Positions 1-60,812 of a DNA stretch of 60,812 nt are shown one piece after another. The stretch lies in contig CAMUYE010000001.1 in assembly GCA_947164825.1 (NCBI GenBank), forward strand, positions 1 to 60,812, given 5' to 3'. Within the stretch, counting starts at the first letter, position 1, and every line of letters begins with the position of its first letter. The stretch comes from an uncultured Clostridia bacterium (GTDB lineage Bacteria > Bacillota > Clostridia > Oscillospirales > Oscillospiraceae). The position numbers and the translations under genes are program-made. The notes below the pieces were generated by a model. It saw only the letters and a program-made list of their open reading frames with translations. It did not search any database and was not told the origin of the DNA.

Positions 1-672
1 GCGGTAGACCTGCATTTCGATGTCCTCGGGGCGGATGTCCACCTCGGCGGCCTCCATCTCGGGCAGCACCGCCACCGTGGCGGTGGAGGTGTGGATGCGG
101 CCGCCAGATTCCGTCTCCGGCACCCGCTGGACCCGGTGGACCCCGGATTCAAACTTCATGCGGGAAAAGGCGCCGTCGCCGCAGATCAGGAAGTCCGCCT
201 CCTTGACGCCGCCCAGCTCGGTCTCGTTGTAGTTCAGCAGCTCCAGGGTCCAGCCCTTGGAGGCCGCGTACATGGAGTACATCCGGAACAGCGAATGGGC
301 AAAGAGGGCGCTCTCCTCGCCGCCCACGCCGCCGCGGATCTCCACGATGACGTTCTTGTCGTCGTTGGGGTCCCGGGGCAGGAGCAGAATGCGGAGCTCG
401 TCCTCCAGAGCCTCGGCGTCGGCCTTGGCGGCCTGGTACTCGTCCTGAAGGAAGTCCTTCATCTCGGGCTCCTCGGCCATCATGGAGAGGGCTTCGGCCA
501 TGTCGGCCTTCGCCTGCTTCCAGCGGCGGAAGGCCGTCACCACGGGCTCCAGCTCCCGCTGCTCCTTCAGATACTTCGCCGCCAGCTTCGGGTCGGCAAA
601 GAAATCCGGCTGCTCCGAGCGGGCGCAGAGCTCCTCATACTTATTCTCAAGCTGCGCTAATTTTTCTTCCAT
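1..672 (-). CDS. prfA: peptide chain release factor 1, N-terminal ~224 aa (gene continues beyond window start)
   Basis: Absent from the ORF track because it has no stop in the window. Minus-strand translation from ATG (670-672) reads MEEKLAQLENKYEELCARSEQPDFFADPKLAAKYLKEQRELEP...LRILLLPRDPNDDKNVIVEIRGGVGGEESALFA...GVHRVQRVPETESGGRIHTSTATVAVLPE, the RF-1 pattern. The + strand ORFs 91..660 and 482..1045 are antisense artefacts. Confidence 0.9.
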   Translation of the reverse strand, partial: MEEKLAQLENKYEELCARSEQPDFFADPKLAAKYLKEQRELEPVVTAFRRWKQAKADMAEALSMMAEEPEMKDFLQDEYQAAKADAEALEDELRILLLPRDPNDDKNVIVEIRGGVGGEESALFAHSLFRMYSMYAASKGWTLELLNYNETELGGVKEADFLICGDGAFSRMKFESGVHRVQRVPETESGGRIHTSTATVAVLPEMEAAEVDIRPEDIEMQVYR

Positions 673-706
673 GGAATTCTCCAATCAATTGATAGCTTTA
701 CGGGGT

Positions 707-736
707 ATTATACCATATTCGCGGTCCGATTTTCAA
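707..736 (-). promoter_or_regulatory. sigma-70-type promoter upstream of prfA
   Basis: On the minus strand: TTGAAA (736-731), 18-nt spacer ending in TGg, TATAAT (712-707), about 35 nt upstream of the prfA ATG. Confidence 0.55.
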
Positions 737-796
737 TCGTTCCGGAAAAAATCTTTATCGTCCGCCGCGCAAATCGGGGTTTGTCGGGATTCCTCC

Positions 797-873
797 GTAG
801 GGGCCGGCGTCCTCGACGGCCCGCAGGTATCAGTTACATGTACGTTCGGGGCGTCGAGGACGCCGCCCCCTAC
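797..873. repeat. REPIN-like doublet copy 1: two inverted GTAG-headed palindromic units 25 nt apart
   Basis: GTAGGGGCCGGCGTCCTCGACGGCCC (797-822, +) and GTAGGGGGCGGCGTCCTCGACGCCCC (873-848, read on the minus strand). Nearly identical arms recur at 2078-2154 and 36954-37030. Confidence 0.85.
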
Positions 874-894
874 GGTCTCACAAATCCGCATTCG

Positions 895-2037
895 TCACCC
901 CACAAAAAACGCTTCGATCGCTTTGCGGGGGGCGTTCACCCGGCCCTGGGCGAAGTTGGGCTTGCCGCCGCCGCGGCCGTTGAGGGCCGCGTTCATGTCT
1001 TTCACGAAGCTCCGCAGATCGCCGCCCTCCCAGCCGACGGCATAGGCCCAGCCGGTCTCGTCGTCGCCGGAGAAGGCCGCGCAGCGGCCGCCGCAGGTCT
1101 CCATGACCTCCACGCAGAGGCGGCGCAGGGCGTCCGGGGCCAGGCCCTCCTCAAAGAGGACCACGTTCCCCGCTCCACGCAGGGCCTCCGCCCGGGCGGC
1201 AGCGTACCGGCCCTCCCAGAAGGCCCGCTCCTGCTTCACGGCGTTCAATTCGCCCTGCATCCGTTCCACGGCCTTGGCCGTCTCCAAGGGCTTGGCGGAG
1301 AGCAGGCCGGAAACGCTCCGATTCTGTTCCATCACGGCGGCCAGATAGCTGTAGGCCCGTTTGCCGCAGAGCAGCTCCACCCGGATCCCCTGGTGGAATT
1401 TCACCGCGGAGAGCAGCTTTACAAGGCCGATCTCCCCCGTCCGTTTCACGTGGGTGCCGCAGCAGGCGCAAATGTCCACCCCCGGGAACTCCACCAGCCG
1501 CAGCGCGCCCTGGATGGCTTTCTTGCTCCGGTATTCCACCGGGCACTCGGCTTCCCCGGCATAGACCGTCACCCGGGTCTCCAGATCTTCCCAGATGGCC
1601 TGGTTGACCTGGAACTCGATCCAGCGCAGCCTGTCCCAGGACAGGACCCGGTCGAAGTCGATGGTGATTACCTCGGCGCCCATGTGAAAGCCCACGTTCT
1701 CACAGCCGTAGAACTGATGGGCCAGGCCGGAGACCAGGTGTTCGCCGGAGTGCTGCTGCATCAGGTCAAATCGCCACTCCCAGTCGATCATCCCGTAAAC
1801 TCTTCCGGACAGGGGCCGGTCTACCGTGTGGATCACGACGCCGTCCCGCTCCTGGACGTCCAGCACCCGGGCTTCTCCCAGTTCCCCCTGATCGCAGGGC
1901 TGTCCGCCCCCCTCGGGGTAGAACGCCGTCCGGTCCAATACCACGGCATAGCCGCCTTTCACGGCCTCGCAGGAGAGAACCTGCGCAGAGAAGGTTTTCA
2001 AATAAGCGTCGGTTTCGTAGAGTTTTTCGGTTATCAT
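895..2037 (-). CDS. alaX: alanyl-tRNA editing protein, AlaX-L type (AlaRS/ThrRS second additional domain + DHHA1-like C-terminus)
   Basis: ORF 895..2310 trimmed to ATG 2035-2037 (MITEKLYETDAYLKTF...). Zinc/editing motifs QQHSGEHL and ACCGTHV are present. The 91 upstream codons of the ORF read through repeat copy 2 and are rejected. Confidence 0.8.
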   Translation of the reverse strand: MITEKLYETDAYLKTFSAQVLSCEAVKGGYAVVLDRTAFYPEGGGQPCDQGELGEARVLDVQERDGVVIHTVDRPLSGRVYGMIDWEWRFDLMQQHSGEHLVSGLAHQFYGCENVGFHMGAEVITIDFDRVLSWDRLRWIEFQVNQAIWEDLETRVTVYAGEAECPVEYRSKKAIQGALRLVEFPGVDICACCGTHVKRTGEIGLVKLLSAVKFHQGIRVELLCGKRAYSYLAAVMEQNRSVSGLLSAKPLETAKAVERMQGELNAVKQERAFWEGRYAAARAEALRGAGNVVLFEEGLAPDALRRLCVEVMETCGGRCAAFSGDDETGWAYAVGWEGGDLRSFVKDMNAALNGRGGGKPNFAQGRVNAPRKAIEAFFVG

Positions 2038-2077
2038 GGGGATACCACCTTTATTGCAGATTGGGAGTTGTAAGGCC

Positions 2078-2154
2078 GTAGGGGGCGGCGTCCTCGACGC
2101 CCCGAACGTGTCGTTCTCTGATACCTGCGGGCCGTCGAGGACGCCGGCCCCTAC
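2078..2154. repeat. REPIN-like doublet copy 2 (reverse orientation relative to copy 1)
   Basis: GTAGGGGGCGGCGTCCTCGACGCCCC (2078-2103) ... GGGCCGTCGAGGACGCCGGCCCCTAC (2129-2154). The arms match the reverse complement of copy 1, and only the central ~10 nt differ. Confidence 0.85.
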
Positions 2155-2242
2155 GAAATTGTCTCGACAGCTCCCGATTTGCCGGGAACTTTCTGTGTGC
2201 TTCATCGTCAAAAGAACAAGTCCATAACAGGAGGGTGTGCAA

Positions 2243-2764
2243 ATGAAGGGCAAGAACAAATGCAAGATTCTCAAGGAGATCCGCCAGAAGATCGCCGACG
2301 AGAACGACATCCCCTACGTGACCCGGGAATGTACCTATCGGGGCGATTGTAAGGGGACCTGCCCGAAATGCGAGGCGGAGCTCCGCTATCTGGAACAGGA
2401 GCTGGAGAAGCGCCGCCGTCTGGGAAAGACCGTAGCCGTGGCCGCCGTGGCGGCGGGGCTGAGCCTCTCTTTGGCCGCCTGCACCCCCGGCGGAAGCTCC
2501 GGCGCGGGCAGCGGCGGAGATCTGGGCGGCGTCGCGGTCCCCTCCTACACGCTGCCCGTCCCCACAGACTCGAACACCGAGCGGCCCCTGGAGGGCGAGC
2601 CGGTGGAGTTGGAGGGCGACGTGGCCGCGCCTACGGAAACCGCGGAACCCCTGGTGGGAGAGTTCATTGAAAACACAACAGAAGATCCTCCTGAGCTCCT
2701 GGGAGACGTGGAGTACTTCCCCGAGACGCCGGATGATGTGCCGGAAACCACCGAAGCCCAATGA
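2243..2764 (+). CDS. hypothetical Cys-rich, single-pass membrane protein (cytoplasmic CX5CX3CX2C module, TM helix, acidic Pro/Glu/Thr-rich tail)
   Basis: AGGAGGG lies 7 nt before ATG 2243. Sequence MKGKNKCKILKEIRQKIADENDIPYVTRECTYRGDCKGTCPKCEAELRYLEQELEKRRRLGKTVAVAAVAAGLSLSLAAC.... The stop overlaps the next start (ATGA). Confidence 0.6.
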   Translation: MKGKNKCKILKEIRQKIADENDIPYVTRECTYRGDCKGTCPKCEAELRYLEQELEKRRRLGKTVAVAAVAAGLSLSLAACTPGGSSGAGSGGDLGGVAVPSYTLPVPTDSNTERPLEGEPVELEGDVAAPTETAEPLVGEFIENTTEDPPELLGDVEYFPETPDDVPETTEAQ

Positions 2765-3375
2765 GCGAGCTGAAATATCCCCTGCTGGCCCTGTCCCGGC
2801 ACCGGATGGAGGTGGACGGCGAGGGCGTGACGACCCTGGTCGCCGGGGCCGGCTGTCCCCTCTCCTGCGCCTATTGTATCAACAAAAGCCTGCTTCGGCA
2901 AGCCCCAAGTTTTGTGACGGCGGCGGAATTGTATGAAAAAGTCCGCATCGACGACCTCTATTTTCAGGCCACGGGAGGCGGCCTCTGCTTCGGCGGCGGC
3001 GAAAGCCTGCTGCACGCGGACTTCTATGAGGCCCTGCGGCCCCTCTGCTCCGGCTGGCGCTTCACCGCCGAGACCAGTCTGAACGTCTCCCCGGAGGCCG
3101 TCCGCCGGGCCGCCGAGATCTTTGACGCCTTCATCATCGACGTCAAGACCCTGGACCCGGCGATCTACGAGCGTTACACCGGAAAGCCTCAGGGGCCTGT
3201 AAAAGAAAACCTCTCCTGGCTGGCGGCAAACTTCGAACCGTCCCGCCTGCACGTTCGGGTGCCGCTGATTCCCGGGTACAACAGCGAAGCCGACCAGGCG
3301 CGAAACGAGGCCGTCTTGCGAGAGATGGGCTTTCCGCACATTGAGCGTTTCCCTTACGTGATTCGCCCATCGTAG
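2761..3375 (+). CDS. small radical SAM protein, activase-like (NrdG/PflA-type fold, 204 aa)
   Basis: CxxxCxxC cluster motif GCPLSCAYCINKS and a GGGE SAM-binding motif (FGGGESLLH). Translationally coupled to the upstream gene. Confidence 0.75.
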   Translation: MSELKYPLLALSRHRMEVDGEGVTTLVAGAGCPLSCAYCINKSLLRQAPSFVTAAELYEKVRIDDLYFQATGGGLCFGGGESLLHADFYEALRPLCSGWRFTAETSLNVSPEAVRRAAEIFDAFIIDVKTLDPAIYERYTGKPQGPVKENLSWLAANFEPSRLHVRVPLIPGYNSEADQARNEAVLREMGFPHIERFPYVIRPS

Positions 3376-3427
3376 CGGCGCACAGTATGCGTCATAACGA
3401 GCGCCCCAAAGCACGCAGAGACCCTGC

Positions 3428-3480
3428 AAACCGCCCGCGCCCCGGATGATCCCGGAGCGCGGGCGGTTTGATTTCGTTTG
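3428..3480. terminator. bidirectional intrinsic terminator between convergent genes
   Basis: AAACCGCCCGCGC (3428-3440) pairs with GCGCGGGCGGTTT (3457-3469), followed by GATTTCGTTT. Confidence 0.6.
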
Positions 3481-3487
3481 GGCTATG

Positions 3488-4009
3488 CTATTCCTCCGCG
3501 TTGAGAACAGCTTTGAAATAGTCGTTTACGGCGCCGCCGCCCCATTGACAAAGCTGCTTTGATCTTCTTTCGTAATGATCCTGGAAATTCATGCGTATGG
3601 CGGAAATGTCCGGATCGTCCGGTGCGAGGACAGACGCTTCCTCTACCATTTCCAGCCCTCTGTTCTGGATCTCGTCAACATCATCGCCGCGCTCCAAAAC
3701 GAACCAAAAGGGCTGGACGTGCATCAAGTATCCGAACAGAGCCAGGTAATCCGGATCATGCGGAAAACATTGATCCCCCGTCTCGGTAATCTCTTTTAAT
3801 CTTCTCATATACAGACCGAGATCGATCTCCCGATTGATAAACGGATGATCCCAGTAGCAGATCAGATACCAGATTTCCGCCCCGGCACACAGGATCCCAT
3901 TTTTGTCCTGGGGCTCCCTTTTCCACTGTTCATACAGATAATCCGCCGCTTCGATCCATTGATTTCTGTTTTCAAGCTCGATTGCGACCGGGTCGAAATG
4001 AAGAACCAT
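3488..4009 (-). CDS. hypothetical cytoplasmic protein, 173 aa, in a locally low-GC segment
   Basis: ORF 3488..4120 trimmed to ATG 4007-4009 with GGAGGAG upstream. MVLHFDPVAIELENRNQWIEAADYLYEQWKREPQDKNG.... By eye about 50% GC versus >60% in the flanks. No family recognised. Confidence 0.55.
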   Translation of the reverse strand: MVLHFDPVAIELENRNQWIEAADYLYEQWKREPQDKNGILCAGAEIWYLICYWDHPFINREIDLGLYMRRLKEITETGDQCFPHDPDYLALFGYLMHVQPFWFVLERGDDVDEIQNRGLEMVEEASVLAPDDPDISAIRMNFQDHYERRSKQLCQWGGGAVNDYFKAVLNAEE

Positions 4010-4077
4010 AATAAGTCTCCTCCTTTGCAGGCAAGCAATGCTTGTTCCTGTGGGCGGTGTTGGTCTTCGAGACACCA

Positions 4078-4134
4078 CCTCATCCGCCCCAGTGTGCGCA
4101 CTGGGGCACCTTCCCCTCAAGGGGAAGGCTTTTT
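4078..4134 (+). repeat. double-hairpin palindromic element (second copy lies inside a CDS at 47575-47622)
   Basis: CCTCATCCG + CCCCAGTG-TGCG-CACTGGGG + CA + CCTTCCCC-TCAA-GGGGAAGG + CTTTTT. The same order of modules, with a different first stem, occurs at 47575-47622. Confidence 0.7.
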
Positions 4135-5417
4135 CAGGCCCAGAACACCCAGATGAACAGGTAGCCTACCAGGACGGCGGTGAGGGTGAAGGGGATGCCG
4201 ATGCGGGCGAAGTCCTTGAATTTCACCTCGTAGCCCTGCTTGCGCAGCAGACCGGTGGCGGTGATATTGGCGGAGGCTCCCACGGGGGTCAGGTTGCCCC
4301 CCAGGGTGGCGCCGCAGAGCAGGCCGAAGTAGAGCAGATAAGGCTCCACCCCCAGCCGGGCCGTCACCACGGACAGCACCGGGAGCATGGTGGCCACGTA
4401 GGGGATATTGTCCACAAAGGCGGAGATCAGCACCGAGCCCCAGACGATCAGGGTATAGAGCAGGAAGAGATTGCTGCCGCCCACCTTGACGATCCACTGG
4501 GCGAAGTCGTCGATAATGCCGATGTTGGTGATGCCGGCGATGACGCAGAACAGGGCGGTGAGCAGCAGCAGTGTCTCGAAGTCCACGCTCTTCACGGCCC
4601 CCACGATGCCCTTGCCGCTCTTCTCGCGGCAAAGCTCCAGCACCATGGTGATCAGGGCCAGGGCCATGCAGATCAGGCCGTTGGTGACCTCGGGCTTATT
4701 GGGGATGAAGGAGGCGGCGATCAACAGCACCACCATGAGCACCAGAGTCACGGAGGGGATATAGTCCCGGACCTCGGTGTGGGCGTCGGAGTGGACGGGC
4801 TGCTTGTCCTTCCGGAAGAGGAACATCATAATGGGCACCGTGGCCAGGGCGCCCAGCTCCACGGCGAAGAACATGCCGGGGCGGCCCTCCATCCAGAAGA
4901 AGCTCATGAAATCCATTTTGGCGTGGGCCGCCAGCATGATGGAGGTGGTGTCCCCCACCAGGGTGGCCGCGCCCTGGAGATTGGAGGAGACGGCGATGGA
5001 GAGGATCATGCCCACGGGGTTGATCTTCAGCTTCTTGCAGACGGCGATGCCCACGGGGGCCACCATGAGGACCGTGGCCACGTTGTCGATGAAGGCGGAG
5101 ACCACGCCGGAGAACAGGGACATGAGGATGGTGACCCACATGACGTTGGAGGCCTTCCGCAGCAGGCCGTCGGCGATCTTGTTGGGCATCTGGGACTCGA
5201 TGAAGTAGTAGACGATGAGCATGGTGCCCGCGATCATCATGAGGGCGTTCCAGTTGATGGCCCCCAGGATCTGATCCAGGGGCAGGACCCCCAGGATCAC
5301 GAAGATCACGGCCACGGCCAGGGCCACCCAGGTCTTGAACCTGGAGAAGCCGATGATGCCCACGTACATGAGGCCAAAGAGGACCAGAGCAACGATTTTC
5401 AGAGTTGATTCAGACAT
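4134..5417 (-). CDS. ArsB/NhaD (CitMHS/SLC13-like) superfamily permease, 427 aa
   Basis: Polytopic membrane protein MSESTLKIVALVLFGLMYVGIIGF...SAFIDNVATVLMVAPV...SAFVDNIPYVATMLPV (duplicated hairpin motif typical of this superfamily). RBS GGAAGG. Confidence 0.75.
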   Translation of the reverse strand: MSESTLKIVALVLFGLMYVGIIGFSRFKTWVALAVAVIFVILGVLPLDQILGAINWNALMMIAGTMLIVYYFIESQMPNKIADGLLRKASNVMWVTILMSLFSGVVSAFIDNVATVLMVAPVGIAVCKKLKINPVGMILSIAVSSNLQGAATLVGDTTSIMLAAHAKMDFMSFFWMEGRPGMFFAVELGALATVPIMMFLFRKDKQPVHSDAHTEVRDYIPSVTLVLMVVLLIAASFIPNKPEVTNGLICMALALITMVLELCREKSGKGIVGAVKSVDFETLLLLTALFCVIAGITNIGIIDDFAQWIVKVGGSNLFLLYTLIVWGSVLISAFVDNIPYVATMLPVLSVVTARLGVEPYLLYFGLLCGATLGGNLTPVGASANITATGLLRKQGYEVKFKDFARIGIPFTLTAVLVGYLFIWVFWA

Positions 5418-5435
5418 AAGTACCTTCCTTTCGGG

Positions 5436-5580
5436 AGAAAAAGGGCGAGACCTCTGCCGCGGCGCGCAGCAAGGCTGCGAGGCGGCAAAGGTCTCGCCTC
5501 TTCGTCCCGGCGCCGGGTCCTGAGACCGTACTGACGGCGGCGGGAGCGTCCCGGTGGACGCTGGCTACTCCCCAATGTCG
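5436..5580 (-). promoter_or_regulatory. riboswitch-like leader with intrinsic terminator; candidate yybP-ykoY (Mn2+) class
   Basis: Minus-strand RNA starts ...AUUGGGGAGUAGCCAGCGUCCACCGGGACGCU... and later has ...GAGGCGAGACCUUUGCCGC. GGGGAGUAGC and GAGACC resemble the two conserved strands I recall for the Mn2+ riboswitch. The 3' strand is also the left arm of a terminator: GGCGAGACCUUUGCCGC/GCGGCAGAGGUCUCGCC followed by CUUUUUCU (5498-5436). Confidence 0.45.
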
Positions 5581-5585
5581 AAGAC

Positions 5586-5614
5586 AATATAACAGATTTT
5601 CGGGGGCTTGTCAA
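5586..5614 (-). promoter_or_regulatory. sigma-70-type promoter of the permease leader
   Basis: Minus strand: TTGACA (5614-5609), 17-nt spacer, TATATT (5591-5586). The GGGGAGUAGC motif begins about 13 nt downstream. Confidence 0.65.
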
Positions 5615-5638
5615 GAGCGAACACGGCGCAGTTGAAAA

Positions 5639-5748
5639 CTGGGATTTGTAGGGGCCGTAGGGAGGCATCCCTTGATGCCTCCGCCGATGACGATGCGCGG
5701 AGCGATGTGGGCATCGCTCCCTACGGCGCTGCGCGACAAATCCCAATT
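5639..5748. repeat. REPIN-like doublet with outer inverted arms
   Basis: TGGGATTTGT...GTAGGGAGGCATC-CCTT-GATGCCTCC (5657-5682), a 16-nt spacer, then GGAGCGATG-TGGG-CATCGCTCCCTAC (5699-5724)...ACAAATCCCA. Both outer and inner arms are inverted repeats. Confidence 0.85.
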
Positions 5749-5757
5749 TGGCGCGCT

Positions 5758-7119
5758 CTATGCCGCGGCGCGGCGCAGCTTCCGCCAGATGACGAAATAC
5801 ATGGTGGTGAAGCAGGCGGATGCGCCGCAGAGCTGGCTGATGAACTCGGCCCAGAAGACGCCCTCGACGCCCAGACCCAGGCTGGGGAGCAGGAGGGTCA
5901 GGGGCGCTACCAGGATCAGCTTGCGCAGGGTGGAGAAGAAGAGGGCGTGCTTGGGGCGGTTCAGAGCCACAAAGGTGTGCTGGCCCGTGACCTGGAGGGC
6001 CATGAAGGGGAAGGCCCCAAAGTAGATCCGGGCGCAGCGGATCGTCAGCGCCACCAGGTCCTCGTCGTCAGTGAAGATCCGGATCAAAGGCTGGGGGAAG
6101 AACATGGCCATGGTCCACATGAGGGTATTGATAATCAGACCGCCCAGAAGAACGAAACGGATGCCGTCGGAGACCCGGCGGTAGAGCTTCGCGCCGTAGT
6201 TGTAGCTCATAACGGCCTGGCCGCCCTGGGTCACGCCGTTGATGGGCAGGCTCATAATCTCCCGCATGGAGTTGATGAGGCCCATGGCTCCGATGTAGAG
6301 GCTTTCCGCTCCGCCCCAGGTCTTGAGCATGACGTTGACAATGGCCTGGGTAATCGAGTTGGTAACCTTGAACATAAAGCCGGTGACGCCCAGCTTGACC
6401 ACGTTTTTGAGCTCCCTGCCGTCGATCCCCAGGCCCAGCAGACGGACCGGGGGCCGCTTACCCGTCAGGAAGCGAAGGACCCAGAGGGCGCTGACGGTCT
6501 GGGACAGGACCGTCGCCAGGGCCGCGCCCCGGACGCCCATGCCAAAGGCATAGATAAACAAGGGGTCCAAAGCGATGTTCAGAGCCGCGCCGAGGAGCAC
6601 CGTCATCATGCCCACCCGGGGAAAGCCCTGGGAGTTGATAAAGGCGTTCATGCCCAGGCTGATGAGGACCGGGATCGTCCCGACCACGTAAATCCGAAAA
6701 TAGTCCAGGGCGTAGGGCAGGGTGATCTCGTTGCCGCCGAGGACCGTCAGGGTCCAGGGCGCCGTGACAAAGAGCAGGACCATCAGGATCCCGCCGACAA
6801 TGAGCAGGAAGGTGAAGGCCGTCTGCATGATCCGTCCGGCCCGCTCGTCGTCCCCCTCGCCCCGGGCGATGGTGCAGAGGGTGGCCCCGCCGGTGCTGCT
6901 CAGGTTGGCGAAGGCCCCGATCAGCGTGATCAGCGGAAAGCAGACCCCGAGCCCGACCAGGGCGTTGGTGCCCTCCGGCTTCGGCAGGTGGCCGATGTAC
7001 ATGCGGTCCACGATGTTGTAGAGCACGTGGACCAGCTCCGCCAGCATGATGGGCAGCCCCAAGCGGAGGCTCAGGGAAGAAACCTTCCCCTGGGAAAAAT
7101 CACCTTTTGCGGCGGTCAT
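5758..7119 (-). CDS. MATE family efflux transporter
   Basis: 453 aa, 12-TM pattern. N-terminus KVSSLSLRLGLPIMLAELVHVLYNIVDRMYIGHL is typical of MATE/NorM-like pumps. RBS AAGGAG. Confidence 0.85.
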   Translation of the reverse strand: MTAAKGDFSQGKVSSLSLRLGLPIMLAELVHVLYNIVDRMYIGHLPKPEGTNALVGLGVCFPLITLIGAFANLSSTGGATLCTIARGEGDDERAGRIMQTAFTFLLIVGGILMVLLFVTAPWTLTVLGGNEITLPYALDYFRIYVVGTIPVLISLGMNAFINSQGFPRVGMMTVLLGAALNIALDPLFIYAFGMGVRGAALATVLSQTVSALWVLRFLTGKRPPVRLLGLGIDGRELKNVVKLGVTGFMFKVTNSITQAIVNVMLKTWGGAESLYIGAMGLINSMREIMSLPINGVTQGGQAVMSYNYGAKLYRRVSDGIRFVLLGGLIINTLMWTMAMFFPQPLIRIFTDDEDLVALTIRCARIYFGAFPFMALQVTGQHTFVALNRPKHALFFSTLRKLILVAPLTLLLPSLGLGVEGVFWAEFISQLCGASACFTTMYFVIWRKLRRAAA

Positions 7120-7134
7120 ATCGGATCTCCTTTG

Positions 7135-8670
7135 TCAAAACCATTTTTTCAAAACGCCCAGGATGCCTCTTGTGAAGGAGCGGCCGACCTCGCGGCCCAC
7201 GGCGTTGAGGGCGGAGTTGGCGACCTTTCCCGCGGCGGAGTTTTTCTTCTTCGCTCTTTTGGCCTTTTCTTCCTTTTCTTTCTCTTTGGCGGCCTTGGCC
7301 GCTTCTTTTTCCGCCTGTTCCTTTTCCTTCTGGGCCTGCTTTTCCGCCTCCGCCCGGGCGGCGGCTTCCTCCGCCTGCTGTCGGTCGGCGGTGATGATTT
7401 CGTAGGCGGACTCGTTGTCCACGGCGGTCTCGTACTTGCCGAAGAGCTCGTCGTACTGGATCTCCGCCCGGCGCCGTCCCTCATCAATGGGTCCCATCTG
7501 GGACTGGGGCGGCAGGATCGTGGCCCGCTCCACAACGGAAGGACGGCCCTTCTCGTCCAGGAAGCTCACCAGGGCCTCGCCGGTGCCCAGATCCAAAATG
7601 GCCTCCCGGGTGTCAAATTTCGGGTTGGGCCGGAAGCCGTCGGCGGCTGCCCGGACGGCCTTCTGCTCGTTGGGGGTGTAGGCCCGCAGGGCGTGCTGCA
7701 CCTTGTTGCCCAGCTGGGCCAGGACGGAATCCGGCACGTCGGAGGGCTGCTGGGTGATGAAAAAGACGCCCACGCCCTTGGAGCGGATCAGCTTGACCAC
7801 CTGCTCCACCTTCTCCACCAAGGCCTTCGGCGCGCCTTTGAAGAGCAGATGCGCCTCGTCGAAGAAGAAGACCAGTTTGGGCTTTTCCGGGTCGCCAACC
7901 TCGGGCAGCCGCTCGAAGAGCTCCGCCAAAAGCCAGAGCAGGAAGGTGGAATAGAGCAGCGGAGACTGATAGAGCTTCTCGCAGTGGAGGATGTTGATGT
8001 AGCCCCTCCCCTTCTCATTGCACTGAAACCAGTCCATGAGATCGATGTCCGGCTCCCCGAAGAAGCGCTCGCCGCCGGCATCCTCCAACTGGAGCAGGGC
8101 CCGCTGGATGGCCCCGGCGGACTGCTTGGAGACGTTGCCGTACTGGACGCTGAGCTCCGGGGCGTGTTCGGCCACCCAGGCCACCATGGCCCGGAGATCC
8201 TTGAGGTCGATGAGCAGCCAGCCCTTGTCGTCCGCCACCCGGAAGACGATGGTCAGCACGCCGGTCTGCACGTCGGTGAGATCCAGAAGCCGCGCCAGCA
8301 GCGGTGCGCCCATCTCGCTGACGGTGGTGCGGACCGGATGGCCCATCTCGCCGAAGACGTCCCAGAAACGGACCGGGAAGGGATGATAGGCGAAGCTCTC
8401 CGGGTCCAGGCCCAGCTTGCTCAGCCGCTTGTCGATGGACTCGCTGCGTTCACCGGTCCTGGCGCAGCCCGCCAGGTCGCCCTTGACGTCGGCCAGGAAG
8501 ACCGGGACGCCCAGCTCCGAGAAGGACTCGGCCATGACCTTCAGGCTGATGGTTTTGCCGGTGCCGGTGGCGCCGCAGATCAGGCCGTGGCGGTTCGCCA
8601 TCTTCGGCAGCAGATACGCGGGGCTCTCCCCCACGCCGATGAGTAGTTTGTCGTCTTGGAGCATGATCAT
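7135..8670 (-). CDS. DUF853 (YjgR/HerA-like) P-loop ATPase with Lys/Glu-rich C-terminal tail
   Basis: Walker A GATGTGKT and FFDEAHLLF (Walker B region). The true start may be the second ATG at 8664, judging by RBS spacing. Confidence 0.8.
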   Translation of the reverse strand: MIMLQDDKLLIGVGESPAYLLPKMANRHGLICGATGTGKTISLKVMAESFSELGVPVFLADVKGDLAGCARTGERSESIDKRLSKLGLDPESFAYHPFPVRFWDVFGEMGHPVRTTVSEMGAPLLARLLDLTDVQTGVLTIVFRVADDKGWLLIDLKDLRAMVAWVAEHAPELSVQYGNVSKQSAGAIQRALLQLEDAGGERFFGEPDIDLMDWFQCNEKGRGYINILHCEKLYQSPLLYSTFLLWLLAELFERLPEVGDPEKPKLVFFFDEAHLLFKGAPKALVEKVEQVVKLIRSKGVGVFFITQQPSDVPDSVLAQLGNKVQHALRAYTPNEQKAVRAAADGFRPNPKFDTREAILDLGTGEALVSFLDEKGRPSVVERATILPPQSQMGPIDEGRRRAEIQYDELFGKYETAVDNESAYEIITADRQQAEEAAARAEAEKQAQKEKEQAEKEAAKAAKEKEKEEKAKRAKKKNSAAGKVANSALNAVGREVGRSFTRGILGVLKKWF

Positions 8671-8863
8671 ATCCCCTTTTCCCGCAGCGCACTGAACGCT
8701 GCCGCATTTTATTTATTATACCAGACATTTTCCGCGCTATCAAGTGAAAAAATACGCTTCCTTTCCGGCGAAGAGAAATTAAGCTTCGACTAAGGCAGAA
8801 CTTAAGTTCCGCTTAAGGTACCCCTGTTATGATGGCGTCAGAAAACACAAGGAGGCGCTTTCC

Positions 8864-9613
8864 ATGCTGCAGTCGATCACTTCTCCCACAACGCTGAACG
8901 CGGAAAACCCCATCGCGGTCATGCAGCGTCGGGAGCTGAAATATATCCTCACCCGGGAGCAGACCGCTCTGCTCCGACAGGCCATGGCGGGCCATATGGA
9001 GGCTGACCAGTTCGGTCGGACAACCATCGGCACGCTGTACTATGACACCCCGGACTACCGGCTGATCCGCGCCTCCATCGAAAAACCGGAATACAAGGAA
9101 AAGCTCCGGCTGCGGAGCTACGGCAGAGCCGGGGAGAACTCCCCCGTCTTCCTGGAACTGAAGCGGAAGTACGAGGGCGTCGTCTACAAGCGGAGAGTGA
9201 AGACCACCGTGGGCGGCGCGGCCGCCTTCCTCCGCCGGGATACGGACGGACCGGACGACGGCCAGATCAGCCGGGAGCTCACAGCCTTCCGCGAGCACTA
9301 CGGCGCGCTGATCCCCAGCTGCATGATCATCTATGACCGGACCGCCTACGTGGAGCGCGGCGGAGATCTTCGGCTGACCATTGATGAGAACCCCCGCTAC
9401 CGGGTCCGGGATCTGGATCTGACCCGTCCCATGGACGGCACGCCCCTGCTGCGCGATGGCTGCGCCATTCTGGAGCTGAAGGTCCAGAGCGCGATCCCCC
9501 TCTGGCTGAGCCGGGTGCTCAGCGAGGGCCGCATCTACAAGGCCAGCTTCTCCAAGTACGGCGAAGCCTACCGCCGCGAACTGCTGCGCCGCACGCTGCG
9601 CAGCGCATCCTGA
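8864..9613 (+). CDS. VTC-domain (polyphosphate polymerase-like, CYTH/triphosphate tunnel) protein
   Basis: MQRRELKYILTREQ...TIGTLYYDTPDYRLIRASIEKPEYKEKLRLRSYG...FLELKRKYEGVVYKRR, the bacterial VTC-domain pattern. RBS AAGGAGG. Confidence 0.75.
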   Translation: MLQSITSPTTLNAENPIAVMQRRELKYILTREQTALLRQAMAGHMEADQFGRTTIGTLYYDTPDYRLIRASIEKPEYKEKLRLRSYGRAGENSPVFLELKRKYEGVVYKRRVKTTVGGAAAFLRRDTDGPDDGQISRELTAFREHYGALIPSCMIIYDRTAYVERGGDLRLTIDENPRYRVRDLDLTRPMDGTPLLRDGCAILELKVQSAIPLWLSRVLSEGRIYKASFSKYGEAYRRELLRRTLRSAS

Positions 9614-9633
9614 TCGGAAAGGATTGATTCTAT

Positions 9634-10320
9634 TTGAGTATCTTGTTTGATTCGATTTATTCCTCCACCGTGACCGCCCCGCAGTTCTTCCTGATGGCGG
9701 GCGTCGCCCTGGCCAGCGGCCTGCTCTTTGCCTGGTTCCTCTCCTTCCGCATCCGCGCCCAGGACCGCTTCTTCCTGGTAAGCGCCCTGGTGCCCTTTGT
9801 GGTGGCCTTTGTGATCACCTTCGTCAAGGGCAACATCGGCGCGGGCGTAGCCCTGGGCGGCGGCTGCTTCGGCCTGATTCGCTTCCGCTCCGCCCAGGGC
9901 ACGGCGGATGAGCTGGCCGCGGTCCTGATCGGCATGGCCTCCGGCGTTGCCTTCGGCATGGGCTACGTGGGCTACGGCGTGGTGATCCTGCTGGCGCTGG
10001 CCTTGCTCTGGCTGCTGCTTTCTTCCGCAAATCTCTTCCGGCACAGGTCCATGGCCGCCGATCAGCTCCTGCACATCACGATCCCCGAGACCCTGGAATA
10101 CAACGGCGCTTTCGATGAGACCTTCGCCCGTTATCTCCGGTCGGCAGAGCCCGTGGGCGTCAAGACCACCGGCATGGGCTCTATGTTCCGTCTGTCCTAC
10201 AAGGTGCAGCTCAAGGATCCCGCCGAGGAAAAGGCTTTGATCGACGAGCTTCGGACCCGCAACGGTAATCTGGAAATCGCGCTGCTGCCCTATTTTGAGA
10301 GCTCCTCCCTCCAGCTTTGA
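9634..10320 (+). CDS. DUF4956-type membrane protein (usual partner of bacterial VTC-domain proteins)
   Basis: TTG start. 3-4 TM helices followed by a soluble C-terminal domain ...MFRLSYKVQLKDPAEEKALIDELRTRNGNLEIAL. Confidence 0.65.
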   Translation: MSILFDSIYSSTVTAPQFFLMAGVALASGLLFAWFLSFRIRAQDRFFLVSALVPFVVAFVITFVKGNIGAGVALGGGCFGLIRFRSAQGTADELAAVLIGMASGVAFGMGYVGYGVVILLALALLWLLLSSANLFRHRSMAADQLLHITIPETLEYNGAFDETFARYLRSAEPVGVKTTGMGSMFRLSYKVQLKDPAEEKALIDELRTRNGNLEIALLPYFESSSLQL

Positions 10321-10367
10321 TTGTTTTCATTCTCGTCTCCTTTTTCAGTTCCCCCCTTCGCAAACGA

Positions 10368-10405
10368 AGCGAGGCAATTCCATGTGAATTGTCTCGCTTT
10401 GTTCG
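10368..10405 (+). terminator. intrinsic terminator after the VTC/DUF4956 pair
   Basis: AGCGAGGCAATTC-CATGT-GAATTGTCTCGCT (one mismatch) followed by TTGTTCG. Confidence 0.5.
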
Positions 10406-10439
10406 TCCGATTCTCTGAAATCCCGCAAAAAACGCAAAA

Positions 10440-10474
10440 TAATGCGTGCTTCCCGGGCTGTTATGGTGTATAAT
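10440..10474 (+). promoter_or_regulatory. candidate promoter of fbp (-10 only is convincing)
   Basis: GGTGTATAAT with TATAAT at 10469-10474, 32 nt upstream of the ATG. The -35 is poor. Confidence 0.35.
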
Positions 10475-10506
10475 AGAAGAAAATATACGCGAAAGGGGTC
10501 AAAATC

Positions 10507-12471
10507 ATGGAACATGATCCGAAGCTGCCCGAGCTGTCCTGGCTCGATCTGCTGGCCGAGCAGTATCCGACGGTAGAAGCCGCCTCCGCCGAGATGGTAC
10601 GGCTGCGGGCCTTCCTGCAGCTGCCAAAGGGGACGGAATACTATTTCAGCGACCTGCACGGAGAACACGAGGCCTTTATCCACCTGCTGCGCTCCGCCTC
10701 GGGCACCATCCGCGACAAGATCAACGCCATCCATGGCGCCGCCCTGCTGGAAACGGATCTGGACGAGCTGGCCTCCCTGATCTACTACCCGGAGCAGGTC
10801 ATCCGCCATCGGCGGGCGTCGGGGGAGGTCGATGAATGGGAGCGGCTGATGATCTTCCGGCTCATGCCCGTGCTCCAGGAGGTCTGCCGGAAGTACGCCC
10901 ACGACCACGTGGACGAGCTCACCAGCAGCAAGTACCGCTTCGTGATCCGGGAGCTCATGGGTTCTTCCGAGGACCCGGCCAAGTCGGTCTATTACCGGGA
11001 GCTTATCGCGGCGGCGGTGGACGCCGGCATCGGCGACGGCCTCATCGCCAATCTCTGCTACCAGATCCAGCAGGTGGCGGTGGACAATCTCCATATCATC
11101 GGCGACCTCTATGACCGGGGGCCCGGTCCCCACAAGATCCTGGACGAGCTGCTCTACCACCACAACGTGGATATCCAGTGGGGCAACCACGACATCGACT
11201 GGATCGGCGCGGCGGCAGGCAATCCGGTCAACCTCTTCTCGGTGCTGCGCAAGGCCATCAGCTACAACAATTTCGACATGCTGGAGGACGGCTACGGCAT
11301 CAACCTCCGGCCCCTTTCCATGTTCGCCGACGAGGTCTACGCCGGGGACCCCTGCAAGGCCTTCCGGCCCCACATCCTGGATGAGAACAAGTACGACCCC
11401 GTGGACCCCGCTCTGGCCGCCAAAATGCACAAGGCCGTGGCCATCATCATGTTCAAGCTGGAGGGCCAGCTGATCCGCCGGAATCCGGGCTTCGGCCTGG
11501 ACCACCGGCTGCTGCTGGACAAGCTGGACCTGGAAAAGGGCGTGCTGCGGATCGACGGGGCGGAATACCCCCTCTGCGACACCAACTTCCCCACCCTGGA
11601 CCCCGCGGATCCCTACGCTTTGACGGACCGCGAGCAGGCCCTGGTGGACATCCTCCGGACCTCTTTCCGCCATTCCTCCGTCCTGAAGCGGCACATGGAT
11701 TTCCTCATGAGCCACGGCTCCATGTACAAGGCCATCAACGGCAATCTGCTCTACCACGGCTGCATCCCCATGGAGGCCGACGGCAGCTTCTCCGCCCTGG
11801 AGCTGGACGGAACGCTCTGCCGCGGCAAGGCCATGCTGGACGCCCTGGACAATATCGTCCGCCGGGCCTACTACCAGCATGAGCCCGCTTGCGTGGACTT
11901 TATGTGGTATCTCTGGAGCGGGGCCAAGTCTCCCCTCTTCGGCAAAGCGCGGATGACCACCTTCGAGCGCTACTTTACCGCCAAGGATCTGCCGGAGGCG
12001 GACCGGCTGCGCCACGAATCCAAGGACCCCTATTACAGCCTCTACGAGCAGCCGTCCACGGTCCGGGCGATCCTGACGGACTTCGGTCTGGACCCGGAGC
12101 ATTCCCACATCATCAACGGCCACGTCCCCGTCAAGAAGGGCGAAAGCCCCATCAAGTGCGAAGGCCGGCTCTTCGTCATCGACGGGGGGATCTCCAAGGC
12201 CTACCAGTCCACCACCGGCATCGCGGGCTATACGCTGATCTTCAACTCGCACAGTCTGACCCTGGCCGAGCACCGCCCCTTCCAAAAGGCCACGGGAAGC
12301 TCCATCGCCCAGACCTTTACCAAAACCCGGGTGGTGGAGGCCATGCCCCACCGGATCCTGATGGCGGAGACCGACGAGGGAAAGGCCCTGACCGCCAGGA
12401 TCGCCGCCCTGGAGGCCCTGCTCCGCAGCTATCGGGACGGCCTGATCCGGGAACAGCGGCCCGGACGTTAG
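10507..12471 (+). CDS. fbp: fructose-1,6-bisphosphatase, class 3
   Basis: 654 aa. LAEQYPTVEAASAEMVRLRAFLQLPKGTEYYFSDLHGEHEAF...GDLYDRGPGPHKILD...WGNHDI (metallophosphoesterase core of Firmicutes FBPase III). Confidence 0.92.
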   Translation: MEHDPKLPELSWLDLLAEQYPTVEAASAEMVRLRAFLQLPKGTEYYFSDLHGEHEAFIHLLRSASGTIRDKINAIHGAALLETDLDELASLIYYPEQVIRHRRASGEVDEWERLMIFRLMPVLQEVCRKYAHDHVDELTSSKYRFVIRELMGSSEDPAKSVYYRELIAAAVDAGIGDGLIANLCYQIQQVAVDNLHIIGDLYDRGPGPHKILDELLYHHNVDIQWGNHDIDWIGAAAGNPVNLFSVLRKAISYNNFDMLEDGYGINLRPLSMFADEVYAGDPCKAFRPHILDENKYDPVDPALAAKMHKAVAIIMFKLEGQLIRRNPGFGLDHRLLLDKLDLEKGVLRIDGAEYPLCDTNFPTLDPADPYALTDREQALVDILRTSFRHSSVLKRHMDFLMSHGSMYKAINGNLLYHGCIPMEADGSFSALELDGTLCRGKAMLDALDNIVRRAYYQHEPACVDFMWYLWSGAKSPLFGKARMTTFERYFTAKDLPEADRLRHESKDPYYSLYEQPSTVRAILTDFGLDPEHSHIINGHVPVKKGESPIKCEGRLFVIDGGISKAYQSTTGIAGYTLIFNSHSLTLAEHRPFQKATGSSIAQTFTKTRVVEAMPHRILMAETDEGKALTARIAALEALLRSYRDGLIREQRPGR

Positions 12472-12532
12472 GCGTCCGGGACCCGACGGGCCCCGAAGCA
12501 CAGCCCCCATCTTCTCATAACGAGGTGATTTT

Positions 12533-13681
12533 ATGGCTTTTCCCAAGCTCTCTCCGCCTGACCAGGAAGAACGGGTCCCCTGGCTGGACGCCGCGCGTGC
12601 GTTGGCGATTCTCTCCGTGACCTGCAACCACGCCTTTATCCTGGCATATCCCGCCATGCGGAATATGAAGGACTATTACCAGGCCGCTTCCCTGCCGATC
12701 TCCGGTGCGGCGGCCCTGTTCTTTGTGTTCAGCCGTCTGGGCGTTCCCCTGTTTCTGATGATCTCCGGCGCTCTGCTGCTGGACCGGGACTACACGAAGC
12801 CCGGGGCGCTGAAGCGGTTCTACACCCACAACTGGCTCCGGCTGCTGCTGGTCACTGAGCTCTGGAATGTGCTGATCTATCTGGTTTTCCCGCTGATTTA
12901 CGGTTTCTTCGGACCCAGGCCCGGGCTGCGCGCTCTTCTGACAAATCTGGGAAAAGCGCTGCTCTTTCTCAACGCGGACGACGTGGGCAGCCGCTGGTAC
13001 ATGGCAATGATCCTCTGCGTCTATCCGCTGATCCCACCGCTGGCTGCCGCCCTGCGGCGGCTGCCGGGGAAGGCCTTCCTCCTGCCCGGTCTCGCCGTGG
13101 TGATCTTTGCCTTTCTGATTCCCAACGTCAACACCGCCCTGGAAGCCGCGGGCCTGAAGCTTCAGCTGAACGCTTCTGTGACGGCCGCCTACCTGCTGCC
13201 CGTCTATGTGCTCTATCTGGTTTTGGGCTATTATTTGGATCGCGGGCTGCTGGCAAACCGCTCCGTCTGGTTTTTAGTCCCCGGCTTCGCGCTGAGCTTC
13301 CTCGCCACGGGACTTTTCCAGCTCTGGATCTTCTCCGCGGGGACAGGGTACGGGGTGCGCTACGCGGACCTGGGGATCCTGGTCAGCTCCGTCTTCCTCT
13401 TTGCTCTGCTGCGGCGGATCAGGGCCGGACGTCTGCTCCGGGGGATCCCCGCCCGGGTCACGGCAAGCTGCGCCCTGGGGATCTTCTTCCTGCACATCCC
13501 TCTGATCCGGTACTGTGTGACGCTTCCCTTTCACAGGGTTCTCAGCACTTACGTCTTCCGCTATTTTCTGATCCTCTGGGCTGCTGGCTTCTTCGGCAGT
13601 CTGCTGGTAGTCTGGCTGACCGGGAAGCTCCCCCTTGTGGGAAAGTGGCTGTACCTCATGCGGCCGCGTAAAAAGGATTGA
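12533..13681 (+). CDS. acyltransferase-3 family membrane O-acyltransferase
   Basis: 382 aa, ~10 TM. N-terminal VPWLDAARALAILSVTCNH motif of acyltransferase 3. RBS GAGGTGA. Confidence 0.75.
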   Translation: MAFPKLSPPDQEERVPWLDAARALAILSVTCNHAFILAYPAMRNMKDYYQAASLPISGAAALFFVFSRLGVPLFLMISGALLLDRDYTKPGALKRFYTHNWLRLLLVTELWNVLIYLVFPLIYGFFGPRPGLRALLTNLGKALLFLNADDVGSRWYMAMILCVYPLIPPLAAALRRLPGKAFLLPGLAVVIFAFLIPNVNTALEAAGLKLQLNASVTAAYLLPVYVLYLVLGYYLDRGLLANRSVWFLVPGFALSFLATGLFQLWIFSAGTGYGVRYADLGILVSSVFLFALLRRIRAGRLLRGIPARVTASCALGIFFLHIPLIRYCVTLPFHRVLSTYVFRYFLILWAAGFFGSLLVVWLTGKLPLVGKWLYLMRPRKKD

Positions 13682-13709
13682 TCCCAGCGAATCTGCAACG
13701 GGATAAAAT

Positions 13710-13753
13710 GAGCGAGGCCCCGCGGGACCTCGCTCGTTTCGTTTTATTTTTTT
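13710..13753 (+). terminator. intrinsic terminator between convergent acyltransferase and metG
   Basis: GAGCGAGG-CCCCGCGGGA-CCTCGCTC followed by GTTTCGTTTTATTTTTTT. Confidence 0.7.
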
Positions 13754-13761
13754 GCGTAGGA

Positions 13762-15828
13762 TCAGCACAGGCGGCTGCCCGCAGGGATGGCGTCGTCCAG
13801 GATCAGCAGGTGCAGCTGCTCGCCGCGCTCGGCGGAGAGGAGCATCCCGCAGCTGAGCTGGCCCATCATCTTCCGGGGGGCCAGGTTGGTGACGGCCACC
13901 AGGGTCTTGCCGATCAGCTCCTCGGGCTTGTAGAACTTGGCGATGCCGGAGAGGATCTGCCGGGGGGTGCCGCTGCCGTCGTCCAGCTGGAACTTCAACA
14001 GCTTCTCGGACTTCTTCACGTTCTCGCAGGCCAGGACCTTGACGACGGTCATCTCGACCTTGGTGAAGTCGTCGAAGGCGATGGGCGGCAGAGGCTCGGG
14101 CAGGGGGGCGTCCTCGTCGGAGGGAGGGCCGATGTGGGCATCGGCCCCTACGGCGGCGTCCTCCTGTGGCGCACAGTGTGCGCCGCTGTCGGCGTCCCCT
14201 GTTGCCTGTTGCCTGTTGCCTGTTGCCTCAGCAGCCTGGGCGGCCTGGAGCTTCTCGAGCTCCTCCAGCTCCTTGGCGGCGTCGATGCGGGGGAAGAGGG
14301 CGGGGCCGTTCTCCACCTTGGCGTCCCGGTAGAGGGTGCCGAAGAAGCCCAGGGAGTCCCAGTCGTACTCCGTCGCGCCGATGCGCTTCATAATTTCGGC
14401 GGAGGTGTCAGGCATGAAGGGCTGCAGCAGGCCGCCGCAGATGCGGACGGTCTCCAGCAGGTTGTAGAGCACCCGGGCCAGGCGGGGCTTCAGGGCCTCG
14501 TCTTTGGCCAGCTTCCAGGGCTCGTTCTCGTCGATATACTTGTTGGCCCGGCCGATGACCTTAAAGATCTCGCCCAGGGCGTTCTGGAAGGCGTACTTCT
14601 CCATCTGCTCCTCATAGACGTGGACCAGGTCGCAGGCCATGGTGATGAGCTCGTCGTCCTTCTCCTCGTCCTCCTGCTGCTCCAGGGGAAGCTGCCCGCC
14701 GAAATACTTGCCCACCATGGCCACGGTGCGGCTGACCAGGTTGCCCAGGTCGTTGGCCAGGTCCACGTTGATGCAGGAAATCAGGCTCTCGTTGGTGAAA
14801 TTGCCGTCGGAGCCGAAGGGGAAGGTCCGGAGCATGAAGAAGCGCAGGGCGTCCACGCCGTAGCGCTCCGCCAGCAGGTAGGGATCCACCACGTTGCCCT
14901 TGGACTTGGACATTTTATCGCCGTTAAAGTTCAGCCAGCCGTGGCCGTAGATCTTCTTCGGCAGGGGCAGACCCATGCTCATGAGGAAGGCGGGCCAGTA
15001 GATGGCGTGGAAGCGGACGATCTCCTTGCCGATGAAGTGGACGTCGGCGGGCCAGAAGCGCTTCCAGTCCTCGCCGTTGTCGTTCAGGTAGCCCAGGGGG
15101 GACAGATAGCTGAACAGGGCGTCCAGCCATACGTAGACCACGTGCTTCCCGTCGAAATCCACGGGCACGCCCCAGGTGAAGCTGGTGCGGGAGACGCAGA
15201 GGTCCTGCAGGCCGCCTTCGCAGTCGATGAAGTTGTTGACCATCTCGTTGACCCGGCTCCTGGGCTCCAGGAAGTCGGTTTCGGTGAGGAGCTTGCGCAC
15301 CTGATCCGCATACTTGCTTGCGCGGAAGAAGTAGGCTTCCTCCCGGGCGGGCTGGACCTCGCGGCCGCAGTCGGGGCACTTGCCGTCCTTGAGCTGGCTC
15401 TCGGTCCAGAAGGACTCGCAGGGAGTGCAGTACAGGCCCTCGTAGCTGCTCTTGTAGATGTCGCCCTTCTCGTACATGGTCCGGAAGACGGTCTGGACGG
15501 TCTTCAGATGGCTTTCGTCGGTGGTGCGGACGAAGCGGTCATAGGAGACGTTCATCAGCTTCCACAGATCCTTGACGCCCTTGGGGGCCTCCACGATGGA
15601 GTCCACGAACTGCTTGGGGGTCACGCCGGCCTCTTTGGCCTTGTTTTCGATCTTCTGGCCGTGCTCGTCGGTGCCGGTGAGGAAGATCACGTCGGCGCCC
15701 CGCATTCGCTTATACCGGGCCATGACGTCCGTGGCCACGGTGCAGTAGGCATGGCCGATGTGGAGCCGGCTGGAGGGATAATAGATGGGGGTCGTGATAA
15801 AGAATTTCTCTTTGCACTGGTCGCACAT
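13762..15828 (-). CDS. metG: methionine--tRNA ligase with C-terminal tRNA-binding (EMAP/Trbp111-like) domain
   Basis: Trimmed to ATG 15826-15828 (AGGAGGAAATCACT upstream). ITTPIYYPSSRLHIGHAY (HIGH), KMSKSKGN (KMSKS), zinc knuckle CPDCG. The C-terminal FTKVEMTVVKVLACENVKKSEKLLKFQLD is an OB-fold. The linker carries a repeat element (see 14126-14229). Confidence 0.95.
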   Translation of the reverse strand: MCDQCKEKFFITTPIYYPSSRLHIGHAYCTVATDVMARYKRMRGADVIFLTGTDEHGQKIENKAKEAGVTPKQFVDSIVEAPKGVKDLWKLMNVSYDRFVRTTDESHLKTVQTVFRTMYEKGDIYKSSYEGLYCTPCESFWTESQLKDGKCPDCGREVQPAREEAYFFRASKYADQVRKLLTETDFLEPRSRVNEMVNNFIDCEGGLQDLCVSRTSFTWGVPVDFDGKHVVYVWLDALFSYLSPLGYLNDNGEDWKRFWPADVHFIGKEIVRFHAIYWPAFLMSMGLPLPKKIYGHGWLNFNGDKMSKSKGNVVDPYLLAERYGVDALRFFMLRTFPFGSDGNFTNESLISCINVDLANDLGNLVSRTVAMVGKYFGGQLPLEQQEDEEKDDELITMACDLVHVYEEQMEKYAFQNALGEIFKVIGRANKYIDENEPWKLAKDEALKPRLARVLYNLLETVRICGGLLQPFMPDTSAEIMKRIGATEYDWDSLGFFGTLYRDAKVENGPALFPRIDAAKELEELEKLQAAQAAEATGNRQQATGDADSGAHCAPQEDAAVGADAHIGPPSDEDAPLPEPLPPIAFDDFTKVEMTVVKVLACENVKKSEKLLKFQLDDGSGTPRQILSGIAKFYKPEELIGKTLVAVTNLAPRKMMGQLSCGMLLSAERGEQLHLLILDDAIPAGSRLC
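14126..14229 (-). repeat. composite element inside metG: (GGCAACA)x4 heptad array + GC hairpin + GTAG-headed REP
   Basis: Minus strand: GAG GCAACAG GCAACAG GCAACAG GCAACAG GGGAC...GGCGCAC-ACT-GTGCGCC...CCGTAGGGGCCGATG-CCCA-CATCGGCCC. Translated in frame as EATGNRQQATGDADSGAHCAPQEDAAVGADAHIGPP. Confidence 0.85.
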
Positions 15829-15908
15829 AGTGATTTCCTCCTTTGTGTTCAGGGATGGCATGTATTATATCCGTTTTACAGGCAAAATGCAAGCATTTTT
15901 TGCAGGAA

Positions 15909-15941
15909 GCGCGGGAGAACCTTACAGAGGTTCTCCCGCGC
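15909..15941 (-). terminator. strong GC hairpin after the upstream gene (no clear U-tract)
   Basis: GCGCGGGAGAACC-7 nt-GGTTCTCCCGCGC, 17 nt after the stop at 15958. On the minus strand it is followed by TTCCTGCAAAAAA, so a canonical intrinsic terminator is doubtful. Confidence 0.35.
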
Positions 15942-15957
15942 TTCCCGCTCCGTCCCG

Positions 15958-17220
15958 TCAACGGACGGTTTGTTCCGTATACGTCCCGTCCGACATCGTC
16001 AGCTCGGCGGGAAGCTCCGTGTGATAGAGGGTATTTCCCTCGCACCAGATGGCGGCGATCTCCGTCTCCGGAAGCGCGGCAACGGCGGCCGCATCCCAGG
16101 TCTCCGCTGTGAGCGCGGGCAGGGCGGAAAGGGCCAGCTCTCCGCAGGAGGCCGTCGGAGAGAGGAGGGTCAGGTCCCAAATCACAGCCCGGCTTTCGCC
16201 GGTGACGGGATTGAGATAGGGTGTCACCATCCTGCCGTTGCGATACGTATAGAAGTAGTCGATCAGCCTGTCGGACTGGTCGCCGGGCTGGAGGTCGGGG
16301 CCGCTGTAGCTGTGGAGGCAGGCCAGACTCATGGGGCCCCGGATCTGCAGGCTGGCGGGCAGCCTGATCCCGTCGGCTTCCAGCGCCTGGATCCGCAGGG
16401 TGTATTCGTCCTCGGCGGAGTCCAAATAGCGGCAGAAGCCCTCCCGGCTGGCCAGATAGCCCCGCCGGAAGCCCTGCTCCCCCAGTTTGGCTGCAATATC
16501 GTCCAGGACAAAGGCATTTTTCAGCCAATAAAAGTCCAGGAAGGCGTCGATCCCGTTTTCGGTAGCATAGCGCAGATAGTCCTCCCGGACCTTGAGCCGC
16601 ACCCGGTTCTCCCCCAGCAGATCCAGGGAGATAGCCTCAGGATCGGAGACGAAGCCCATGACCTCGGCCACATAGGCCGCAGCCTCCTCGCTGTAAGCCG
16701 GATCGTAGGCGGCCGCCTCGTCGTCGCTGAGGCTGCGGAACACGGCGTCGTACTGGGCGCAGACCGGAGCCAGGAAGAGGACGCGGCTGCCCTTGGCCTG
16801 CAGCAGCTCAAAGGCCCGGTAGAGTTCCGGCTCCACCGTACGTTCCTGATTCGGCGCGGCGTTGACGGACTGGAGGTTCCCCAGCCCGGTAAAGGCTTCC
16901 GTCGGATGGTAGACCTGCCAGGCCCGGAGGCTGGTTTCGGTGTAAAGCTTCGTCAGCAGCTTATACTCCATCGTGGCGTTGCTGCTCAGGCAGTACTCAA
17001 AATCCAGGTCCGCGCTGGCCTGAGCCGGGGAGCTGCTGTCTGCCTCGATCCGGGTCCAGCCGGACTCCCGGGTGAGAAGGCCCTTTACCCCGAAGTAGAC
17101 GCCTGCCAAGGCGATGCCAATGAACAGAACCATCAAAACGACCCGGAGCGCGATATTCTTCCCGGACAATTCGATGTTCTTCCGCGGCTTCAGCGCCCTG
17201 GCGTCCTTTTTCCCGAACAT
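15958..17220 (-). CDS. membrane-anchored extracytoplasmic protein, possibly a divergent ApbE (FMN transferase)-like fold
   Basis: N-terminal TM (IALRVVLMVLFIGIALAGVYFGV). The C-terminal segment YLNPVTGESRAVIWDLTLLSPTASCGELALSALPAL loosely resembles the ApbE pattern IDPxTGxP...ADALSTA. RBS GGAGGAAG. Confidence 0.4.
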   Translation of the reverse strand: MFGKKDARALKPRKNIELSGKNIALRVVLMVLFIGIALAGVYFGVKGLLTRESGWTRIEADSSSPAQASADLDFEYCLSSNATMEYKLLTKLYTETSLRAWQVYHPTEAFTGLGNLQSVNAAPNQERTVEPELYRAFELLQAKGSRVLFLAPVCAQYDAVFRSLSDDEAAAYDPAYSEEAAAYVAEVMGFVSDPEAISLDLLGENRVRLKVREDYLRYATENGIDAFLDFYWLKNAFVLDDIAAKLGEQGFRRGYLASREGFCRYLDSAEDEYTLRIQALEADGIRLPASLQIRGPMSLACLHSYSGPDLQPGDQSDRLIDYFYTYRNGRMVTPYLNPVTGESRAVIWDLTLLSPTASCGELALSALPALTAETWDAAAVAALPETEIAAIWCEGNTLYHTELPAELTMSDGTYTEQTVR

Positions 17221-17282
17221 GGATCTTCCTCCTATCCTGCATTAGGGTTTGTGCGTTACGATCGCAGGCTTGCGGATCTGCG

Positions 17283-17320
17283 AAAAGCCGCTCTGCCGGC
17301 GCGCCGGCAGAGCGGCTTTT
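17283..17320. terminator. bidirectional intrinsic terminator ending Opp-like operon 1
   Basis: AAAAGCCGCTCTGCCGGC-GC-GCCGGCAGAGCGGCTTTT, a perfect 14-bp GC-rich stem flanked by an A-run and a T-run. Confidence 0.85.
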
Positions 17321-17350
17321 GGATTTGCTTTGCCGCGTCGGATGACGTGG

Positions 17351-18676
17351 TTAGATAGCTGCGATCACCAGCAGGATCGCCAGGATCAAAATCAAGACAC
17401 CAATGACGATCAAGCCTGCGATGGCGCCCTTCTTGAGCATCTTGTAGGTCCGAAGGTAGTTTGCCTTCTTGAGGATGACGCCCACAAGCAGGGCCAGGAT
17501 CGGCAGCAGGAAGCCCAGGATGGCAAACAGCTTGCTGCCGGAGTCGTGGATCGGCGTGTCGAGGATGTAGTTGCTGCCGGACAGGTCGGCTTCCTTGTTC
17601 CGCTGCTCTTCCTCGTAGGCCGCCATCTCCTCGTCGTTGAGGATGGTGATGGACTTCATGCGGATGCCCGCTTCGCGGGTCCGCTTGTATTCCTCGATCT
17701 CCTTCTTGCTGCCCCGGACGAAGTGGTTGTGGCCGATGTCCACAAGCTCCGGCTGCTCCTCGCCGTAATTGTGCATGGAGGGGTCGTAGGTGAAGAGGAC
17801 CTTGTGCTTCTCCAGCTTGGGGTCGGGGATGGGGATGGCGGAGATCAGAGAATGGGTGTAGGGGTGCAGGGGGTAGTCGAAGAGCTCTTCGGTGTCCGCA
17901 ATCTCCACGATGTCGCCCTTATAGATGACCGCGATGCGGTCGGAGACAAAGCGGACGATGGACAGGTCGTGGGCGATGAAGAGGTAGGTCAGACCGCGTT
18001 CGCGCTGGAACTTCTTCATCAGGTTCAGGACCTGGGCACGGATGGACACGTCCAGGGCGGAGATGGGCTCGTCGGCAATGACAAGCTCCGGCTCCATGAC
18101 CATGGCGCGGGCCAGACCGATACGCTGGCGCTGGCCGCCGGAGAACTCATGGGGGTAACGGGTCAGATGCTCGGGCAGCAGACCGACCTCTTCGATGATG
18201 TTCTCCACCTTCTGGACCCGGTCCGCCTCGTTCTCATAAAGGTGGAAGTTGTACAGGCCCTCGGAGATGATGTAGTCGACGGTGGCGCGCTCGTTCAGAG
18301 AGGCTGCCGGGTCCTGGAAGACCATCTGGATGTTGCGGATGACCTCCCGGTCCAGAGAACGGGGGATCTTGCCGGAGATGCGGACGCCCTTGTAGAGAAT
18401 CTCACCGGCGGCGCAGGGGTTGACGCGGATCACGGCACGGCCGATGGTGGTCTTGCCGGAGCCGGACTCGCCGACCAGGGAGAAGGTCTCGCCCTTGTGG
18501 ATATCAAAGCTGGCGTTCTTGACCGCGCGGACAGCATTTTCGCCCTTGCCGAAGGTGATGTCCACGTTCCGGACCTGGAGAAGGATCTCTCTTCCGTCCT
18601 TGTCGATGGGACCGTGCTCCGGCAGGTGAGACTGGGTCTGCGACGGCTGAGTCTTTTTCACTTCATTCTTTGCCAC
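17351..18676 (-). CDS. Opp/Dpp-type ABC ATPase (OppF-like) with ~110-aa C-terminal extension ending in two TM helices
   Basis: GTG start after AAGGAGGG. Walker A GESGSGKT, signature FSGGQRQR, Walker B LVIADEP. The tail ...[63 protein letters not shown] is strongly hydrophobic. Confidence 0.85.
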
Positions 18677-18689
18677 AGTCAGTCCCTCC

Positions 18690-20480
18690 TTAAATGTTGT
18701 GCGCGTGCATCAGCTTTTCGTGGATGTTGTGGATGATCTCCGGCTTCTCGGTCTTCGGCGCTCTGGGGTCAAGAAGCCAAGTCTTGGCGAAGTGGGTCTC
18801 CGTGACCTGGAACATGGGTGGCTCCGCCAGGGTATCGATCTTCATGCAGTACGGGTTGCGGGGCGCGAAGGCGTCGCCGACGATCTTGTTGTAGAGCGAA
18901 GGCGGGGTGCCGGTGATGGAATAGAGCTTCGTATCCCGCTCGGCCAGCTGAGGCAGGGAGGACAGCAGCGCCCAGGTGTAGGGGTGCTGCGGATCGTAGA
19001 AGACCTCTTCCACGTTGCCCAGCTCGATGACCTGGCCGGCATAGAGCACGGCCACGCGGTCGGCCACGTTGGCGACCACGCCCAGGTCGTGGGTGATGAA
19101 GACGATGGTGTAGCTGTACTCCTTCTGCAGATCCTTCAACAGCTTGAGGATCTGGGCCTGGATGGTGACGTCCAGGGCCGTGGTGGGCTCGTCGCAGATC
19201 AGGATCTTGGGCTGGCAGGACAGGGCGATGGCGATAACGATACGCTGCCGCATGCCGCCGGAGTACTGGAAGGGATAGTCGTCAAAGCGCTTGTCGGGGT
19301 TGGGGATACCGACCTTGTGCATCAGCTCCAGGGCACGGTCGCGGGCCTCGGCCTCGGTGCAGTCCTGGTGCTTCAGGATGACGGAGGTGATCTGCTTGCC
19401 GATGGTCAGAACCGGGTTCAGAGAGGTCATGGGGTCCTGGAAGACGGTGGCGATACGGTAGCCGCGGATCTTGGACCACTCCTTGGGGTTCTTGATCTTG
19501 GTCATGTCGATGACGCGGCGGCCATGGAGGACCTCATCGGCGCTTCTCACGTTCAGCTTCTTGAGCTCTTCCTCGGAAACAGGCGTCTCATCCAGATAGC
19601 AGTACAGGGTGATATCGCCGAAGACTCTGGCGCGGGCTTCCTTGGTGCTCAGATCGGCACCCATCATCATGGCCTTCTTGGCGGCCGCTTTGAGCTGGCG
19701 CAGAATCTTCACGCGCTTGAAGGAGCTGTAGCTGCTTGCCGAGAGGTAGAATTCCTTCGCAATGGTCAGGTTGCGTTCGACAGTCTCAGGGCTGATTTCG
19801 CCCGTGATTTGCCCGGCGTGGATCGACTTCAGTTCGGCCATGCGCTGGTTGTAGGCTGTATTATAAGCTGTATCGCTCATGACGGCGGTCTTATGGGCCC
19901 TGAGCGTGGCTTCCTTCTCAGCCTCTTTGCTCTTGATCTGCTTTTCCAGCATATCGATCTGCGCAGTGAGTTCCCGGATCTTGTCCTTCTCGCGCTTGGG
20001 GTCGAGGGTCTGCTTGAGGTTGCCGGCTTCCGTCTTCTGGAAGACCATCTCCTTGATGGCCTCGTCGATGCTGGCCTCTTCCTCTTCGGTCAGGCCGAGT
20101 CTGCGCTCCCGCTCAGACTTCATCTCAACCATTTCGCGGTAGGATTCCGCGCCGAACTCCAGCTTGGAGTACTCGTTCAGCTTGTCCGCGATCCGCTGGA
20201 TCTGGCCCTTGCCGGAGGATTCGAGCCTGACCTTGATATCGGCCAGCTCGTCGTCGTCAAAGACGATGGAGCCTTCGCTGATAAAGCCGTTGGCGTCCAG
20301 CATGCCCGCAAAGGTCTTGGTGAAGACGGATTTACCGGAGCCGGACTCGCCCACGATGGCGATGGACTCGTTCTCGTAGATGTCCAGGGAGATGTTGCGG
20401 ATGGCGGTCAGGATTCTTCCGCGGACGCGGAACTTGACCGACAGGTTCTTGACGGACAGTAATACTTTATTCTCGTTCAT
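18690..20480 (-). CDS. Opp/Dpp-type ABC ATPase (OppD-like) with ~250-aa charged insertion between Walker A and Q-loop
   Basis: Walker A GESGSGKS at aa 44-51 and Q-loop VFQDP at aa ~347. In ordinary OppD as I recall it, the gap is roughly 45-50 residues. Signature YSGGMRQR, Walker B ILICDEP. Confidence 0.85.
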
Positions 20481-20492
20481 ATCGCTGCCCTC

Positions 20493-21479
20493 CTACATAT
20501 GGGTTCTGGGGTCGGAGGCGTCGCCGAGGTTCTGACCGGCCACATAGAGGCTGATGGTCAGGACGGCGGTGACAAGCACCGGGCTCCAGAATTCGAAGCC
20601 CCAGCCGGGGGTCAGCATGGCGGACTGCGCCGCGCCGATCAGACGGCCCAGGGACATGTCGGAAATACCCATGCCGATGAAGGCCAGGAAGGTCTCGTAG
20701 GAAATGTAGGACGGGATCTCGGTGGCCAGCATGGTCACGATGACGGAGGTCATGAAGGGCAGGATGTTCTTGGTGGCGATCCGCGTGATGGGAGTGCCCA
20801 GGCAGCGGGAGGCCAGGTTGTACTCGCGGTCACGGATGATGATGACCTGGGTACGGATGAAATAGGCGATGGCCATCCAGCCTGTGACCGTCAGGGCGAA
20901 GACCATGGTCCAGAAGCTGGGGCTGATGACCAGGACCAGCACGGCGATCAGCAGGGTGTAGGGGACGTTGGCGACGATGTTGTAGACCTCGGTCATGAAG
21001 ATATCGAACTTCTTGCTGAAGCCCCAGACGGCGCCCAGCAGCACGCCGATGGTCATGTTGATGGCGGCGCAGATCAGAGCCAGGGACAGGGAGATCCGTG
21101 CGCCGAACCAGACGGCGTCAAAGGTGGGCTGGCCGGAGGCGCCGGCGCCGAAGATCCAGTGGATGCTGGCGCCGAACTTCTCGAAGGCCTGGGCCGGGGT
21201 CAGGTGCTTGGCCGTGGAGTCCATCAGGTTCGCAAAGGGATCGTAGTCCACCAGGGCGGGATAGACGTAGGTAAACAGCAGCAAAAGCGCCAGGATACCG
21301 AGGATGACAAGGTTGATCTTCTTGCGGAAGAAGACGCGGAACACCGATCTCCAGTAGGAGTAGCGGGGCGCGGTGATCTTCTCAGATTCCAGCGCACTGT
21401 GATCCACGTGGGCGAAGAGCTCCTCGTCGGTGTAGCCCTCGATGGTAAAGAGTTCGTTCTTTTGTTCCACGTCTGTCAC
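20493..21479 (-). CDS. Opp/Dpp-type ABC permease (OppC-like)
   Basis: GTG start overlapping the upstream stop (GTGA). 328 aa, 6 TM, EAA-loop region DREYNLASRCLGTPITRIATKNILPF. Confidence 0.85.
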   Translation of the reverse strand: MTDVEQKNELFTIEGYTDEELFAHVDHSALESEKITAPRYSYWRSVFRVFFRKKINLVILGILALLLLFTYVYPALVDYDPFANLMDSTAKHLTPAQAFEKFGASIHWIFGAGASGQPTFDAVWFGARISLSLALICAAINMTIGVLLGAVWGFSKKFDIFMTEVYNIVANVPYTLLIAVLVLVISPSFWTMVFALTVTGWMAIAYFIRTQVIIIRDREYNLASRCLGTPITRIATKNILPFMTSVIVTMLATEIPSYISYETFLAFIGMGISDMSLGRLIGAAQSAMLTPGWGFEFWSPVLVTAVLTISLYVAGQNLGDASDPRTHM

Positions 21480-23059
21480 CTCGCTTTCGCCGTGAAGTTG
21501 ATTCTGGGATCCACCAGGGACATGAGCACGTCGCCCAGGATCAGAGAAACGACAGAGATCGTGGCATAGAACAGGGTAACGCCCACAATGACGCCGTTAT
21601 CGTACTGGTTGATGGCGTTGATCAGCAGGCCGCCGATACCGGGGACGGTATAGACTTTTTCTGTGATGAACGCGCCGGCCATGGCGCCCAGGATCGCGCC
21701 GGGGATGCCGTGTACGATGGGGATCATGGCGTTTTTGAAGATGTGCTTGCGGAAGATCTCATTCTCGGACAGACCGCCGGACCGGGCGAACTTGACGTAG
21801 TCGGAGTTCATCTGGTCGATCATGTAGCGGCGCAGCCAGCGCATGAGACTGGCGACCCAGGGAAGGGCCAGGGAGACGATGGGCAGGACCCAGTAGGAGA
21901 TGTTGCTGTTTGCTTCGGTCATCTGGAAGGTCGTCTTCAGACCCAGGGCCGCGCCGGCGGCCTTGAACATCAGGATGTAGCCGACGCCGGGAACGGCGGT
22001 GATGAAGACGATGTAGGCCGTGCCGATCTTATCGATCAGCTTGTCCTTCTTCAGAGCCATCCACAGACCGATGGGCAGGCCGATCAGATAGGCCAGGACG
22101 GTGGAGATGATGGCGATGACGAAGGAGTAGCCGATCCGGGAGAAGCTGTCCTTGACCGTCTGGGTGCTGGTATAGTTGTCGGTAAAGCGATCCTGTAGGA
22201 CAGGGTTGCCCTCCAGGGAGCCCGCCACGTAGACCGCGGTGTGCAGGTCGTCGGCGGAATTTTCCACAAGGCCGGTGGGATAGGTGATCACGGACTGGAC
22301 CCAGTTGCCCTGGGTGGTGGTCATGATCTCGTAAACGTCCTGGTCCTTGTTGTTGCCGGAGTAGGATTTGCCGAGGTTCAGGAATAGCAGATTCTGGTGA
22401 ATGAAGGGAAACTTGTTGGTGCAGTAGAGCAGATACTTATGGGTGGTACCGTTGCCCATGACGGCCGGAGAGAACTTCTCGCCGCCGTAGGCCGGATCCT
22501 TCCAGGTAAAGCTGAGCTTGCGCTCGCCATCAAATTCCGGATCCTCCACGTTGTGGATGTTATCCACCTGGATCAGCCCGGAGAAGTAGGTCCACAGACG
22601 CAGGAGCAGAGAGCGGTCGCGGTAGGCAAAGAGCTGCTGCGCACCGCCGGGGGCCAGCTTTTTGCGGTTGGTCACGGCGTTCAGACGCTGGACCGTATAG
22701 CCGTTTTCAGCACAGTAGGCCTCGAACTTGGCGATGTACTCGGTGACGATCTCGGAGTCATTTTCCGGCTTGCGGCCGAAGCTGGCAGCGGCGCGCCGGG
22801 TCTCCTCGTCGATCTCGCCCTTGTTGCAGAGGTCCTGAAGCCAATCGGTATAGGGCACATAGTCGATATAGCCGTAGTTTTTCCAGTTGCGGTATTTGTA
22901 AATAACCTGCTGATTGTTCGATACCTTGGTGTACATGGGATCCTGTGCGAAGATCATATCCCGGTTGAGCAGGGAGTAGATCAGGATCATAACGATGGCC
23001 ACCACGATGACAATCGAGACCAGGCTACGCAGGATTCGCTTTATCAGATATTGTTTCAT
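21476..23059 (-). CDS. Opp/Dpp-type ABC permease (OppB-like) with ~270-aa extracytoplasmic insertion after TM1
   Basis: MKQYLIKRILRSLVSIVIVVAIVMILIYSLL, then a long soluble segment, then the permease core ...SDYVKFARSGGLSENEIFRKHIFKNAMIPIV. The start was moved from TTG 23065 to ATG 23059. Confidence 0.8.
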   Translation of the reverse strand: MKQYLIKRILRSLVSIVIVVAIVMILIYSLLNRDMIFAQDPMYTKVSNNQQVIYKYRNWKNYGYIDYVPYTDWLQDLCNKGEIDEETRRAAASFGRKPENDSEIVTEYIAKFEAYCAENGYTVQRLNAVTNRKKLAPGGAQQLFAYRDRSLLLRLWTYFSGLIQVDNIHNVEDPEFDGERKLSFTWKDPAYGGEKFSPAVMGNGTTHKYLLYCTNKFPFIHQNLLFLNLGKSYSGNNKDQDVYEIMTTTQGNWVQSVITYPTGLVENSADDLHTAVYVAGSLEGNPVLQDRFTDNYTSTQTVKDSFSRIGYSFVIAIISTVLAYLIGLPIGLWMALKKDKLIDKIGTAYIVFITAVPGVGYILMFKAAGAALGLKTTFQMTEANSNISYWVLPIVSLALPWVASLMRWLRRYMIDQMNSDYVKFARSGGLSENEIFRKHIFKNAMIPIVHGIPGAILGAMAGAFITEKVYTVPGIGGLLINAINQYDNGVIVGVTLFYATISVVSLILGDVLMSLVDPRINFTAKAR

Positions 23060-23283
23060 AATCAATCACTCAGCCTATCAGATTGATTGTCACAGGCCCT
23101 GCACTGCAGGATGCCTGTGACGAACGGGGGAAGCCGGACCCGGAAGGGCGCACAGCGCTTCCGGCTCCGGCTTCCGGTCCGGCGAACTACCCGTGTTTCG
23201 CGTCGGGGAGAATGAGTTTATGCCCATTCTCCCCTTCGCTGTTACTTATTCAAAGGAGTTGCGGATTTCCGGTTTCCCGGGGA

Positions 23284-25566
23284 TTAATACATACCGCAGG
23301 ACTTGACCATGCCGCCGGGGGCGGGAGTCATGGTAGCCAGGTAGGTCTGAGGATCGCCGTAGTCGGGGCCCCAGCCGGAGACGTCCATGAGGTCGGCGTT
23401 CATCTGATAGCCGAAGTCAGGATAGTAACCAGCGTACAGCCAGCCGGCGGTGTCGACGCAGTCCAGCAGACGGACCTCGACGAAGTTGTCGAGGGTGGTC
23501 TCGAAGCTCTGCTTGAAGACGTTGGCGCGGTTGGTGCGGACCTCGCTGTTGCCGGCGTAGGGGATCTCCATGACGATGGGATCTTCCTTGGTGATGATAA
23601 CGCCGACCTTGGCGAGCTCTTCGATGGCGATCGCCAGCTCAGCCTTGGCGTACTCGGGGTTGTACCAGCCGTCGTAGCCGTCGCCGGAGCCGATGCCGCC
23701 GTCAGCCTCGGGATCCCAAACCTTGAAGGCAACGCCGTCAGCGTCCAGCTGAGCCTGCACGATCTCGCCGTAGTTGGTGCCGGCGGGGAAGGTCATGTTG
23801 GTGCCGTTGATCTCGACGGTGTACTCCTCGGGCAGGGAGACGAAGTTGCCGGGGACGTAGGAGTTACGCAGGTTGTTATACTTGAGGTCTTCGCCCACGG
23901 ACTGCGCGTTGTAGGAGCCGCGGTCGAGGGAGGCGGCCATGGCGCGGCGGAAGTGGACGTTCTGCATAGCCAGGTTGTAGCGCTCGGCGTCGTACATGGT
24001 CTTGGTGGACACGCCGACGGAAGCGTCGTTGAAGTTGGCGTAGGCCTTACGGTTGATGTTGAAGAAGGCCATGTAGGAGGTGGCGTCGGTGTCGGAAATG
24101 TAGGCGTACTTGTCGAACAGGCCGTCCTTCTTGGCAGCCTCGGCAGCGGAGGTGTTCAGACCGCAGCCAGCGATGGTGCCGGCCTTCGCATCGTTGTAAG
24201 CCTTCAGATCATCGGAGCCGTCGTTGAACAGCCAGGTGATGGTCTTGATGGTGATGTTGTCCTTGTTCCAGTACTCGGGGTTGGCCTGGAAGACGATGGT
24301 GTTGGACTCGGTGGCGTTGGTGACCAGGTAGGGACCGCAGTAAGCGATGTGGTCGGGATCCTTGCCGTAAAGGTAGCCGGGATCCTCGGCGTCGTACTCA
24401 GCGCCGAACTTGCCGCCCTGGGAGGTGTAGTAGGAACGGCACATGGGGGCGAAGATGTTGTAGCCCAGCATGGAGGTGAAGAAGGGGACGTTCTCCTCCA
24501 GGGTGTACTCCAGGGTGTACTCGTCAAGGGCCTTGACGCCGACCTCGGCGAAATCGGTGATCTCGCCGTCGATATACTTCTGGGCATTCAGGATCTTGGC
24601 GCCGTCGTCGGCAGCCAGAGTCTCGAGGCCGCCCTGGGCGTCGAGCAGGTGCTGCAGAGCGGCGACGAAGTCGTCGGCGGTCAGGTCAGCAACCTTACGG
24701 CCCTGGGAGTCGGTCCACACGACACCCTGACGGATCTTGAAGGTGTAGACAGTGCCGTCCTCGTTGACGGTGTAGGACTCGGCAATGGCGGGCTGCTGCA
24801 CGTTCTCCAGATCGTACTCCAGCAGGCCGTCGTAGGTGTTGACAATGGCCTCGGAGTCAGCGGAACGGTAGGTGTTCAGGGGGTCCCAGGTCTGGGGGTC
24901 AGAGGTGTAGCCCAGGGTGTAGGTATCCTGGATCTCGTAGCCCTTGCTGACCACGAACTCGCGGACCCAGGCTTCGAAGGTGCCGGTGCCCTTGAGCTCG
25001 GCCCACTTGGCCTTGATCTCGTCGCGGAGCTCGGGGGTCAGGAAGTCGTTCAGGACGACCACGTTGTGGAAGCGGTCGCTGTCGTTGCCCCAGAGGGTGG
25101 TGTTGGCGGTCTTGGGAACCACGCGGGTGATGGCGTAGTTACCGCCCTTGGTGGTGGTGGGGATCATGATGGCGGAGCCCAGCAGCTTGGCCTCGGCAAT
25201 GGCCTGCAGAGCGTAACGCTCGGCCATGCTGGTGGCCTCGAAGGACTTCATGTAGTACTCGTAGTACTCGCCGAGGGTCTCGTCGTACAGCTTGTCGGAC
25301 TCATCGTACCAGCCCTCGGGGCTGTACTCAAAGGCCTCAACAGCCAGACGGGGGTCATCCTCGATGGGAGGCAGGGTCTCTTCGGGCTCAGTGGTCTCGG
25401 GAGGCTGCTCGTCAGTGTTGACGGGCGTAGTGTCCGTCTTGGTGTCCGGGGGGGTGGTGTCCTTGCCGCCGGTAGTCGTGGTGGGGTTCTCCTGGCAGCC
25501 GACGAAGAGCGCGGCGACCATGACGACCACGAGCAGGAGCGCAAGAAGCTTCTTGATGTTCTTCAT
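23284..25566 (-). CDS. family-5 (OppA/DppA-like) substrate-binding lipoprotein, 760 aa
   Basis: Lipobox LFVGC and a Thr/Pro/Glu-rich linker. The SBP_bac_5-like core is much longer than the ~500-600 aa I recall as usual. RBS AAGGAGGAA. Confidence 0.85.
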   Translation of the reverse strand: MKNIKKLLALLLVVVMVAALFVGCQENPTTTTGGKDTTPPDTKTDTTPVNTDEQPPETTEPEETLPPIEDDPRLAVEAFEYSPEGWYDESDKLYDETLGEYYEYYMKSFEATSMAERYALQAIAEAKLLGSAIMIPTTTKGGNYAITRVVPKTANTTLWGNDSDRFHNVVVLNDFLTPELRDEIKAKWAELKGTGTFEAWVREFVVSKGYEIQDTYTLGYTSDPQTWDPLNTYRSADSEAIVNTYDGLLEYDLENVQQPAIAESYTVNEDGTVYTFKIRQGVVWTDSQGRKVADLTADDFVAALQHLLDAQGGLETLAADDGAKILNAQKYIDGEITDFAEVGVKALDEYTLEYTLEENVPFFTSMLGYNIFAPMCRSYYTSQGGKFGAEYDAEDPGYLYGKDPDHIAYCGPYLVTNATESNTIVFQANPEYWNKDNITIKTITWLFNDGSDDLKAYNDAKAGTIAGCGLNTSAAEAAKKDGLFDKYAYISDTDATSYMAFFNINRKAYANFNDASVGVSTKTMYDAERYNLAMQNVHFRRAMAASLDRGSYNAQSVGEDLKYNNLRNSYVPGNFVSLPEEYTVEINGTNMTFPAGTNYGEIVQAQLDADGVAFKVWDPEADGGIGSGDGYDGWYNPEYAKAELAIAIEELAKVGVIITKEDPIVMEIPYAGNSEVRTNRANVFKQSFETTLDNFVEVRLLDCVDTAGWLYAGYYPDFGYQMNADLMDVSGWGPDYGDPQTYLATMTPAPGGMVKSCGMY

Positions 25567-25670
25567 GTGGGTTTTTCCTCCTTAAAATTTTATATTCACA
25601 GACGCGGAAAGCCACGCCGCAAATACCAAAGGGATTGTCATGGAACTCCACATTCCAATAACCATACTGT

Positions 25671-25699
25671 ATCTTACCACATCTTTGCGCATATTTCAA
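25671..25699 (-). promoter_or_regulatory. candidate promoter of Opp-like operon 1
   Basis: Minus strand: TTGAAA (25699-25694), 17-nt spacer ending TGg, TAAGAT (25676-25671), leaving a ~100-nt leader. Confidence 0.5.
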
Positions 25700-25770
25700 T
25701 TCCTATTTGCAATTTTTTTGGATTTCTTGTGCAAAATTTCAAATATTTTTCTGTATATTTTGTAAAAAAC

Positions 25771-25810
25771 AGCAAAAAACTCGCCATTGTCCGCTTGGAC
25801 AATGGCGAGT
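25771..25810 (-). terminator. intrinsic terminator ending Opp-like operon 2
   Basis: Minus strand: ACTCGCCATTGTCC-AAGC-GGACAATGGCGAGT followed by TTTTTTGCTG. Confidence 0.88.
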
Positions 25811-25853
25811 TCCTTCTGTTCGCGTGCTGCCGGTCCCCTGTTTCGGACGGCGC

Positions 25854-26111
25854 TCAGCGGTTGAAGAGGTAGAGCAGGATCAGGATCACGATGGCGAAGA
25901 AGACCGCAAACACGGCCACCACCGATAACGCGGCGGCCAGGGCGCCCCACATATAGGCGCGGCCCTCCTGCTTGTTCATCTGATAGGCGGGACCGGACGG
26001 GCCCTTGTCGGCGTCATGGAGACGGTCGATGTACCAGGGCATGCCGTCCACGTCCATCCTGGCAATGACCTTGCCGTCGTCGCCTTCGGGAAGACGGGAT
26101 TTCTTCTTCAT
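25854..26111 (-). CDS. small single-pass membrane protein (85 aa), last gene of Opp-like operon 2
   Basis: RBS AAGGAGG. MKKKSRLPEGDDGKVIARMDVDGMPWYIDRLHDADKGPSGPAYQMNKQEGRAYMWGALAAALSVVAVFAVFFAIVILILLYLFNR. Confidence 0.6.
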   Translation of the reverse strand: MKKKSRLPEGDDGKVIARMDVDGMPWYIDRLHDADKGPSGPAYQMNKQEGRAYMWGALAAALSVVAVFAVFFAIVILILLYLFNR

Positions 26112-26149
26112 AGTTGTGCCTCCTTACCGCAGGACGGGAAACCCGTCCC

Positions 26150-27265
26150 CTACTTCTGCCCTGCTTCGGCGGCCTGCTCGGCGCGCTTTTGCTCCTCCAT
26201 CACCTTGCCAAGCTCGGCCTGGCGTTCGGGGGAGTCATACAGATGGCAGGCGCAGTAGTGCTCGGGCTCCACCTCGATGAAGTCGGGCGCACAGTACTTG
26301 CAGACCTCCATGCACTCGCGGCAGCGGGTGTGGAACTTACAGCCGCTGGGCGGGTTGGCGGGAGAGGGAATGCTGCCTTCCAGGATGATCCGGTTCATCT
26401 TGTAGTCGGGATCCGGCACGGGAATGGCGGAGAACAGGGCCTTGGTATAGGGATGGAGGGGCTTGGAGAAGAGCTTGTCGGTCTCCGCGTACTCCACCAG
26501 GTTGCCCAGGTACATGACGCCGACGGTGTCGGAGATGTGCTCGACCACGGACAGGTCGTGGGAGATGAACAGGTAGGTCAGGCCGAACTGCTTCTGCAGA
26601 TCCCGCAGCAGGTTGATGATCTGGGCCTGAATGGACACGTCCAGAGCGGAAACGGGCTCGTCGCAGAGGATGAAGTCCGGGTTCAGGGCCAGGGCGCGGG
26701 CGATGCAGATACGCTGGCGCTGGCCGCCGGAGAACTCATGGGGATAGCGGTCCTTGTGGTACTCCGCCAGGCCGCAGGCCTCCATGACGCGGGTGATGTA
26801 GTCGTCGTACTCTTCCTTGGGCACGATGTTGTGCTCCCGGACCGCTTCGCCAATGATCTCACCCACGGGGATTCTGGGAGACAGGGAGGAATAGGGATCC
26901 TGGAAGATGATCTGGATGTCGGGGCGGGCGTGGCGCAGCTCACGCTTGGAGAGCTTGAACACGTCCTTGCCGTTGAAGAAGACCTCGCCCTCCGTCTTAT
27001 CGATCAGACGGAGAATGGTACGGCCGATGGTGGACTTGCCGCAGCCGGACTCGCCCACGAGGCCCATGGTGGTGCCCTTCTTGATGACGAAGGAGACGCC
27101 GTCCACGGCCTTGACGTTGCCGACGGTCAATTTGAAGAAGCTGGACTTGATGGGGAAATACTTCTTCAGGTTCTTTACCACCACGAGGTTTTCGGGATTT
27201 TTCTCCGCGTCCTTAAAGAGATCCGCAGAATAGGCGTCATGGGTCTGAATCGTTTTCTCAGCCAT
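26150..27265 (-). CDS. Opp/Dpp-type ABC ATPase (OppF-like) with Cys-rich oligopeptide-transporter C-terminal domain
   Basis: Walker [10 protein letters not shown], signature FSGGQRQR, Walker B FILCDEP. The C-terminus is CKFHTRCRECMEVCKYCAPDF. Confidence 0.9.
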   Translation of the reverse strand: MAEKTIQTHDAYSADLFKDAEKNPENLVVVKNLKKYFPIKSSFFKLTVGNVKAVDGVSFVIKKGTTMGLVGESGCGKSTIGRTILRLIDKTEGEVFFNGKDVFKLSKRELRHARPDIQIIFQDPYSSLSPRIPVGEIIGEAVREHNIVPKEEYDDYITRVMEACGLAEYHKDRYPHEFSGGQRQRICIARALALNPDFILCDEPVSALDVSIQAQIINLLRDLQKQFGLTYLFISHDLSVVEHISDTVGVMYLGNLVEYAETDKLFSKPLHPYTKALFSAIPVPDPDYKMNRIILEGSIPSPANPPSGCKFHTRCRECMEVCKYCAPDFIEVEPEHYCACHLYDSPERQAELGKVMEEQKRAEQAAEAGQK

Positions 27266-28535
27266 TGTTCATGCCCTCCCCTTCCTGATTTTTCGGTTTC
27301 AGCAGCTCTTCCACGTCCACGGTCTTGGGGTAGCCCAGGATCTCGCCGGTCTCATAGTAGCGGTAGCAGGAGACCACGTGGGTGTCGCTGATCCGGATCT
27401 CGGGAGGATACTTGCCGGAGCAGTGCTCGCAGTGCATCTCGCAGCGATCGCGGAAATAGCAGTAGTTGGGCATATCCACGGGGTTGGGGACGGAGCCGGG
27501 GATGTTGTAGAGCTCGTCCACCTTCTTGCCGACCACAGGCTTGGATTTCATCAGGCCGATGGTGTAGGGGTGCGCGGGATGGTGGAAGATGTCGTCGGCG
27601 GTGCCCTTCTCGATGACGCGGCCGGCGTACATGACCACAACATAGTCCGCCATGCCCGCCACGACGCCCAGGTCGTGGGTGATGAGCATGATGGAGGAGT
27701 TGATCTTGTCCTTCAGATTCTGGAGCAGGTCCAGGATCTGGGCCTGAATGGTCACGTCCAGAGCGGTGGTGGGCTCGTCGGCGATGATCAGACCGGGACG
27801 GCAGGCCAGAGCGATGGCGATGCAGACACGCTGCCGCATACCGCCGGACAGCTCGTGGGGGTACATCTGATAGACGCCTTCCTTGTTGGCGATGCCGACC
27901 AGCTCCAGCATTTCCAGGGTGCGGGCCTTGACCTCTTCCTCGGTCATGTCGGGGTTGTGGAGCTCAATGACCTCGTTGACCTGACGGCCGATGCGGAACA
28001 CCGGGTTCAGGGCGGTCATGGGCTCCTGGAAGATCATGGAGATGTAGTTGCCGCGGAGCTCCTGCATCTTGTCGATGGGCGTGTTGACAATGTTCAGCGC
28101 GGTGCCGTCGCCCATGTTCAGGCGAATCTCGCCGCCCACGGTCTGGCCCGCGGGCCGCTGGAGCAGCTGCATCAGGGACAGGGAGGTGACGGACTTGCCG
28201 CAGCCGGACTCGCCCACGACGCCGACAGTGGAGCACTTGGGAACGTCGAAGCTGATGCCGTCGACGGCCTTGACCGTGCCCACGTCGGAGAAGAAGTAGG
28301 TGCACATGTTGTCGAACTCGACCACGTTGTTGGGATCCCGCATTTTCGTGGTGTAAGCGGCGGGGTTCCTGCCGGCCTGCTCGCGGTCCCTCTCGAGCTT
28401 CTTGGTGATCTTGCGGTTGAACTTGGTGATGCGGCGGGAATCCTTGGCGGAGATATAGGAAGTCTTTTTCTTCTTGTTCTCCTTCTCCTCGGGCTCGCCG
28501 ACAGAGGTTTTCTTCAGTTCTTCTTTGTCAGACAT
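27258..28535 (-). CDS. Opp/Dpp-type ABC ATPase (OppD-like) with ~85-aa Lys-rich N-terminal extension
   Basis: Trimmed to ATG 28533-28535 (AAGGAGG upstream). Walker A GESGCGKS, signature LSGGMRQR, Walker B LIIADEP. Confidence 0.88.
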
Positions 28536-28548
28536 TTCAAAAACCTCC

Positions 28549-30795
28549 TTATCTCTTGCCCTTCGGGTCGAAGGCGTCACGCAGACCGTCGCCCACGAAG
28601 TTGAAGGCGATAACGGTGAAGCAGATCAGCAGACCCACAGGGATCCAGATGTAGGCGTACTGCTCCATGGCAGCCGCGCTGGACACGGAGTTGATCATCG
28701 AGCCCCAGGTAGCCAGGGGGTGCTTGACGCCCAGACCCAGGAAGGACAGGGTGGACTCGGAAAGGATGGTGGAGCCCAGACCCATGGTGGCGGAGACGAT
28801 CAGCTGCGGCATGACGTTGGGAACCAGATGCCGGAAGATCCGGCGGGAGGTCGGAAGACCGGTGGCCTCGGCGGCAGTCATGAACTCCTGTTCACGCAGG
28901 GACAGGATCTGGCCGCGGACCAGACGGGCGACGCCGGCCCAGCCCATGATGCCCATGGCGGCCATCAGAACGAAGAGTCGGACAATCACGTCCATGCGGC
29001 TGGCGTCCATCATGGCGCCGACGATGATCATGATCGGCATGAAGGGCAGGCAGTAGAAAATATCGACCAAACGCATGATGATATTGTCTACCCAGCCGCC
29101 GAAGAAGCCGGCCAGGCCGCCCATGATGATGCCGAGGAAGCACTCCAGGAAGACAACAACAAAGCCGACCATCAGGGAGATCCGGCCGCCGTACATGATA
29201 CGGGCCAGAACGTCGAAGCCGTCGCCGTCGGTGCCCATGACGTGGGCCGAGGAGGGAGGCGCAAACTTGTCGATGAGGTGGCGGCGCTGGGTGGCTTCCA
29301 CCACGTATTCGCTCTCGGTGCGGCGGTTGACCGTCATCTGGGAGTTGGCGTACTTGAGCTTGCCCTCTTCGTCGTAGGCGTTTCTGCCGTAGTCGTCCTG
29401 CTCGGGAATCTGGAACTCCATCTTCTCGGAGCTGGCCTTGGTGGCCATCATATCCAGGACGGTATCACGAATGGCATGCTTCAGATCCAGGTCCATGGTG
29501 TCGTCGCCGTTGTAGCGGCGGACCACCAGGGTGTTCAGCTCGGCATAGGGGGTGCCGTCCTCCTTGGAGATGACGAACACGCCCTCACGCTCTGCGGAGG
29601 GGGCCACGGTGAACTTCGCGTTGACGAAGTCCGCACCCTCGGGGATCTCCTCGCCTTCGCCCTCGCCGGTAGCTGCAGGCTCGGTTTCGGCAGGCTCGGT
29701 GTCGGCGGGCTCGTCCTCACCCACAGGGTTCACGTCCTCGTGGACGGACTCCTGAGCGGCACGGGCCTTATCGGCGAGCTGCTTCTGGAAGGCGTCGGTA
29801 TTGACAATGGCTTCGGCCTCAAAGCTGCCCTCGCCGTAGACGGCGTTCAGCGCGCCCAGCTTGAAGGAATCGCTCAGAGGCAGAGAGGTAACGCAGGTGT
29901 CAAAGCCGTACTGGGTGTAGATCCGGAAGGTCGCGGCGTCAGCCAGGCTGTAGACTTCGAAGCTGTCCTTCTCGGGGGAGATGACGGCGTACTTAGCACC
30001 GTTGATCTCCACGCTCTCGCCGACGTTGGCAGCCTGCACGGCGGCCTCGAAGTCAGCGCCCAGGTTCTGGCCGATGAAACGGAAGTTCTCCTCGGGCTCG
30101 GTGAAGATCACGAAGGTCTTCTTGGCAGAGCCGGGCTCAAAGGTATAGGTTCTTCCCTCGAACTCGAAGCTGCCGCCCTTGCCCTTGCAGTTTTCCTTCG
30201 CGGCCTGCAGGAAGGCATCGCCCAGGTCCTCGTCTTCGTAGTCGATGGCCTTTTTCACGCCGTCATAGGTGCCGATCTCCACAAGACCCGCGCCGAAGGC
30301 AGCGACCTTGGTGGGAGTCGCCTGGGCCAGGGTATAGATGCTCTCGCCTTCCTTGTTGAGGATGTAGAGCTTGTTGTCGGAACCCATAAAGACCAGATTG
30401 GTCTGGCCGTTCTTTGCCATGGCGTTGATGTTGGAGTTGGTCTTCGCCACAGCGTTGCGGTTGGCGGTGACGTTCTCATCGAGGACGTAGCCGGTGTACT
30501 CGGTGCGCTGCTGCACGAAGGCGTAGGAGGAGACCATGGTATCGTACTTATAGATGGTCTCCGACTGGCCGTAGGAGTAGAAGATCGGGCCGATGAAGCA
30601 GAAGATGAACATGATCGCCAGGGTCACGGTGCCGAAGATGGCCAGACGGTTGCGCATGAAGCGCTTCATGACCTGACGCATGGGAGACAGGACCTTGACA
30701 CGGGCAGTATCGCCCAGATCCATCTCCTTCTTTTCGTCCTTCTTTTGGAGGGCGGCGCGCTGCTTCAGAATCTCATTCAGATTATAGGATGCCAT
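28549..30795 (-). CDS. Opp/Dpp-type ABC permease (OppC-like) with ~445-aa extracytoplasmic domain after TM1
   Basis: 748 aa. TM1 is LAIFGTVTLAIMFIFCFIGPIF and the canonical core starts at MGTDGDGFDVLARIMYGGRISL (aa ~520). The ectodomain is encoded by about 29239-30579. Confidence 0.85.
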   Translation of the reverse strand: MASYNLNEILKQRAALQKKDEKKEMDLGDTARVKVLSPMRQVMKRFMRNRLAIFGTVTLAIMFIFCFIGPIFYSYGQSETIYKYDTMVSSYAFVQQRTEYTGYVLDENVTANRNAVAKTNSNINAMAKNGQTNLVFMGSDNKLYILNKEGESIYTLAQATPTKVAAFGAGLVEIGTYDGVKKAIDYEDEDLGDAFLQAAKENCKGKGGSFEFEGRTYTFEPGSAKKTFVIFTEPEENFRFIGQNLGADFEAAVQAANVGESVEINGAKYAVISPEKDSFEVYSLADAATFRIYTQYGFDTCVTSLPLSDSFKLGALNAVYGEGSFEAEAIVNTDAFQKQLADKARAAQESVHEDVNPVGEDEPADTEPAETEPAATGEGEGEEIPEGADFVNAKFTVAPSAEREGVFVISKEDGTPYAELNTLVVRRYNGDDTMDLDLKHAIRDTVLDMMATKASSEKMEFQIPEQDDYGRNAYDEEGKLKYANSQMTVNRRTESEYVVEATQRRHLIDKFAPPSSAHVMGTDGDGFDVLARIMYGGRISLMVGFVVVFLECFLGIIMGGLAGFFGGWVDNIIMRLVDIFYCLPFMPIMIIVGAMMDASRMDVIVRLFVLMAAMGIMGWAGVARLVRGQILSLREQEFMTAAEATGLPTSRRIFRHLVPNVMPQLIVSATMGLGSTILSESTLSFLGLGVKHPLATWGSMINSVSSAAAMEQYAYIWIPVGLLICFTVIAFNFVGDGLRDAFDPKGKR

Positions 30796-30807
30796 GCGCG
30801 CACCTCC

Positions 30808-31800
30808 TTAGGACAGACGGACGCGGGGGTCGGCTGCGGCGTACAGCAGGTCCGCCAACAGGTTGCCCAACAACGTCAGGATGGAGATAAACATCAGATA
30901 GAACATGGTGAAGGGAATGTCGCCCACGACCATGGACTGATAGGAGGCCTGGCCGATACCGGTGAGGCCGAAGAGCTGCTCGGTGATGATGGCGCCGGAG
31001 AAGAGGCTCACCAGAGAGCCGCCCAGAATGGTGATCAGGGGGATCAGAGTGTTGCGGAAAGCGTGGGAATAGATAACCTTGCGCTCCGGCACACCCTTGG
31101 CCCGGGCCGTGCGGATATAGTCGGAGGACAGAACCTCCAGCATGTTGGTACGCGTATAACGCATCAGACCGCCGATGGAGATGATCGTGATGGTAATGAC
31201 AGGCAAAACGTAGTGTTTTGCGATGTCCAGGAATTTTCCAAAGTCAGAGAGACTGTCATGAATACGCGGGTCGATCATGCCCGTGAGGTCGAACCACTTC
31301 AGCTTCACGGCGAAGACCAGCTTCAGGACAGTAATCAGGAAGAAGGATGGCATGGAGATACATACCATCGAGAAGACGGTGGCGAAGTAGTCGGCAAAGC
31401 CGTACTGCTTCCGGGCCGCGTGGATGCCGAGGGGGATGGCGATAATAATCTCGAAGAACATGGTGATGACGTTCAGCGCGAAGCTGTACCAGATACGCTC
31501 GGAAAACACCTTCGTACAGGCCTTGTTCCACTTCCAGCTGTCGCCAAAATCCAGTTTCACAGCGCTTTTCAGCCAGGTAAAATAGCCCTTGATAATACCC
31601 TGATCCATGCCGTACTGCCGATTCAGGTCGGCCAGCCACTCGTCGGCGCTCTTGGTGGCGCCGGGTTTGGTGGCAAGCTCCATGGCCTTGGTCTGCACAT
31701 AGTTGCCGGGCATCACGTACATCAGCGTGTAGATGATGAACATGACGAAGAGCAGGATGATCGCGCTGTAAAGCAAACGCTTGACGGAATACTTCAGCAT
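30808..31800 (-). CDS. Opp/Dpp-type ABC permease (OppB-like), ordinary size
   Basis: 330 aa. MLKYSVKRLLYSAIILLFVMFIIYTLMYVMPGN...SDYIRTARAKGVPERKVIYSHAFRNTLIPLIT. Confidence 0.9.
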   Translation of the reverse strand: MLKYSVKRLLYSAIILLFVMFIIYTLMYVMPGNYVQTKAMELATKPGATKSADEWLADLNRQYGMDQGIIKGYFTWLKSAVKLDFGDSWKWNKACTKVFSERIWYSFALNVITMFFEIIIAIPLGIHAARKQYGFADYFATVFSMVCISMPSFFLITVLKLVFAVKLKWFDLTGMIDPRIHDSLSDFGKFLDIAKHYVLPVITITIISIGGLMRYTRTNMLEVLSSDYIRTARAKGVPERKVIYSHAFRNTLIPLITILGGSLVSLFSGAIITEQLFGLTGIGQASYQSMVVGDIPFTMFYLMFISILTLLGNLLADLLYAAADPRVRLS

Positions 31801-31833
31801 GAGGGATTCACACTCTCTTTCATTTGTTTACAG

Positions 31834-31873
31834 CTTAGAAAAGCGCCGATCAGGTTTCACGCGGATCGGCGCT
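31834..31873 (-). terminator. intrinsic terminator/attenuator between the binding-protein gene and the permease genes of operon 2
   Basis: Minus strand: AGCGCCGATC-12 nt-GATCGGCGCT followed by TTTTCT. Two more hairpins lie at 31891-31915 and 31931-31948. Confidence 0.65.
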
Positions 31874-31959
31874 TCTCTATTGGACAGGACAGAGGGGGCG
31901 TATTGCAGCCCCCTCCGGCCTTTGTTTTGTGTGCTGCGTATCAAACGCAGAAATGGAAC

Positions 31960-34338
31960 TTAGTTGAGCTCGATCTTCTCGATCTCGTCGGCCCAGCCGT
32001 AGAACGGGGTCATGTCAGCGGGCAGGGTGTTGACGTTCACGCGCTCGGTGGAGAACACGGTGGCGTCCTTTCTCTGGTACAGAGGCAGCTCAACGCCCCA
32101 GGAGAGGATGATCTCAAGGGCTTCCTTGTAAGCGGACTTACGATAGGTGTTGTCAGCAGAGGAACGAGCGTCCATGATGATCTCATCAAGTTCGGCGTCC
32201 TTGATCTGATAGTGGTTGGAGTTGGTGCCCTTGCCGTCAGCATTGGAGCTGTGGTAGACCTGGTACATGTCGGGGTCAGCGGAGGACTGCCAGGCAGCGG
32301 CCCACATATCAGCAGTGTTGGCATTCAGCTGGGCATTCCAGACAGAGGTGCCGACGTCGTTGATGCGGATGACGTAGCCGATGTTGCCCAGGAGCTCCTT
32401 CGCCTTGACGGCGATGCCGTAGGCGGGGTGATCCTGCTGGCCCTGGCCGGGGATCATGATCTCGTAGGAGTCCTCTTCGCTCATGCCCTTGGCGCCCTGA
32501 GGAGCTTTGGTGACCTTGCCGTTCTCGACGGTGAAGCCAGCGGCCTCGAGGTAAGCCAGAGCAGCCTGCGTAGCGGCCTCGTACTTATCCTCTTCGCTCA
32601 TGTCGTCGGTGTAGATGGGGTTGCCGTCCACGCCGATGGAGTAAGCGTTGTGGTAGCCCTCGTCGGTGGGACGGGGAGCAGCCCAGGAGGTGTTGGAGAT
32701 GGGGTACTGGATGACAGCGGCGCGGTCGCCGTAGTAGGAGGCGATAACGGTGTCACGGCAGACGGACAGGACGGTCATGATGGCCAGACGGAGGTACTTG
32801 GACTCCTGGCTGGAGCCGTCTTCGCCGACAGCGACGCGGTTGCCGTTGATGCCCAGGTAGCCGTAGCCACGGTAGTCAACCAGCTTGGTGGTGAGGACGT
32901 CGCCCTCGAGCTCGCCGTTGGAGTTGCCCTTCTTGATGGACTCCACGACAGTGTCGTTCAGAGAGGGAGAAGCGATGTCGAAGTTGCCGGCCTGGATGCC
33001 GGGGATGTAGTCGGAGTCAACGGATTCCTGATACTTGACGTACTTGACCTTGGGCTCGCCCTTGAAGTAGTTGGGGTTGGCCTCGAGGGAAGCAACGCTG
33101 TTGGCATAGCCCTGATAGATGTAGGGACCGCAGCCCATGGGGTTGGTGGTCTTTTCCTTCACGATGCGAAGGTCGCCCTTGGGGAAGCCGAAGGAGTTGT
33201 TGTCGTAGTCATACAGGGAGGCGTCGCCGTAGTAGTGCATGGGGGCAACAGGGAAGCCCATGCTGTAGATGGCGGTGGCGTCGAACTTGGTGCAGTGGAT
33301 GCGCATGCTGTAATCACCGGTCTTGATGACGCCGGAGATGTTGGCAGCGCCGGCACCGGTGGAGACGCCGGCCTGGTAGTCGGGACCCAGAGCGTTCTTG
33401 GTCAGGCCAACACGGTCGGAGCCGGCAGACTCAGTGGCCTCAGCTTCTTCGACGGTGTCGTAGGCAGCCACGATGGCTTCCCAGAAGGCCTGGTAGTCGG
33501 CGTCCTCGGCCAGCTCAAAGCCCCAGTTGGCAGCGCAGGCGGCGACGGAGTCGTCGGGAGCGTTGTAGCCGTTGCTGATGCAGTAGTCGCAGATTTCCTT
33601 GGCGAAATCAGCGCCGGCGTTCTCGTTGTAGTAGGTCCAGAACTCGTCGTACTGTTCCTTGGTGTAAAGCTCGGTCTCGGTGTAGCCGTCGGGGCCGGCA
33701 GCGAAGATGACGTCGCCGCGGGCTTCCATGCCGGAGCGGTACTCTTCCATACCCTCGATGGGCAGGGAGTAGATGGTGGAGGAGCCGTCGTAGGTGGGAT
33801 CGGCCATGACGTAGATGCCGAAGATCACGTCGTCAATGGTGGCGGGGGTGCCGTCGGAGAACTTGACATCGTCGCGCATGGTCAGGTCGTAGTCGACAGT
33901 GCCATCGTCATTCTGGGTGATCACGCAGTTGCCCAGAGTGTAGTAGGTGTAGTCCACGCCGTTGTAGGCACGGGTCTCACCCTCAATGGCATTGAGGAGC
34001 ATGTTGCCCTCGCGGTCGCTGCTCAGCAGGTAGCCGGTGACGAGGTTGGCAATGTCTCCGTCGTAAACGGTGGTGTAGAAGAAGGGGCTGAACTTCTGCT
34101 CCATGGAGCTGGTAGCAATGACCATGGTGTCGTTCTTGGGAGCAGGGGGCTCGGTGGTGTCGACGGGAGTCGTGTCGGCAGTGGTGTCGACAGGCTTGTC
34201 GGTGGCGGGAGTGGTGTCGGTCTTGGTGTCTGCGGGCTTCTCGGTGGTGGTAGTGGGCTCAGAGACACAGCCGGCAAACAGACCGGCAACCATGACCAGA
34301 GCCAGCACCAGAGCCAGAAGCTTGGTGATGTTGCGCAT
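31960..34338 (-). CDS. family-5 (OppA/DppA-like) substrate-binding lipoprotein, 792 aa
   Basis: Lipobox LFAGC, a Thr/Pro-rich linker and a long SBP_bac_5-like core. Paralog of 23284..25566. Confidence 0.85.
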   Translation of the reverse strand: MRNITKLLALVLALVMVAGLFAGCVSEPTTTTEKPADTKTDTTPATDKPVDTTADTTPVDTTEPPAPKNDTMVIATSSMEQKFSPFFYTTVYDGDIANLVTGYLLSSDREGNMLLNAIEGETRAYNGVDYTYYTLGNCVITQNDDGTVDYDLTMRDDVKFSDGTPATIDDVIFGIYVMADPTYDGSSTIYSLPIEGMEEYRSGMEARGDVIFAAGPDGYTETELYTKEQYDEFWTYYNENAGADFAKEICDYCISNGYNAPDDSVAACAANWGFELAEDADYQAFWEAIVAAYDTVEEAEATESAGSDRVGLTKNALGPDYQAGVSTGAGAANISGVIKTGDYSMRIHCTKFDATAIYSMGFPVAPMHYYGDASLYDYDNNSFGFPKGDLRIVKEKTTNPMGCGPYIYQGYANSVASLEANPNYFKGEPKVKYVKYQESVDSDYIPGIQAGNFDIASPSLNDTVVESIKKGNSNGELEGDVLTTKLVDYRGYGYLGINGNRVAVGEDGSSQESKYLRLAIMTVLSVCRDTVIASYYGDRAAVIQYPISNTSWAAPRPTDEGYHNAYSIGVDGNPIYTDDMSEEDKYEAATQAALAYLEAAGFTVENGKVTKAPQGAKGMSEEDSYEIMIPGQGQQDHPAYGIAVKAKELLGNIGYVIRINDVGTSVWNAQLNANTADMWAAAWQSSADPDMYQVYHSSNADGKGTNSNHYQIKDAELDEIIMDARSSADNTYRKSAYKEALEIILSWGVELPLYQRKDATVFSTERVNVNTLPADMTPFYGWADEIEKIELN

Positions 34339-34358
34339 TGAATGTTCCTCCTATAAAA

Positions 34359-34386
34359 ATTTTATATTTATCAGCACGATTGTCAT
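34359..34386 (-). promoter_or_regulatory. candidate promoter of Opp-like operon 2
   Basis: Minus strand: ATGACA (34386-34381), 16 nt, TAAAAT (34364-34359). The block CATGACAATC...ATATAAAATTTT..AGGAGGAA is shared with the leader of operon 1. Confidence 0.4.
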
Positions 34387-34396
34387 GCCGTAAATA

Positions 34397-34936
34397 TCAA
34401 TCTGATACGATCTCCGTCTTCAGCACGCGCCGCAGGCGGAAGATCAGGAAGGTCAGGACGCTCAGGGCCAGCGCGTCCGCCGTGTAGAGGGCCGTGGGAA
34501 GCGTCACGCCGTTGAGGATGAGCTGCACCGCGCAGGCAATCAGCGAAAGCAGGGCGAAGGCGAAAAAGCCGAAGCTGAAGGCGGGCAGCCGGTTGCAGAT
34601 CCGATCCCGCTGCCGGAGGGTCATCTTCTCGGGAGCGGTCCAGAGCCGGGCCACGCCCATTCCCGTCCCGAAGGCCGGGATGACGTTGAACGCCATGGGC
34701 AGGATCAGCCAGCGGCGCTCCCGGTCCATGAGATCCGTGAACCAGAGCTGAACCAAAAGCAGGATCACCGCCGCGGCGGTCAGGATCAGATAAGTCCGCC
34801 TGGCCCGGGCCAGCTCTTCCCGCTCCGCGGTGAAGCTGTGGTAGGCGCCGACGTAACTTGCCGCGGGAGACAGACGCCCCTTGGCTGTGACTTCCGGTGT
34901 GAGCTGGTAGTCTTTGAGATATTTCCGCGACCGCAT
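34397..34936 (-). CDS. hypothetical 4-TM membrane protein (179 aa)
   Basis: Trimmed to ATG 34934-34936 (GAGGAGGGAAGCC upstream). MRSRKYLKDYQLTPEVTAKGRLSPAASYVGAYHSF.... Confidence 0.55.
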   Translation of the reverse strand: MRSRKYLKDYQLTPEVTAKGRLSPAASYVGAYHSFTAEREELARARRTYLILTAAAVILLLVQLWFTDLMDRERRWLILPMAFNVIPAFGTGMGVARLWTAPEKMTLRQRDRICNRLPAFSFGFFAFALLSLIACAVQLILNGVTLPTALYTADALALSVLTFLIFRLRRVLKTEIVSD

Positions 34937-35005
34937 GGCTTCCCTCCTCGGTGCTCCGACGTCGGAAACCCCGCAAACGGACGCACGTCTCCTTATCTGA
35001 CTTAA

Positions 35006-35034
35006 AGAATACCACATTTTCCGGCATTATGCAA
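35006..35034 (-). promoter_or_regulatory. candidate promoter of the 34397..34936 gene
   Basis: Minus strand: TTGCAT (35034-35029), 17-nt spacer ending TGg, TATTCT (35011-35006), within an AT-rich spacer. Confidence 0.45.
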
Positions 35035-35135
35035 TACGAAATTTAACACTTTTTTCACATTTTACAAATTTCGTCTATTTGCTGAAAAATGCAAGTATAA
35101 ATGTGTATATACTGAATAATAAACAGCTTTCCGGT

Positions 35136-35852
35136 CTACAGCTCCCGGAAAACGTCGCCCAGCTTCTCGTGGAGGACCAAATCGGCCTCGCCGTCGAAGG
35201 GAGTCTCGTCCCGGTTGATCAGCACCAGGCGTTTACCCCGGTAGTAGCGGATCATGCCCGCGGCAGGCCAGACCGTCAGGGAGGTGCCTGCCACGATCAG
35301 CAGGTCGGCCTCGGAAATGGCCCGGGCAGCCCGGTACATCACGTCCTGGTCCAGGCTCTCCTCGTAGAGCACCACGTCGGGCTTGACGATCCCGCCGCAG
35401 TCGCAGAGGGGCACGCCCTTGCTGTTTTTGACGAACTCGGCGGAGTAGCTCTTATGGCATCGGACGCAGTAGTTCCGCAGGACGGAGCCGTGGAGCTCCA
35501 GGACGTTTCGGCTGCCGGCCTTCTGATGGAGGCCGTCGATATTCTGGGTAACCACGGCCAGGAGCTTCCCTTCCCGCTCCCAGCGGGCCAGGACCTTGTG
35601 GGTCACGTTGGGCTCGAAGCCCAGGGGCAGCATCTTCTCCTTGTAGAACTCGTAGAACTCCTCGGGCTTCCGCTCAAAGAAGGAGTGGGAGATGATGGTC
35701 TCGGGGGGATACTTGAATTTCTGGTTGTACAGACCGTCCACGCTGCGGAAGTCGGGGATGCCGCTCTCGGTGGAGACCCCGGCGCCGCCGAAGAAGACGA
35801 TCTTTCGGGCCTCATCGACCCAGGTTTTCAGCGTATCTAATTTGGAACTCAT
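35136..35852 (-). CDS. cobB: NAD-dependent protein deacylase, Sir2 family
   Basis: Trimmed to ATG 35850-35852 (GGAGGAGG upstream). GAGVSTESGIPDFRS, QNIDGLH, and zinc ribbon CVRCHKSY...CDCGG. The start lies 41 nt inside the trmD 3' end. Confidence 0.88.
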   Translation of the reverse strand: MSSKLDTLKTWVDEARKIVFFGGAGVSTESGIPDFRSVDGLYNQKFKYPPETIISHSFFERKPEEFYEFYKEKMLPLGFEPNVTHKVLARWEREGKLLAVVTQNIDGLHQKAGSRNVLELHGSVLRNYCVRCHKSYSAEFVKNSKGVPLCDCGGIVKPDVVLYEESLDQDVMYRAARAISEADLLIVAGTSLTVWPAAGMIRYYRGKRLVLINRDETPFDGEADLVLHEKLGDVFREL

Positions 35853-36597
35853 GGTCTTCCTCCTCCAATTCCTGAATGAATTTCTTTTCGGCCTTGGTTT
35901 TGTCGGGCAGGCGGAGCCGGGCGAAGAGGTCCGGGCGGCGGCGCATGGTGCGGAGAATGGACTGCTTCCGCCGCCAGCGGGCCACCTTGGCGTGGTCACC
36001 GGAGGTCAGGATCTCCGGCACGGGGCGGTCGTGCCAGACGGCGGGGCGGCTGTACTGGGGGTATTCCAGCAGGCCGTTCCAGTGGCTCTCCTCCTCAAAG
36101 CATTCCGGGTCCGAGAGCACGCCCGGCAGCAGGCGGCAGACCGCGTCGGTGATCGCCATGGCCGCGATCTCTCCGCCCGTCAGGACGAAATCGCCCAGGG
36201 AGAGCTCCTCGTCCACGCACTCGTCGATGAAGCGCTGGTCGATGCCCTCGTAGTGGCCGCAGACCAGGATCAGGTTCTCGTAGGCGGCAGCCAGGCGGCG
36301 GGCGCAGCCCTGGTCGAAGACCTGGCCGCAGGGGGACATATAAATCGTATGCGGACGGAGGCCGATTTCTTCGCAGATATGGGCCCAGCAGCGGTAGAGC
36401 GGGTCCGCCTGCATGACGGCTCCCCGGCCCCCGCCGTAGGGATAGTCGTCCACCTGGTTCTGCTTGTTGGTGGTGTAGTCCCGGATCTGGTGGGTGCGGA
36501 TCGTGATAAAGCCCCGCTCCTGGGCCCGGCCCAGGATCGATTCGGACAGCACGTCTCCCACAGTATCCGGGAAGAGGGTCATAATGTCAATTCTCAT
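35812..36597 (-). CDS. trmD: tRNA (guanine37-N1)-methyltransferase
   Basis: MRIDIMTLFPDTVGDVLSESILGRAQERGFITIRTHQIRDYTTNKQNQVDDYPYGGGRGAVM...VLTGGEIAAMAITDAV (trefoil-knot SAM site). Confidence 0.95.
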   Translation of the reverse strand: MRIDIMTLFPDTVGDVLSESILGRAQERGFITIRTHQIRDYTTNKQNQVDDYPYGGGRGAVMQADPLYRCWAHICEEIGLRPHTIYMSPCGQVFDQGCARRLAAAYENLILVCGHYEGIDQRFIDECVDEELSLGDFVLTGGEIAAMAITDAVCRLLPGVLSDPECFEEESHWNGLLEYPQYSRPAVWHDRPVPEILTSGDHAKVARWRRKQSILRTMRRRPDLFARLRLPDKTKAEKKFIQELEEEDHEFQIRYAENLGR

Positions 36598-37153
36598 CCG
36601 TCTCCATCCCTTCGATCAGGTTCACGTTGACGTAACCAAGGGTGAGGTCGATGGCGGGGACGAAGGTCTTCACGTTGGGGATCATATACGCCTTCTCCCC
36701 TTTTACGACCCAGACGTCGGAGGACGGCATGGAGAGGATCTCGGTGATCCTGCCGATCTCCGCGCCGTCGGCCCGGACCGGCATGCCGATCAGGTCCGCC
36801 TGGAAGACCGTGCCCGCAGGGATGCGGGAATCGTCCCGGGCGATGGAGAGCACCTTGTCCCGGAGCTTCTGGGCGTCCTCCACGGTGTCGACGCCCTTGA
36901 ATTTGATCAACACGCAGCTCTTCTGGACGCGGCTCGATTCCACCGCCAGCGCCGTAGGGGTCGGCGTCCCCGACGGCCCGCGGGTATCAGAAATCGACAG
37001 GTTCGGGGCGTCGAGGACGCCGCCCCCTACGAGATAAAAGGTCTTGAACCGGGTCAGAAATTCCGGGCTGTCGGCCCAGGGCAGGACCTTGACCTCACCC
37101 CGGATCCCGTGGGTGGAGACGATCTTCCCGGCTTCAAGGTATGTTTCATTCAT
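36587..37153 (-). CDS. rimM: 16S rRNA processing protein RimM carrying an in-frame REPIN-like insertion
   Basis: Trimmed to ATG 37151-37153. The N-terminal barrel (LEAGKIVSTHGIRGEVKVLPWADSPE) and the PRC barrel (FQADLIGMPVRADGAEIGRITEILSMPSSDVWVVKGE) are in the same frame on both sides of aa 41-68 (LVGGGVLDAPNLSISDTRGPSGTPTPTA), which is encoded by the repeat. Confidence 0.88.
   Translation of the reverse strand: MNETYLEAGKIVSTHGIRGEVKVLPWADSPEFLTRFKTFYLVGGGVLDAPNLSISDTRGPSGTPTPTALAVESSRVQKSCVLIKFKGVDTVEDAQKLRDKVLSIARDDSRIPAGTVFQADLIGMPVRADGAEIGRITEILSMPSSDVWVVKGEKAYMIPNVKTFVPAIDLTLGYVNVNLIEGMETDEN
36954..37030. repeat. REPIN-like doublet copy 3, located inside the rimM reading frame
   Basis: GTAGGGGTCGGCGTCCCCGACGGCCC (36954-36979), 25 nt, GGGGCGTCGAGGACGCCGCCCCCTAC (37005-37030). 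Same architecture and spacing as copies at 797-873 and 2078-2154. Confidence 0.85.
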
Positions 37154-37182
37154 GCTTCGGTCTCTCCTTCCGGGAGGTTTTT

Positions 37183-37398
37183 GCGGGCAGATTGCCCGCG
37201 CTGCAGTTCTCATACTGAACTCCCATAGAAACCTTTAATCTGTTTCGGCAGAAATTGTGTCATACTTCGTTGTCGTCCTTGCCGGGCGTCAAGCCCGCCT
37301 GCGTCCTCCGCCTCGTCTGACGCAATTCCTGCACGGAACATTTTTCAATCTTTCTATGGGAGTTCAGTATCAATTCTCAATTTTCAATTCTAAATTCC
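37183..37398. repeat. palindromic core + 7-bp array, interrupted by a MITE-like insertion
   Basis: GCGGGCAGATTGCCCGCGCTGCAGTTCTC [159-bp insert] CAATTCTCAATTTTCAATTCTAAATTCC. The same core GCGGGCAGATTGCCCGCGCTAC followed by a heptad array occurs at 46941-47001. Confidence 0.75.
37212..37370. mobile_element. MITE-like element, 159 bp, 20-bp perfect terminal inverted repeats, no coding capacity
   Basis: ATACTGAACTCCCATAGAAA (37212-37231) is the exact reverse complement of TTTCTATGGGAGTTCAGTAT (37351-37370). The flanks CAGTTCTC (37204-37211) and CAATTCTC (37371-37378) match at 7 of 8 positions as direct repeats. Confidence 0.6.
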
Positions 37399-37435
37399 AA
37401 AAAGGGCCGCTGCTCTTGAAGCAGCAGCCCTTTTT
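37399..37435 (-). terminator. intrinsic (bidirectional) terminator after the KH-domain gene
   Basis: AAAAAGGGCCGCTGCTC-TTGA-AGCAGCAGCCCTTTTT, directly after the stop at 37439. Confidence 0.75.
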
Positions 37436-37438
37436 GGC

Positions 37439-37666
37439 TTAATCTACGATCTCCACGCTGACACGGATGCCCTGGCGCTGCGCCACGGACTTCATAATCG
37501 CGCGGATTTCTCTGGCGATCCGGCCCTCGCGGCCAATGACCTTGCCCATATCCTCGGGGGCAACACGAAGCTCCAGGACCAGGGGGTCGCCCTCATAGGA
37601 CTCCACCGTGACCTGCTCCGGATGCTCCACCAGGTTGCGGGCGATATAGAGCAACAGTTCCTTCAT
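37439..37666 (-). CDS. KH-domain RNA-binding protein (YlqC/UPF0109 family)
   Basis: 75 aa. MKELLLYIARNLVEHPEQVTVESYEGDPLVLELRVAPEDMGKVIGREGRIAREIRAIMKS. Conserved position between rpsP and rimM. Confidence 0.9.
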   Translation of the reverse strand: MKELLLYIARNLVEHPEQVTVESYEGDPLVLELRVAPEDMGKVIGREGRIAREIRAIMKSVAQRQGIRVSVEIVD

Positions 37667-37683
37667 CGTTCAGCCCTCGGTTC

Positions 37684-37923
37684 TTACAGAACGCCGGCCT
37701 TCTTCAGCAGTCCTCTGACAGTATCGGTGGGTTGCGCGCCGTTCTTGATCCAGGTCTGGGCCTTCTCCGCGTCCACGGTGATGGCAGAGGGATTGGCCTG
37801 GGGATCGTAGGTGCCGATCTCTTCGATGCAGCGGCCGTCGCGGGGGCTGCGGGAGTCAGCGACAACAATGCGGTAGTAGGGGTTCTTCTTGGCGCCCATG
37901 CGTCTCAGTCTGATTTTAACCAT
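37684..37923 (-). CDS. rpsP: 30S ribosomal protein S16
   Basis: [41 protein letters not shown].... Confidence 0.97.
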
Positions 37924-37953
37924 GATGATTCTCCTTATTGTTTATAATGATTA

Positions 37954-37995
37954 TTTCATTTTCAACTTTCAATTTTCATTTCAACTTTCAACTTT
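37954..37995. repeat. AT-rich 7-bp tandem array (ATTTTCA/ACTTTCA) between ffh and rpsP
   Basis: ATTTCATTTTCAACTTTCAATTTTCATTTCAACTTTCAACTTTT, abutting the ffh stop codon (37996-37998). Confidence 0.8.
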
Positions 37996-39357
37996 TTACA
38001 TGCCCGGGAAGCCGCCCATGCCTGGGAAGCCGCCGCGCTTCTGCAGCTTTTTCAGTTTCTTGTTGGCTCCCTTGCCGGAGAACTGCTTGATCATCTGCTG
38101 CATGGTCTGGAATTGCTTCAGCAGCTTGTTCACGTCCTCCACCCGGGTGCCGCTGCCGGCGGCGATGCGCTTTTTGCGGCTGGAACCCAGGACGTTGGGA
38201 TTCTCCCGTTCGTAGGGCGTCATGGACCGGATGATGGCTTCGGTGCGGCCCATGGCCTTTTCGTCCACCTGGACGTCCTTCATGGCTCCCATGCCGGGGA
38301 TCATGCCGATGAGGTCCTGGAGGTTGCCCATGTTTTTGAGCTGGTTGAGCTGGTCCAGGAAATCCGTCAGGGTGAACTTGTTCTGGCGCAGGCGCTCCTC
38401 CAGCTCGGCGGCCTTCTTTTGGTCGATGGCCTGCTCCGCCTTTTCGATGAGAGAGAGCACGTCGCCCATGCCCAGGATCCGGCCTGCCATGCGGCCGGGA
38501 TGGAAGGGCTCGATCTGATCCAGCTTCTCGCCCACGCCGATGAACTTGATGGGCTTGCCGGTGACGGCCTTGACGGACAGGGCCGCGCCGCCCCGGGCGT
38601 CGCCGTCCAGCTTGGTGAGCATGACGCCGTCGATGTCCAGCCGCTCGTTGAAGCTCTGGGCAGCGTTCACCGCGTCCTGGCCGGTCATGGCGTCCACCAC
38701 CAGCAGGATCTCCGTGGGCCTGAGCTCGGCCTTGATGGCCTGCAGCTCCTGCATGAGCTTTTCATCCACGTGCAGACGGCCCGCGGTATCCAGGAACACC
38801 ATGTCGTTGCCGTGCTGCTGGGCGTGGCGCAGACTGGCCTTGGCGATCTTCACGGGATCGTCCTGCCCCATCTGGAAAACGGGGATGTCCAGCTGGCCGC
38901 CCACCACCTCCAACTGCTTGATGGCGGCGGGGCGGTAGACGTCGCAGGCCACCAGCAGGGGGCGCTTGTTCTGGGTCTTCTTGAACCAGCCGGCGAGCTT
39001 GGCGCCGTTGGTGGTCTTGCCCGCGCCCTGGAGGCCCACCAGCATCACGATGGTGGGGCCGTTGGAAGCCATGGTCAGCTTCTGGTTCTCGCCGCCCATC
39101 ATGGCGGTGAGCTCCTCGTTGACGATCTTGACCACCATCTGAGCGGGATTCAGACCCTCCAGCACGTCGCTGCCCACGCAGCGCTCCGTGACGGTCTTGG
39201 TGAAGTCCTTGACGACCTTGTAGCTCACGTCCGCTTCCAGCAGAGCCATCTTGATCTCGCGCATGGCCTCCTTGACGTCGGCAGGCGTCAGGCGGCCCTT
39301 GCTCCGCAGCCGCTGAAAGGCGGCGGAGAGCTTTTCAGTTAAGCCTTCGAATGCCAC
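37996..39357 (-). CDS. ffh: signal recognition particle protein
   Basis: GTG start after AAGGAG. GLQGAGKTT, DTAGRL, TKLDGDARGG, and a Met-rich M domain with C-terminal GFPGMGGFPGM. Confidence 0.97.
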   Translation of the reverse strand: MAFEGLTEKLSAAFQRLRSKGRLTPADVKEAMREIKMALLEADVSYKVVKDFTKTVTERCVGSDVLEGLNPAQMVVKIVNEELTAMMGGENQKLTMASNGPTIVMLVGLQGAGKTTNGAKLAGWFKKTQNKRPLLVACDVYRPAAIKQLEVVGGQLDIPVFQMGQDDPVKIAKASLRHAQQHGNDMVFLDTAGRLHVDEKLMQELQAIKAELRPTEILLVVDAMTGQDAVNAAQSFNERLDIDGVMLTKLDGDARGGAALSVKAVTGKPIKFIGVGEKLDQIEPFHPGRMAGRILGMGDVLSLIEKAEQAIDQKKAAELEERLRQNKFTLTDFLDQLNQLKNMGNLQDLIGMIPGMGAMKDVQVDEKAMGRTEAIIRSMTPYERENPNVLGSSRKKRIAAGSGTRVEDVNKLLKQFQTMQQMIKQFSGKGANKKLKKLQKRGGFPGMGGFPGM

Positions 39358-39389
39358 AGGCGCGATCTCCTTTCGTTAGGGTTCGTTTT

Positions 39390-39550
39390 CGGAATTGAAA
39401 ATTGAAAGTTGAAAATTGAAAATGGAGGTGTTTTTCAGATTGCCATCTGAAAAGCAGAAATGAAACCGGCTTGAAAGCTGATCTCTATCTTTTCAGCGTT
39501 CAAATGGCAATTTGAACGATCCCTCAACTTTCAACTATCAATTATCAATT
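39390..39550. repeat. composite element: left array (GAAAATT/GAAAGTT) + two AT-rich hairpins + right array (inverted)
   Basis: GGAATTGAAAATTGAAAGTTGAAAATTGAAAAT ... GGAG..TTTTCAGAT-TGCC-ATCTGAAAA ... GTTCAAAT-GGCA-ATTTGAAC ... CCTCAACTTTCAACTATCAATTATCAATTT. The right array encodes the last residues and the stop of ylxM. Confidence 0.8.
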
Positions 39551-39888
39551 TGCCGCAGAGCCGCCGCAGCGTTCCGGAGGGCTTCTTCCGTTTCCCGCCG
39601 GCTCATATCCTGCAGGGAAGCGGCCAGCGCCTCCAGGCGGGCGGCGATCTGCAGATCCCGGCGCTCCCGGTCCAGGCAGCCCGTGACCTCTTCGTAGCGC
39701 AGAAGCTGAGCCTCGGCCCGGGTCACCGCGTCGTGGATGCCCTGCCGGCTGGTGCCCTGGAGCTCGGCGATCTCCGCCAGGGTCAGGTCCTGGTTGCAGT
39801 AGAGGTCGAAGCAGTCCCGCTGCTTTTCCGTCAGCAGCTCTCCGTAGCAGTCCAGCAGCAGCGCCATGGTCAGCTTGTCCGGTTTCAT
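39538..39888 (-). CDS. ylxM: YlxM/UPF0122 putative DNA-binding protein (sigma-70 region-4-like HTH) preceding ffh
   Basis: Trimmed to ATG 39886-39888. LLLDCYGELLTEKQRDCFDLYCNQDLTLAEIAELQGTSRQGIHDAVTRAEAQL. Confidence 0.88.
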   Translation of the reverse strand: MKPDKLTMALLLDCYGELLTEKQRDCFDLYCNQDLTLAEIAELQGTSRQGIHDAVTRAEAQLLRYEEVTGCLDRERRDLQIAARLEALAASLQDMSRRETEEALRNAAAALRQIDN

Positions 39889-39942
39889 GGGAAGGACCTC
39901 CTTGCGAGAGCATGTCAAGGTCAATTCTTTGACAGCTCGCAC

Positions 39943-39971
39943 AGTATAGCACAGCGCGGGGCGTTTGTCAA
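39943..39971 (-). promoter_or_regulatory. sigma-70-type promoter of ylxM-ffh
   Basis: Minus strand: TTGACA (39971-39966), 17 nt, TATACT (39948-39943). Confidence 0.65.
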
Positions 39972-40040
39972 GGGAAAAAATTTGACAGTTTACGGGTCCC
40001 TGCAGAGAAGCTGACAGTTTGACCGTCTCCTGCCGCCGCC

Positions 40041-40496
40041 TTAATGCAGATCCTCGGGGGTAAGATCCGGGGCTTCGGTGGTGTTCAAGGGGATATCCTC
40101 GCCGCTGTCGTCGGAGGGAACGCCGGACGAAGCGGGTTCGGACGCCGCGGATTCGGAGGGATCGGGATCGGACTGGCCGGGATTGGGCTGGGACGGGTTC
40201 GTCTGATCCTTGTCGGGCTTGCTTTCGCCGGTGCTTTCTCCCGGATCCTTGCCGGGCTGCTCGTCAGAGGCGTCGACCTTTGTGGCCGCGGCGGGATCGG
40301 CGGCAGTGTCGGAAGGCGTATTCTCCTCTCCCTCCTTCGAGTCGTCCGCGGGGCGCTGACTTCCAACGGGATCCGCAATGCCGGGCAGGGTCGCCTGGGG
40401 CTGGCTCTCGTTTTCTCCCTCTCCGCCGCAGGCAGAGAAGAGCGACGCCATCAGCAGCAGCGTCAGCAAAACAGCGATCAGTTTCGAAAGTTTCAT
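40041..40496 (-). CDS. low-complexity secreted lipoprotein (151 aa)
   Basis: Signal peptide plus lipobox LFSAC, followed by a Pro/Asp/Ser/Glu-rich sequence. Confidence 0.6.
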   Translation of the reverse strand: MKLSKLIAVLLTLLLMASLFSACGGEGENESQPQATLPGIADPVGSQRPADDSKEGEENTPSDTAADPAAATKVDASDEQPGKDPGESTGESKPDKDQTNPSQPNPGQSDPDPSESAASEPASSGVPSDDSGEDIPLNTTEAPDLTPEDLH

Positions 40497-40520
40497 AGTT
40501 GTTTCCTCATACTTCTAATT

Positions 40521-40573
40521 TGTGCTTGTTGCTTGTTCTTCCGGCGCGGCGGCCTGAGGTCAGGCCGCCCTAC
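40521..40573 (-). repeat. GTAG-headed REP with adjacent short heptad array; its GTAG supplies the stop codon of the upstream gene
   Basis: Minus strand: GTAG GGCGGCCTGA-CC-TCAGGCCGCC GCGCCGGAA GAACAAG CAACAAG CACA. The TAG of GTAG (40570-40572) is the stop of CDS 40570..40779. Confidence 0.8.
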
Positions 40574-40779
40574 GGGCGGTCCTTTCGGGGCAGGGGCCGT
40601 TTGTTCCCCTTTTCGTCCACAAGCCAGGTGTGGTCCAGCTGGCCGGTCAGGCTGGCCTTGACCGCTGCGATGTATTCCTTGCGCAGCGCGTCCCGTTCGG
40701 CGATTTCCGCCTCGGTCAGCCCCTCGGCTTTGGCCTTCCGGGCCAGGACGTTGATGCGGTCGATTTTTTCCTGCTTCAT
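40570..40779 (-). CDS. DUF896 (YnzC/UPF0291) family protein
   Basis: MKQEKIDRINVLARKAKAEGLTEAEIAERDALRKEYIAAVKASLTGQLD.... Confidence 0.85.
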   Translation of the reverse strand: MKQEKIDRINVLARKAKAEGLTEAEIAERDALRKEYIAAVKASLTGQLDHTWLVDEKGNKRPLPRKDRP

Positions 40780-40799
40780 AATAATACCATCACAACTTA

Positions 40800-42575
40800 T
40801 TATCCAACCGCGTTGGAAACGGTTTTTATGACCTTCATGGTCTCCGGGTCGGTGACGCAGACCTCGCCGGGGCTGCAGATATAGAGAATGCCGTTCAGAA
40901 GCAGGGCCCGGGCGTCGGCAGGGACGTATTCCAGCTGGAAGGAGCCGTTGATCCGGAGCTTGGAGCCGTCCCAGGCGGCCAGCAGGTATTCGTTCCCGTT
41001 TTTCCCGGCTGTGGGGAAGCCGATGAGGCCGTTGACGGGATCGGTGAAAAAGGCGCCGGGATCCGAGAGGGAGGCCGTGGGGGCGTGCCCGCCCAGGTTC
41101 AGACTGGCCGCTTTGACCGGTTCGGCGGGGTCCGTCACGTCGTAGACCGCCAGCTCCCAGTCCTCCCCTTCCCCGGGCTCGGAGATGCCGAGGACACAGC
41201 CCTCCCCGAAGGACCGCAGCAGCAGGGTCTCCCCCGGGCAGGACAGGCTCCCGCTGGGGGCGGGGCGGGCGGGATCGGCGAGGTTCGCCAGGTAGACCGC
41301 GGCAGCGTCTCCCGCCGTGATCCAGGCCAGGCCGCCCACGAAGCGGCAGGCCCCGGCGTTTTGCTCTCCGCCCAGGGCGGTCAGGGCGCCGGTCACGTTC
41401 AGATCCCCGTCCAGCAGGGACAGGGCGGCGCTCCGGTTCAGGGAATGGAGCTCGTAGTTGGTCCAGCCATGGTTTTCGTCGGTGTAGGCCGAGAAGCTGC
41501 GGCTGTCCTTCTGGGTGAAGAGGCCGAGGCCGCTGCTCAGAAGCTCCAGAGCCGAAGGATCGGACAGGGCGCCCTCCAGGACGCAGCCGCCCTCCAGCCG
41601 GAGCTGATTGTTCTCCAGCCGGAGCTTCCGCAGCTCGGTCCGGGCCGCAGTGTCATAGTCCACGACCGTGTAAGGGGCCTCCTGCCGGGGGGCGGAGGCG
41701 GTCTCGGACCAGATCGTCCGGGCCAGCCAGAGGCAGTCGCCCGACGGGCGAACGGCGTCCACGCCGTCGGTAAAGGCCAGAGCGTCGGCGATCCGACCGT
41801 CGGAGAGCCGCACCGCGGCCGCGACGGTCAGGGCCGTCCGGGCCGGTTCGGGGGCGATATAGACGTCTCCTGCGGTCAGGCGCAGCTCCTTGCCGTTCTC
41901 CCAGAGCCGGGGCAGCAGCTCGTCGCCGGTTTCGGGCAGGGCCGACAGGGTCCGCCGGGTCACCAGGCAGAGGGTCCCGTTCAGCAGACAGGCCTCCGTC
42001 AGGCTCCCCTCCACAGCGGTCTCGGCCAGCAGAAGCGGCGCGTTTTTGTCGGACAGGTCCAGCAGGATCACCCGGGTCTCCGCGGCGTTGTACAGGGCCT
42101 CGCCGTCTTCGCCGGTCTCAGAGACCGAGCACACCACGGCGGCCCGGTCCCCCTCCACGTAGAGCCGCTCGGACCAGCCGCTCCCGCCCCGGTCCACCCG
42201 GGTGTAGGAGAGGATCTCGCTGTCGGCCCCGGCGGCGGAGCAGACGATCAGGCCGTAGCGGTCCAGCATGTACAGATAGGAGCCGTCCGTCGCCGCCGTA
42301 TCCTCGTCGGGTCCGGCGTCGGCGGCCAGCCGAAGCCGGGGCGCGGCCTCGGCCTCGCCCGCCCAGTCCGGAGCCAGGGTCTGGCCCACGGCGGAGAGGG
42401 AGGCCAGGACGGCCTCGGCGTTCCCCGCGGGGATCAGGGTCCCCAGGGGCTGCCGCTCCACACTCCCCCGCTCGGCAAAGAGGGATTCCCCCGCCGATTC
42501 GGGCTTCTTGCCGCAGGCGGTAAACAGCCCGGCCAGGAGGCAGAGGGCCAACAGCAGGCAAAGTGTCTTTTTCAC
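40800..42575 (-). CDS. secreted beta-propeller-domain lipoprotein (591 aa)
   Basis: GTG start after AAAGGAGGAA, lipobox LFTAC. TDGSYLYMLDRYGLIVCSA... and repeated strand-rich blocks fit the bacterial Beta_propel family. Confidence 0.7.
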   Translation of the reverse strand: MKKTLCLLLALCLLAGLFTACGKKPESAGESLFAERGSVERQPLGTLIPAGNAEAVLASLSAVGQTLAPDWAGEAEAAPRLRLAADAGPDEDTAATDGSYLYMLDRYGLIVCSAAGADSEILSYTRVDRGGSGWSERLYVEGDRAAVVCSVSETGEDGEALYNAAETRVILLDLSDKNAPLLLAETAVEGSLTEACLLNGTLCLVTRRTLSALPETGDELLPRLWENGKELRLTAGDVYIAPEPARTALTVAAAVRLSDGRIADALAFTDGVDAVRPSGDCLWLARTIWSETASAPRQEAPYTVVDYDTAARTELRKLRLENNQLRLEGGCVLEGALSDPSALELLSSGLGLFTQKDSRSFSAYTDENHGWTNYELHSLNRSAALSLLDGDLNVTGALTALGGEQNAGACRFVGGLAWITAGDAAAVYLANLADPARPAPSGSLSCPGETLLLRSFGEGCVLGISEPGEGEDWELAVYDVTDPAEPVKAASLNLGGHAPTASLSDPGAFFTDPVNGLIGFPTAGKNGNEYLLAAWDGSKLRINGSFQLEYVPADARALLLNGILYICSPGEVCVTDPETMKVIKTVSNAVG

Positions 42576-42602
42576 GCGCTTTCCTCCTTTCGGGGGAGTT
42601 CA

Positions 42603-42711
42603 TAAGTAAGAAGTAAGAAGTAAGAAGCAGGAAGTAAGCGGACAAGCGATGCTTGTCCCTACATTATAATTCTCAAGATAATTCTCATTTCTCACTTCTC
42701 AATTCTCAATT
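42603..42711. repeat. composite element: (GAAGTAA)n array + GTAG-headed REP + (AATTCTC)n array
   Basis: TAAGTAAGAAGTAAGAAGTAAGAAGCAGGAAGTAAG C GGACAAGC-GAT-GCTTGTCC CTAC ATTATAATTCTCAAGATAATTCTCATTTCTCACTTCTCAATTCTCAATTG. Confidence 0.85.
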
Positions 42712-42751
42712 GAAAAAGCTCCCCATGCAAGACGGGAGGCCCTGCATGGGG
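42712..42751 (-). terminator. intrinsic terminator after ispH-rpsA
   Basis: Minus strand: CCCCATGCA-13 nt-TGCATGGGG followed by AGCTTTTTC. Confidence 0.75.
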
Positions 42752-42767
42752 AACGGAGAATGTACGC

Positions 42768-44837
42768 TTACTGGGCCTCGACGGTCTCAGCGACCTCTTC
42801 CACAGCCTCGGCGGCGGGCTCGGCGGTCTCGACGACGGCCTCGGCGGCCTCCTCAGCCAGAGCCTTGGCCTGCTCCTCCACGGTGGGATTCAGCAGGGCG
42901 CGGATGGACAGGGAGATGCGCTTGTTCTCGGCGTCGATGTCGATGATCTTGGCGTCCACTTCCTGACCGACGGTCAGCACGTCCTCGGGCTTGGCAATGC
43001 GGCGATCCGCGATCTGGGAGATGTGGATCAGGCCGTCCACGCCGGGCACGATCTCGGCGAAGGCGCCGAAGGTCATCATCTTCACGACCTTGACCTTGGC
43101 CACGTCGCCCACGTTGTACTTGGCGGTGAACTGGTTCCAGGGGTTCATCTCGGCGGTCTTGTAGCCCAGGGAGATCTTGCGCTTCTCGGGATCCAGGGCG
43201 ATGACGTAGACGTCGATGACGTCGCCGACCTTGACGACCTCGGCGGGGTTCTTGATCCGCCGCCAGCTCAGCTCGGACACGTGAACCATGCCGTCCACGC
43301 CGCCGATGTCCACAAAGGCGCCGTAGGAAGTCAGGGACTTCACAACGCCGGTGTACTTCTTGCCGACCTCGATCTCGGACCAGATCTTCTCCTGCGCGGC
43401 CTTGCGCTCTTCGTTGGCCACGGCGCGGATGGAGCCCACCACGCGGCCGCCGCGGCGCTCGCGGTTGACCTCAGTGATGCGGACCTTCACGGTCTGACCC
43501 TTCAGTTCCTCCAGGTTGCCGCCACGGGCCACGCCGGAAGCGGAAGCGGGGATGAACACCCGGACGCCCTTGACGTTCGCCACCAGGCCGCCCTTGTTGG
43601 TCTCGGTGATTTTGGCTTCCACGGGAGTTTTGTTGTCGGCTGCTTCCTGCAGCTCGTCCCAGACGCGCATGCCGTCCAGCTTCTTGCGGCTGAGCTGAAC
43701 AGTGCCCTCCTGGTCGTTGACGCGGACGACGAAAACCTTGATCTCGTCGCCGACGTGGAGCACGTCCTCAGGCTTGACGTTGGGGTCCGCGCTCACTTCG
43801 TCACAGGGGATGTATCCGGCGTGCTTCGTCCCAAGGTCAACCTGGACTTCGGTGGTGCCGATGGCGACGACTGTACCTGTGACCGTATCTCCTGTGTTTA
43901 GAGTTTTGATACTTGCGTCCAGCAGCGCCTCAAAGCTTTCCTCCGTCGTTGCAGCAGTATCTGTAGTTTGGACTTCCTCCACTACTGTTTTGATTTCATC
44001 CATGGTTTGATTGACCTCCTTTATTATCCACGCAGGCGTCGATGCCCCTGCGGTGATGCCGATGGTATGAATGCCTGAAAAATCGCAGTCCGCCAGCTCG
44101 GCGGCGTTGTCCACCGCGAAGACCCTTCCGCAATGGGCCCTGCAGATGGCGGCCAGCTGTTTGGTATTGGAGCTGGTCCGGTCGCCGACTACGATCATGG
44201 CGTCGCTCTGCGCCGCCAGAAGAGCGGCAGCAGTCTGCCGATTTTCAGTCGCTTCGCATATTGTATCAAAAGTTTTGCAATTTGTACAGAGCGAATTTGC
44301 AATTTCTTCAACTTTTTTCCACAAATTTTGATTGGAAGTGGTCTGCGCGGCCAGTGCCAGGGGCTGATTTCGACGTTCGGGGGCCTCTTTCAGCCAGCGT
44401 TCCAGCTCTTCGGGGCTCTCCACCACCACTGGCTCGGCGCACCAGCCGCAGATCCCCACCACCTCGGGGTGGGTCCTTGTGCCGAAAATCACAGGCCTGC
44501 GGCCCTCGGCCTCGGCCATGCGAACCAGCTTGTGAATCCGCTCCACAAAGGGACAGGTGGCGTCCACCACGGCCAGCCCCCGGGCCTCCAGGGCCTCGTA
44601 GACGTCCCGGCCCACACCGTGGGCCCGGATGATGACCGCGGCGCCTTCGGGGACTTCGGCCACATCGGAGACCTCCCGGACCCCCAGGGCCCGGAAGCGC
44701 TCCACCACGTGCCGGTTGTGGACGATGGGCCCCAGGGTCACCACGGGCCTGCCCTCAGCGGCGGTCTTCTCCACGAGCTCCACCGCCCGGCGGACGCCGA
44801 AGCAGAAGCCGGCGTTTTCCGATAATGTCACTTTCAT
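42768..44837 (-). CDS. ispH: bifunctional 4-hydroxy-3-methylbut-2-enyl diphosphate reductase / ribosomal protein S1 fusion
   Basis: Trimmed to ATG 44835-44837. The N-terminus MKVTLSENAGFCFGVRRAVE...GPIVHN is IspH/LytB and the C-terminal half has four S1 OB repeats (e.g. GTVVAIGTTEVQVDLG, GVVKSLTSYGAFVDIG). I recall this fusion as common in Clostridia. Confidence 0.9.
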   Translation of the reverse strand: MKVTLSENAGFCFGVRRAVELVEKTAAEGRPVVTLGPIVHNRHVVERFRALGVREVSDVAEVPEGAAVIIRAHGVGRDVYEALEARGLAVVDATCPFVERIHKLVRMAEAEGRRPVIFGTRTHPEVVGICGWCAEPVVVESPEELERWLKEAPERRNQPLALAAQTTSNQNLWKKVEEIANSLCTNCKTFDTICEATENRQTAAALLAAQSDAMIVVGDRTSSNTKQLAAICRAHCGRVFAVDNAAELADCDFSGIHTIGITAGASTPAWIIKEVNQTMDEIKTVVEEVQTTDTAATTEESFEALLDASIKTLNTGDTVTGTVVAIGTTEVQVDLGTKHAGYIPCDEVSADPNVKPEDVLHVGDEIKVFVVRVNDQEGTVQLSRKKLDGMRVWDELQEAADNKTPVEAKITETNKGGLVANVKGVRVFIPASASGVARGGNLEELKGQTVKVRITEVNRERRGGRVVGSIRAVANEERKAAQEKIWSEIEVGKKYTGVVKSLTSYGAFVDIGGVDGMVHVSELSWRRIKNPAEVVKVGDVIDVYVIALDPEKRKISLGYKTAEMNPWNQFTAKYNVGDVAKVKVVKMMTFGAFAEIVPGVDGLIHISQIADRRIAKPEDVLTVGQEVDAKIIDIDAENKRISLSIRALLNPTVEEQAKALAEEAAEAVVETAEPAAEAVEEVAETVEAQ

Positions 44838-44865
44838 TCTCTGTCGGTTCCTCTCCCGGATTCGG

Positions 44866-44954
44866 ATGAAGTATCGTTTTATTCTGCGAATAAAACGATG
44901 AATGATGAATAATGTAAGATATGGCGAAGCCATACTTCATATGCGAAGCATACT
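44866..44954. repeat. AT-rich composite palindromic element between plsC and ispH
   Basis: ATGAAGTAT CGTTTTATTC-TGC-GAATAAAACG ATGAATGATGAATAATGTAAGAT ATGGC-GAA-GCCAT ACTTCAT ATGCGAAGCATACTTCA. The outer arms ATGAAGTAT and ATACTTCAT are inverted. Confidence 0.7.
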
Positions 44955-45611
44955 TCACGCCTTCCCCAAGGCATAGATCTTCTTCATCAGCTCCGCGGTC
45001 TTCTCTTCCAGCTCCGCGGCGTCGGGGCGGCTGCAGCTCCAATCCGGGGTATAGGCCTCGCCCATGATAACCTTGACGGGCCGGAAGGGCTTGCGGCCAT
45101 GGGTGATATAGACCGGCACCACAGGCACGCCGGTCCGCTGGGCCAGCATCACCGCGCCGGATTTGGGCTCGGATTTTTTGCCGTTTTTGACGCGGGTGCC
45201 CTCGGGGAAGATCAGCAGCTTCTCCCCGTTCTTCAGCACCGACAGCGACTTCTTGATGGCGGGCAGATCCACATTGTCCCGGTCCACCGGGAAAGCCCGG
45301 AAGGCTGCCAGGAAGCGGCCCAGAACCGGTTTTTCCATGACGGATTTCTTGGCCATGGTCCAGGGCGGGAGCCGGGTCCGCATCAGCAGGAAGACCCAGA
45401 GCGGATCTGCAAAGCCGGAATGGTTGCCGCAGATTACGCAGGGACCCTCCGGAAGATTTTCCCGGCCCCGGAAGGTCGGCCAATGGTACAGGCAGAGGAA
45501 GAAGCCGATCAGATCTCGGAAAAAGCGATACAAATGCTTGACGGCGAAACCCCTGCCGGGTTCGGCCTTCTTTTTGGCCGGGCGGGTCGTCAGTTCAGTC
45601 TGGCTTGCCAT
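44955..45611 (-). CDS. plsC: 1-acyl-sn-glycerol-3-phosphate acyltransferase
   Basis: Trimmed to ATG 45609-45611 (TAATG overlap with the cmk stop). NHSGFADP (HX4D) and FPEGTR motifs. Confidence 0.85.
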   Translation of the reverse strand: MASQTELTTRPAKKKAEPGRGFAVKHLYRFFRDLIGFFLCLYHWPTFRGRENLPEGPCVICGNHSGFADPLWVFLLMRTRLPPWTMAKKSVMEKPVLGRFLAAFRAFPVDRDNVDLPAIKKSLSVLKNGEKLLIFPEGTRVKNGKKSEPKSGAVMLAQRTGVPVVPVYITHGRKPFRPVKVIMGEAYTPDWSCSRPDAAELEEKTAELMKKIYALGKA

Positions 45612-46291
45612 TACGGCTGCACCTTCTTCCGAATAATGGCCTTCATCTCGGCCACCACCTGGTCGATGGTCAGATAGGAGCAGTCCAGAAGCTCCGCGTC
45701 GTCGGCGCACTTCAGGGGGGCGATCTTCCGGTTCATGTCCTGCTCGTCGCGCTTCACCACGTCGATGTAGACGTCCTCATATTTGACGTCCTGGCCCTTG
45801 GCGAGCAGCTCCTTCCAGCGGCGCTCGGCCCGGACCTCGGCGGAGGCGGTGAGGTAGACCTTGACAGTGGCGTCCGGCAGCACCACGGTGCCGATGTCCC
45901 GTCCGTCCATCACCACGTTGTGGGTCCGGGCCAGCTCCCGCTGCATATCCAGCAGATAGGCCCGGACGCAGGGCTGGGCCGAGACGCCCGAGGCCATCAT
46001 GGACATCTCCGGCGTGCGGATCAAATCCGTCACGTCCTGGCCGTTGAGGATCATGTGCTGGATCCCGTCATCCCGATACTCGATCTGGATGTTCACGTCG
46101 TCGATGCAGCGCTCGATGCCGTCCTTGTCCTTCGGGCCGATGCCCATGAGGCTCATGTGATAGCCCACGGTGCGGTAGATGGCCCCGGTGTCCACATAGA
46201 GCCAGCCCAGCTCGGCGGCCACCCGCTTGGCGATGGTGCTCTTCCCCGCCCCGGCGGGCCCGTCAATCGCCACAGATACGTATTTGTCCAT
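45611..46291 (-). CDS. cmk: cytidylate kinase
   Basis: Trimmed to ATG 46289-46291 (AGGAGG upstream). VAIDGPAGAGKSTIAKRVAAELGWLYVDTGAIYR. The 25 upstream ORF codons are heptad-array read-through. Confidence 0.93.
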   Translation of the reverse strand: MDKYVSVAIDGPAGAGKSTIAKRVAAELGWLYVDTGAIYRTVGYHMSLMGIGPKDKDGIERCIDDVNIQIEYRDDGIQHMILNGQDVTDLIRTPEMSMMASGVSAQPCVRAYLLDMQRELARTHNVVMDGRDIGTVVLPDATVKVYLTASAEVRAERRWKELLAKGQDVKYEDVYIDVVKRDEQDMNRKIAPLKCADDAELLDCSYLTIDQVVAEMKAIIRKKVQP

Positions 46292-46305
46292 ATGTACAAC
46301 CTCCT

Positions 46306-46375
46306 GTGAAGTGAGAAGTGAGAATTGAGAAGTGAGAAGTAAGATGTAAGATGTAGGGACAAGCATTGCTTGTCC
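46306..46375 (+). repeat. heptad array (GTGAGAA/TTGAGAA/GTAAGAT) + GTAG-headed REP
   Basis: GTGAAGTGAGAAGTGAGAATTGAGAAGTGAGAAGTAAGATGTAAGAT GTAG GGACAAGC-ATT-GCTTGTCC. The same REP stem occurs at 42640-42662. Confidence 0.85.
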
Positions 46376-46385
46376 GCAGCTTGAC

Positions 46386-46898
46386 CTAAGGCAATTCCTC
46401 GATATATACGATCACGTTGCGTCCGAAGAACTCTGTATAGCCGATTTTCAGATGCTGGCCGTCACCGGTGATCACGCCGCCGAGGGATCTGGCGTTGTGA
46501 TAGCCGGATTGACTCTCAAAATCGCTGTATGCAAAACAGACGCCGTTGATCGTAAAGGATTCCCTGGCGTGTCCCGTTGCCGGCATGGGGTCAAACTCCG
46601 TTACGTATCCCTCCACCGTCTGATACTCGCCCCGTTGATAGGCTCCGACTGTGGCCTGATACATAGCGGCGTGGTAGAAGATAAGTATCGCTGTGAAAAG
46701 CGCAAGCTGGATCGCAAGACCTCCGCTGAAGATCATTCCGATCTGAATTCCGGTCTTCGAGACGCGGTCTGCAGCGGAATCCCGTTTCTTTTTTACAAAG
46801 ACGAGGAAGGCGATCAGGCTGGCGAAAAAGAGAAGCGGTACAACCAGAAGCGCAAAATCAAGCTCAAAGGCCGCCTCGTATAATACACGCGGTTCCAT
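46386..46898 (-). CDS. hypothetical 2-TM membrane protein with C-terminal soluble domain (170 aa), locally low GC
   Basis: Trimmed to ATG 46896-46898 (AAAGGAGAG upstream). MEPRVLYEAAFELDFALLVVPLLFFASLIAFLVFV.... Confidence 0.55.
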   Translation of the reverse strand: MEPRVLYEAAFELDFALLVVPLLFFASLIAFLVFVKKKRDSAADRVSKTGIQIGMIFSGGLAIQLALFTAILIFYHAAMYQATVGAYQRGEYQTVEGYVTEFDPMPATGHARESFTINGVCFAYSDFESQSGYHNARSLGGVITGDGQHLKIGYTEFFGRNVIVYIEELP

Positions 46899-46940
46899 GA
46901 AAAGCTCTCCTTTCGGTTCGGCGCAAAAGTCAGCAGACAT

Positions 46941-47001
46941 GCGGGCAGATTGCCCGCGCTACATTGTCTCCTGTCACTTGTCACCTGTCACCTGTCACTT
47001 G
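46941..47001 (-). repeat. GTAG-headed REP + (GTGACAG/GTGACAA) heptad array; array overlaps the 3' end of the flavoprotein gene
   Basis: Plus strand: GCGGGCAGATTGCCCGCGCTAC ATTGTCTCCTGTCACTTGTCACCTGTCACCTGTCACTTG. On the minus strand the array encodes ...SDR-TGA of CDS 46988..48361. Confidence 0.85.
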
Positions 47002-48361
47002 CGGCAGCGTTGGCCGCGGCGTACGCCGTCGCCCACGCGATCTGCAGGTTGAAGCCGCCGGTGTAGGCGTCCACGTCGATGACTTCCCCGGCGAAGTAGA
47101 GGCCGGGGACCAGCTTGCTCTCCATGGTCTTCGGGTCGATCTCCTTCACCGACACGCCGCCGGAGGTGACGATAGCCTCCTCCACCGGGCGCAGGCCGGA
47201 GATTTTGACGGTAAACTGCTTCGTCAGTTCCAGAAGGCTGCGGCGCTGTTCCTTGGTGACGGAATTCACCTTCGTGTCGCCGGGGATGCCGGAGCGCTCC
47301 ACGATCACCGGGATCATGGTCTTGGGATAGAGCCCCGAGAGGGCGTTCTCGAAGCTGCGGTTTTTGGCCGCGGCGAAGTCCCGCAGGATCCGGGCGTCCA
47401 GGGTGGCCTCGTCCAGGGCGGGCTTCAGGTCTATCGAGATTATGTAAACCTTGTCCTGCTCCATGTGGGCCGAGGCCGAGAGGATCACCGGCCCGGAGAG
47501 GCCGAAGTGGGTAAAGAGGAGTTCGCCGAATTCCTCGTAGACGGGTTTTCCGACGGCTCTCGCCCGGGTCGTCCCCTCATCCGTCGGCTGCGCCGACACC
47601 TTCCCCCCAGGGGGAAGGCTTTCATACAGCCGCAGGTTGACGTTTTTCAGGGCCAGGCCCTGCATGCGGGCGCACCAGGGGCCGTCCTCCACCAGGGGCA
47701 CCAGGGAGCCCACGGGGGGAACGATGGTATGGCCCAGGGCCTTTGCCATCCGGTAGCCGTCGCCGGTGGAGCCGGTGGCGGGGTAGGATTTGCCGCCGGT
47801 GGCCAGGATCACGGCGGGGGCATGGAAGTCGCCCCGGTCCGTGCGGACGCCGGTGACAACGGGGGACGGGGGATACGGATTGCCACGACCAGTCTGCGGA
47901 CTGGTCTCGCAATGACAGGATCGGGACGTTTCTGCCGCAGGAGGCGCGGTCAGGATCTCCTTGGCTCTTGCGCGGCGGAGCTCGACCCCGGCGTAACCCA
48001 GGGCGGTTTTCAGGGCGTCCACCACGGAGGCGGACTTGTCGGACACCGGGAAGACCCGGTTCCCCCGCTCGGTCTTGGTCTCGCAGCCGTGGGACTCGAA
48101 AAATGTGATCGCGTCGGCGGGGGTGAAGCCCGAGAGGACGGAATAGAGGAAGCGGGGGTTCCGGGGGACGTTCTTCAGGACCTCCTGCCAGGAGCAGTCG
48201 TTGGTCAGGTTGCAGCGTCCCTTGCCGGTGATGTAGAGCTTTTTGCCCAGCCGCTCGTTGGGCTCCAGCAGCAGGACCTTTGCCCCGGCATAGCCCGCCT
48301 GGATCGCGGCGAACATCCCCGCGGCGCCGCCGCCCACTACGATAACGTCGTATTCATTCAT
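46988..48361 (-). CDS. HI0933/YhiN-family NAD(P)/FAD-dependent oxidoreductase with two in-frame palindromic insertions
   Basis: Trimmed to ATG 48359-48361. MNEYDVIVVGGGAAGMFAA (GxGxxG)...GLYFAGEVIDVDAYTGGFNLQIAWATAYAAA. It is 457 aa, versus roughly 400-420 aa as I recall for this family. Confidence 0.85.
   Translation of the reverse strand: MNEYDVIVVGGGAAGMFAAIQAGYAGAKVLLLEPNERLGKKLYITGKGRCNLTNDCSWQEVLKNVPRNPRFLYSVLSGFTPADAITFFESHGCETKTERGNRVFPVSDKSASVVDALKTALGYAGVELRRARAKEILTAPPAAETSRSCHCETSPQTGRGNPYPPSPVVTGVRTDRGDFHAPAVILATGGKSYPATGSTGDGYRMAKALGHTIVPPVGSLVPLVEDGPWCARMQGLALKNVNLRLYESLPPGGKVSAQPTDEGTTRARAVGKPVYEEFGELLFTHFGLSGPVILSASAHMEQDKVYIISIDLKPALDEATLDARILRDFAAAKNRSFENALSGLYPKTMIPVIVERSGIPGDTKVNSVTKEQRRSLLELTKQFTVKISGLRPVEEAIVTSGGVSVKEIDPKTMESKLVPGLYFAGEVIDVDAYTGGFNLQIAWATAYAAANAAASDR
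47575..47622 (+). repeat. double-hairpin element (family of 4078-4134) inside the flavoprotein CDS
   Basis: CCTCATCCG GTCGGC-TGC-GCCGAC ACC TTCCCC-CCAG-GGGGAA GGCTTT. Translated on the minus strand as ...SLPPGGKVSAQPTDEG.... Confidence 0.7.
47877..47916. repeat. nested palindrome inside the flavoprotein CDS
   Basis: GGATTGC CAC GACCAGTC-TGCG-GACTGGTC TC GCAATGAC. The stem-loop CCAGTNTGCGNACTGG also occurs at 4090-4107. Translated as ...SCHCETSPQTGRGNP.... Confidence 0.65.
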
Positions 48362-48375
48362 AAAGGTTTTCCTCT

Positions 48376-48477
48376 GAATTGAGAATTGAGAGTTGAGAAT
48401 TGAGAATTTTCGGAGTTTCGCAAATTGCAATTTGCGAAACACATCCATTTTCAATTCTCAATTCTCAGTTCTCAATT
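48376..48477. repeat. composite element: (GAATTGA)n array + GGAG + perfect 26-nt palindrome + inverted (ATTCTCA)n array
   Basis: GAATTGAGAATTGAGAGTTGAGAATTGAGAATTTT CGGAG TTTCGCAAATTGCAATTTGCGAAA CACATCC ATTTTCAATTCTCAATTCTCAGTTCTCAATTG. The right array encodes QLRTEN-TGA of rluB. Confidence 0.88.
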
Positions 48478-49171
48478 GCCGCAGTTCCGCCTCAGTCAGA
48501 TATCGCCATTGCCCCGATTTCAGGTCGCCCAGGGAGATCGGGCCTTCGGCGATGCGCTGGAGGCGGGTGGTCTTCAGGCCCGCGGCCTCGGCCATCCGCC
48601 GGATCTGGCGGTTCCGTCCCTCGTGGATGGTAATCTCCAGCAATGCCGTTCCGTCACGCTGCCACATCAATCGCAGCTCCGGCGCTTGGATGCTTCGGCC
48701 ATCCAGGACGATGGGGCGGCGCAGGAGCGCGAGGGCGCCTTCGTGCCAGCCGGAGACCCAGAGACGGTAGGTTTTGCGGACCTCCCCGGCGGGGTGGGTC
48801 AGGCGCTGGGCCAGGGCTCCGTCGTTGGTCATCAGCAGCAAGCCCTCGGAGAACTGATCCAGCCTGCCCACGGGGTAGAGCCGCCCCAGCGCCGGGGGCA
48901 GGAGCTCCGCAACCGTTTGGCGGCCCTTCTCGTCGGAGAGGGTGGTGACGACGCCCCGGGGCTTGTAGAGCAGCACGGTGACCGTCTCGGCGGGAACGGC
49001 GGGCAGGGGCTTGCCGTCGATCAAAACCAGGTCGGTCTCCGGATCCGCCGTATCGCCAAGGCGGGCAAGGCCTCCGTTCACGGTGACCTTGCCCTGGACA
49101 ATCCATTCCTCCGCACGCCGCCGGGAACAGAGCCCCGCAGCGGAGATTATCTTCTGAACACGTTCTTTCAT
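48458..49171 (-). CDS. rluB: pseudouridine synthase, RsuA/RluB family (S4 domain + catalytic domain)
   Basis: MKERVQKIISAAGLCSRRRAEEWIVQGKVTVNG (S4)...YPVGRLDQFSEGLLLMTNDG (catalytic Asp motif). Confidence 0.9.
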   Translation of the reverse strand: MKERVQKIISAAGLCSRRRAEEWIVQGKVTVNGGLARLGDTADPETDLVLIDGKPLPAVPAETVTVLLYKPRGVVTTLSDEKGRQTVAELLPPALGRLYPVGRLDQFSEGLLLMTNDGALAQRLTHPAGEVRKTYRLWVSGWHEGALALLRRPIVLDGRSIQAPELRLMWQRDGTALLEITIHEGRNRQIRRMAEAAGLKTTRLQRIAEGPISLGDLKSGQWRYLTEAELRQLRTEN

Positions 49172-49192
49172 TTCTTTTTGTTCTTGCGATAT

Positions 49193-49294
49193 GAAGTTGA
49201 AAGTTGAGAATTAAAAATTGAAAGTGATCGGAGTTTTGCAGATTGCAATCTGCAAAACACATTCATTTTCAACTTTCAACTATCAATTTTCAAC
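49193..49294. repeat. composite element homologous to 48376-48477
   Basis: GAAGTTGAAAGTTGAGAATTAAAAATTGAAAGTG ATCGGAG TTTTGCAGATTGCAATCTGCAAAA CACATTC ATTTTCAACTTTCAACTATCAATTTTCAAC. The right array supplies the dacB stop (TGA, 49290-49292). Confidence 0.88.
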
Positions 49295-50294
49295 TGGCGG
49301 GTGGCCAGGAAACGGGCACCTCGGCGACGCATTTGCCGTTCAGGTACACTTTGACCGTACCGGCGTGGGGAAAATCCGGGACGTAGACCAGGCGGGGCTC
49401 CTCTCCGGGAGCGAGGGAGAGCGTCAGATCCGCCTGCGCGATCAGGGTCAGGTCACCGACCCGCATGATCGGCTGGCCTTTGACCGCCGTCTGCTCCTGC
49501 CGGAATTGGGCGAAGCCCCAGTCCAGCAGGGCCATGTGGTCCTGCCAGTCGGCGGGATCGTTGACCGTGACGCAGATCAGGGTCCGGCCCTCCCGCTCCG
49601 CCGCGCTGACCAGGAGCCGCCCCGCCGCCCGGGTATACCCGGTCTTCACCCCGATGCAGCCGGGGCAGCGCCAGAGGAGCTTATTGTGGTTGGTCAGCAT
49701 CCGATCCCCGGACACGACAGCCGTCTTCGCGGCGGCGATGCGCCGGAACTCCGGATTCTGCAGAGCCGCCGCCGTCAGCAGGGCCAGATCCCGGGCGGAG
49801 CCGTAGTTGCCCTCCTGATCCAGGCCGTGCGGGTTGGCGTAATGGGTGTTTTGCAGGCCGAGCCTGCGGGCTGCTTCGTTCATGCGATCCACGAAGGCCG
49901 TCTCGCTGCCCGCCGTGTCAATGGCCAGGGCCAGGGCGGCGTCGTTGCCGGAATGGAGCATGGTGCCGAGAAGCAGCTCCTCCCGGGTCAGGGTCTCCCC
50001 TTCCTGCAGGTACAGAGACGAGCCCTCCACCCCCACGGCCTCCGGGGGGACGGTCACGGGACGGTCCAGATCCCCGGCCTCACAGGCCAGCCAGGCTGTC
50101 ATGATCTTTGTGGTGGAGGCGATCAGCCCGGGATCGTCCGGGTGCCGGGACCAGAGCAGCGCTCCGGTGTCGGCGTCCATCAGCACGCCGCGTCCTGCGG
50201 AGACGGAAGGCGCGGCCTCAGCGGCGGCCGCGGGCAGGCAGAGACTGCCGACAGCGAAAAGGAGTGCCGTCAGCAGAAAGAAAAGTCGTTTCAT
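49290..50294 (-). CDS. dacB: D-alanyl-D-alanine carboxypeptidase (peptidase S11, PBP5-type)
   Basis: Signal peptide and SxxK active site (ASTTKIMT), SGN (HSGND), KTG (VKTGYT). The dacB assignment rests on its position next to scpA/scpB and rluB, as I recall for Bacillus. Confidence 0.8.
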   Translation of the reverse strand: MKRLFFLLTALLFAVGSLCLPAAAAEAAPSVSAGRGVLMDADTGALLWSRHPDDPGLIASTTKIMTAWLACEAGDLDRPVTVPPEAVGVEGSSLYLQEGETLTREELLLGTMLHSGNDAALALAIDTAGSETAFVDRMNEAARRLGLQNTHYANPHGLDQEGNYGSARDLALLTAAALQNPEFRRIAAAKTAVVSGDRMLTNHNKLLWRCPGCIGVKTGYTRAAGRLLVSAAEREGRTLICVTVNDPADWQDHMALLDWGFAQFRQEQTAVKGQPIMRVGDLTLIAQADLTLSLAPGEEPRLVYVPDFPHAGTVKVYLNGKCVAEVPVSWPPAS

Positions 50295-50379
50295 CCTTCA
50301 TCACCCGTTCCAGTTTCCCCGAAACGGGTCGAACTATGCGTTATTTTTCAAATTCGAAATTTGTCAAACGCATTCGCAG

Positions 50380-50405
50380 GGGCCGATGTGGGCATCGGCC
50401 CCTAC
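50380..50405 (-). repeat. GTAG-headed REP, identical to the unit inside metG
   Basis: GGGCCGATG-TGGG-CATCGGCCCCTAC, flanked by AT-rich palindromes (CAAATT-CGA-AATTTG at 50349-50363). Confidence 0.85.
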
Positions 50406-50429
50406 GGCTCCGCAATCCGAATTCGCAGT

Positions 50430-50822
50430 TCAGGCCTCGGTCTTGGGCTTGAAGCCATCCAGGAAGTCGGCCAGCTTGTCGATCAGCTCGGGGGCCTGCT
50501 CCAGGAGACGGTCCGCGGTGCTGGAGGCGGGCTCCGCCACGGGCAGCATCCGCACGGAATCGCCCTTGATGATGAGGAAGGCCACGGGATCGATGTTCAC
50601 GCCGCCGCCGATGCCGCCGCCGAAGGGATCCTTCTTGGCCGCCAGCGCGTTCTTGGTGGCAAAGTCGCTGCCGCCGCCGCCCACGCCGATACGGACCTTG
50701 GAAATCGGAACGACCGTCACGCCGCCCACGTCCACCGGCGCGCCGATGATGGTGTTGACGTCCACCATCTTCTGCATCTTCTCCATCGTGGAGGCCAGCA
50801 TTTCGGAGATGTTGTTATTCAT
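50430..50822 (-). CDS. ytfJ: sporulation protein YtfJ (GerW family)
   Basis: MNNNISEMLASTMEKMQKMVDVNTIIGAPVDVGGVTVVPISKVRIGVGGGGSDF.... Confidence 0.88.
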   Translation of the reverse strand: MNNNISEMLASTMEKMQKMVDVNTIIGAPVDVGGVTVVPISKVRIGVGGGGSDFATKNALAAKKDPFGGGIGGGVNIDPVAFLIIKGDSVRMLPVAEPASSTADRLLEQAPELIDKLADFLDGFKPKTEA

Positions 50823-50864
50823 ATCTGATACCCAACCTTTCTGGTATTTTTCTTCGGTATGATG

Positions 50865-51581
50865 TTACGCAACCGCGTTCTTGCCGGTTTCTTTCTCTTT
50901 GTCTTCTTTTTCTTTGTCTTTTCCGCCGGCGAGTTTTTGACGGATGAAAAGCGCCAGGGCTTTGCCCGCAAATTTCAGGAGCAGGAGCACGACGCCGCCG
51001 ATCCGGAGCCGGACCCGCAGTTCCGCCTCCAGGTCGGTCTTGGAGGCTGTGAAGTCGGGATACACCGCGATCTTCTTTTCCTTGATCCGGAACGCTTGCT
51101 CCAGGATCGGCATGGCGATGCCGATGGCCTCCCAGGCCTTGCCGATGGTCTCGGCGGTTTTGGCCGGGTCGCCTCCCGCCAGGGCGGCGCGGACCCGGAG
51201 CCGGGTGACCGTAAGCTTCCGGTGGAAGAACTGGCCGACAAATTTCGCGCCCAGCTTCGCCCAGGGGATGATCTCTCTGACCTTCTCCGGCAGGGGCTTC
51301 TTGGGCTTTTCCGGCTCTTCGGGCTTGGCGATCAGGCTTTGCGCCTGTTTCTTTTTCTTCTTTTTCTCCTTGGCCGCGGCCTTCTTGGCGTCCTTCTTTG
51401 CTTTCTTCGCTTCGGCCTTTTCCCGCTTCTTCCGGGACATCGGCTTCTTCGGCAGGATGCCGATCCGGATGAAGAGGATCGTCAGCTTCAATTCGATCTC
51501 GTCATGGTATCGGAAAATGACGCCCACGGGGATGCATCCGATCAGGAAGATGACGGCGGCAATGATCAGGAATACCCTCAT
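50865..51581 (-). CDS. DUF2953 (YtfI-like) sporulation-associated membrane protein with Lys-rich linker
   Basis: An N-terminal TM, ILFIRIGILPKK, a long KKxKK linker and a C-terminal TM. Its position upstream of ytfJ matches my recollection of Bacillus. Confidence 0.7.
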   Translation of the reverse strand: MRVFLIIAAVIFLIGCIPVGVIFRYHDEIELKLTILFIRIGILPKKPMSRKKREKAEAKKAKKDAKKAAAKEKKKKKKQAQSLIAKPEEPEKPKKPLPEKVREIIPWAKLGAKFVGQFFHRKLTVTRLRVRAALAGGDPAKTAETIGKAWEAIGIAMPILEQAFRIKEKKIAVYPDFTASKTDLEAELRVRLRIGGVVLLLLKFAGKALALFIRQKLAGGKDKEKEDKEKETGKNAVA

Positions 51582-52234
51582 TCAGCCTTCGCCTCCTCTG
51601 CCGGTTGATCGGAGGCTTCTGCCTCGGGCGGGCGGCCAATGGCCGCCCCTACGGCGCGGTCCCCTGTTGCCTGTTGCCCGCTGCCTGTTGCCTCGCCGCC
51701 GTCCTCGGCGGCGGTGCTGAACTGCACCTTCTCCATCTCCGGCAGCTCGTCCAGGGACTCCAGACCGAAGGTGCGGAGGAAGTCGGGGGTGGTGCGGTAG
51801 AGGATGGGGCGGCCCGGGGCTTCCAGGCGGCCGTCTTCCTCGATGAGCTTCTTGTTCAGCAGAGCCGAAACGGAATACGCGCTGTCCACCCCCCGGAGCT
51901 TCTCCACGAAGGCCTTGGTGGTGGGCTGGTAGTAGGCGATAATGGTGAGGGTCTCCAGCTGGGAGGCCGAGAGCTTCGGGGGCTTGCGGGTCTCCAGGGC
52001 ACGGGTGACCCAGGGGGCCAGGTCGTTCTGGGAGCACATCTGCCAGCTGTCCTCCAGCCGGAGGATGCGGATGCCCCGGCGCTCGAAGGCGTAGAGGTCC
52101 ATGAGCTCCTTCATGACGGCCCGGATCTCGTCGGGGTCGGTCTCGGTGACGAAGCTGAGCCGCTCCGTCTCCACCGGCTCCCCGGCGGCGAACAATACTG
52201 CCTCGCAGATGCGGGCAAGCTCCTTATGATCCAT
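51578..52234 (-). CDS. scpB: segregation and condensation protein B with repeat-encoded C-terminal tail
   Basis: ICEAVLFAAGEPVETERLS...LSASQLETLTIIAYYQPTTKAFVEKLRGVDSAYSVSALLNKKLIEE (two winged helices). The tail GGEATGSGQQATGDRAVGAAIGRPPE is encoded by 51630-51694. Confidence 0.9.
   Translation of the reverse strand: MDHKELARICEAVLFAAGEPVETERLSFVTETDPDEIRAVMKELMDLYAFERRGIRILRLEDSWQMCSQNDLAPWVTRALETRKPPKLSASQLETLTIIAYYQPTTKAFVEKLRGVDSAYSVSALLNKKLIEEDGRLEAPGRPILYRTTPDFLRTFGLESLDELPEMEKVQFSTAAEDGGEATGSGQQATGDRAVGAAIGRPPEAEASDQPAEEAKAE
51630..51694 (-). repeat. composite element inside scpB: (GGCAACA)-type heptad array + GTAG-headed REP
   Basis: Minus strand: GAG GCAACAG GCAGCGG GCAACAG GCAACAG GGGAC CGCG CCGTAG GGGCGGCC-ATT-GGCCGCCC. 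Same module order and same reading frame as the metG copy. Confidence 0.85.
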
Positions 52235-53015
52235 TCGCTTCCTCCTTTCCCGGCACCCGCAGCAGCCGGACGGCGGTCTCTCCGCCCTCCTCGCTCAGCT
52301 CCACGGCGTTGGTCCGGCACAGCTCCAGCACGGCCAGGAAGGTCGCCACGATCTCAGAGCGGCTGCGGCAGCCCCGGAAGAGGCGGCGCAGGGCGCTGAC
52401 GCCCCGGAGAACCAGCTTTTTCAGCAGCTCCGCGGTCTTTTTCGTGACGGGGTAGGGCTCCCGGCCCACGATGCCCTCGAAGCTGGCCCGGGGCGGCGGG
52501 AGCTGGGCCTTGCTGCGCTCGGAAATGCTCTCGAAGGCCCGCAGCAGGTCCGCGGGCTCGTGGCGGTAGCGGTAGGTCCTGTCCCGCTCAAAGGGCTCCG
52601 GGGCCTTGGGAAATAGGCCCAGGCCCAGCTCGTTCCGCCCCTCCAGGAAGGCCGCGGCGGTCCGGACCCGGTCGATGGCCTCCTGGCGCTGACGCTCCTG
52701 GAGAGACTGGATCAGCTGTTCCATCTCGGACAGGGCCTCGGCCTGCTCGGCGGCGGAGAGCAGCATCTTGGTCTTGATGAGCATGAGATGAGAGGCCATG
52801 GCGATAAACTCGCTGGCGATCTCCATGTCCATGCGCTTCATCTCTTCCATCCAGGCCAGGTACTGCTCCAGGATCGCCGTGATCGACACGTCCTGGATCT
52901 CAATTTTGTTTTTGCTCAGCAGGAGCAGGATCAGGTCCAGGGGGCCGTCGAAATCCCCGGCGGTCTCGTCATGGGCCTTCATCACACCTGTGAGGTGGTA
53001 ATTCGGTTCGTTCAT
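52224..53015 (-). CDS. scpA: segregation and condensation protein A
   Basis: The last 263 codons of ORF 52224..53729, from ATG 53013-53015. FDGPLDLILLLLSKNKIEIQDVSITAILEQYL.... The upstream part of the ORF overlaps the M50 gene out of frame and is rejected. Confidence 0.9.
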   Translation of the reverse strand: MNEPNYHLTGVMKAHDETAGDFDGPLDLILLLLSKNKIEIQDVSITAILEQYLAWMEEMKRMDMEIASEFIAMASHLMLIKTKMLLSAAEQAEALSEMEQLIQSLQERQRQEAIDRVRTAAAFLEGRNELGLGLFPKAPEPFERDRTYRYRHEPADLLRAFESISERSKAQLPPPRASFEGIVGREPYPVTKKTAELLKKLVLRGVSALRRLFRGCRSRSEIVATFLAVLELCRTNAVELSEEGGETAVRLLRVPGKEEANGS

Positions 53016-53056
53016 ACGGGAAACTCCGTTTCCGAATGCAGAATAATGAGGCGGCG

Positions 53057-53782
53057 CTATACGCCCGTGATCAGCCTCGCAATCGGCTCGGCGACGGCGG
53101 CGACGACGTACATCAAACCGCCCACCAGGTAGCTCAGGGGCTTGTCCAGGACGCCGGTAAAAAGCAGGACCGCCAGGATGATAAAGCCGTACTTCTCGTA
53201 GCGCATGAGCCAGGCGTAGGCCTTGTTCGGCAGGACGATGGCAAAGATCTTGGAACCGTCCAGGGGAGAGACAGGGATCAGGTTGAAGACCGCCAGGCCG
53301 GCATTCAGCAGGAAACACCGAAACAGGAAGAGGCCGAGATAGTCGCGCCATCCGGAGGCAGAAATGTAATAACCCCATTCCAGCCAATACGGCCAGTAGA
53401 TGGGATACAAGACGATGAAATATCCGATCCCGAAGAGGAAGGCCAGGATCACGTTGGAAATGGGTCCCGCGGCGGCGGTGAGGGCCATGCCGACCTTGGG
53501 GTTCTTGACCTTCGTCATGCGGTAGGGATTGATGGGCACGGGCTTGGCCCAGCCGAAGTGGGCCACCACCATCATGAGGAAGCCCACCGGATCCAGGTGG
53601 CGCAGCGGGTTCAGGCTGATGCGGCCCATGCGCTTGGCGGTGTCGTCCCCCAGCCAGAGGGCCGACAGGGCGTGACAGCTCTCGTGGACGCAGATGGCGA
53701 TGAGCGCCGCCGCGGCAAACATGAGCCATTCAATGATGCGGTTCAGATCGATGCCCTGGAACCAGTTGGTCAAAGCGGTCAT
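53057..53782 (-). CDS. site-2 protease family (peptidase M50) membrane metalloprotease
   Basis: Trimmed to ATG 53780-53782. HExxH (VHESCHALSA), LNPLRHLDPVG and NLIPVSPLDGSK motifs. Confidence 0.85.
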   Translation of the reverse strand: MTALTNWFQGIDLNRIIEWLMFAAAALIAICVHESCHALSALWLGDDTAKRMGRISLNPLRHLDPVGFLMMVVAHFGWAKPVPINPYRMTKVKNPKVGMALTAAAGPISNVILAFLFGIGYFIVLYPIYWPYWLEWGYYISASGWRDYLGLFLFRCFLLNAGLAVFNLIPVSPLDGSKIFAIVLPNKAYAWLMRYEKYGFIILAVLLFTGVLDKPLSYLVGGLMYVVAAVAEPIARLITGV

Positions 53783-53986
53783 AGGAATCCCCCAATAAAC
53801 ACAGTACTCCAATTTACAGGATATTGTACCATAGTTTTCCCGGATGTGCAAGGGTGGTAACCGGGTTTTGGAAATTTTTCTTTTTTGGCCCGTGATCCCT
53901 CAGCTTCTTCCGCGGCGGGGCATTTCGCATTCATTTCCCGCCGTACCCGCCGCATAGACTTTCTTGAAAAGCTGGGAGGTGCGGAT

Positions 53987-54241
53987 ATGACAGATACCAT
54001 CGACGAGCGGGCACGGGAGCTGGGGCTTTACGTGCTGGAGACCGGGGCCACGGTCCGGGCCGCGGCGGAGCGCTTCGGCGTGTCCAAGTCCACGGTGCAC
54101 AAGGATCTGACCGAGCGCCTGGAGCGGGCTGACCGGCTGCTCTGGCTTCGGGTCCGGGTCGTGCTGGACCGGAACAAGGCCGAGCGCCACCTGCGGGGCG
54201 GCGAGGCCACCCGGCGGCGCTACGAAAGGATCCGGGATTAG
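53987..54241 (+). CDS. spoIIID: sporulation transcriptional regulator SpoIIID
   Basis: Trimmed to ATG 53987 (GGGAGG upstream). ...VRAAAERFGVSKSTVHKDLTERL...RHLRGGEATRRRY matches the SpoIIID HTH and basic tail closely. Confidence 0.92.
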   Translation: MTDTIDERARELGLYVLETGATVRAAAERFGVSKSTVHKDLTERLERADRLLWLRVRVVLDRNKAERHLRGGEATRRRYERIRD

Positions 54242-54283
54242 AAATTCAGGTTCGGGGATTCGGGGAAGCAGCGTGCAAAATGA

Positions 54284-54312
54284 TTGACAAAACCGCGAAA
54301 ATGCGGCATAAT
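54284..54312 (+). promoter_or_regulatory. sigma-70-type promoter of the pyrophosphatase/trxB unit
   Basis: TTGACA (54284-54289), 17 nt, CATAAT (54307-54312). Confidence 0.65.
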
Positions 54313-54359
54313 AGAATAGATATAGTATTCGCATTCATTCCCATACAAAGGAGGTCACT

Positions 54360-55976
54360 ATGGATCAAGTCTTCGTTACCGGCCATCGGAACCCGGATAC
54401 GGATTCCATCGTCTCGGCCATGTCCTATGCCGCCCTGCAGAACGCGCTGGGCGAACGGGGCTACGTTGCGAGCCGTTTGGGCCATCTGAACGACGAGTCC
54501 AAACGCATTCTGGAACGCTTTGGCTTTGAACCGCCCGTCTACATCAAGGATATGCGGACCCAGGTTCTGGATCTGGACTACGACACGCCCCCCGCTCTGA
54601 GCGCCGCCCTCACCGTGGGCCGGGGCTGGGACATCCTGCGCAACGACCCCGCCATCACGGCGATCCCCGTGACCAACGAGGACGGCAGCCTCTACGGAAT
54701 GCTCTCCTCCGGCGACGTGGCCAGCTACGACATGCAGACCATCGAGGACCCCATGGTGCGGGACGTGCCGCTCTTCAACCTGCTTTCCGTGCTGGAGGGC
54801 CGGGTGCTGAACGACGCCGGGGCCTGTGTGGACAGCGTCTCGGGCGAGCTCATTCTGGGCCTGCCCAAGGGGGCCGACCAGCAGCTCTTCGACCATGAGA
54901 ACTACATCGCCGTCTGCGGCGACCAGCCCGAGGTCATCCGCTGGGCTCTGGAGTCCAACATCCACGTCCTGATTCTCTGCGAGGCGGAGCTGAGCCCCGA
55001 GCTGCGGAACCTGGAGACCCGGACCTGCATCATCTCCACCCCCTTCTCCGCCTACCGGGCGGCGCGGCTGATCTTCCAGTCCATCCCCATCGCCCGGATC
55101 TGCCAGACCGAGAACCTGGTGACCTTCCGGCTCACCGACTGGCTGGACGACGTGAAGGAAGTGGTCTCCAAGACCCGCTACCGCTGCTACCCGATCCTGG
55201 ACGAGAAGGACCAGGTCGTGGGGACTCTGTCCCGCTACCACCTGATCAAGCCCCGGCGCAAAAAGGTCGTGCTGGTGGACCACAACGAGGCGGCCCAGTC
55301 CGTCCCCGGTCTGGATCAGGTGGAGATCCTGGGCATCATCGACCACCATCGGCTGGCGGATATCCAGTCCACGAACCCGATCTTCTTCCGGAACGAGATC
55401 GTGGGCAGCACCAACACCATCGTGGCGGAGATGTACCAGGAGAAGGGCCTGATGCCCTCGAAGAAGATGGCCGGCCTCATGTGCGCCGCCATCCTCTCGG
55501 ACACGGTCATCTTCAAGTCCCCCACCGCCACCCCCCGGGACCGGGCCATCGCGGAGCGGCTGGCCCGCATCGCCGGTGTGGATCTGGAGGAGCTGGGCAA
55601 ATTCATCTTCGCCTCCTCCCTGGGCGAGGGCAAAACCGCCCGGGATCTGCTCTACACCGATTTCAAGGACTTCCACATCGCGGGTCACTATCTGGGTGTG
55701 GGTCAGATCACCTGCGTGGACTCCGTCTCCATCCTGTCCCGGAAGGACGAGTTCCTGGCGGAGATGGAGAAGGCCCGGACCGAGAAGGGCTACAGCATCA
55801 TGATCCTGATGCTCACCGACGTGCTGCTGGAGGGCACCCAGATCATCTTCCTGGGCGACCCCGACGACATCGCCCAGGCCTTCGGCGCGGAGCCCAAGGA
55901 CAACACCCTCTTCCTCCCCGGGGTCATGAGCCGCAAAAAGCAGGTCATCCCCATGCTGTCGGCCCTCTGGGGATAA
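54360..55976 (+). CDS. family II (DHH/DHHA2) inorganic pyrophosphatase with CBS-pair/DRTGG insertion
   Basis: MDQVFVTGHRNPDTDSIVSA (DHH motif I)...DHNE...IIDHHR...GSTNTIV...SDT...a long insertion between DHH motifs...DHHA2 C-terminus. Confidence 0.88.
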   Translation: MDQVFVTGHRNPDTDSIVSAMSYAALQNALGERGYVASRLGHLNDESKRILERFGFEPPVYIKDMRTQVLDLDYDTPPALSAALTVGRGWDILRNDPAITAIPVTNEDGSLYGMLSSGDVASYDMQTIEDPMVRDVPLFNLLSVLEGRVLNDAGACVDSVSGELILGLPKGADQQLFDHENYIAVCGDQPEVIRWALESNIHVLILCEAELSPELRNLETRTCIISTPFSAYRAARLIFQSIPIARICQTENLVTFRLTDWLDDVKEVVSKTRYRCYPILDEKDQVVGTLSRYHLIKPRRKKVVLVDHNEAAQSVPGLDQVEILGIIDHHRLADIQSTNPIFFRNEIVGSTNTIVAEMYQEKGLMPSKKMAGLMCAAILSDTVIFKSPTATPRDRAIAERLARIAGVDLEELGKFIFASSLGEGKTARDLLYTDFKDFHIAGHYLGVGQITCVDSVSILSRKDEFLAEMEKARTEKGYSIMILMLTDVLLEGTQIIFLGDPDDIAQAFGAEPKDNTLFLPGVMSRKKQVIPMLSALWG

Positions 55977-55994
55977 ATAAAAAAGGAGAACCCT

Positions 55995-56900
55995 ATGATA
56001 TACGACATTCTGATCGTTGGCGCGGGTCCCGCGGGGCTCACCGCCGCCATTTACGCGCGCCGGGCGGGGAAATCCGTGCTGGTGCTGGAAAAAGATACCT
56101 TCGGCGGGCAGATGACCTTCTCGCCCAAGCTGGAAAACTACCCCGGCTTTGAGACCATCTCGGGCAACGACCTGGCCCAGCGGATGCTGGAACAGGCCAT
56201 GGCCCTGGGCGTCGACGTGGACATGGACACGGTGACCGGCGTTGAAAACGGCCCGGTGAAGACCGTGACCGGCGAAAACGGGAGCTATGAGGCCCGGGCC
56301 GTCATCGTCGCCGCCGGAGCCCGCCACCGCCGCCTGGGCCTGCCCCGGGAGGAGGACTTCATCGGAAACGGCCTGTCCTTCTGCGCGGTCTGCGACGGGG
56401 CCTTCTACCAGGGCGGACACGTGGCCGTCATCGGAGGCGGCAACACCGCCCTGCAGGAGATCCTGCTGCTCTCTGAAACCTGCGGCAAGGTCACGGTGGT
56501 CCAGAATCTGGCCTTCCTCACCGGCGAGCAGGCCATGATCGACCGGGTGCTGGCCCGGCCCAACGTGGAGATCCTCTATTCGACGATTTGCGTGGGGTAC
56601 GAGGGCGAGGAGGCCCTGAGCGGCCTGCGGCTGCGCAGCGAACTGGACGGAAGCGAATCCCGGCTGGCCGTGGACGGCGCCTTCCTGGCCATCGGCACGG
56701 AGCCCGAGAACGGCGCTTTCGCGGCCCTGGCCCCACTGAACGAGTTCGGGTACATCGTCTCCGACGAGAGCTGCCTGACCCCCACCGAGGGCGTCTTCGC
56801 CGCCGGTGACTGCCGCACGAAGCGTTACCGCCAGATTGCCACCGCCGTGGCCGACGGCGCCAACGCGGCCCTGAACGCCTGCCGGTATCTGGACCGATAA
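55995..56900 (+). CDS. trxB: thioredoxin-disulfide reductase
   Basis: YDILIVGAGPAGLTAAIYA, redox-active CAVCDG, GGGNTALQE, and a C-terminal GVFAAGDC...RQIATAVADG. Confidence 0.92.
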   Translation: MIYDILIVGAGPAGLTAAIYARRAGKSVLVLEKDTFGGQMTFSPKLENYPGFETISGNDLAQRMLEQAMALGVDVDMDTVTGVENGPVKTVTGENGSYEARAVIVAAGARHRRLGLPREEDFIGNGLSFCAVCDGAFYQGGHVAVIGGGNTALQEILLLSETCGKVTVVQNLAFLTGEQAMIDRVLARPNVEILYSTICVGYEGEEALSGLRLRSELDGSESRLAVDGAFLAIGTEPENGAFAALAPLNEFGYIVSDESCLTPTEGVFAAGDCRTKRYRQIATAVADGANAALNACRYLDR

Positions 56901-56966
56901 TGCAGCTCCGCAGCGGCTGCGCAGCTGCGCGGTCCCTGCGGAGATTCCGCGAAAGGAGGCGTCCGT

Positions 56967-59564
56967 TTGATTTTCATATTCGTGCTGGCGGCCGCCTCCC
57001 TTCTGGGCGGCCTCCTTGGCTCCGTGCTCTCGAACCAGCCCCGCCGGAAGGCCCCCCTGGCCGCCCTGCTCCTGGCCCTGACCGCGGCGGCCCTCTTCCT
57101 GGGGGGACTCTGCCTGTGGGCCCGGTCCACGGAGCTGACGGCGGTCGTCGACCGCTTCTTCCCGGACCGCCCCGCCAAGCTTCTCGGCTGCGGCCTGCTT
57201 TTTGCCCTCTGCTGCCTCCTGGGCCTTCTGCTCGGCGTTCTCCGTTCCGGGGGCCTGGGGCGGTATTTCCGCCGGATCGCGGGCAGCCGCGTTCACCGGA
57301 CCGCGTTTTTCGCCGCCCTGGGCGGCGGCCTGGTCCTGGCCGCGGCCTGGGCCTTCCTGACCTGGGTTCCGACCCCCGCACCCATCCGGCTCAACGAAGT
57401 CTGCTGCGCCAACTTCTCCCGCCCGGACCCCGATACGGGAGAGTACGCCGACTATATTGAATTGATCAACACCGGATCCGCCCCCGCGGAGCTGGACGGT
57501 TACTATATTTCCGACAATCCCAAAAAGCGGAATCGCTTCCGCCTCCCCGCCCGGACCCTGGAGCCGGGCCAGACGCTCCTGCTCTGGGCCGACGGCACGG
57601 GCAAGTCCGGCGTGCAAAGCGGCGAAACGATTCACCTGAGCTTTTCTCTGAAGCCCGGCGAAACGGTTTATCTCAGCTCCCCCCAAGGAGCCCTGCTGGA
57701 CGAAGCCCCGGTCCCGGAGCGGCACAAGGACGTCTCCCTCTCCCGGCTGGACGGGGCCTGGACCCTGGCCGAGGCCACCCCCGGCGGTCCCAACGAGGAC
57801 GCCGCTCCCTGGACCGTCCCGACCCTTGACCCGCCCAGCCTCAGCCTGCCCTCCGGCTTCTACGACGGACCCCAGAGCCTGCGCCTGACCGCCGCCCCCG
57901 GCTGCGAGATCCGCTATACCCTGGACGGCTCCCGCCCCGGGTTGGAGAGCCCGCTTTATGAAGGCCCCCTGGCCCTGAAGGATATCTCCGATCAGCCCAA
58001 CCGGGTCGTCAGCCAGCCCAACACCACTCTGGACCGCAGCGGCGCAATCACCGAACCCGTGGACAAGGGCACGGTCCTCCGGGCCGCCTGCTTCGACGCT
58101 GCGGGCAATTGCAGCGAGCCCATCACTGCCGTCTACTTCATCGGCAAGGAGCGCTTCGCCAAATACGAGGGCAGGGTCGTGCTCAACGTCACCGCCGACC
58201 CCAAGGAGCTCTTCGGCGACGCGGGGATCCTGGTCACCGGCCCCGCCTACGACGCCTGGCTGGAGGCCGGCGGCAAGGGCGAGGCCCCCGTCGCCAACTT
58301 CCAGCGCAGCGGCCGGGAATCGGAACGGGAGGCCGCCCTTCTGCTCTGGGACGAGGCCCGTTCTCCCCTGCTGGACTGCCCCTGCGGCCTTCGGGTCCAG
58401 GGCAGCTCCACCCGGGTCTACGCCATCAAGCGTCTGAGCTTCTACGCCCGCCCGGCCTACGGGACGGACCGGCTCTTTTCCGCCCCCATCTTTGCAAGCG
58501 GCCCCTCTCACGCCTTCTTCACCCGTTCCCTGGCCCACGAGCCCATGGCCCAGGCCCTGGCTGCCAAGCGGGGCCTCGGAGGCCAGGACGCCCGCCGGGC
58601 GGCGGTCTTCGTCAACGGGGAATTCTACTGCGAGACCTGGCTGCGGGAACGCTACGACGCCCAATACTTTGAAAATCACTACGGCGTGTCCGAAAAGGAA
58701 ATGATCCTCATCGAAAACCAGCTCGCCGACATCGGCAGCCCGGAGGACTACAACGACTACGCGGCTCTGATGGATCGGATCCTGGCGGGGGATTGCTCGG
58801 ACCCGGCCTTCTATTCCGAGGTCTGCCAAAGCATCGACCCGGAGAGCTTCGCGGCCTTCATGGCCGTCAACCTCTACCTGAAAAACACGGACTGGAGCGA
58901 GCTGGTCAACTACAAGCTCTGGCGGACCCGGAGTCGGCTGGGCGAAGGCGTCCTGGACGGGCGCTGGCACTGGCTGGCCTTCGATATGGACAGCTGCTTC
59001 TGGACCCGGGAAGCCTTCGGCGACGCCCCCCGGGCCTCCTACGACATCTTCTCCTACCCCTCGGTCCTCACAGGCCGCAGCTTCGAGGAAATGCCCCTCT
59101 TCCGGGCCCTGCTGCGGAGCCCGGAGTTCCGGGAGCTCTTCGCCCGAACCTGGCTGGAGCTGCTGAACGTCAGCTTCAGCTACGAGAATTCTCTGCCCCT
59201 GCTGGAGCGCTTCGGCCTCACGGAGGACGCCTTCTGGCCCGAATTCCTCCGGGATCGCCCGGCTTACGCCACAGACCAGCTCATCAAACACATCCTTCCC
59301 GACGCCTCCCCCTGCGCCCTGAGCCTCTCCGCATCCGATCCCGACGGCGGCTGCCTTCGCCTGGATGATCTTTCCGAAGCGATTGCCCTTCCCTGGAACG
59401 GCGCCTGGGTCACCGGCGTCCCCCTGAAGCTCACCGCCGTCCCTGCCGAGGGCTGGCGCTTCCTCCGCTGGGAGGGCTCTGTCGAAAGCACCGAAGAAAC
59501 AATCACCCTGACCCCCGCCGCCGACCTAACCCTGACCGCGGTTTTTGAACGAACAACGCCGTAG
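56967..59564 (+). CDS. CotH-family kinase-like protein with 4 N-terminal TM helices, lamin-tail domain (LTD), chitobiase-C-like domain and C-terminal InlB-B-repeat-like domain
   Basis: TTG start 6 nt after GAAAGGAGG. The LTD is IRLNEVCCANFS...YIELINTGSAPAELDGYYISDN...LLLWADG. FYDGPQSLRLTAAPGCEIRYTLDGS is present, the CotH core is ...FVNGEFYCETWLRERYD...NLYLKNTDWSELVNYKLWR..., and the C-terminus is GWRFLRWEG. Confidence 0.8.
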   Translation: MIFIFVLAAASLLGGLLGSVLSNQPRRKAPLAALLLALTAAALFLGGLCLWARSTELTAVVDRFFPDRPAKLLGCGLLFALCCLLGLLLGVLRSGGLGRYFRRIAGSRVHRTAFFAALGGGLVLAAAWAFLTWVPTPAPIRLNEVCCANFSRPDPDTGEYADYIELINTGSAPAELDGYYISDNPKKRNRFRLPARTLEPGQTLLLWADGTGKSGVQSGETIHLSFSLKPGETVYLSSPQGALLDEAPVPERHKDVSLSRLDGAWTLAEATPGGPNEDAAPWTVPTLDPPSLSLPSGFYDGPQSLRLTAAPGCEIRYTLDGSRPGLESPLYEGPLALKDISDQPNRVVSQPNTTLDRSGAITEPVDKGTVLRAACFDAAGNCSEPITAVYFIGKERFAKYEGRVVLNVTADPKELFGDAGILVTGPAYDAWLEAGGKGEAPVANFQRSGRESEREAALLLWDEARSPLLDCPCGLRVQGSSTRVYAIKRLSFYARPAYGTDRLFSAPIFASGPSHAFFTRSLAHEPMAQALAAKRGLGGQDARRAAVFVNGEFYCETWLRERYDAQYFENHYGVSEKEMILIENQLADIGSPEDYNDYAALMDRILAGDCSDPAFYSEVCQSIDPESFAAFMAVNLYLKNTDWSELVNYKLWRTRSRLGEGVLDGRWHWLAFDMDSCFWTREAFGDAPRASYDIFSYPSVLTGRSFEEMPLFRALLRSPEFRELFARTWLELLNVSFSYENSLPLLERFGLTEDAFWPEFLRDRPAYATDQLIKHILPDASPCALSLSASDPDGGCLRLDDLSEAIALPWNGAWVTGVPLKLTAVPAEGWRFLRWEGSVESTEETITLTPAADLTLTAVFERTTP

Positions 59565-59606
59565 GGCGGTCATACTTCGTGACTCTTACGAGTTCGACCG
59601 CCCTAC
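59561..59606. repeat. GTAG...CTAC palindromic REP between the two CotH paralogs; its GTAG supplies the stop of the first
   Basis: GTAGGGCGGTC ATACTTCGTGACTCTTACGAGTTC GACCGCCCTAC. TAG at 59562-59564 is the stop of CDS 56967..59564. The inner CATACTTCGT also occurs at 37261-37270. Confidence 0.85.
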
Positions 59607-59631
59607 CACCCCCCGGAAAGGAGGCGTCCGT

Positions 59632-60812
59632 TTGATTTTTCTGTTCCTCCTGGCAGCCGCCTCTCTTCTGGGCGGTCTCCTTGGCTCCGTTCTCTCGAAT
59701 CAACCCCGCCGCCGGCTCCTCCTGACCGCCCTGTTCCTGGCCCTGGCTGCGGCGGCCCTGTTCCTGGGGGGACTTTGCCTGTTGGCCCGGACCGCGAGCC
59801 TCACCGCCGCCATCGACCGCTTCTTCCCGGACCGCCCCGCCAAGCTCCTGGGCTGCGGCCTGCTCCTCGGCCTCTGCGTCCTGCTGGGCCTCCTGCTCGG
59901 CGTCCTCCGGTCCAAGGGCCTGCGCCGCTATTTCCGTAGCGTGTCCGGCAGCCGCTCCCATCGGGCCGCGATCCTCGCCGCCCTGGGCGGCAGCCTGCTC
60001 CTGTTCGCGGGCTGGGCCTTTCTGACCTGGACCCCGACCCCAGCGCCCATCTGCCTCAACGAGCTCTGCTGCGCCAACTTCTCCCTGTTCTCCGACGAAA
60101 ACGGGAACTGCGGCGACTACATTGAACTCATCAACACCGGCGACGCCCCCGCGGATCTGGAGGGCTATTACCTCTCCGACAACCCCAAACACCGGGATCG
60201 CTTCCGCCTCCCCGCCCGGACCCTGGAGCCGGGGGAAATCCTCCTGCTCTGGGCCGACGGCACGGGCAAGTCCGGCGTCGACACCGGCGGCAGCATTCAC
60301 CTAAGCTTTTCCCTGAACTCCGGCGAAACGGTCTATCTCAGCTCCCCCCGGGGAACCCTCCTGGATCAGATCACAGTCCCGGAGCGATACAAGAATATCT
60401 CCCTCTCCCGGCTGGACGACCAGTGGGTTCTGGCCCAAGGCACGCCTACGATGGACAACGGCAGGGGCGCCCTCTTCACGCCTCCAACCCTCGATCCCCC
60501 GACCCTCAGCCTGGCTGCGGGCTTCTATGAAGAACCCCAGACCCTGACCCTCACCGCCGCCCCCGGCTGCGAGATCCGCTATACCCTGGACGGTTCTCCC
60601 CCGGGGTTGGACAGCCTGCTCTATGAAGGCCCCCTGACTCTGACGGATCTCTCCGACCAGCCCAACCGGGTCGTCAGCCAGCCCAACACCACCCCGGACC
60701 GCAGCGGCGCGATCACGGAGCCCGTGGACAAGGGTACGGTGCTCCAGGCCGCGGCCTTCGACGCGGCGGGCAGCCGCAGCGAGACCGTCACCGCCGTCTA
60801 CTTCATCGGCGA
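59632..60812 (+). CDS. second LTD-CotH family paralog, N-terminal ~393 aa (runs off the window end)
   Basis: Not in the ORF track (no stop in window). TTG 59632 follows the same GGAAAGGAGGCGTCCG leader. MIFLFLLAAASLLGGLLGSVLSNQPRR...ICLNELCCANFS...YIELINTGDAPADLEGYYLSDN...FYEEPQTLTLTAAPGCEIRYTLDGS... is collinear with 56967..59564. Confidence 0.8.
   Translation, partial: MIFLFLLAAASLLGGLLGSVLSNQPRRRLLLTALFLALAAAALFLGGLCLLARTASLTAAIDRFFPDRPAKLLGCGLLLGLCVLLGLLLGVLRSKGLRRYFRSVSGSRSHRAAILAALGGSLLLFAGWAFLTWTPTPAPICLNELCCANFSLFSDENGNCGDYIELINTGDAPADLEGYYLSDNPKHRDRFRLPARTLEPGEILLLWADGTGKSGVDTGGSIHLSFSLNSGETVYLSSPRGTLLDQITVPERYKNISLSRLDDQWVLAQGTPTMDNGRGALFTPPTLDPPTLSLAAGFYEEPQTLTLTAAPGCEIRYTLDGSPPGLDSLLYEGPLTLTDLSDQPNRVVSQPNTTPDRSGAITEPVDKGTVLQAAAFDAAGSRSETVTAVYFIG

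Follow-up and report, generated by a model that had tools for sequence, protein, structure and literature searches.

The window, the whole 60,812-nucleotide stretch of rumen Firmicute DNA analysed here, contains two strings of housekeeping genes whose spacers within a 37-49 kb stretch hold the only AT-rich arrays of tandem 7-nt units in the window (Table 1); the other ~30 spacers have none. The flanking genes are all co-directional on the minus strand, and their names in the original prediction were essentially correct. All ten of the sites that it listed were recovered in place, two of them as loose fits. Four (E1, E2, E6 and E8) bear out the proposed anatomy of inverted heptad arms around a palindromic core, three (E3, E4 and E10) are half elements that combine a core with a single arm, the last split by a MITE, and E9 is one arm of about five TTGAAAG/TTGAAAA copies on the mRNA strand. 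At four sites the 5′ arm includes the stop codon of the upstream gene. Cores do carry a GTAG or GGAG head, GGAG replacing GTAG on the AT-rich ones; both E8 cores have an ATTGC-type centre, and the one at 39424-39456 is headed by GGAGGTG. The heptad variants grade into one another as proposed, for example in the E4 arm, where single-step changes lead into GTAG and the hairpin; on the mRNA strand this arm reads (TTCTCAC)n immediately 5′ of an AGGAGG ribosome-binding site. E7 is a marginal member with only two heptads plus a GTAG hairpin, and E5 fits the definition loosely, being mainly an 18-nt-period hairpin unit (it joins ~18-nt units, each GAAGTAT with a mini-hairpin, to a 12-bp hairpin and a pair of GATGAAT heptads). 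Gut-1 matches weakly over 44919-44974, extending beyond the end of E5.

Table 1. Coordinates of the repeat elements and their parts; predicted RNA folds are in kcal/mol with z-score.
Feature	Position	Strand	Context and content	RNA fold
E1 composite	49194-49295	.	D-Ala-D-Ala carboxypeptidase gene / rluB spacer	-42.7, z -8.2
E1 5′ arm	49267-49295	mRNA = minus	TTGAAAR x4; upstream stop codon 49290-49292 inside	
E1 core	49233-49258		perfect 26-bp palindrome GTTTTGCAGATTGCAATCTGCAAAAC; flanks CGGAG and CACATTCA	
E1 3′ arm	49194-49225	mRNA = minus		
E2 composite	48376-48477	.	rluB / HI0933-like flavoprotein gene spacer	-46.3, z -8.1
E2 5′ arm	48447-48477		rluB stop 48458-48460 inside	
E2 palindrome	48415-48440		GTTTCGCAAATTGCAATTTGCGAAAC	
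E2 3′ arm	48376-48408		ends 14 nt ahead of start codon at 48361	
E3 half element	46941-46998	minus	(GTGACAG)n arm + GTAG + hairpin	
E3 arm	46965-46998		(GTGACAG)n; flavoprotein stop 46988-46990 inside	
E3 hairpin	46941-46962	minus	after arm and GTAG; GCGGGCAATCTGCCCGC	
E4 half element	46308-46375	plus	upstream of cmk	
E4 arm	46308-46355		gradient GAATTGA > GAAGTGA > GAAGTAA > GATGTAA > GATGTAG	
E4 hairpin	46353-46375		after GTAG; GGACAAGCATTGCTTGTCC	
E5	44866-44954	.	plsC / ispH-rpsA fusion gene spacer; different sub-family	
E6 composite	42604-42711	.	3′ of rpsA terminator	-35.2, z -4.8
E6 5′ arm	42680-42711	minus	TTGAGAA/GTGAGAA	
E6 core	42640-42662		GTAG + hairpin GGACAAGCATCGCTTGTCC	
E6 3′ arm	42604-42638		reverse complement of GTAAGAA; then beta-propeller gene ribosome-binding site	
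E7	40523-40573	.	DUF896 / 151-aa ORF spacer	
E7 heptads	40523-40537		TGCTTGT x2	
E7 hairpin	40548-40573	minus	GC-rich, GTAG; GTAGGGCGGCCTGACCTCAGGCCGCC	
E8 composite	39393-39550	.	ylxM / ffh spacer	-52.6, z -6.5
E8 5′ arm	39524-39550		ylxM stop 39538-39540 inside	
E8 cores	~39497-39519 and ~39424-39456		two unlike hairpins, ~40 nt apart	
E8 3′ arm	39393-39423			
E9 array only	37954-37995	minus	ffh / rpsP spacer; begins directly after ffh stop	unstructured
E10	37183-37398	.	KH gene / rimM spacer	
E10 hairpin	37183-37199		GCGGGCAGATTGCCCGC	
E10 arm	37370-37397		follows KH terminator 37406-37428	
MITE in E10	37215-37367		153 nt; separates hairpin from arm	
GC-rich counterpart, MetRS linker	14119-14228	minus	in frame; (GGCAACA)4, GGGGAC, then GTAGGGGCCGATGCCCACATCGGCCC	
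GC-rich counterpart, ScpB C-terminal tail	51630-51693	minus	in frame; (GGCAACA)n, GGGGAC, then GTAGGGGCGGCCATTGGCCGCCC	

Seven is the dominant tandem period of the window: a self-match scan returned nine arrays at period 7 and one at period 12, with none at periods 4-6 or 8-11. TRF placed period-7 arrays at 37370, 37954, 39393, 39524, 42604, 42680, 46308, 46965, 48376, 48447, 49194 and 49267, together with GC-rich CCTGTTG x4.4 arrays at 14198 and 51663. The three-heptad pattern TTGARANTTGARANTTGARA, allowing at most one mismatch, matched 14 times in the window and the composite pattern four times, each against 0.00 expected (from shuffles for the composite). The GC fraction of the arrays is 0.16-0.35 (0.52 for the GTGACAG array), compared with about 0.6 for the window.

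The positions of the elements between co-directional genes make it plausible that they are transcribed, as had been proposed for operon mRNAs; however, E6 and E10 each come after a canonical terminator, that of rpsA and that of the KH gene, and thus not every element is operon-internal. The 7-bp period had also been noted to give a weak -35/-10-like pair (TTGAGA, 17 nt, GAGAAT), which would make the arrays weak sigma-70-type promoters within operons. The formal pattern stands, with 18 promoter-like sites against 2.3 expected and the majority within arrays, but nothing indicates promoter function. Every match inside an array reaches just 9/12, a consequence of the periodicity itself, and the two sites above 9/12 (of the 18) both lie outside arrays. 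The arms of a composite would fire at each other, relatives lack elements at the same spacers, and two elements lie just 3′ of real terminators. Bacteroidota, whose promoters differ, carry the same arrays. We therefore regard a promoter role as highly improbable.

Comparison of orthologous spacers revealed rapid turnover. As the proposed strain comparison was meant to reveal, near-identical strains differ by whole heptads: they have three or four copies in E9, the E8 5′ arm has lost or lacks one heptad in L001, L003, L005 and L007, and the ffh-rpsP spacer measures 60, 67 or 72 nt among strains encoding identical RpsP. The MITE nested in E10 is missing from L002 and L004. The ffh-rpsP spacer, which in the window holds a single arm, carries a full composite in L010, L132 and L134, a long inverted array of E5-type ~18-nt units in L009 and heptads only in L131, and is a plain 40 nt in L133. 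L132 also holds ~16 heptads in a spacer that is 20 nt long in the window. Because close relatives have no elements, or others, at the same spacers, the housekeeping operons do not need them. In relatives with Ffh of 75-83% identity (~750 kb) no arrays were found, and on the sequences compared the elements are lineage-restricted. Composites of ~85% identity occur at non-orthologous sites, twice in the window, in L132, L134 and L010, twice in L026, and in L215; E2 is itself ~85% identical to such elements in L132, L134, L010 and L026. At one and the same site the core is inverted in L010 relative to L132 and L134. The in-frame MetRS and ScpB copies would be expected if insertions were tolerated wherever harmless, and the MetRS-linker array is also present in L026.

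According to one alternative model, the elements are cis-acting RNA hairpins that set the relative expression of neighbouring cistrons, with heptad number as a tuning knob: paired arms in the polycistronic mRNA would form AU-rich duplexes of 20-40 bp that act through RNase III cutting, an exonuclease block, or translational coupling by ribosomes terminating in the 5′ arm. The full composites are indeed predicted to fold very stably (-35 to -53 kcal/mol, z -4.8 to -8.2 at the four sites), and elements here and across phyla run from the stop codon, which at four sites falls within the 5′ arm, to just 5′ of the ribosome-binding site. In L268, (TTCTCAA)n adjoins ATG starts on the sense strand of six consecutive genes. 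Published precedents include the Coxiella intervening sequence, which has heptameric repeats at an RNase III site (PMC4990558), and the 7-nt repeats reported with an RNase III-targeted 5′-UTR in H. influenzae (PMC12721329). However, the core stem is 98.9% paired and varies solely through compensatory Watson-Crick changes (three pairs with double changes, no one-sided G-U changes), a sense-strand folding advantage is absent (17 versus 20 cases across phyla, 4 versus 3 in the clade itself), half elements and lone arms lack RNA structure, the orientation of the core relative to the gene is not fixed, and at orthologous spacers the elements prove dispensable as well as hypervariable. A regulatory hairpin is thus a possible but unlikely account.

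The original prediction expected arrays elsewhere in the genome, and related elements were found at other loci in L026, a related genome, and in many phyla. TTGARAN arms facing a variable centre occur in co-directional spacers of more than ten phyla; across phyla, 37 of 47 resolved cases are co-directional spacers, usually with 0-20 nt to both ORFs. Arm polarity is fixed, TTGARAN running inward to the centre on either strand, and the opposite arrangement is essentially missing from viral contigs. Function, or descent from one mobile ancestor, could explain why both heptad and architecture recur.

Fixed polarity resembles that of terminal inverted repeats, as it would if these were non-autonomous, MITE- or REPIN-like transposable elements with arms only later modified by slippage. 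Here the arrays would be terminal repeats, or G(T/G)AG plus hairpin the recognition site, for a RAYT/Y1- or DDE-type transposase encoded elsewhere. The same composite recurs in related genomes and at sites that are not orthologous, and perfect hairpins preceded by GTAG are enriched (the window has 11, or 0.18/kb, versus 0.03/kb in distant relatives). Inverted arrays sometimes have a small ORF between them (46386-46940, flanked by E3 and E4, and in L108 one that is S23p-like). Against this, no target-site duplication could be defined, a strict binding site is hard to square with heptads that drift and intergrade, the array's side of the hairpin relative to GTAG is inconsistent outside the clade, and neither the window nor 3.06 Mb of comparison loci yielded a transposase, which is a weak test. 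The transposable-element model is quite unlikely.

Directional, convergent heptads forming AT-rich islands in a GC-rich genome, and recurring as TTGARAN in many phyla, might instead be arrays on which a nucleoid-associated or ribbon-helix-helix-type protein occupies consecutive convergent 7-bp units. The omega repressor of plasmid pSM19035 binds heptad arrays. IHF/HU binding has been put forward for the paired repeats of Geobacter (PMC2700814). Yet heptads are not conserved even within the genome (TTGAGAA, GTAAGAA, GTGACAG, ACAATTG, GGCAACA), their presence and copy number differ between strains, and core half-sites change together, which fits structure better than fixed protein specificity. 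In viral contigs, moreover, composition-matched control heptads formed 10 and 41 stretches compared with 61 for TTGAGAA; since control heptads also form arrays, heptad arrays form a generic class, not one particular binding site. Protein-binding arrays therefore appear improbable.

We somewhat favour the reading that the elements are dispersed REP-like palindromes with arms produced by 7-nt slippage, selfish or neutral DNA that is incidentally transcribed as long hairpins. The repeat is real, probably non-essential, and belongs to a kind for which a few other bacteria already provide examples. The family would comprise lineage-restricted, fast-evolving palindromic intergenic repeats, each with a small REP-like core (a perfect palindrome headed by G(T/G)AG) and heptanucleotide-microsatellite arms. 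These arms lengthen and shorten in observed 7-nt steps, probably by replication slippage. Comparison shows that whole composites or cores are copied into new spacers and also inverted or deleted; the candidate agents are strand switching on a hairpin template, recombination of similar arms with each other, and an enzyme acting in trans, RAYT-like or otherwise. Symmetry is maintained at the DNA level, as the exclusively compensatory Watson-Crick changes show. Elements would survive only where tolerated, from the upstream stop codon to the downstream ribosome-binding site; with a TTGA heptad at period 7, the 5′ arm supplies, within 21 nt, a TGA for each of the three frames and so can replace the last codons and stop of the upstream gene. 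Any effect of the hairpins on the mRNAs carrying them would be a side effect.

The dispersed-palindrome reading draws on period-7 specificity, whole-heptad polymorphism, turnover, lineage restriction, dispersal and the core flip, as well as on the compensatory core changes, the lack of a sense-strand fold bias, stops inside arms, arrays from control heptads, in-frame GC-rich copies and published parallels that are distributed alike and also vary in length between species. Counting against it are the fixed arm polarity, which a neutral or purely structural palindrome does not predict, the recurrence in more than ten phyla, the clustering of AT-rich arrays in one 12-kb housekeeping region in both the window and L132, and the failure to find a mobilising enzyme among window genes and comparison loci.

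The suggestion of an undescribed repeat family is right for the sequence family only; the class, over-represented intergenic heptanucleotide repeats that include convergent inverted pairs between same-direction genes, is known. In Xanthomonas, GGGAATC repeats are 89-93% intergenic, lie mostly between same-direction ORFs and near the upstream one, form 70-75 convergent opposite-strand, stem-loop-capable array pairs per genome, differ in length between related species, are mostly transcribed, and are 83% common to two species (Rehm et al. 2015, PMC4692102). The elements described here share the 7-nt tandem units, intergenic location, convergent inverted pairs, between-species length variation and polarity (the G-containing strand after stop codons), but they have AT-rich TTGARAN units in a GC-rich Firmicute, to which G-quadruplex ideas are thus not applicable, a conserved core with a G(T/G)AG head between the arms, and far faster turnover among close relatives. 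Geobacter metallireducens has paired sites of three to five tandem hepta- or octanucleotides on opposite strands at variable distance, e.g. at proB-proA, that are missing from a sister species and were interpreted, as a proposal only, as IHF/HU global-regulator sites (Aklujkar et al. 2009, PMC2700814). Opposite-strand pairing in spacers and sporadic occurrence between relatives are shared, whereas its units are MTYCTGA and GTTGCTYN and the description of these sites includes no palindromic core. Cyanobacterial STRR heptamers and the TAACTGA repeats of Beggiatoaceae, Cyanobacteria and Bacteroidetes are over-represented, sporadic and intergenic, often just 5′ of start codons, with strain indels in 7-nt increments explained by polymerase slippage (MacGregor 2015, PMC4679880, which also summarizes the heptanucleotide long simple sequence repeats of Mrazek et al. 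2007). Those arrays are mostly direct, with one indirect repeat in BOGUAY (PMC4679880). Sporadic intergenic heptanucleotide arrays with 7-nt length steps are common to both, while the units differ and the hairpin core is absent there.

REP elements carry a GTAG tetranucleotide head. REP, BIME and REPIN elements are mobilized by RAYT transposases (Bertels and Rainey 2011, PMC3116915). The present elements resemble them in having GTAG followed by a palindrome, in being extragenic, repeated and arranged as inverted doublets forming long hairpins, and in lying between co-directional or convergent genes. They differ in their microsatellite arms, in copies in frame within genes, in AT-rich cores with GGAG in place of GTAG, and in that neither the window nor the 3.06 Mb of comparison loci yielded a RAYT gene (a weak test). 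The small dispersed repeats (SDR) of Nostoc described by Elhai et al. in 2008 are reportedly embedded in tandem heptameric repeats, as short hairpins with compensatory changes inside heptamer arrays like those seen here; their flanking arrays are said to be direct, not inverted, and an RNA intermediate was reportedly proposed.

Reading the sequence at the sites of the original prediction confirmed that AT-rich tandem heptads are present there, and period-7 arrays were recovered independently by Tandem Repeats Finder (see table). The observation stood, while the interpretation attached to it was borne out in part. A self-match scan of the window found nine arrays of period 7, none of periods 4-6 or 8-11 and one of period 12. 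When the window was compared with dinucleotide-preserving shuffles, the three-heptad pattern matched 14 times and the composite pattern (two inverted arms flanking a core) four times, with 0.00 matches expected for either. The elements thus consist of exact head-to-tail 7-nt units in at least three copies, over-represented relative to other periods, as in the heptanucleotide LSSR/STRR class. All AT-rich arrays of the window lie in intergenic spacers. The predicted co-directional arrangement of the neighbours proved correct, with every gene from ~13.7 to 52 kb on the minus strand, and Pfam backed the gene identities (YlxM, KhpA-type KH protein, RimM, TrmD, IspH-S1 fusion, PlsC-type acyltransferase, Cmk, HI0933-like flavoprotein, RluB-type pseudouridine synthase and D-Ala-D-Ala carboxypeptidase); Ffh and RpsP were named through precomputed Pfam families (SRP54, Ribosomal_S16) on contigs of near-identical strains. 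SpoIIID, YtfJ and CotH mark the source as a sporulating member of the Firmicutes.

Positions of the repeat elements and of associated features (window coordinates unless a comparison locus is named)
Feature	Position	Description
E1	49194-49295	full composite
E2	48376-48477	full composite
E3	46941-46998	half element: one arm + one GTAG hairpin
E4	46308-46375	half element: one arm + one GTAG hairpin
E5, E7		loose fits only
E6	42604-42711	full composite, downstream of canonical terminator
E8	39393-39550	full composite with two cores
E9	37954-37995	single arm
E10		half element interrupted by 153-nt MITE with TA duplication; downstream of canonical terminator
Period-7 arrays (Tandem Repeats Finder)	starts 37370, 37954, 39393, 39524, 42604, 42680, 46308, 46965, 48376, 48447, 49194, 49267	
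GC-rich CCTGTTG arrays, two (Tandem Repeats Finder)	starts 14198, 51663	
GC-rich hairpin + (GGCAACA)4	14119-14228	GTAGGG + perfect palindrome; in frame, metG (MetRS linker)
GC-rich hairpin + (GGCAACA)4	51630-51693	GTAGGG + perfect palindrome; in frame, scpB (ScpB C-terminal tail)
GC-rich hairpin	36951-37031	GTAGGG + perfect palindrome; in frame, rimM
120-nt GC-rich repeat pair	769-887, 2060-2183	further sites of the GC-rich repeats; also in L026
MITE	37215-37367	153 nt, inside heptad array of KH-rimM spacer
Canonical terminators	42718-42754, 37406-37428	separate from arrays, upstream of them
Core flagged as terminator	49233-49258	4 of 11 stem pairs G-C
184-aa ORF	46386-46940	predicted membrane protein, exactly between oppositely oriented E3 and E4
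Gut-1-like stretch	44919-44974	covers 18-nt-period GAAGTAT-hairpin element
Opp-type ABC transporter genes	17351-34338	two gene sets
Internal tandem repeats	29675-29713, 34154-34256	periods 15, 30, 42; Opp-type region
GAAGTAT-hairpin array	L009 1120-1396	277-nt inverted array in ffh-rpsP spacer
(TTCTCAA)3-5 arrays	L268 1708-8197	six arrays in 8.5 kb
Core family between TTGAAAG arms	L215 4671-4752	
S23p-like ORF	L108 5734-6240	stretch with the ORF between inverted GTGCTGA/TCAGCAC arrays
S23p-like ORF	L100 2259-2555	adjoins TTGARAN composite 2564-2671

Read along the mRNA (minus) strand, each full element runs from a stop codon through (TTGARAN)3-5, a short flank, a perfect palindrome, a second short flank and (NTYTCAA)3-5 to a ribosome-binding site and start codon; because it is wholly palindromic, it reads alike on both strands. 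At four sites the upstream stop codon lies within the 5′ arm (49290, 48458, 46988 and 39538), and the ffh stop codon directly abuts an arm. The four full composites are convergent arrays of the same unit, capable of forming a stem-loop, between ORFs of the same direction, as described for Xanthomonas and Geobacter. The cores of the elements fall into an AT-rich group of 26-bp perfect palindromes between CGGAG and CACAT flanks and a GC-rich group of GTAGGG + hairpin units. GTAG precedes a perfect hairpin at 11 sites in the 60.8 kb window (0.03/kb in distant relatives) and GGAG at seven, compared with one for CTAC, one for ACGT, three for GATC and six for GCAG as control heads. A GTAG-like tetranucleotide 5′ of a palindrome is also a feature of REP/REPIN sequences. 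The cores here resemble such units (PMC3116915), from which the window differs in that some copies are intragenic: GC-rich GTAG hairpins lie in frame within metG, scpB and rimM, and rimM is ~66 nt longer in the window than in the relative L133. A rule placing the array 5′ of GTAG was discarded: it fits the few half elements here, yet it fails more widely, with one 5′-only against eight 3′-only cases in other phyla.

The 184-aa ORF between E3 and E4 has no Pfam or NCBIfam match, and its GC3 is 0.62 against 0.8-0.9 in neighbouring genes; it may be an inserted gene. The Opp-type proteins of the window stand out for their length (OppC 748 aa, OppB 529 aa, binding proteins 760 and 792 aa), and low-complexity insertions are suspected in their coding regions.

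Several conventional identities were tested. The original prediction had pointed to a -35/-10-like pair within the arrays, but the array matches reach only 9/12, and these arise from the 7-nt period itself; that the elements are promoters is accordingly a reading to which we give almost no credence. An intrinsic-terminator reading was rejected, since the cores lack a GC-rich stem followed by a U-tract; the canonical terminators of the region are distinct features. Rfam searched at the gathering threshold gave no match in the window, a search by E-value gave only sub-threshold hairpin-like matches, and neither tRNAs nor known RNA families were found. Among weak matches, the Gut-1 RNA (RF01706) scored 28.4 bits, where the gathering score is 50.

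Relatives at the strain and species level reveal how the elements change. An exact-protein look-up with RpsP returned ten metagenome contigs, apparently from ruminant gut judging by sample names, whereas the same look-up with Ffh, RluB and the 184-aa ORF returned none. Copy number varies among strains, and it does so in whole 7-nt steps, as in the LSSR/STRR class: in near-identical strains with identical RpsP the ffh-rpsP spacer measures 60, 67 or 72 nt (3, 4 or ~5 heptads), spacers of 180 and 187 nt likewise occur in strains with identical RpsP, and the ylxM-ffh arm varies by a single heptad from strain to strain. Across 80 loci around relatives of Ffh, chosen without bias and totalling 799 kb, period-7 arrays were confined to the three closest relatives (Ffh at 89-91% identity); L133 (Ffh 88%) had none, nor did ~750 kb from relatives with Ffh at 75-83% identity. 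This is the sporadic, lineage-specific distribution of the LSSR/STRR class.

At the orthologous ffh-rpsP spacer, L133 has a plain 40-nt sequence, L131 heptads only, the window a single arm and L132, L134 and L010 a full composite, with the core of L010 in the opposite orientation to those of L132 and L134. This composite is ~85% identical to E1, E2 and two copies in L026, a related genome, all of which occupy sites unrelated to the ffh-rpsP spacer. Another spacer, 20 nt long in the window, holds ~16 heptads in L132. The elements therefore vary in 7-nt steps, are gained, lost and inverted at orthologous sites, and have copies at non-orthologous sites; the housekeeping operons can dispense with them.

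To ask whether selection acts on the RNA, sense and antisense folding and G-U content were compared. As RNA the composites are predicted to fold strongly (-35 to -53 kcal/mol, z -4.8 to -8.2) and single arms to be unstructured. Selection at this level was rejected, as folding showed no bias between sense and antisense (17 vs 20 across phyla among the matches listed, 4 vs 3 in the clade). An RNA helix is expected to tolerate G-U pairs. In eight copies, the 11-bp core stem was 98.9% paired, with three pairs changed on both sides and no one-sided changes, which is the pattern expected of a DNA palindrome held symmetrical. Core symmetry is thus maintained at the DNA level. That the elements serve as RNA processing or coupling devices, as the stable predicted folds would allow, is in our judgement unlikely.

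We lean, by a little, towards elements that are selfish or neutral at the DNA level. The arms would behave as microsatellites that expand up to functional boundaries, the stop-rich 5′ arm would permit overlap with gene ends, and cores and composites would spread through recombination between similar arms, hairpin-templated strand switching or some enzyme. Against this stand the fixed polarity of the arms, their recurrence across phyla and the concentration of arrays in a single housekeeping region, and these features keep the rival explanations alive. Among the rivals, a transposase-driven MITE appears distinctly unlikely. Pfam scans of the ~45 window ORFs (RAYT/Y1 included) found no transposase, and tblastn with IS200 TnpA, using an approximate query, found nothing in 3.06 Mb of collected loci. 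The composites have inverted arms with polarity, but these arms obscure the ends of the element, so that no target-site duplication can be delimited, and no autonomous partner was detected. In this the composites are unlike the clear MITE nested in the KH-rimM spacer, which has terminal inverted repeats (CTGAACTCCCATAGAAA / TTTCTATGGGAGTTCAG) and TA on both flanks, looks like an IS630/Tc1-type element, and is present in the strains L003 and L006 and missing at the same site in the near-identical L002 and L004.

Such arrays were also found well beyond the clade. Scanning GTDB species representatives with the composite pattern returned at least 120 stretches, and the matches listed include Acidobacteriota, Bacteroidota, Verrucomicrobiota, Planctomycetota, Chloroflexota, Desulfobacterota, Patescibacteria, Fibrobacterota and Firmicutes, with host GC from 34 to 69%. 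Cultured array-rich organisms such as Parabacteroides sp. ASD2025 and Pinibacter aurantiacus were matched several times. L026, an Oscillospiraceae MAG from sheep rumen, is the only named genome among them with the window's repeat families. Among the matches listed, arms are usually much longer than the two copies required by the pattern and element centres differ; with a crude gene caller, neighbours were co-directional in 37 of the 47 elements with both genes callable, and elements usually ended 0-20 nt from both ORFs. The matched loci contain at least 63 more arrays of period 7, built from many different units and in several cases forming inverted pairs. In viral contigs, the observed polarity was found in 17 stretches, mostly true arrays, and the reverse polarity, under a looser pattern, in 14, mostly chance matches in giant-virus MAGs at 21-25% GC. 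A uniquely favoured TTGAGAA unit was ruled out, as (TTGAGAA)3 occurred in 61 viral stretches and two control heptads of matched composition in 10 and 41.

The prediction that no described repeat family was involved held for the family and failed for the class. Searches with literal repeat strings gave nothing relevant, and the searchable literature yielded neither an AT-rich TTGARAN family nor, for such a family, a palindromic core with conserved flanks, fixed arm polarity or presence in many phyla. The heptanucleotide class is already published, and the window elements are a TTGARAN variant within it. According to the summary in PMC4679880, Mrazek et al (2007) found heptanucleotides to be the most abundant long simple repeats, sporadically distributed, and proposed polymerase slippage; Beggiatoaceae, Cyanobacteria and Bacteroidetes carry TAACTGA and STRR repeats (PMC4679880). 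Rehm et al (2015), who noted that no detailed literature on heptanucleotide repeats existed then, report ~185 GGGAATC arrays in Xanthomonas, 70-75 of them convergent inverted pairs; the arrays sit chiefly in spacers between ORFs of the same direction, close to the upstream one, differ in length between species and are mostly transcribed (PMC4692102). The paired tandem hepta-/octanucleotide sites of Geobacter metallireducens, missing in a sister species, were read as IHF/HU sites (PMC2700814); that the present elements are likewise protein-binding arrays seems to us very unlikely.

Among the long simple repeats of bacteria, heptanucleotides are the most common, and the conserved operon ylxM-ffh-rpsP-KH-rimM offers a compact natural series across strain- and species-level relatives, from empty spacer through arrays only, full composite and flipped core to decayed single arm. 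Spacers from gene to gene are filled by the same design of inverted TTGARAN arms in Acidobacteriota, Bacteroidota, Verrucomicrobiota, Chloroflexota, Desulfobacterota, Patescibacteria and Firmicutes. The origin of the arrays (slippage or enzyme), the polarity of the arms and the fate of the operon mRNAs therefore become testable. The main value lies in this well-resolved series on how heptad arrays arise and on possible roles of long intercistronic hairpins; in practice, such elements also interrupt assemblies built from short reads and lead ORF callers astray.

A bolder proposal, which we rate a long shot, is that inverted TTGARAN arrays are not passive microsatellites but one class, spanning phyla, of intercistronic modules that arise by an active process. 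A hairpin-recognising enzyme or a hairpin-stalled polymerase would build fixed-polarity arms at palindromes, and the long AU-rich stems would act on mRNA in the manner of intervening sequences, either as RNase III devices or through coupling, and would separate neighbouring cistrons or join them. If so, polarity, placement from stop codon to ribosome-binding site across more than ten phyla and the small ORFs sometimes carried between arms would be designed features. An association with S23p-like ORFs (S23p, the 23S rRNA intervening-sequence protein) was considered and set aside, as three such ORFs in 3 Mb, two of them beside arrays, are too few to count. The two tabulated examples encode four-helix bundles, and that of L108 lies between ABC ATPase and permease genes.

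Two further contigs deserve mention. L215 (IMGVR_UViG_3300033463_009252; 61% GC), classed as viral, carries the window's core family (GATTCGCAAATAGCAATTTGCGAAACACATTTA); it may represent a prophage, or else a piece of the window's clade that was misclassified. In L268 (IMGVR_UViG_3300026159_000618; 58% GC), all six arrays lie on the sense strand, directly adjoining ATG start codons that lack a Shine-Dalgarno sequence, and AATCTGCG-type repeats adjoin some of them.

Follow-up and report, generated by a model that had tools for sequence, protein, structure and literature searches.

An in-frame array-REP composite in the ScpB tail of an Oscillospiraceae bacterium, and the strand, frame, and length bias of related repeat modules inside genes

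The minus-strand ORF 51578..52234 of the window (by which we mean the whole 60,812-nt stretch of DNA analyzed here) encodes ScpB: Pfam family PF04079 covers residues 9 to 166 of its 218 residues (E = 6e-52), and the surrounding gene order, M50 peptidase–ScpA–ScpB–DUF2953–YtfJ–DacB, is kept in relatives. At the end of scpB, an ATGA sequence holds both its stop codon and, overlapping it, the start of the DUF2953 gene downstream; relatives have the same arrangement. Beyond the conserved domain, the gene contains a composite of repeat-derived modules, whose minus-strand order is GAG, (GGCAACA)(GGCAGCG)(GGCAACA)(GGCAACA), GGGGAC, CGCGCC, GTAG-GGGCGGCC-ATT-GGCCGCCC, GCCCGAGGCAGAAGCCTCCGAT; that is, a heptanucleotide array with its terminator, a GTAG-tagged REP hairpin, and the conserved REP 3′ tail (Table 1). 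The sequence quoted in the earlier note on this DNA can be read on the minus strand from 51694 to 51630; in the frame of the ScpB ORF it encodes EATGSGQQATGDRAVGAAIGRP, as stated there. The element does not, however, end at 51630 as that note had it: the repeat-derived stretch continues for 22 nt, to 51608, because GCCCGAGGCAGAAGCCTCCGA belongs to the REP unit. The tail GCCCGAGGCAGAAGCCTCCGAT also comes after the same REP both in clusters between genes and in the tails of other ScpB proteins, and is duplicated together with the REP in one surveyed locus (L063). The composite had further been described as forming the C-terminal tail of ScpB; it does lie inside the tail but is not its end, as nine residues (QPAEEAKAE) follow before the stop codon. 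The claimed self-complementarity of the REP stem is borne out, in that the two arms, GGGCGGCC and GGCCGCCC, pair perfectly and the hairpin is predicted by folding. Among the surveyed loci, this REP is an exact copy of the commonest 23-mer variant (17 copies).

Table 1. Coordinates of the repeat modules and their host genes in the window
Feature	Position	Strand	Content, reading, or basis
scpB CDS	51578..52234	minus	218 aa; ORF list, Pfam PF04079
ScpB composite (87 nt)	51608-51694	minus	residues E181-D209
GAG directly before ScpB array	51692-51694	minus	
ScpB heptanucleotide array	51665..51692	minus	four units, GGCAACA GGCAGCG GGCAACA GGCAACA; Tandem Repeats Finder (period 7) and direct reading
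ScpB array terminator	51659..51664	minus	GGGGAC, read Gly-Asp
ScpB GTAG-tagged REP hairpin	51630..51652	minus	GTAG, GGGCGGCC, loop ATT, GGCCGCCC; read VGAAIGR
ScpB REP palindrome	51630-51648		8-bp GC stem, 3-nt loop
REP unit conserved 3′ tail	51608..51629	minus	GCCCGAGGCAGAAGCCTCCGAT, read PPEAEASD; recurs after REP elsewhere
MetG ORF	13762..15861	minus	
MetG composite	14230..14125	minus	EATGNRQQATGD...AAVGADAHIGP
MetG array and terminator	14194..14227	minus	(GGCAACA)x4 + GGGGAC; interdomain linker
MetG second REP hairpin	14168..14189	minus	CGGCGCAC ACT GTGCGCC; GTAG head decayed to ACAG
MetG REP of another family	14125..14151	minus	GTAGGGGCCGATGCCCACATCGGCCCT, read VGADAHIGP
VGADAHIGP-type REP, intergenic copy	about 50380-50405		
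RimM inverted REP doublet	36953-37030		in frame; no heptad array
Second inverted REP doublet	2078-2154		

A second copy of the composite lies in MetG, in the linker that joins its anticodon-binding domain (last residue 529 by Pfam limits) to its tRNA-binding domain (first residue 604), where (GGCAACA)x4-GGGGAC is followed by two REP hairpins, all in the same phase. The module order and the frame (GGG-GAC and GTA-GGG) are common to ScpB and MetG, and both contain the 18-mer CAACAGGCAACAGGGGAC, which the window has at exactly these two places (shuffles predict 0.04 occurrences); the earlier observation is therefore right. Two surveyed MetG orthologs (L012 and L018) have the array at the same site and retain GTAGCGGCGCACA(A/G)TGTGCGCCA at the position of the second, decayed hairpin. 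The VGADAHIGP-type REP is part of a 48-nt insertion between direct repeats (GAGGACGCC). RimM, which had been counted alongside ScpB and MetG, contains an inverted REP doublet in frame; it is not a third copy of the composite, because the heptad array is absent there.

Comparison with relatives shows both segments to be insertions, as the earlier note supposed. ScpB relatives that are 84 to 93% identical in the domain are 183 to 203 aa long and lack module peptides, and the MetG linker measures 83 aa in the window versus 44 to 49 aa in uninserted relatives (53 aa in the closest of these). Across 104 relatives, ScpB homologs range from 183 to 304 aa, with tails of 22 to 143 aa past the conserved FGLESL motif. 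Module peptides (for example, EATGNRQQATGD, VGADAHIGP, VGAAIGRPPEAEAS, GSGIKDQGSGD, SPVTSHQSPGD, and EASGDASLR) are recognizable in 42 of these tails and absent from the other 62, and the comparison of tail lengths that had been proposed gives a median of 64 aa with modules and 38.5 aa without. An AlphaFold2 model built on a 55-sequence alignment places nearly all of ScpB residues 165 to 218 at pLDDT values under 50 and gives them no secondary structure, and the tail is accordingly predicted to be disordered. In other hosts, too, the element occupies linkers or loops (e.g., in MutL, DprA, LplA, TruB, and Maf). The two MetG orthologs, at 86 to 91% DNA identity, have different modules downstream of the shared array and differ by indels of 45 and 48 nt, the latter flanked by a 9-nt direct repeat. 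Against a 99%-identical relative, three of the five differences in MetG fall inside the 40-aa insert (Fisher P = 0.008), a clustering that suggests relaxed constraint on the insert.

These modules belong to a larger repeat system. The window (62% GC) contains many period-7 arrays and about 17 GTAG-headed hairpins. We surveyed public genomes with an 18-mer scan, one genome per species, and added a metagenome scan: the former returned 60 loci, about 37 of them from rumen/gut Oscillospiraceae/Clostridia MAGs, and the latter about 20 further loci of the same type, which places the array with its GGGGAC at about 60 further loci in such genomes and metagenomes, all coming from a modest number of related MAGs and found by an exact search that is blind to decayed copies and pseudogenes. 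About 425 kb of such sequence contains roughly 268 period-7 calls, some of them overlapping, with many different heptad units. Among 74 unique G-rich arrays ending in GGGGAY, 50 have four units, 16 have five, and 6 have three; a REP in the same orientation lies downstream within 150 nt in 40 of the 74, and within 30 nt in 18. The GGGGAC terminator closes arrays of several different heptad units. When hairpins with an 8-bp stem and a 3-nt loop are tallied by the 4-mer at their 5′ side, GTAG occurs 151 times and any other 4-mer at most 39 times. The surveyed loci contain 152 REP 23-mers in 67 variants, and 138 of about 200 REP family members lie between called genes, in tandem clusters with a period of about 58 to 59 bp and also as inverted doublets. 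The recurring order is array, GGGGAC, an optional GGGGGAYGCGGATTGCC...CAATGACA module, and then the GTAG REP. Arrays and REPs also come and go together: the syntenic 6- to 7-kb ScpA–ScpB–DUF2953–YtfJ–DacB region has neither in two loci (L061 and L064), whereas in the window and two others (L062 and L063) it has 3 to 6 REPs and 3 to 5 arrays each. In sum, a modular repeat system fills the intergenic DNA of one rumen Oscillospiraceae clade.

Rfam yields no match in the window at gathering thresholds and, over 37300-52300 at E ≤ 1, nothing beyond chance resemblance of long hairpins to miRNA-precursor families. A 46-aa composite peptide, queried against a collection of 5.8 billion proteins, gave 8 candidates and 2 weak matches; the frame survey described below is built on DNA scans. 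A search of the literature found no prior description of such elements in Clostridia or Oscillospiraceae.

The scan for further intragenic copies that the earlier note called for turned up many, all but a few in one frame. Because many loci come from few related MAGs, gene families rather than copies were counted; a copy was called intragenic from a spanning ORF and a GC3 signal (a heuristic), with start codons checked and hosts verified with Pfam. In public genomes and metagenomes, 17 gene families, each verified with Pfam, contain the array. In 15 of these, it is read on the coding strand in frame GGG-GAC (MetG, ScpB, LplA, Maf, RluB-type, MiaB-like, CitXG, MutL, DprA, DUF4093, Orn/Lys/Arg decarboxylase, GH53, DUF2344, GIDA-like, and TruB); in 2, both phage-type (terminase and DUF1064), it is read in frame +2; and no robust case lies on the opposite strand. 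Against an expectation of one in five, the binomial P is 3e-9, or 6e-8 when the two seed genes are left out. Two opposite-strand arrays that had appeared to be intragenic (in L015 and L059) were rejected, since they lie upstream of the real start codon. Relative to neighboring genes, intergenic arrays give 26 same-direction relations and 20 opposite ones. Length is biased as well: the spacings between modules within genes (123, 69, 123, 51, 81, and 81 nt) are without exception multiples of 3, as opposed to 7 of 22 intergenic spacings.

REPs considered on their own are less uniform. The tabulation of GTAG-head frames proposed in the earlier note finds GTA-GGG prevailing among intragenic REPs (about 14); 4 are in xGT-AGx and about 7 are in the opposite orientation. 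Each REP family has its preferred hydrophilic reading. Off-frame or opposite REPs are read GSGAQCAP in an orthologous MetG, ACRDEHCSS and DKQCLSLQ in another MetG linker, and, in tails of ScpB, EASGDASLR; a further instance is the second REP in the RimM doublet. Because REPs, unlike arrays, occur in other frames and orientations, the filter is not absolute.

The earlier note attributed the shared frame to its belonging to the sole family of frames in which an ORF stays open, and offered two explanations: frequent insertion filtered by selection, or an element biased toward an ORF-compatible design. The premise fails, as a single frame of the six is closed, by the TAG of the GTAG head, in the ScpB and MetG composites alike; the other five are open. 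Since a period of 7 cycles through the three codon phases, the same seven-residue repeat appears in all frames of a strand; a heptad with a stop triplet shuts all three frames of its strand, and GGCAACA is open on both strands. Nor is the openness remarkable: it is ordinary for sequence of 70 to 72% GC (shuffle P = 0.46 and 0.31), and the avoidance of stops is therefore no evidence of an ORF-compatible design. What sets the used frame apart is the peptide. That frame gives net charges of −3 and −5 and zero or one Cys, whereas the other open frames give 9 to 12 Arg, or 4 to 5 Cys with positive hydropathy; the used frame is the only one that yields an acidic, Cys-free, low-Arg peptide.

We consider it likely that the ScpB segment is a copy, presumably translated, of noncoding mosaic repeat DNA that is present in many copies and is filtered by selection where it lies in genes; of the two explanations offered in the earlier note, filtering by selection is the better supported, given the intragenic biases of frame, strand, and length. 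The element is a repeat and an insertion in a disordered region, and the intragenic biases are observed; selection as their cause, and the mobility of the element, are what we infer. An array/REP module system would have invaded one rumen Oscillospiraceae clade, occupying intergenic spacers and forming tandem clusters, and copies landing or expanding in coding DNA would have been kept only at disordered tails, interdomain linkers, and loops, and there, with few exceptions, in the one combination of strand and frame that gives an acidic, hydrophilic Gly/Ala/Thr/Gln-rich peptide. Selection would purge the other open frames, with their Arg-rich (+9 to +12) or Cys/Leu/Pro-rich hydrophobic peptides, along with indels that are not multiples of three. 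The 29 extra residues of ScpB most likely have no function themselves and are carried as a passenger. Movement is presumed to depend on a tyrosine transposase of the RAYT type that acts on the GTAG hairpin, on recombination and slippage among the copies, or on both. In the window and the surveyed loci (about 0.7 Mb, a small part of each genome), neither a phmmer search of the six-frame ORFs with E. coli RayT nor an HUH/Y1 motif scan detected such a transposase; with no RayT or IS200-like ORF in the sequence covered, mobility keeps its inferential status, and the direct repeats and module-by-module turnover also allow for recombination or slippage.

One alternative is that the composite is kept in scpB as nucleic acid, the peptide being a by-product. 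It could act as RNA, with the hairpin or the array setting mRNA stability, ribosome pausing, or coupling to DUF2953, or as DNA bound by a nucleoid, gyrase-like, or recombination protein, a role that has been put forward for BIMEs; in E. coli, BIMEs have been shown to bind IHF or DNA gyrase or to act on transcripts. An intact REP stem identical to the commonest variant is compatible with such a role, as is the placement of the element about 30 to 110 nt upstream of a translationally coupled start codon. The array adds to this: its four perfect units are kept across species in MetG orthologs whose flanking coding DNA is 86 to 91% identical, and four-unit heptad arrays recur in distant phyla (PMC4692102; PMC2700814). 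This conservation of four units could reflect a constraint on the DNA or RNA, or homogenization between copies, and neutrality alone would not suffice to explain it. Yet close genomes with the same operon lack any module and still keep the ATGA overlap, modules turn over freely at the same site between relatives, the region as a whole folds with an ordinary energy (z = −1.0), and no Rfam family matches. A role as nucleic acid also leaves aside that the strand bias is confined to intragenic copies and absent from intergenic ones, and we regard it as unlikely.

The bias might instead come from the mode or site of insertion, by way of a phased target motif, in-frame recombination of cassettes, or an orientation tied to replication, with no selection on the peptide. 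GAG or CAG usually precedes the array, GACGAG is a frequent module end, and a 9-nt direct repeat flanks the 48-nt MetG insertion, all of which makes homology-guided copying between existing copies plausible; moreover, the ScpB tail, the MetG linker, and a Maf loop have been hit or remodeled in several species. An insertion preference of this kind does not sit easily with intergenic copies that have no orientation preference relative to their neighbors, or with intergenic tandem units whose lengths are not multiples of 3 when those within genes are. Other phases can evidently arise, as seen from the two frame +2 cases and the off-frame REPs, and the host genes are unrelated and differ in the flanks just outside the modules. 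Taken together, these points make an origin of the bias in insertion improbable.

We give a similarly low standing to a more far-reaching proposal: that the array with GGGGAC is a distinct module, recognized by an unknown protein or made by an unknown templated mechanism common to distant phyla (Oscillospiraceae, cyanobacteria, Geobacter, and Xanthomonas), and that in Oscillospiraceae it forms, with the GTAG hairpins, a new mobile element with coevolved translatability that lives inside essential genes too.

Domestication of the Gly/Ala/Thr/Gln/Asp-rich peptide, with ScpB using it as a flexible, acidic spacer or an interaction motif and MetG as a linker, would fit the acidic, disordered nature of native ScpB tails and MetG linkers and the retention of the insert in several related lineages. 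We find it very doubtful, however, as ScpB tails of 22 to 143 aa contain unrelated modules, or none at all in the 62 relatives noted above, substitutions cluster inside the insert, and the same peptide occurs in at least 15 functionally unrelated protein families. Least credible of all is a contingency (phase-variation) switch, in which a 7-nt change would alter the ScpB tail or truncate the MetG tRNA-binding domain: a 7-nt unit does not divide into whole codons, and the array is open in all three frames, such that slippage would change only the sequence after it, but a tract of four units is short and relatively stable, phase variation of housekeeping genes is unlikely, and four units with an intact downstream frame were present in all of the orthologs and near-identical variants examined, a small sample.

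Read as translated repeat DNA filtered by selection, the composite can be set beside several known systems. REPINs are inverted REP doublets mobilized by RAYT, a domesticated IS200-like tyrosine transposase. Like them, the present system has GTAG-headed hairpins and includes inverted doublets (in RimM and elsewhere in the window; Table 1); unlike them, the ScpB and MetG copies are single REPs joined to an array, and the sequence examined contains no RAYT homolog. A close precedent is the catalog of GTAG REPs of Di Nocera et al. (2013, PMC3733652), which lists in-frame intragenic copies encoding 20 to 82 residues and in which Firmicutes and heptad arrays are absent. Shared with those GTAG REPs and BIMEs are GC-rich palindromes of 20 to 30 bp, a GTAG head, a multicopy and mostly intergenic distribution, tandem clusters (repeating here at about 58 bp), inverted doublets, and an in-frame minority in linkers and termini; as in BIMEs, REPs here form mosaics with other conserved motifs in recurring orders. 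The present system differs from that described in PMC3733652 in its Firmicutes hosts (rumen Oscillospiraceae), in the four-unit array ending in GGGGAC that regularly precedes the REP, in that no RAYT gene was found in the sequence examined, and in that the intragenic strand and frame bias, unreported there, is quantified here.

The classic example of in-frame palindromic selfish DNA is the RPEs of Rickettsia (Ogata et al. 2000, 2002), which, as summarized in PMC10969869, are selfish palindromic repeats lying in frame in many unrelated housekeeping genes, at positions compatible with fold and function. The elements considered here likewise sit in frame in many unrelated protein-coding genes, with 17 host families. 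RPEs are AT-rich, 100 to 150 bp long, and found in an alphaproteobacterial intracellular parasite, and have neither a heptad array nor a GTAG head; in contrast, ours are mosaics of short GC-rich modules in free-living gut anaerobes. Because size, base composition, and host lineage differ, we claim a resemblance in behavior only.

As for the arrays, cyanobacterial STRR heptamers represent a further class of heptanucleotide repeats. In Xanthomonas and Nostoc, GGGNATC heptanucleotide arrays prefer four units (Rehm et al. 2015, PMC4692102), and Geobacter metallireducens has a 49-copy family of "four tandem heptanucleotide" repeats between and within genes (PMC2700814). The arrays described here resemble all of these in their tandem 7-nt units, their preference for four, and their multicopy, mostly intergenic and partly intragenic distribution, and GGGAATC arrays are also seen in these Oscillospiraceae. 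They differ in being coupled to REP hairpins and other modules and in that their in-frame use has been measured. A G-quadruplex account of GGGNATC is inapplicable to GGCAACA, and a G-quadruplex there is ruled out, because its units have GG only and thus no G3 tracts; the AT-rich arrays lack G tracts of any kind.

In-frame REPs and four-heptad arrays are already known separately, and the fixed pairing of arrays with REPs in Firmicutes and the intragenic frame bias appear to be new. What appears new here is the regular coupling of the two module types, their abundance in rumen Oscillospiraceae, and a measured filter of strand, frame, and length. Two poorly understood classes of repeat, REP hairpins and four-unit heptanucleotide arrays, are joined in one modular system, which extends GTAG-REP biology to the Firmicutes of gut and rumen. 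The counts illustrate how selection would shape selfish repeat DNA inside genes: frame openness is nearly free at this GC content, and the filter appears to act on peptide chemistry and on indel length. In Oscillospiraceae MAGs, conserved proteins have their tails and linkers lengthened and scrambled by these inserts, with consequences for annotation, for orthology calls, and for the use of such tails as strain markers.

Not every REP insertion in the window includes a heptad array. Within rimM, an in-frame inverted doublet consists of GTAGGGGGCGGCGTCCTCGACGCCCC, a spacer, and GGGCCGTCGGGGACGCCGACCCCTAC, and is translated as VGGGVLDAPNLSISDTRGPSGTPTPT in the N-terminal domain of RimM; because the heptad array is absent, its arrangement differs from that of the ScpB and MetG inserts, both of which contain one. 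An AlaX-like ORF carries a further inverted REP pair near its 5′ end; this pair is probably located upstream of the true start codon. In the MetG linker, the 48-nt block containing the REP translated as VGADAHIGP is missing from the orthologous MetG genes of two relatives (L012 and L018), and the direct repeat GAGGACGCC occurs at both of its edges; this repeat could be the product of a target duplication, or it could have provided microhomology for copying.

REP doublets, the MetG block, and AT-rich arrays in the window
Feature	Position	Strand	Location
Region holding the 48-nt block with VGADAHIGP REP	14107-14163	minus	MetG linker
Direct repeat GAGGACGCC	14163-14155, 14115-14107		edges of 48-nt block
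In-frame inverted REP doublet, 78 nt	36953-37030	minus	inside rimM (36587-37213)
Inverted REP pair	2078-2154		close to 5′ end of AlaX-like ORF (895-2310, minus)
AT-rich heptad arrays	48375-48477, 49194-49295, 39392-39551, 42600-42712, 46304-46375, 37368-37397, 37958-37999		window

The window also contains AT-rich heptad arrays of four to five units each (GAATTGA, AAGTTGA, AAGTAAG, and similar). These arrays occur as inverted pairs, between whose members lies a conserved palindrome (e.g., GTTTCGCAAATTGCAATTTGCGAAAC) or a GTAG hairpin, and such elements occupy the spacers that separate co-directional genes; the AT-rich array element is absent from the syntenic locus of a relative (L064), where the corresponding genes directly adjoin or overlap one another. 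No Rfam family matches the AT-rich array elements of the window.

The ScpB homolog P0065, from an 884-bp contig, departs from the window ScpB at 52 positions within residues 13 to 138 of the N-terminal domain. From residue 139 onward, the entire insert included, the two proteins match at every position except for T190A. This pattern points either to recombination or to chimeric assembly.

Among loci recovered from public genomes and metagenomes, only two robust intragenic arrays are read in frame +2 (QQATGNRQQGT), and both reside in phage-type genes, encoding a terminase (L001/L099) and a DUF1064 protein (L072). Whole multi-module units have also been amplified in tandem: a single 920-aa ORF (L052) contains four VGAAIGRPPEEPA REP units and two arrays, and three copies of an 81-bp unit lie within an ORF at L048, with threefold amplifications of 113- to 127-bp units (L059) and 45-bp units (L005) located outside called genes.

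The same (GGCAACA)n–GGGGAC arrays extend to distant phyla and are present at cyanobacterial loci (L010, L014, L026, L032, L034, L050, L056, and L057) and in soil and other bacteria (L022, L031, L068, L083, L088, and L108), frequently as a foldback structure (array, GGGGAC, short loop, GTCCCC, and inverted array). The heptad module is, therefore, not restricted to Oscillospiraceae.
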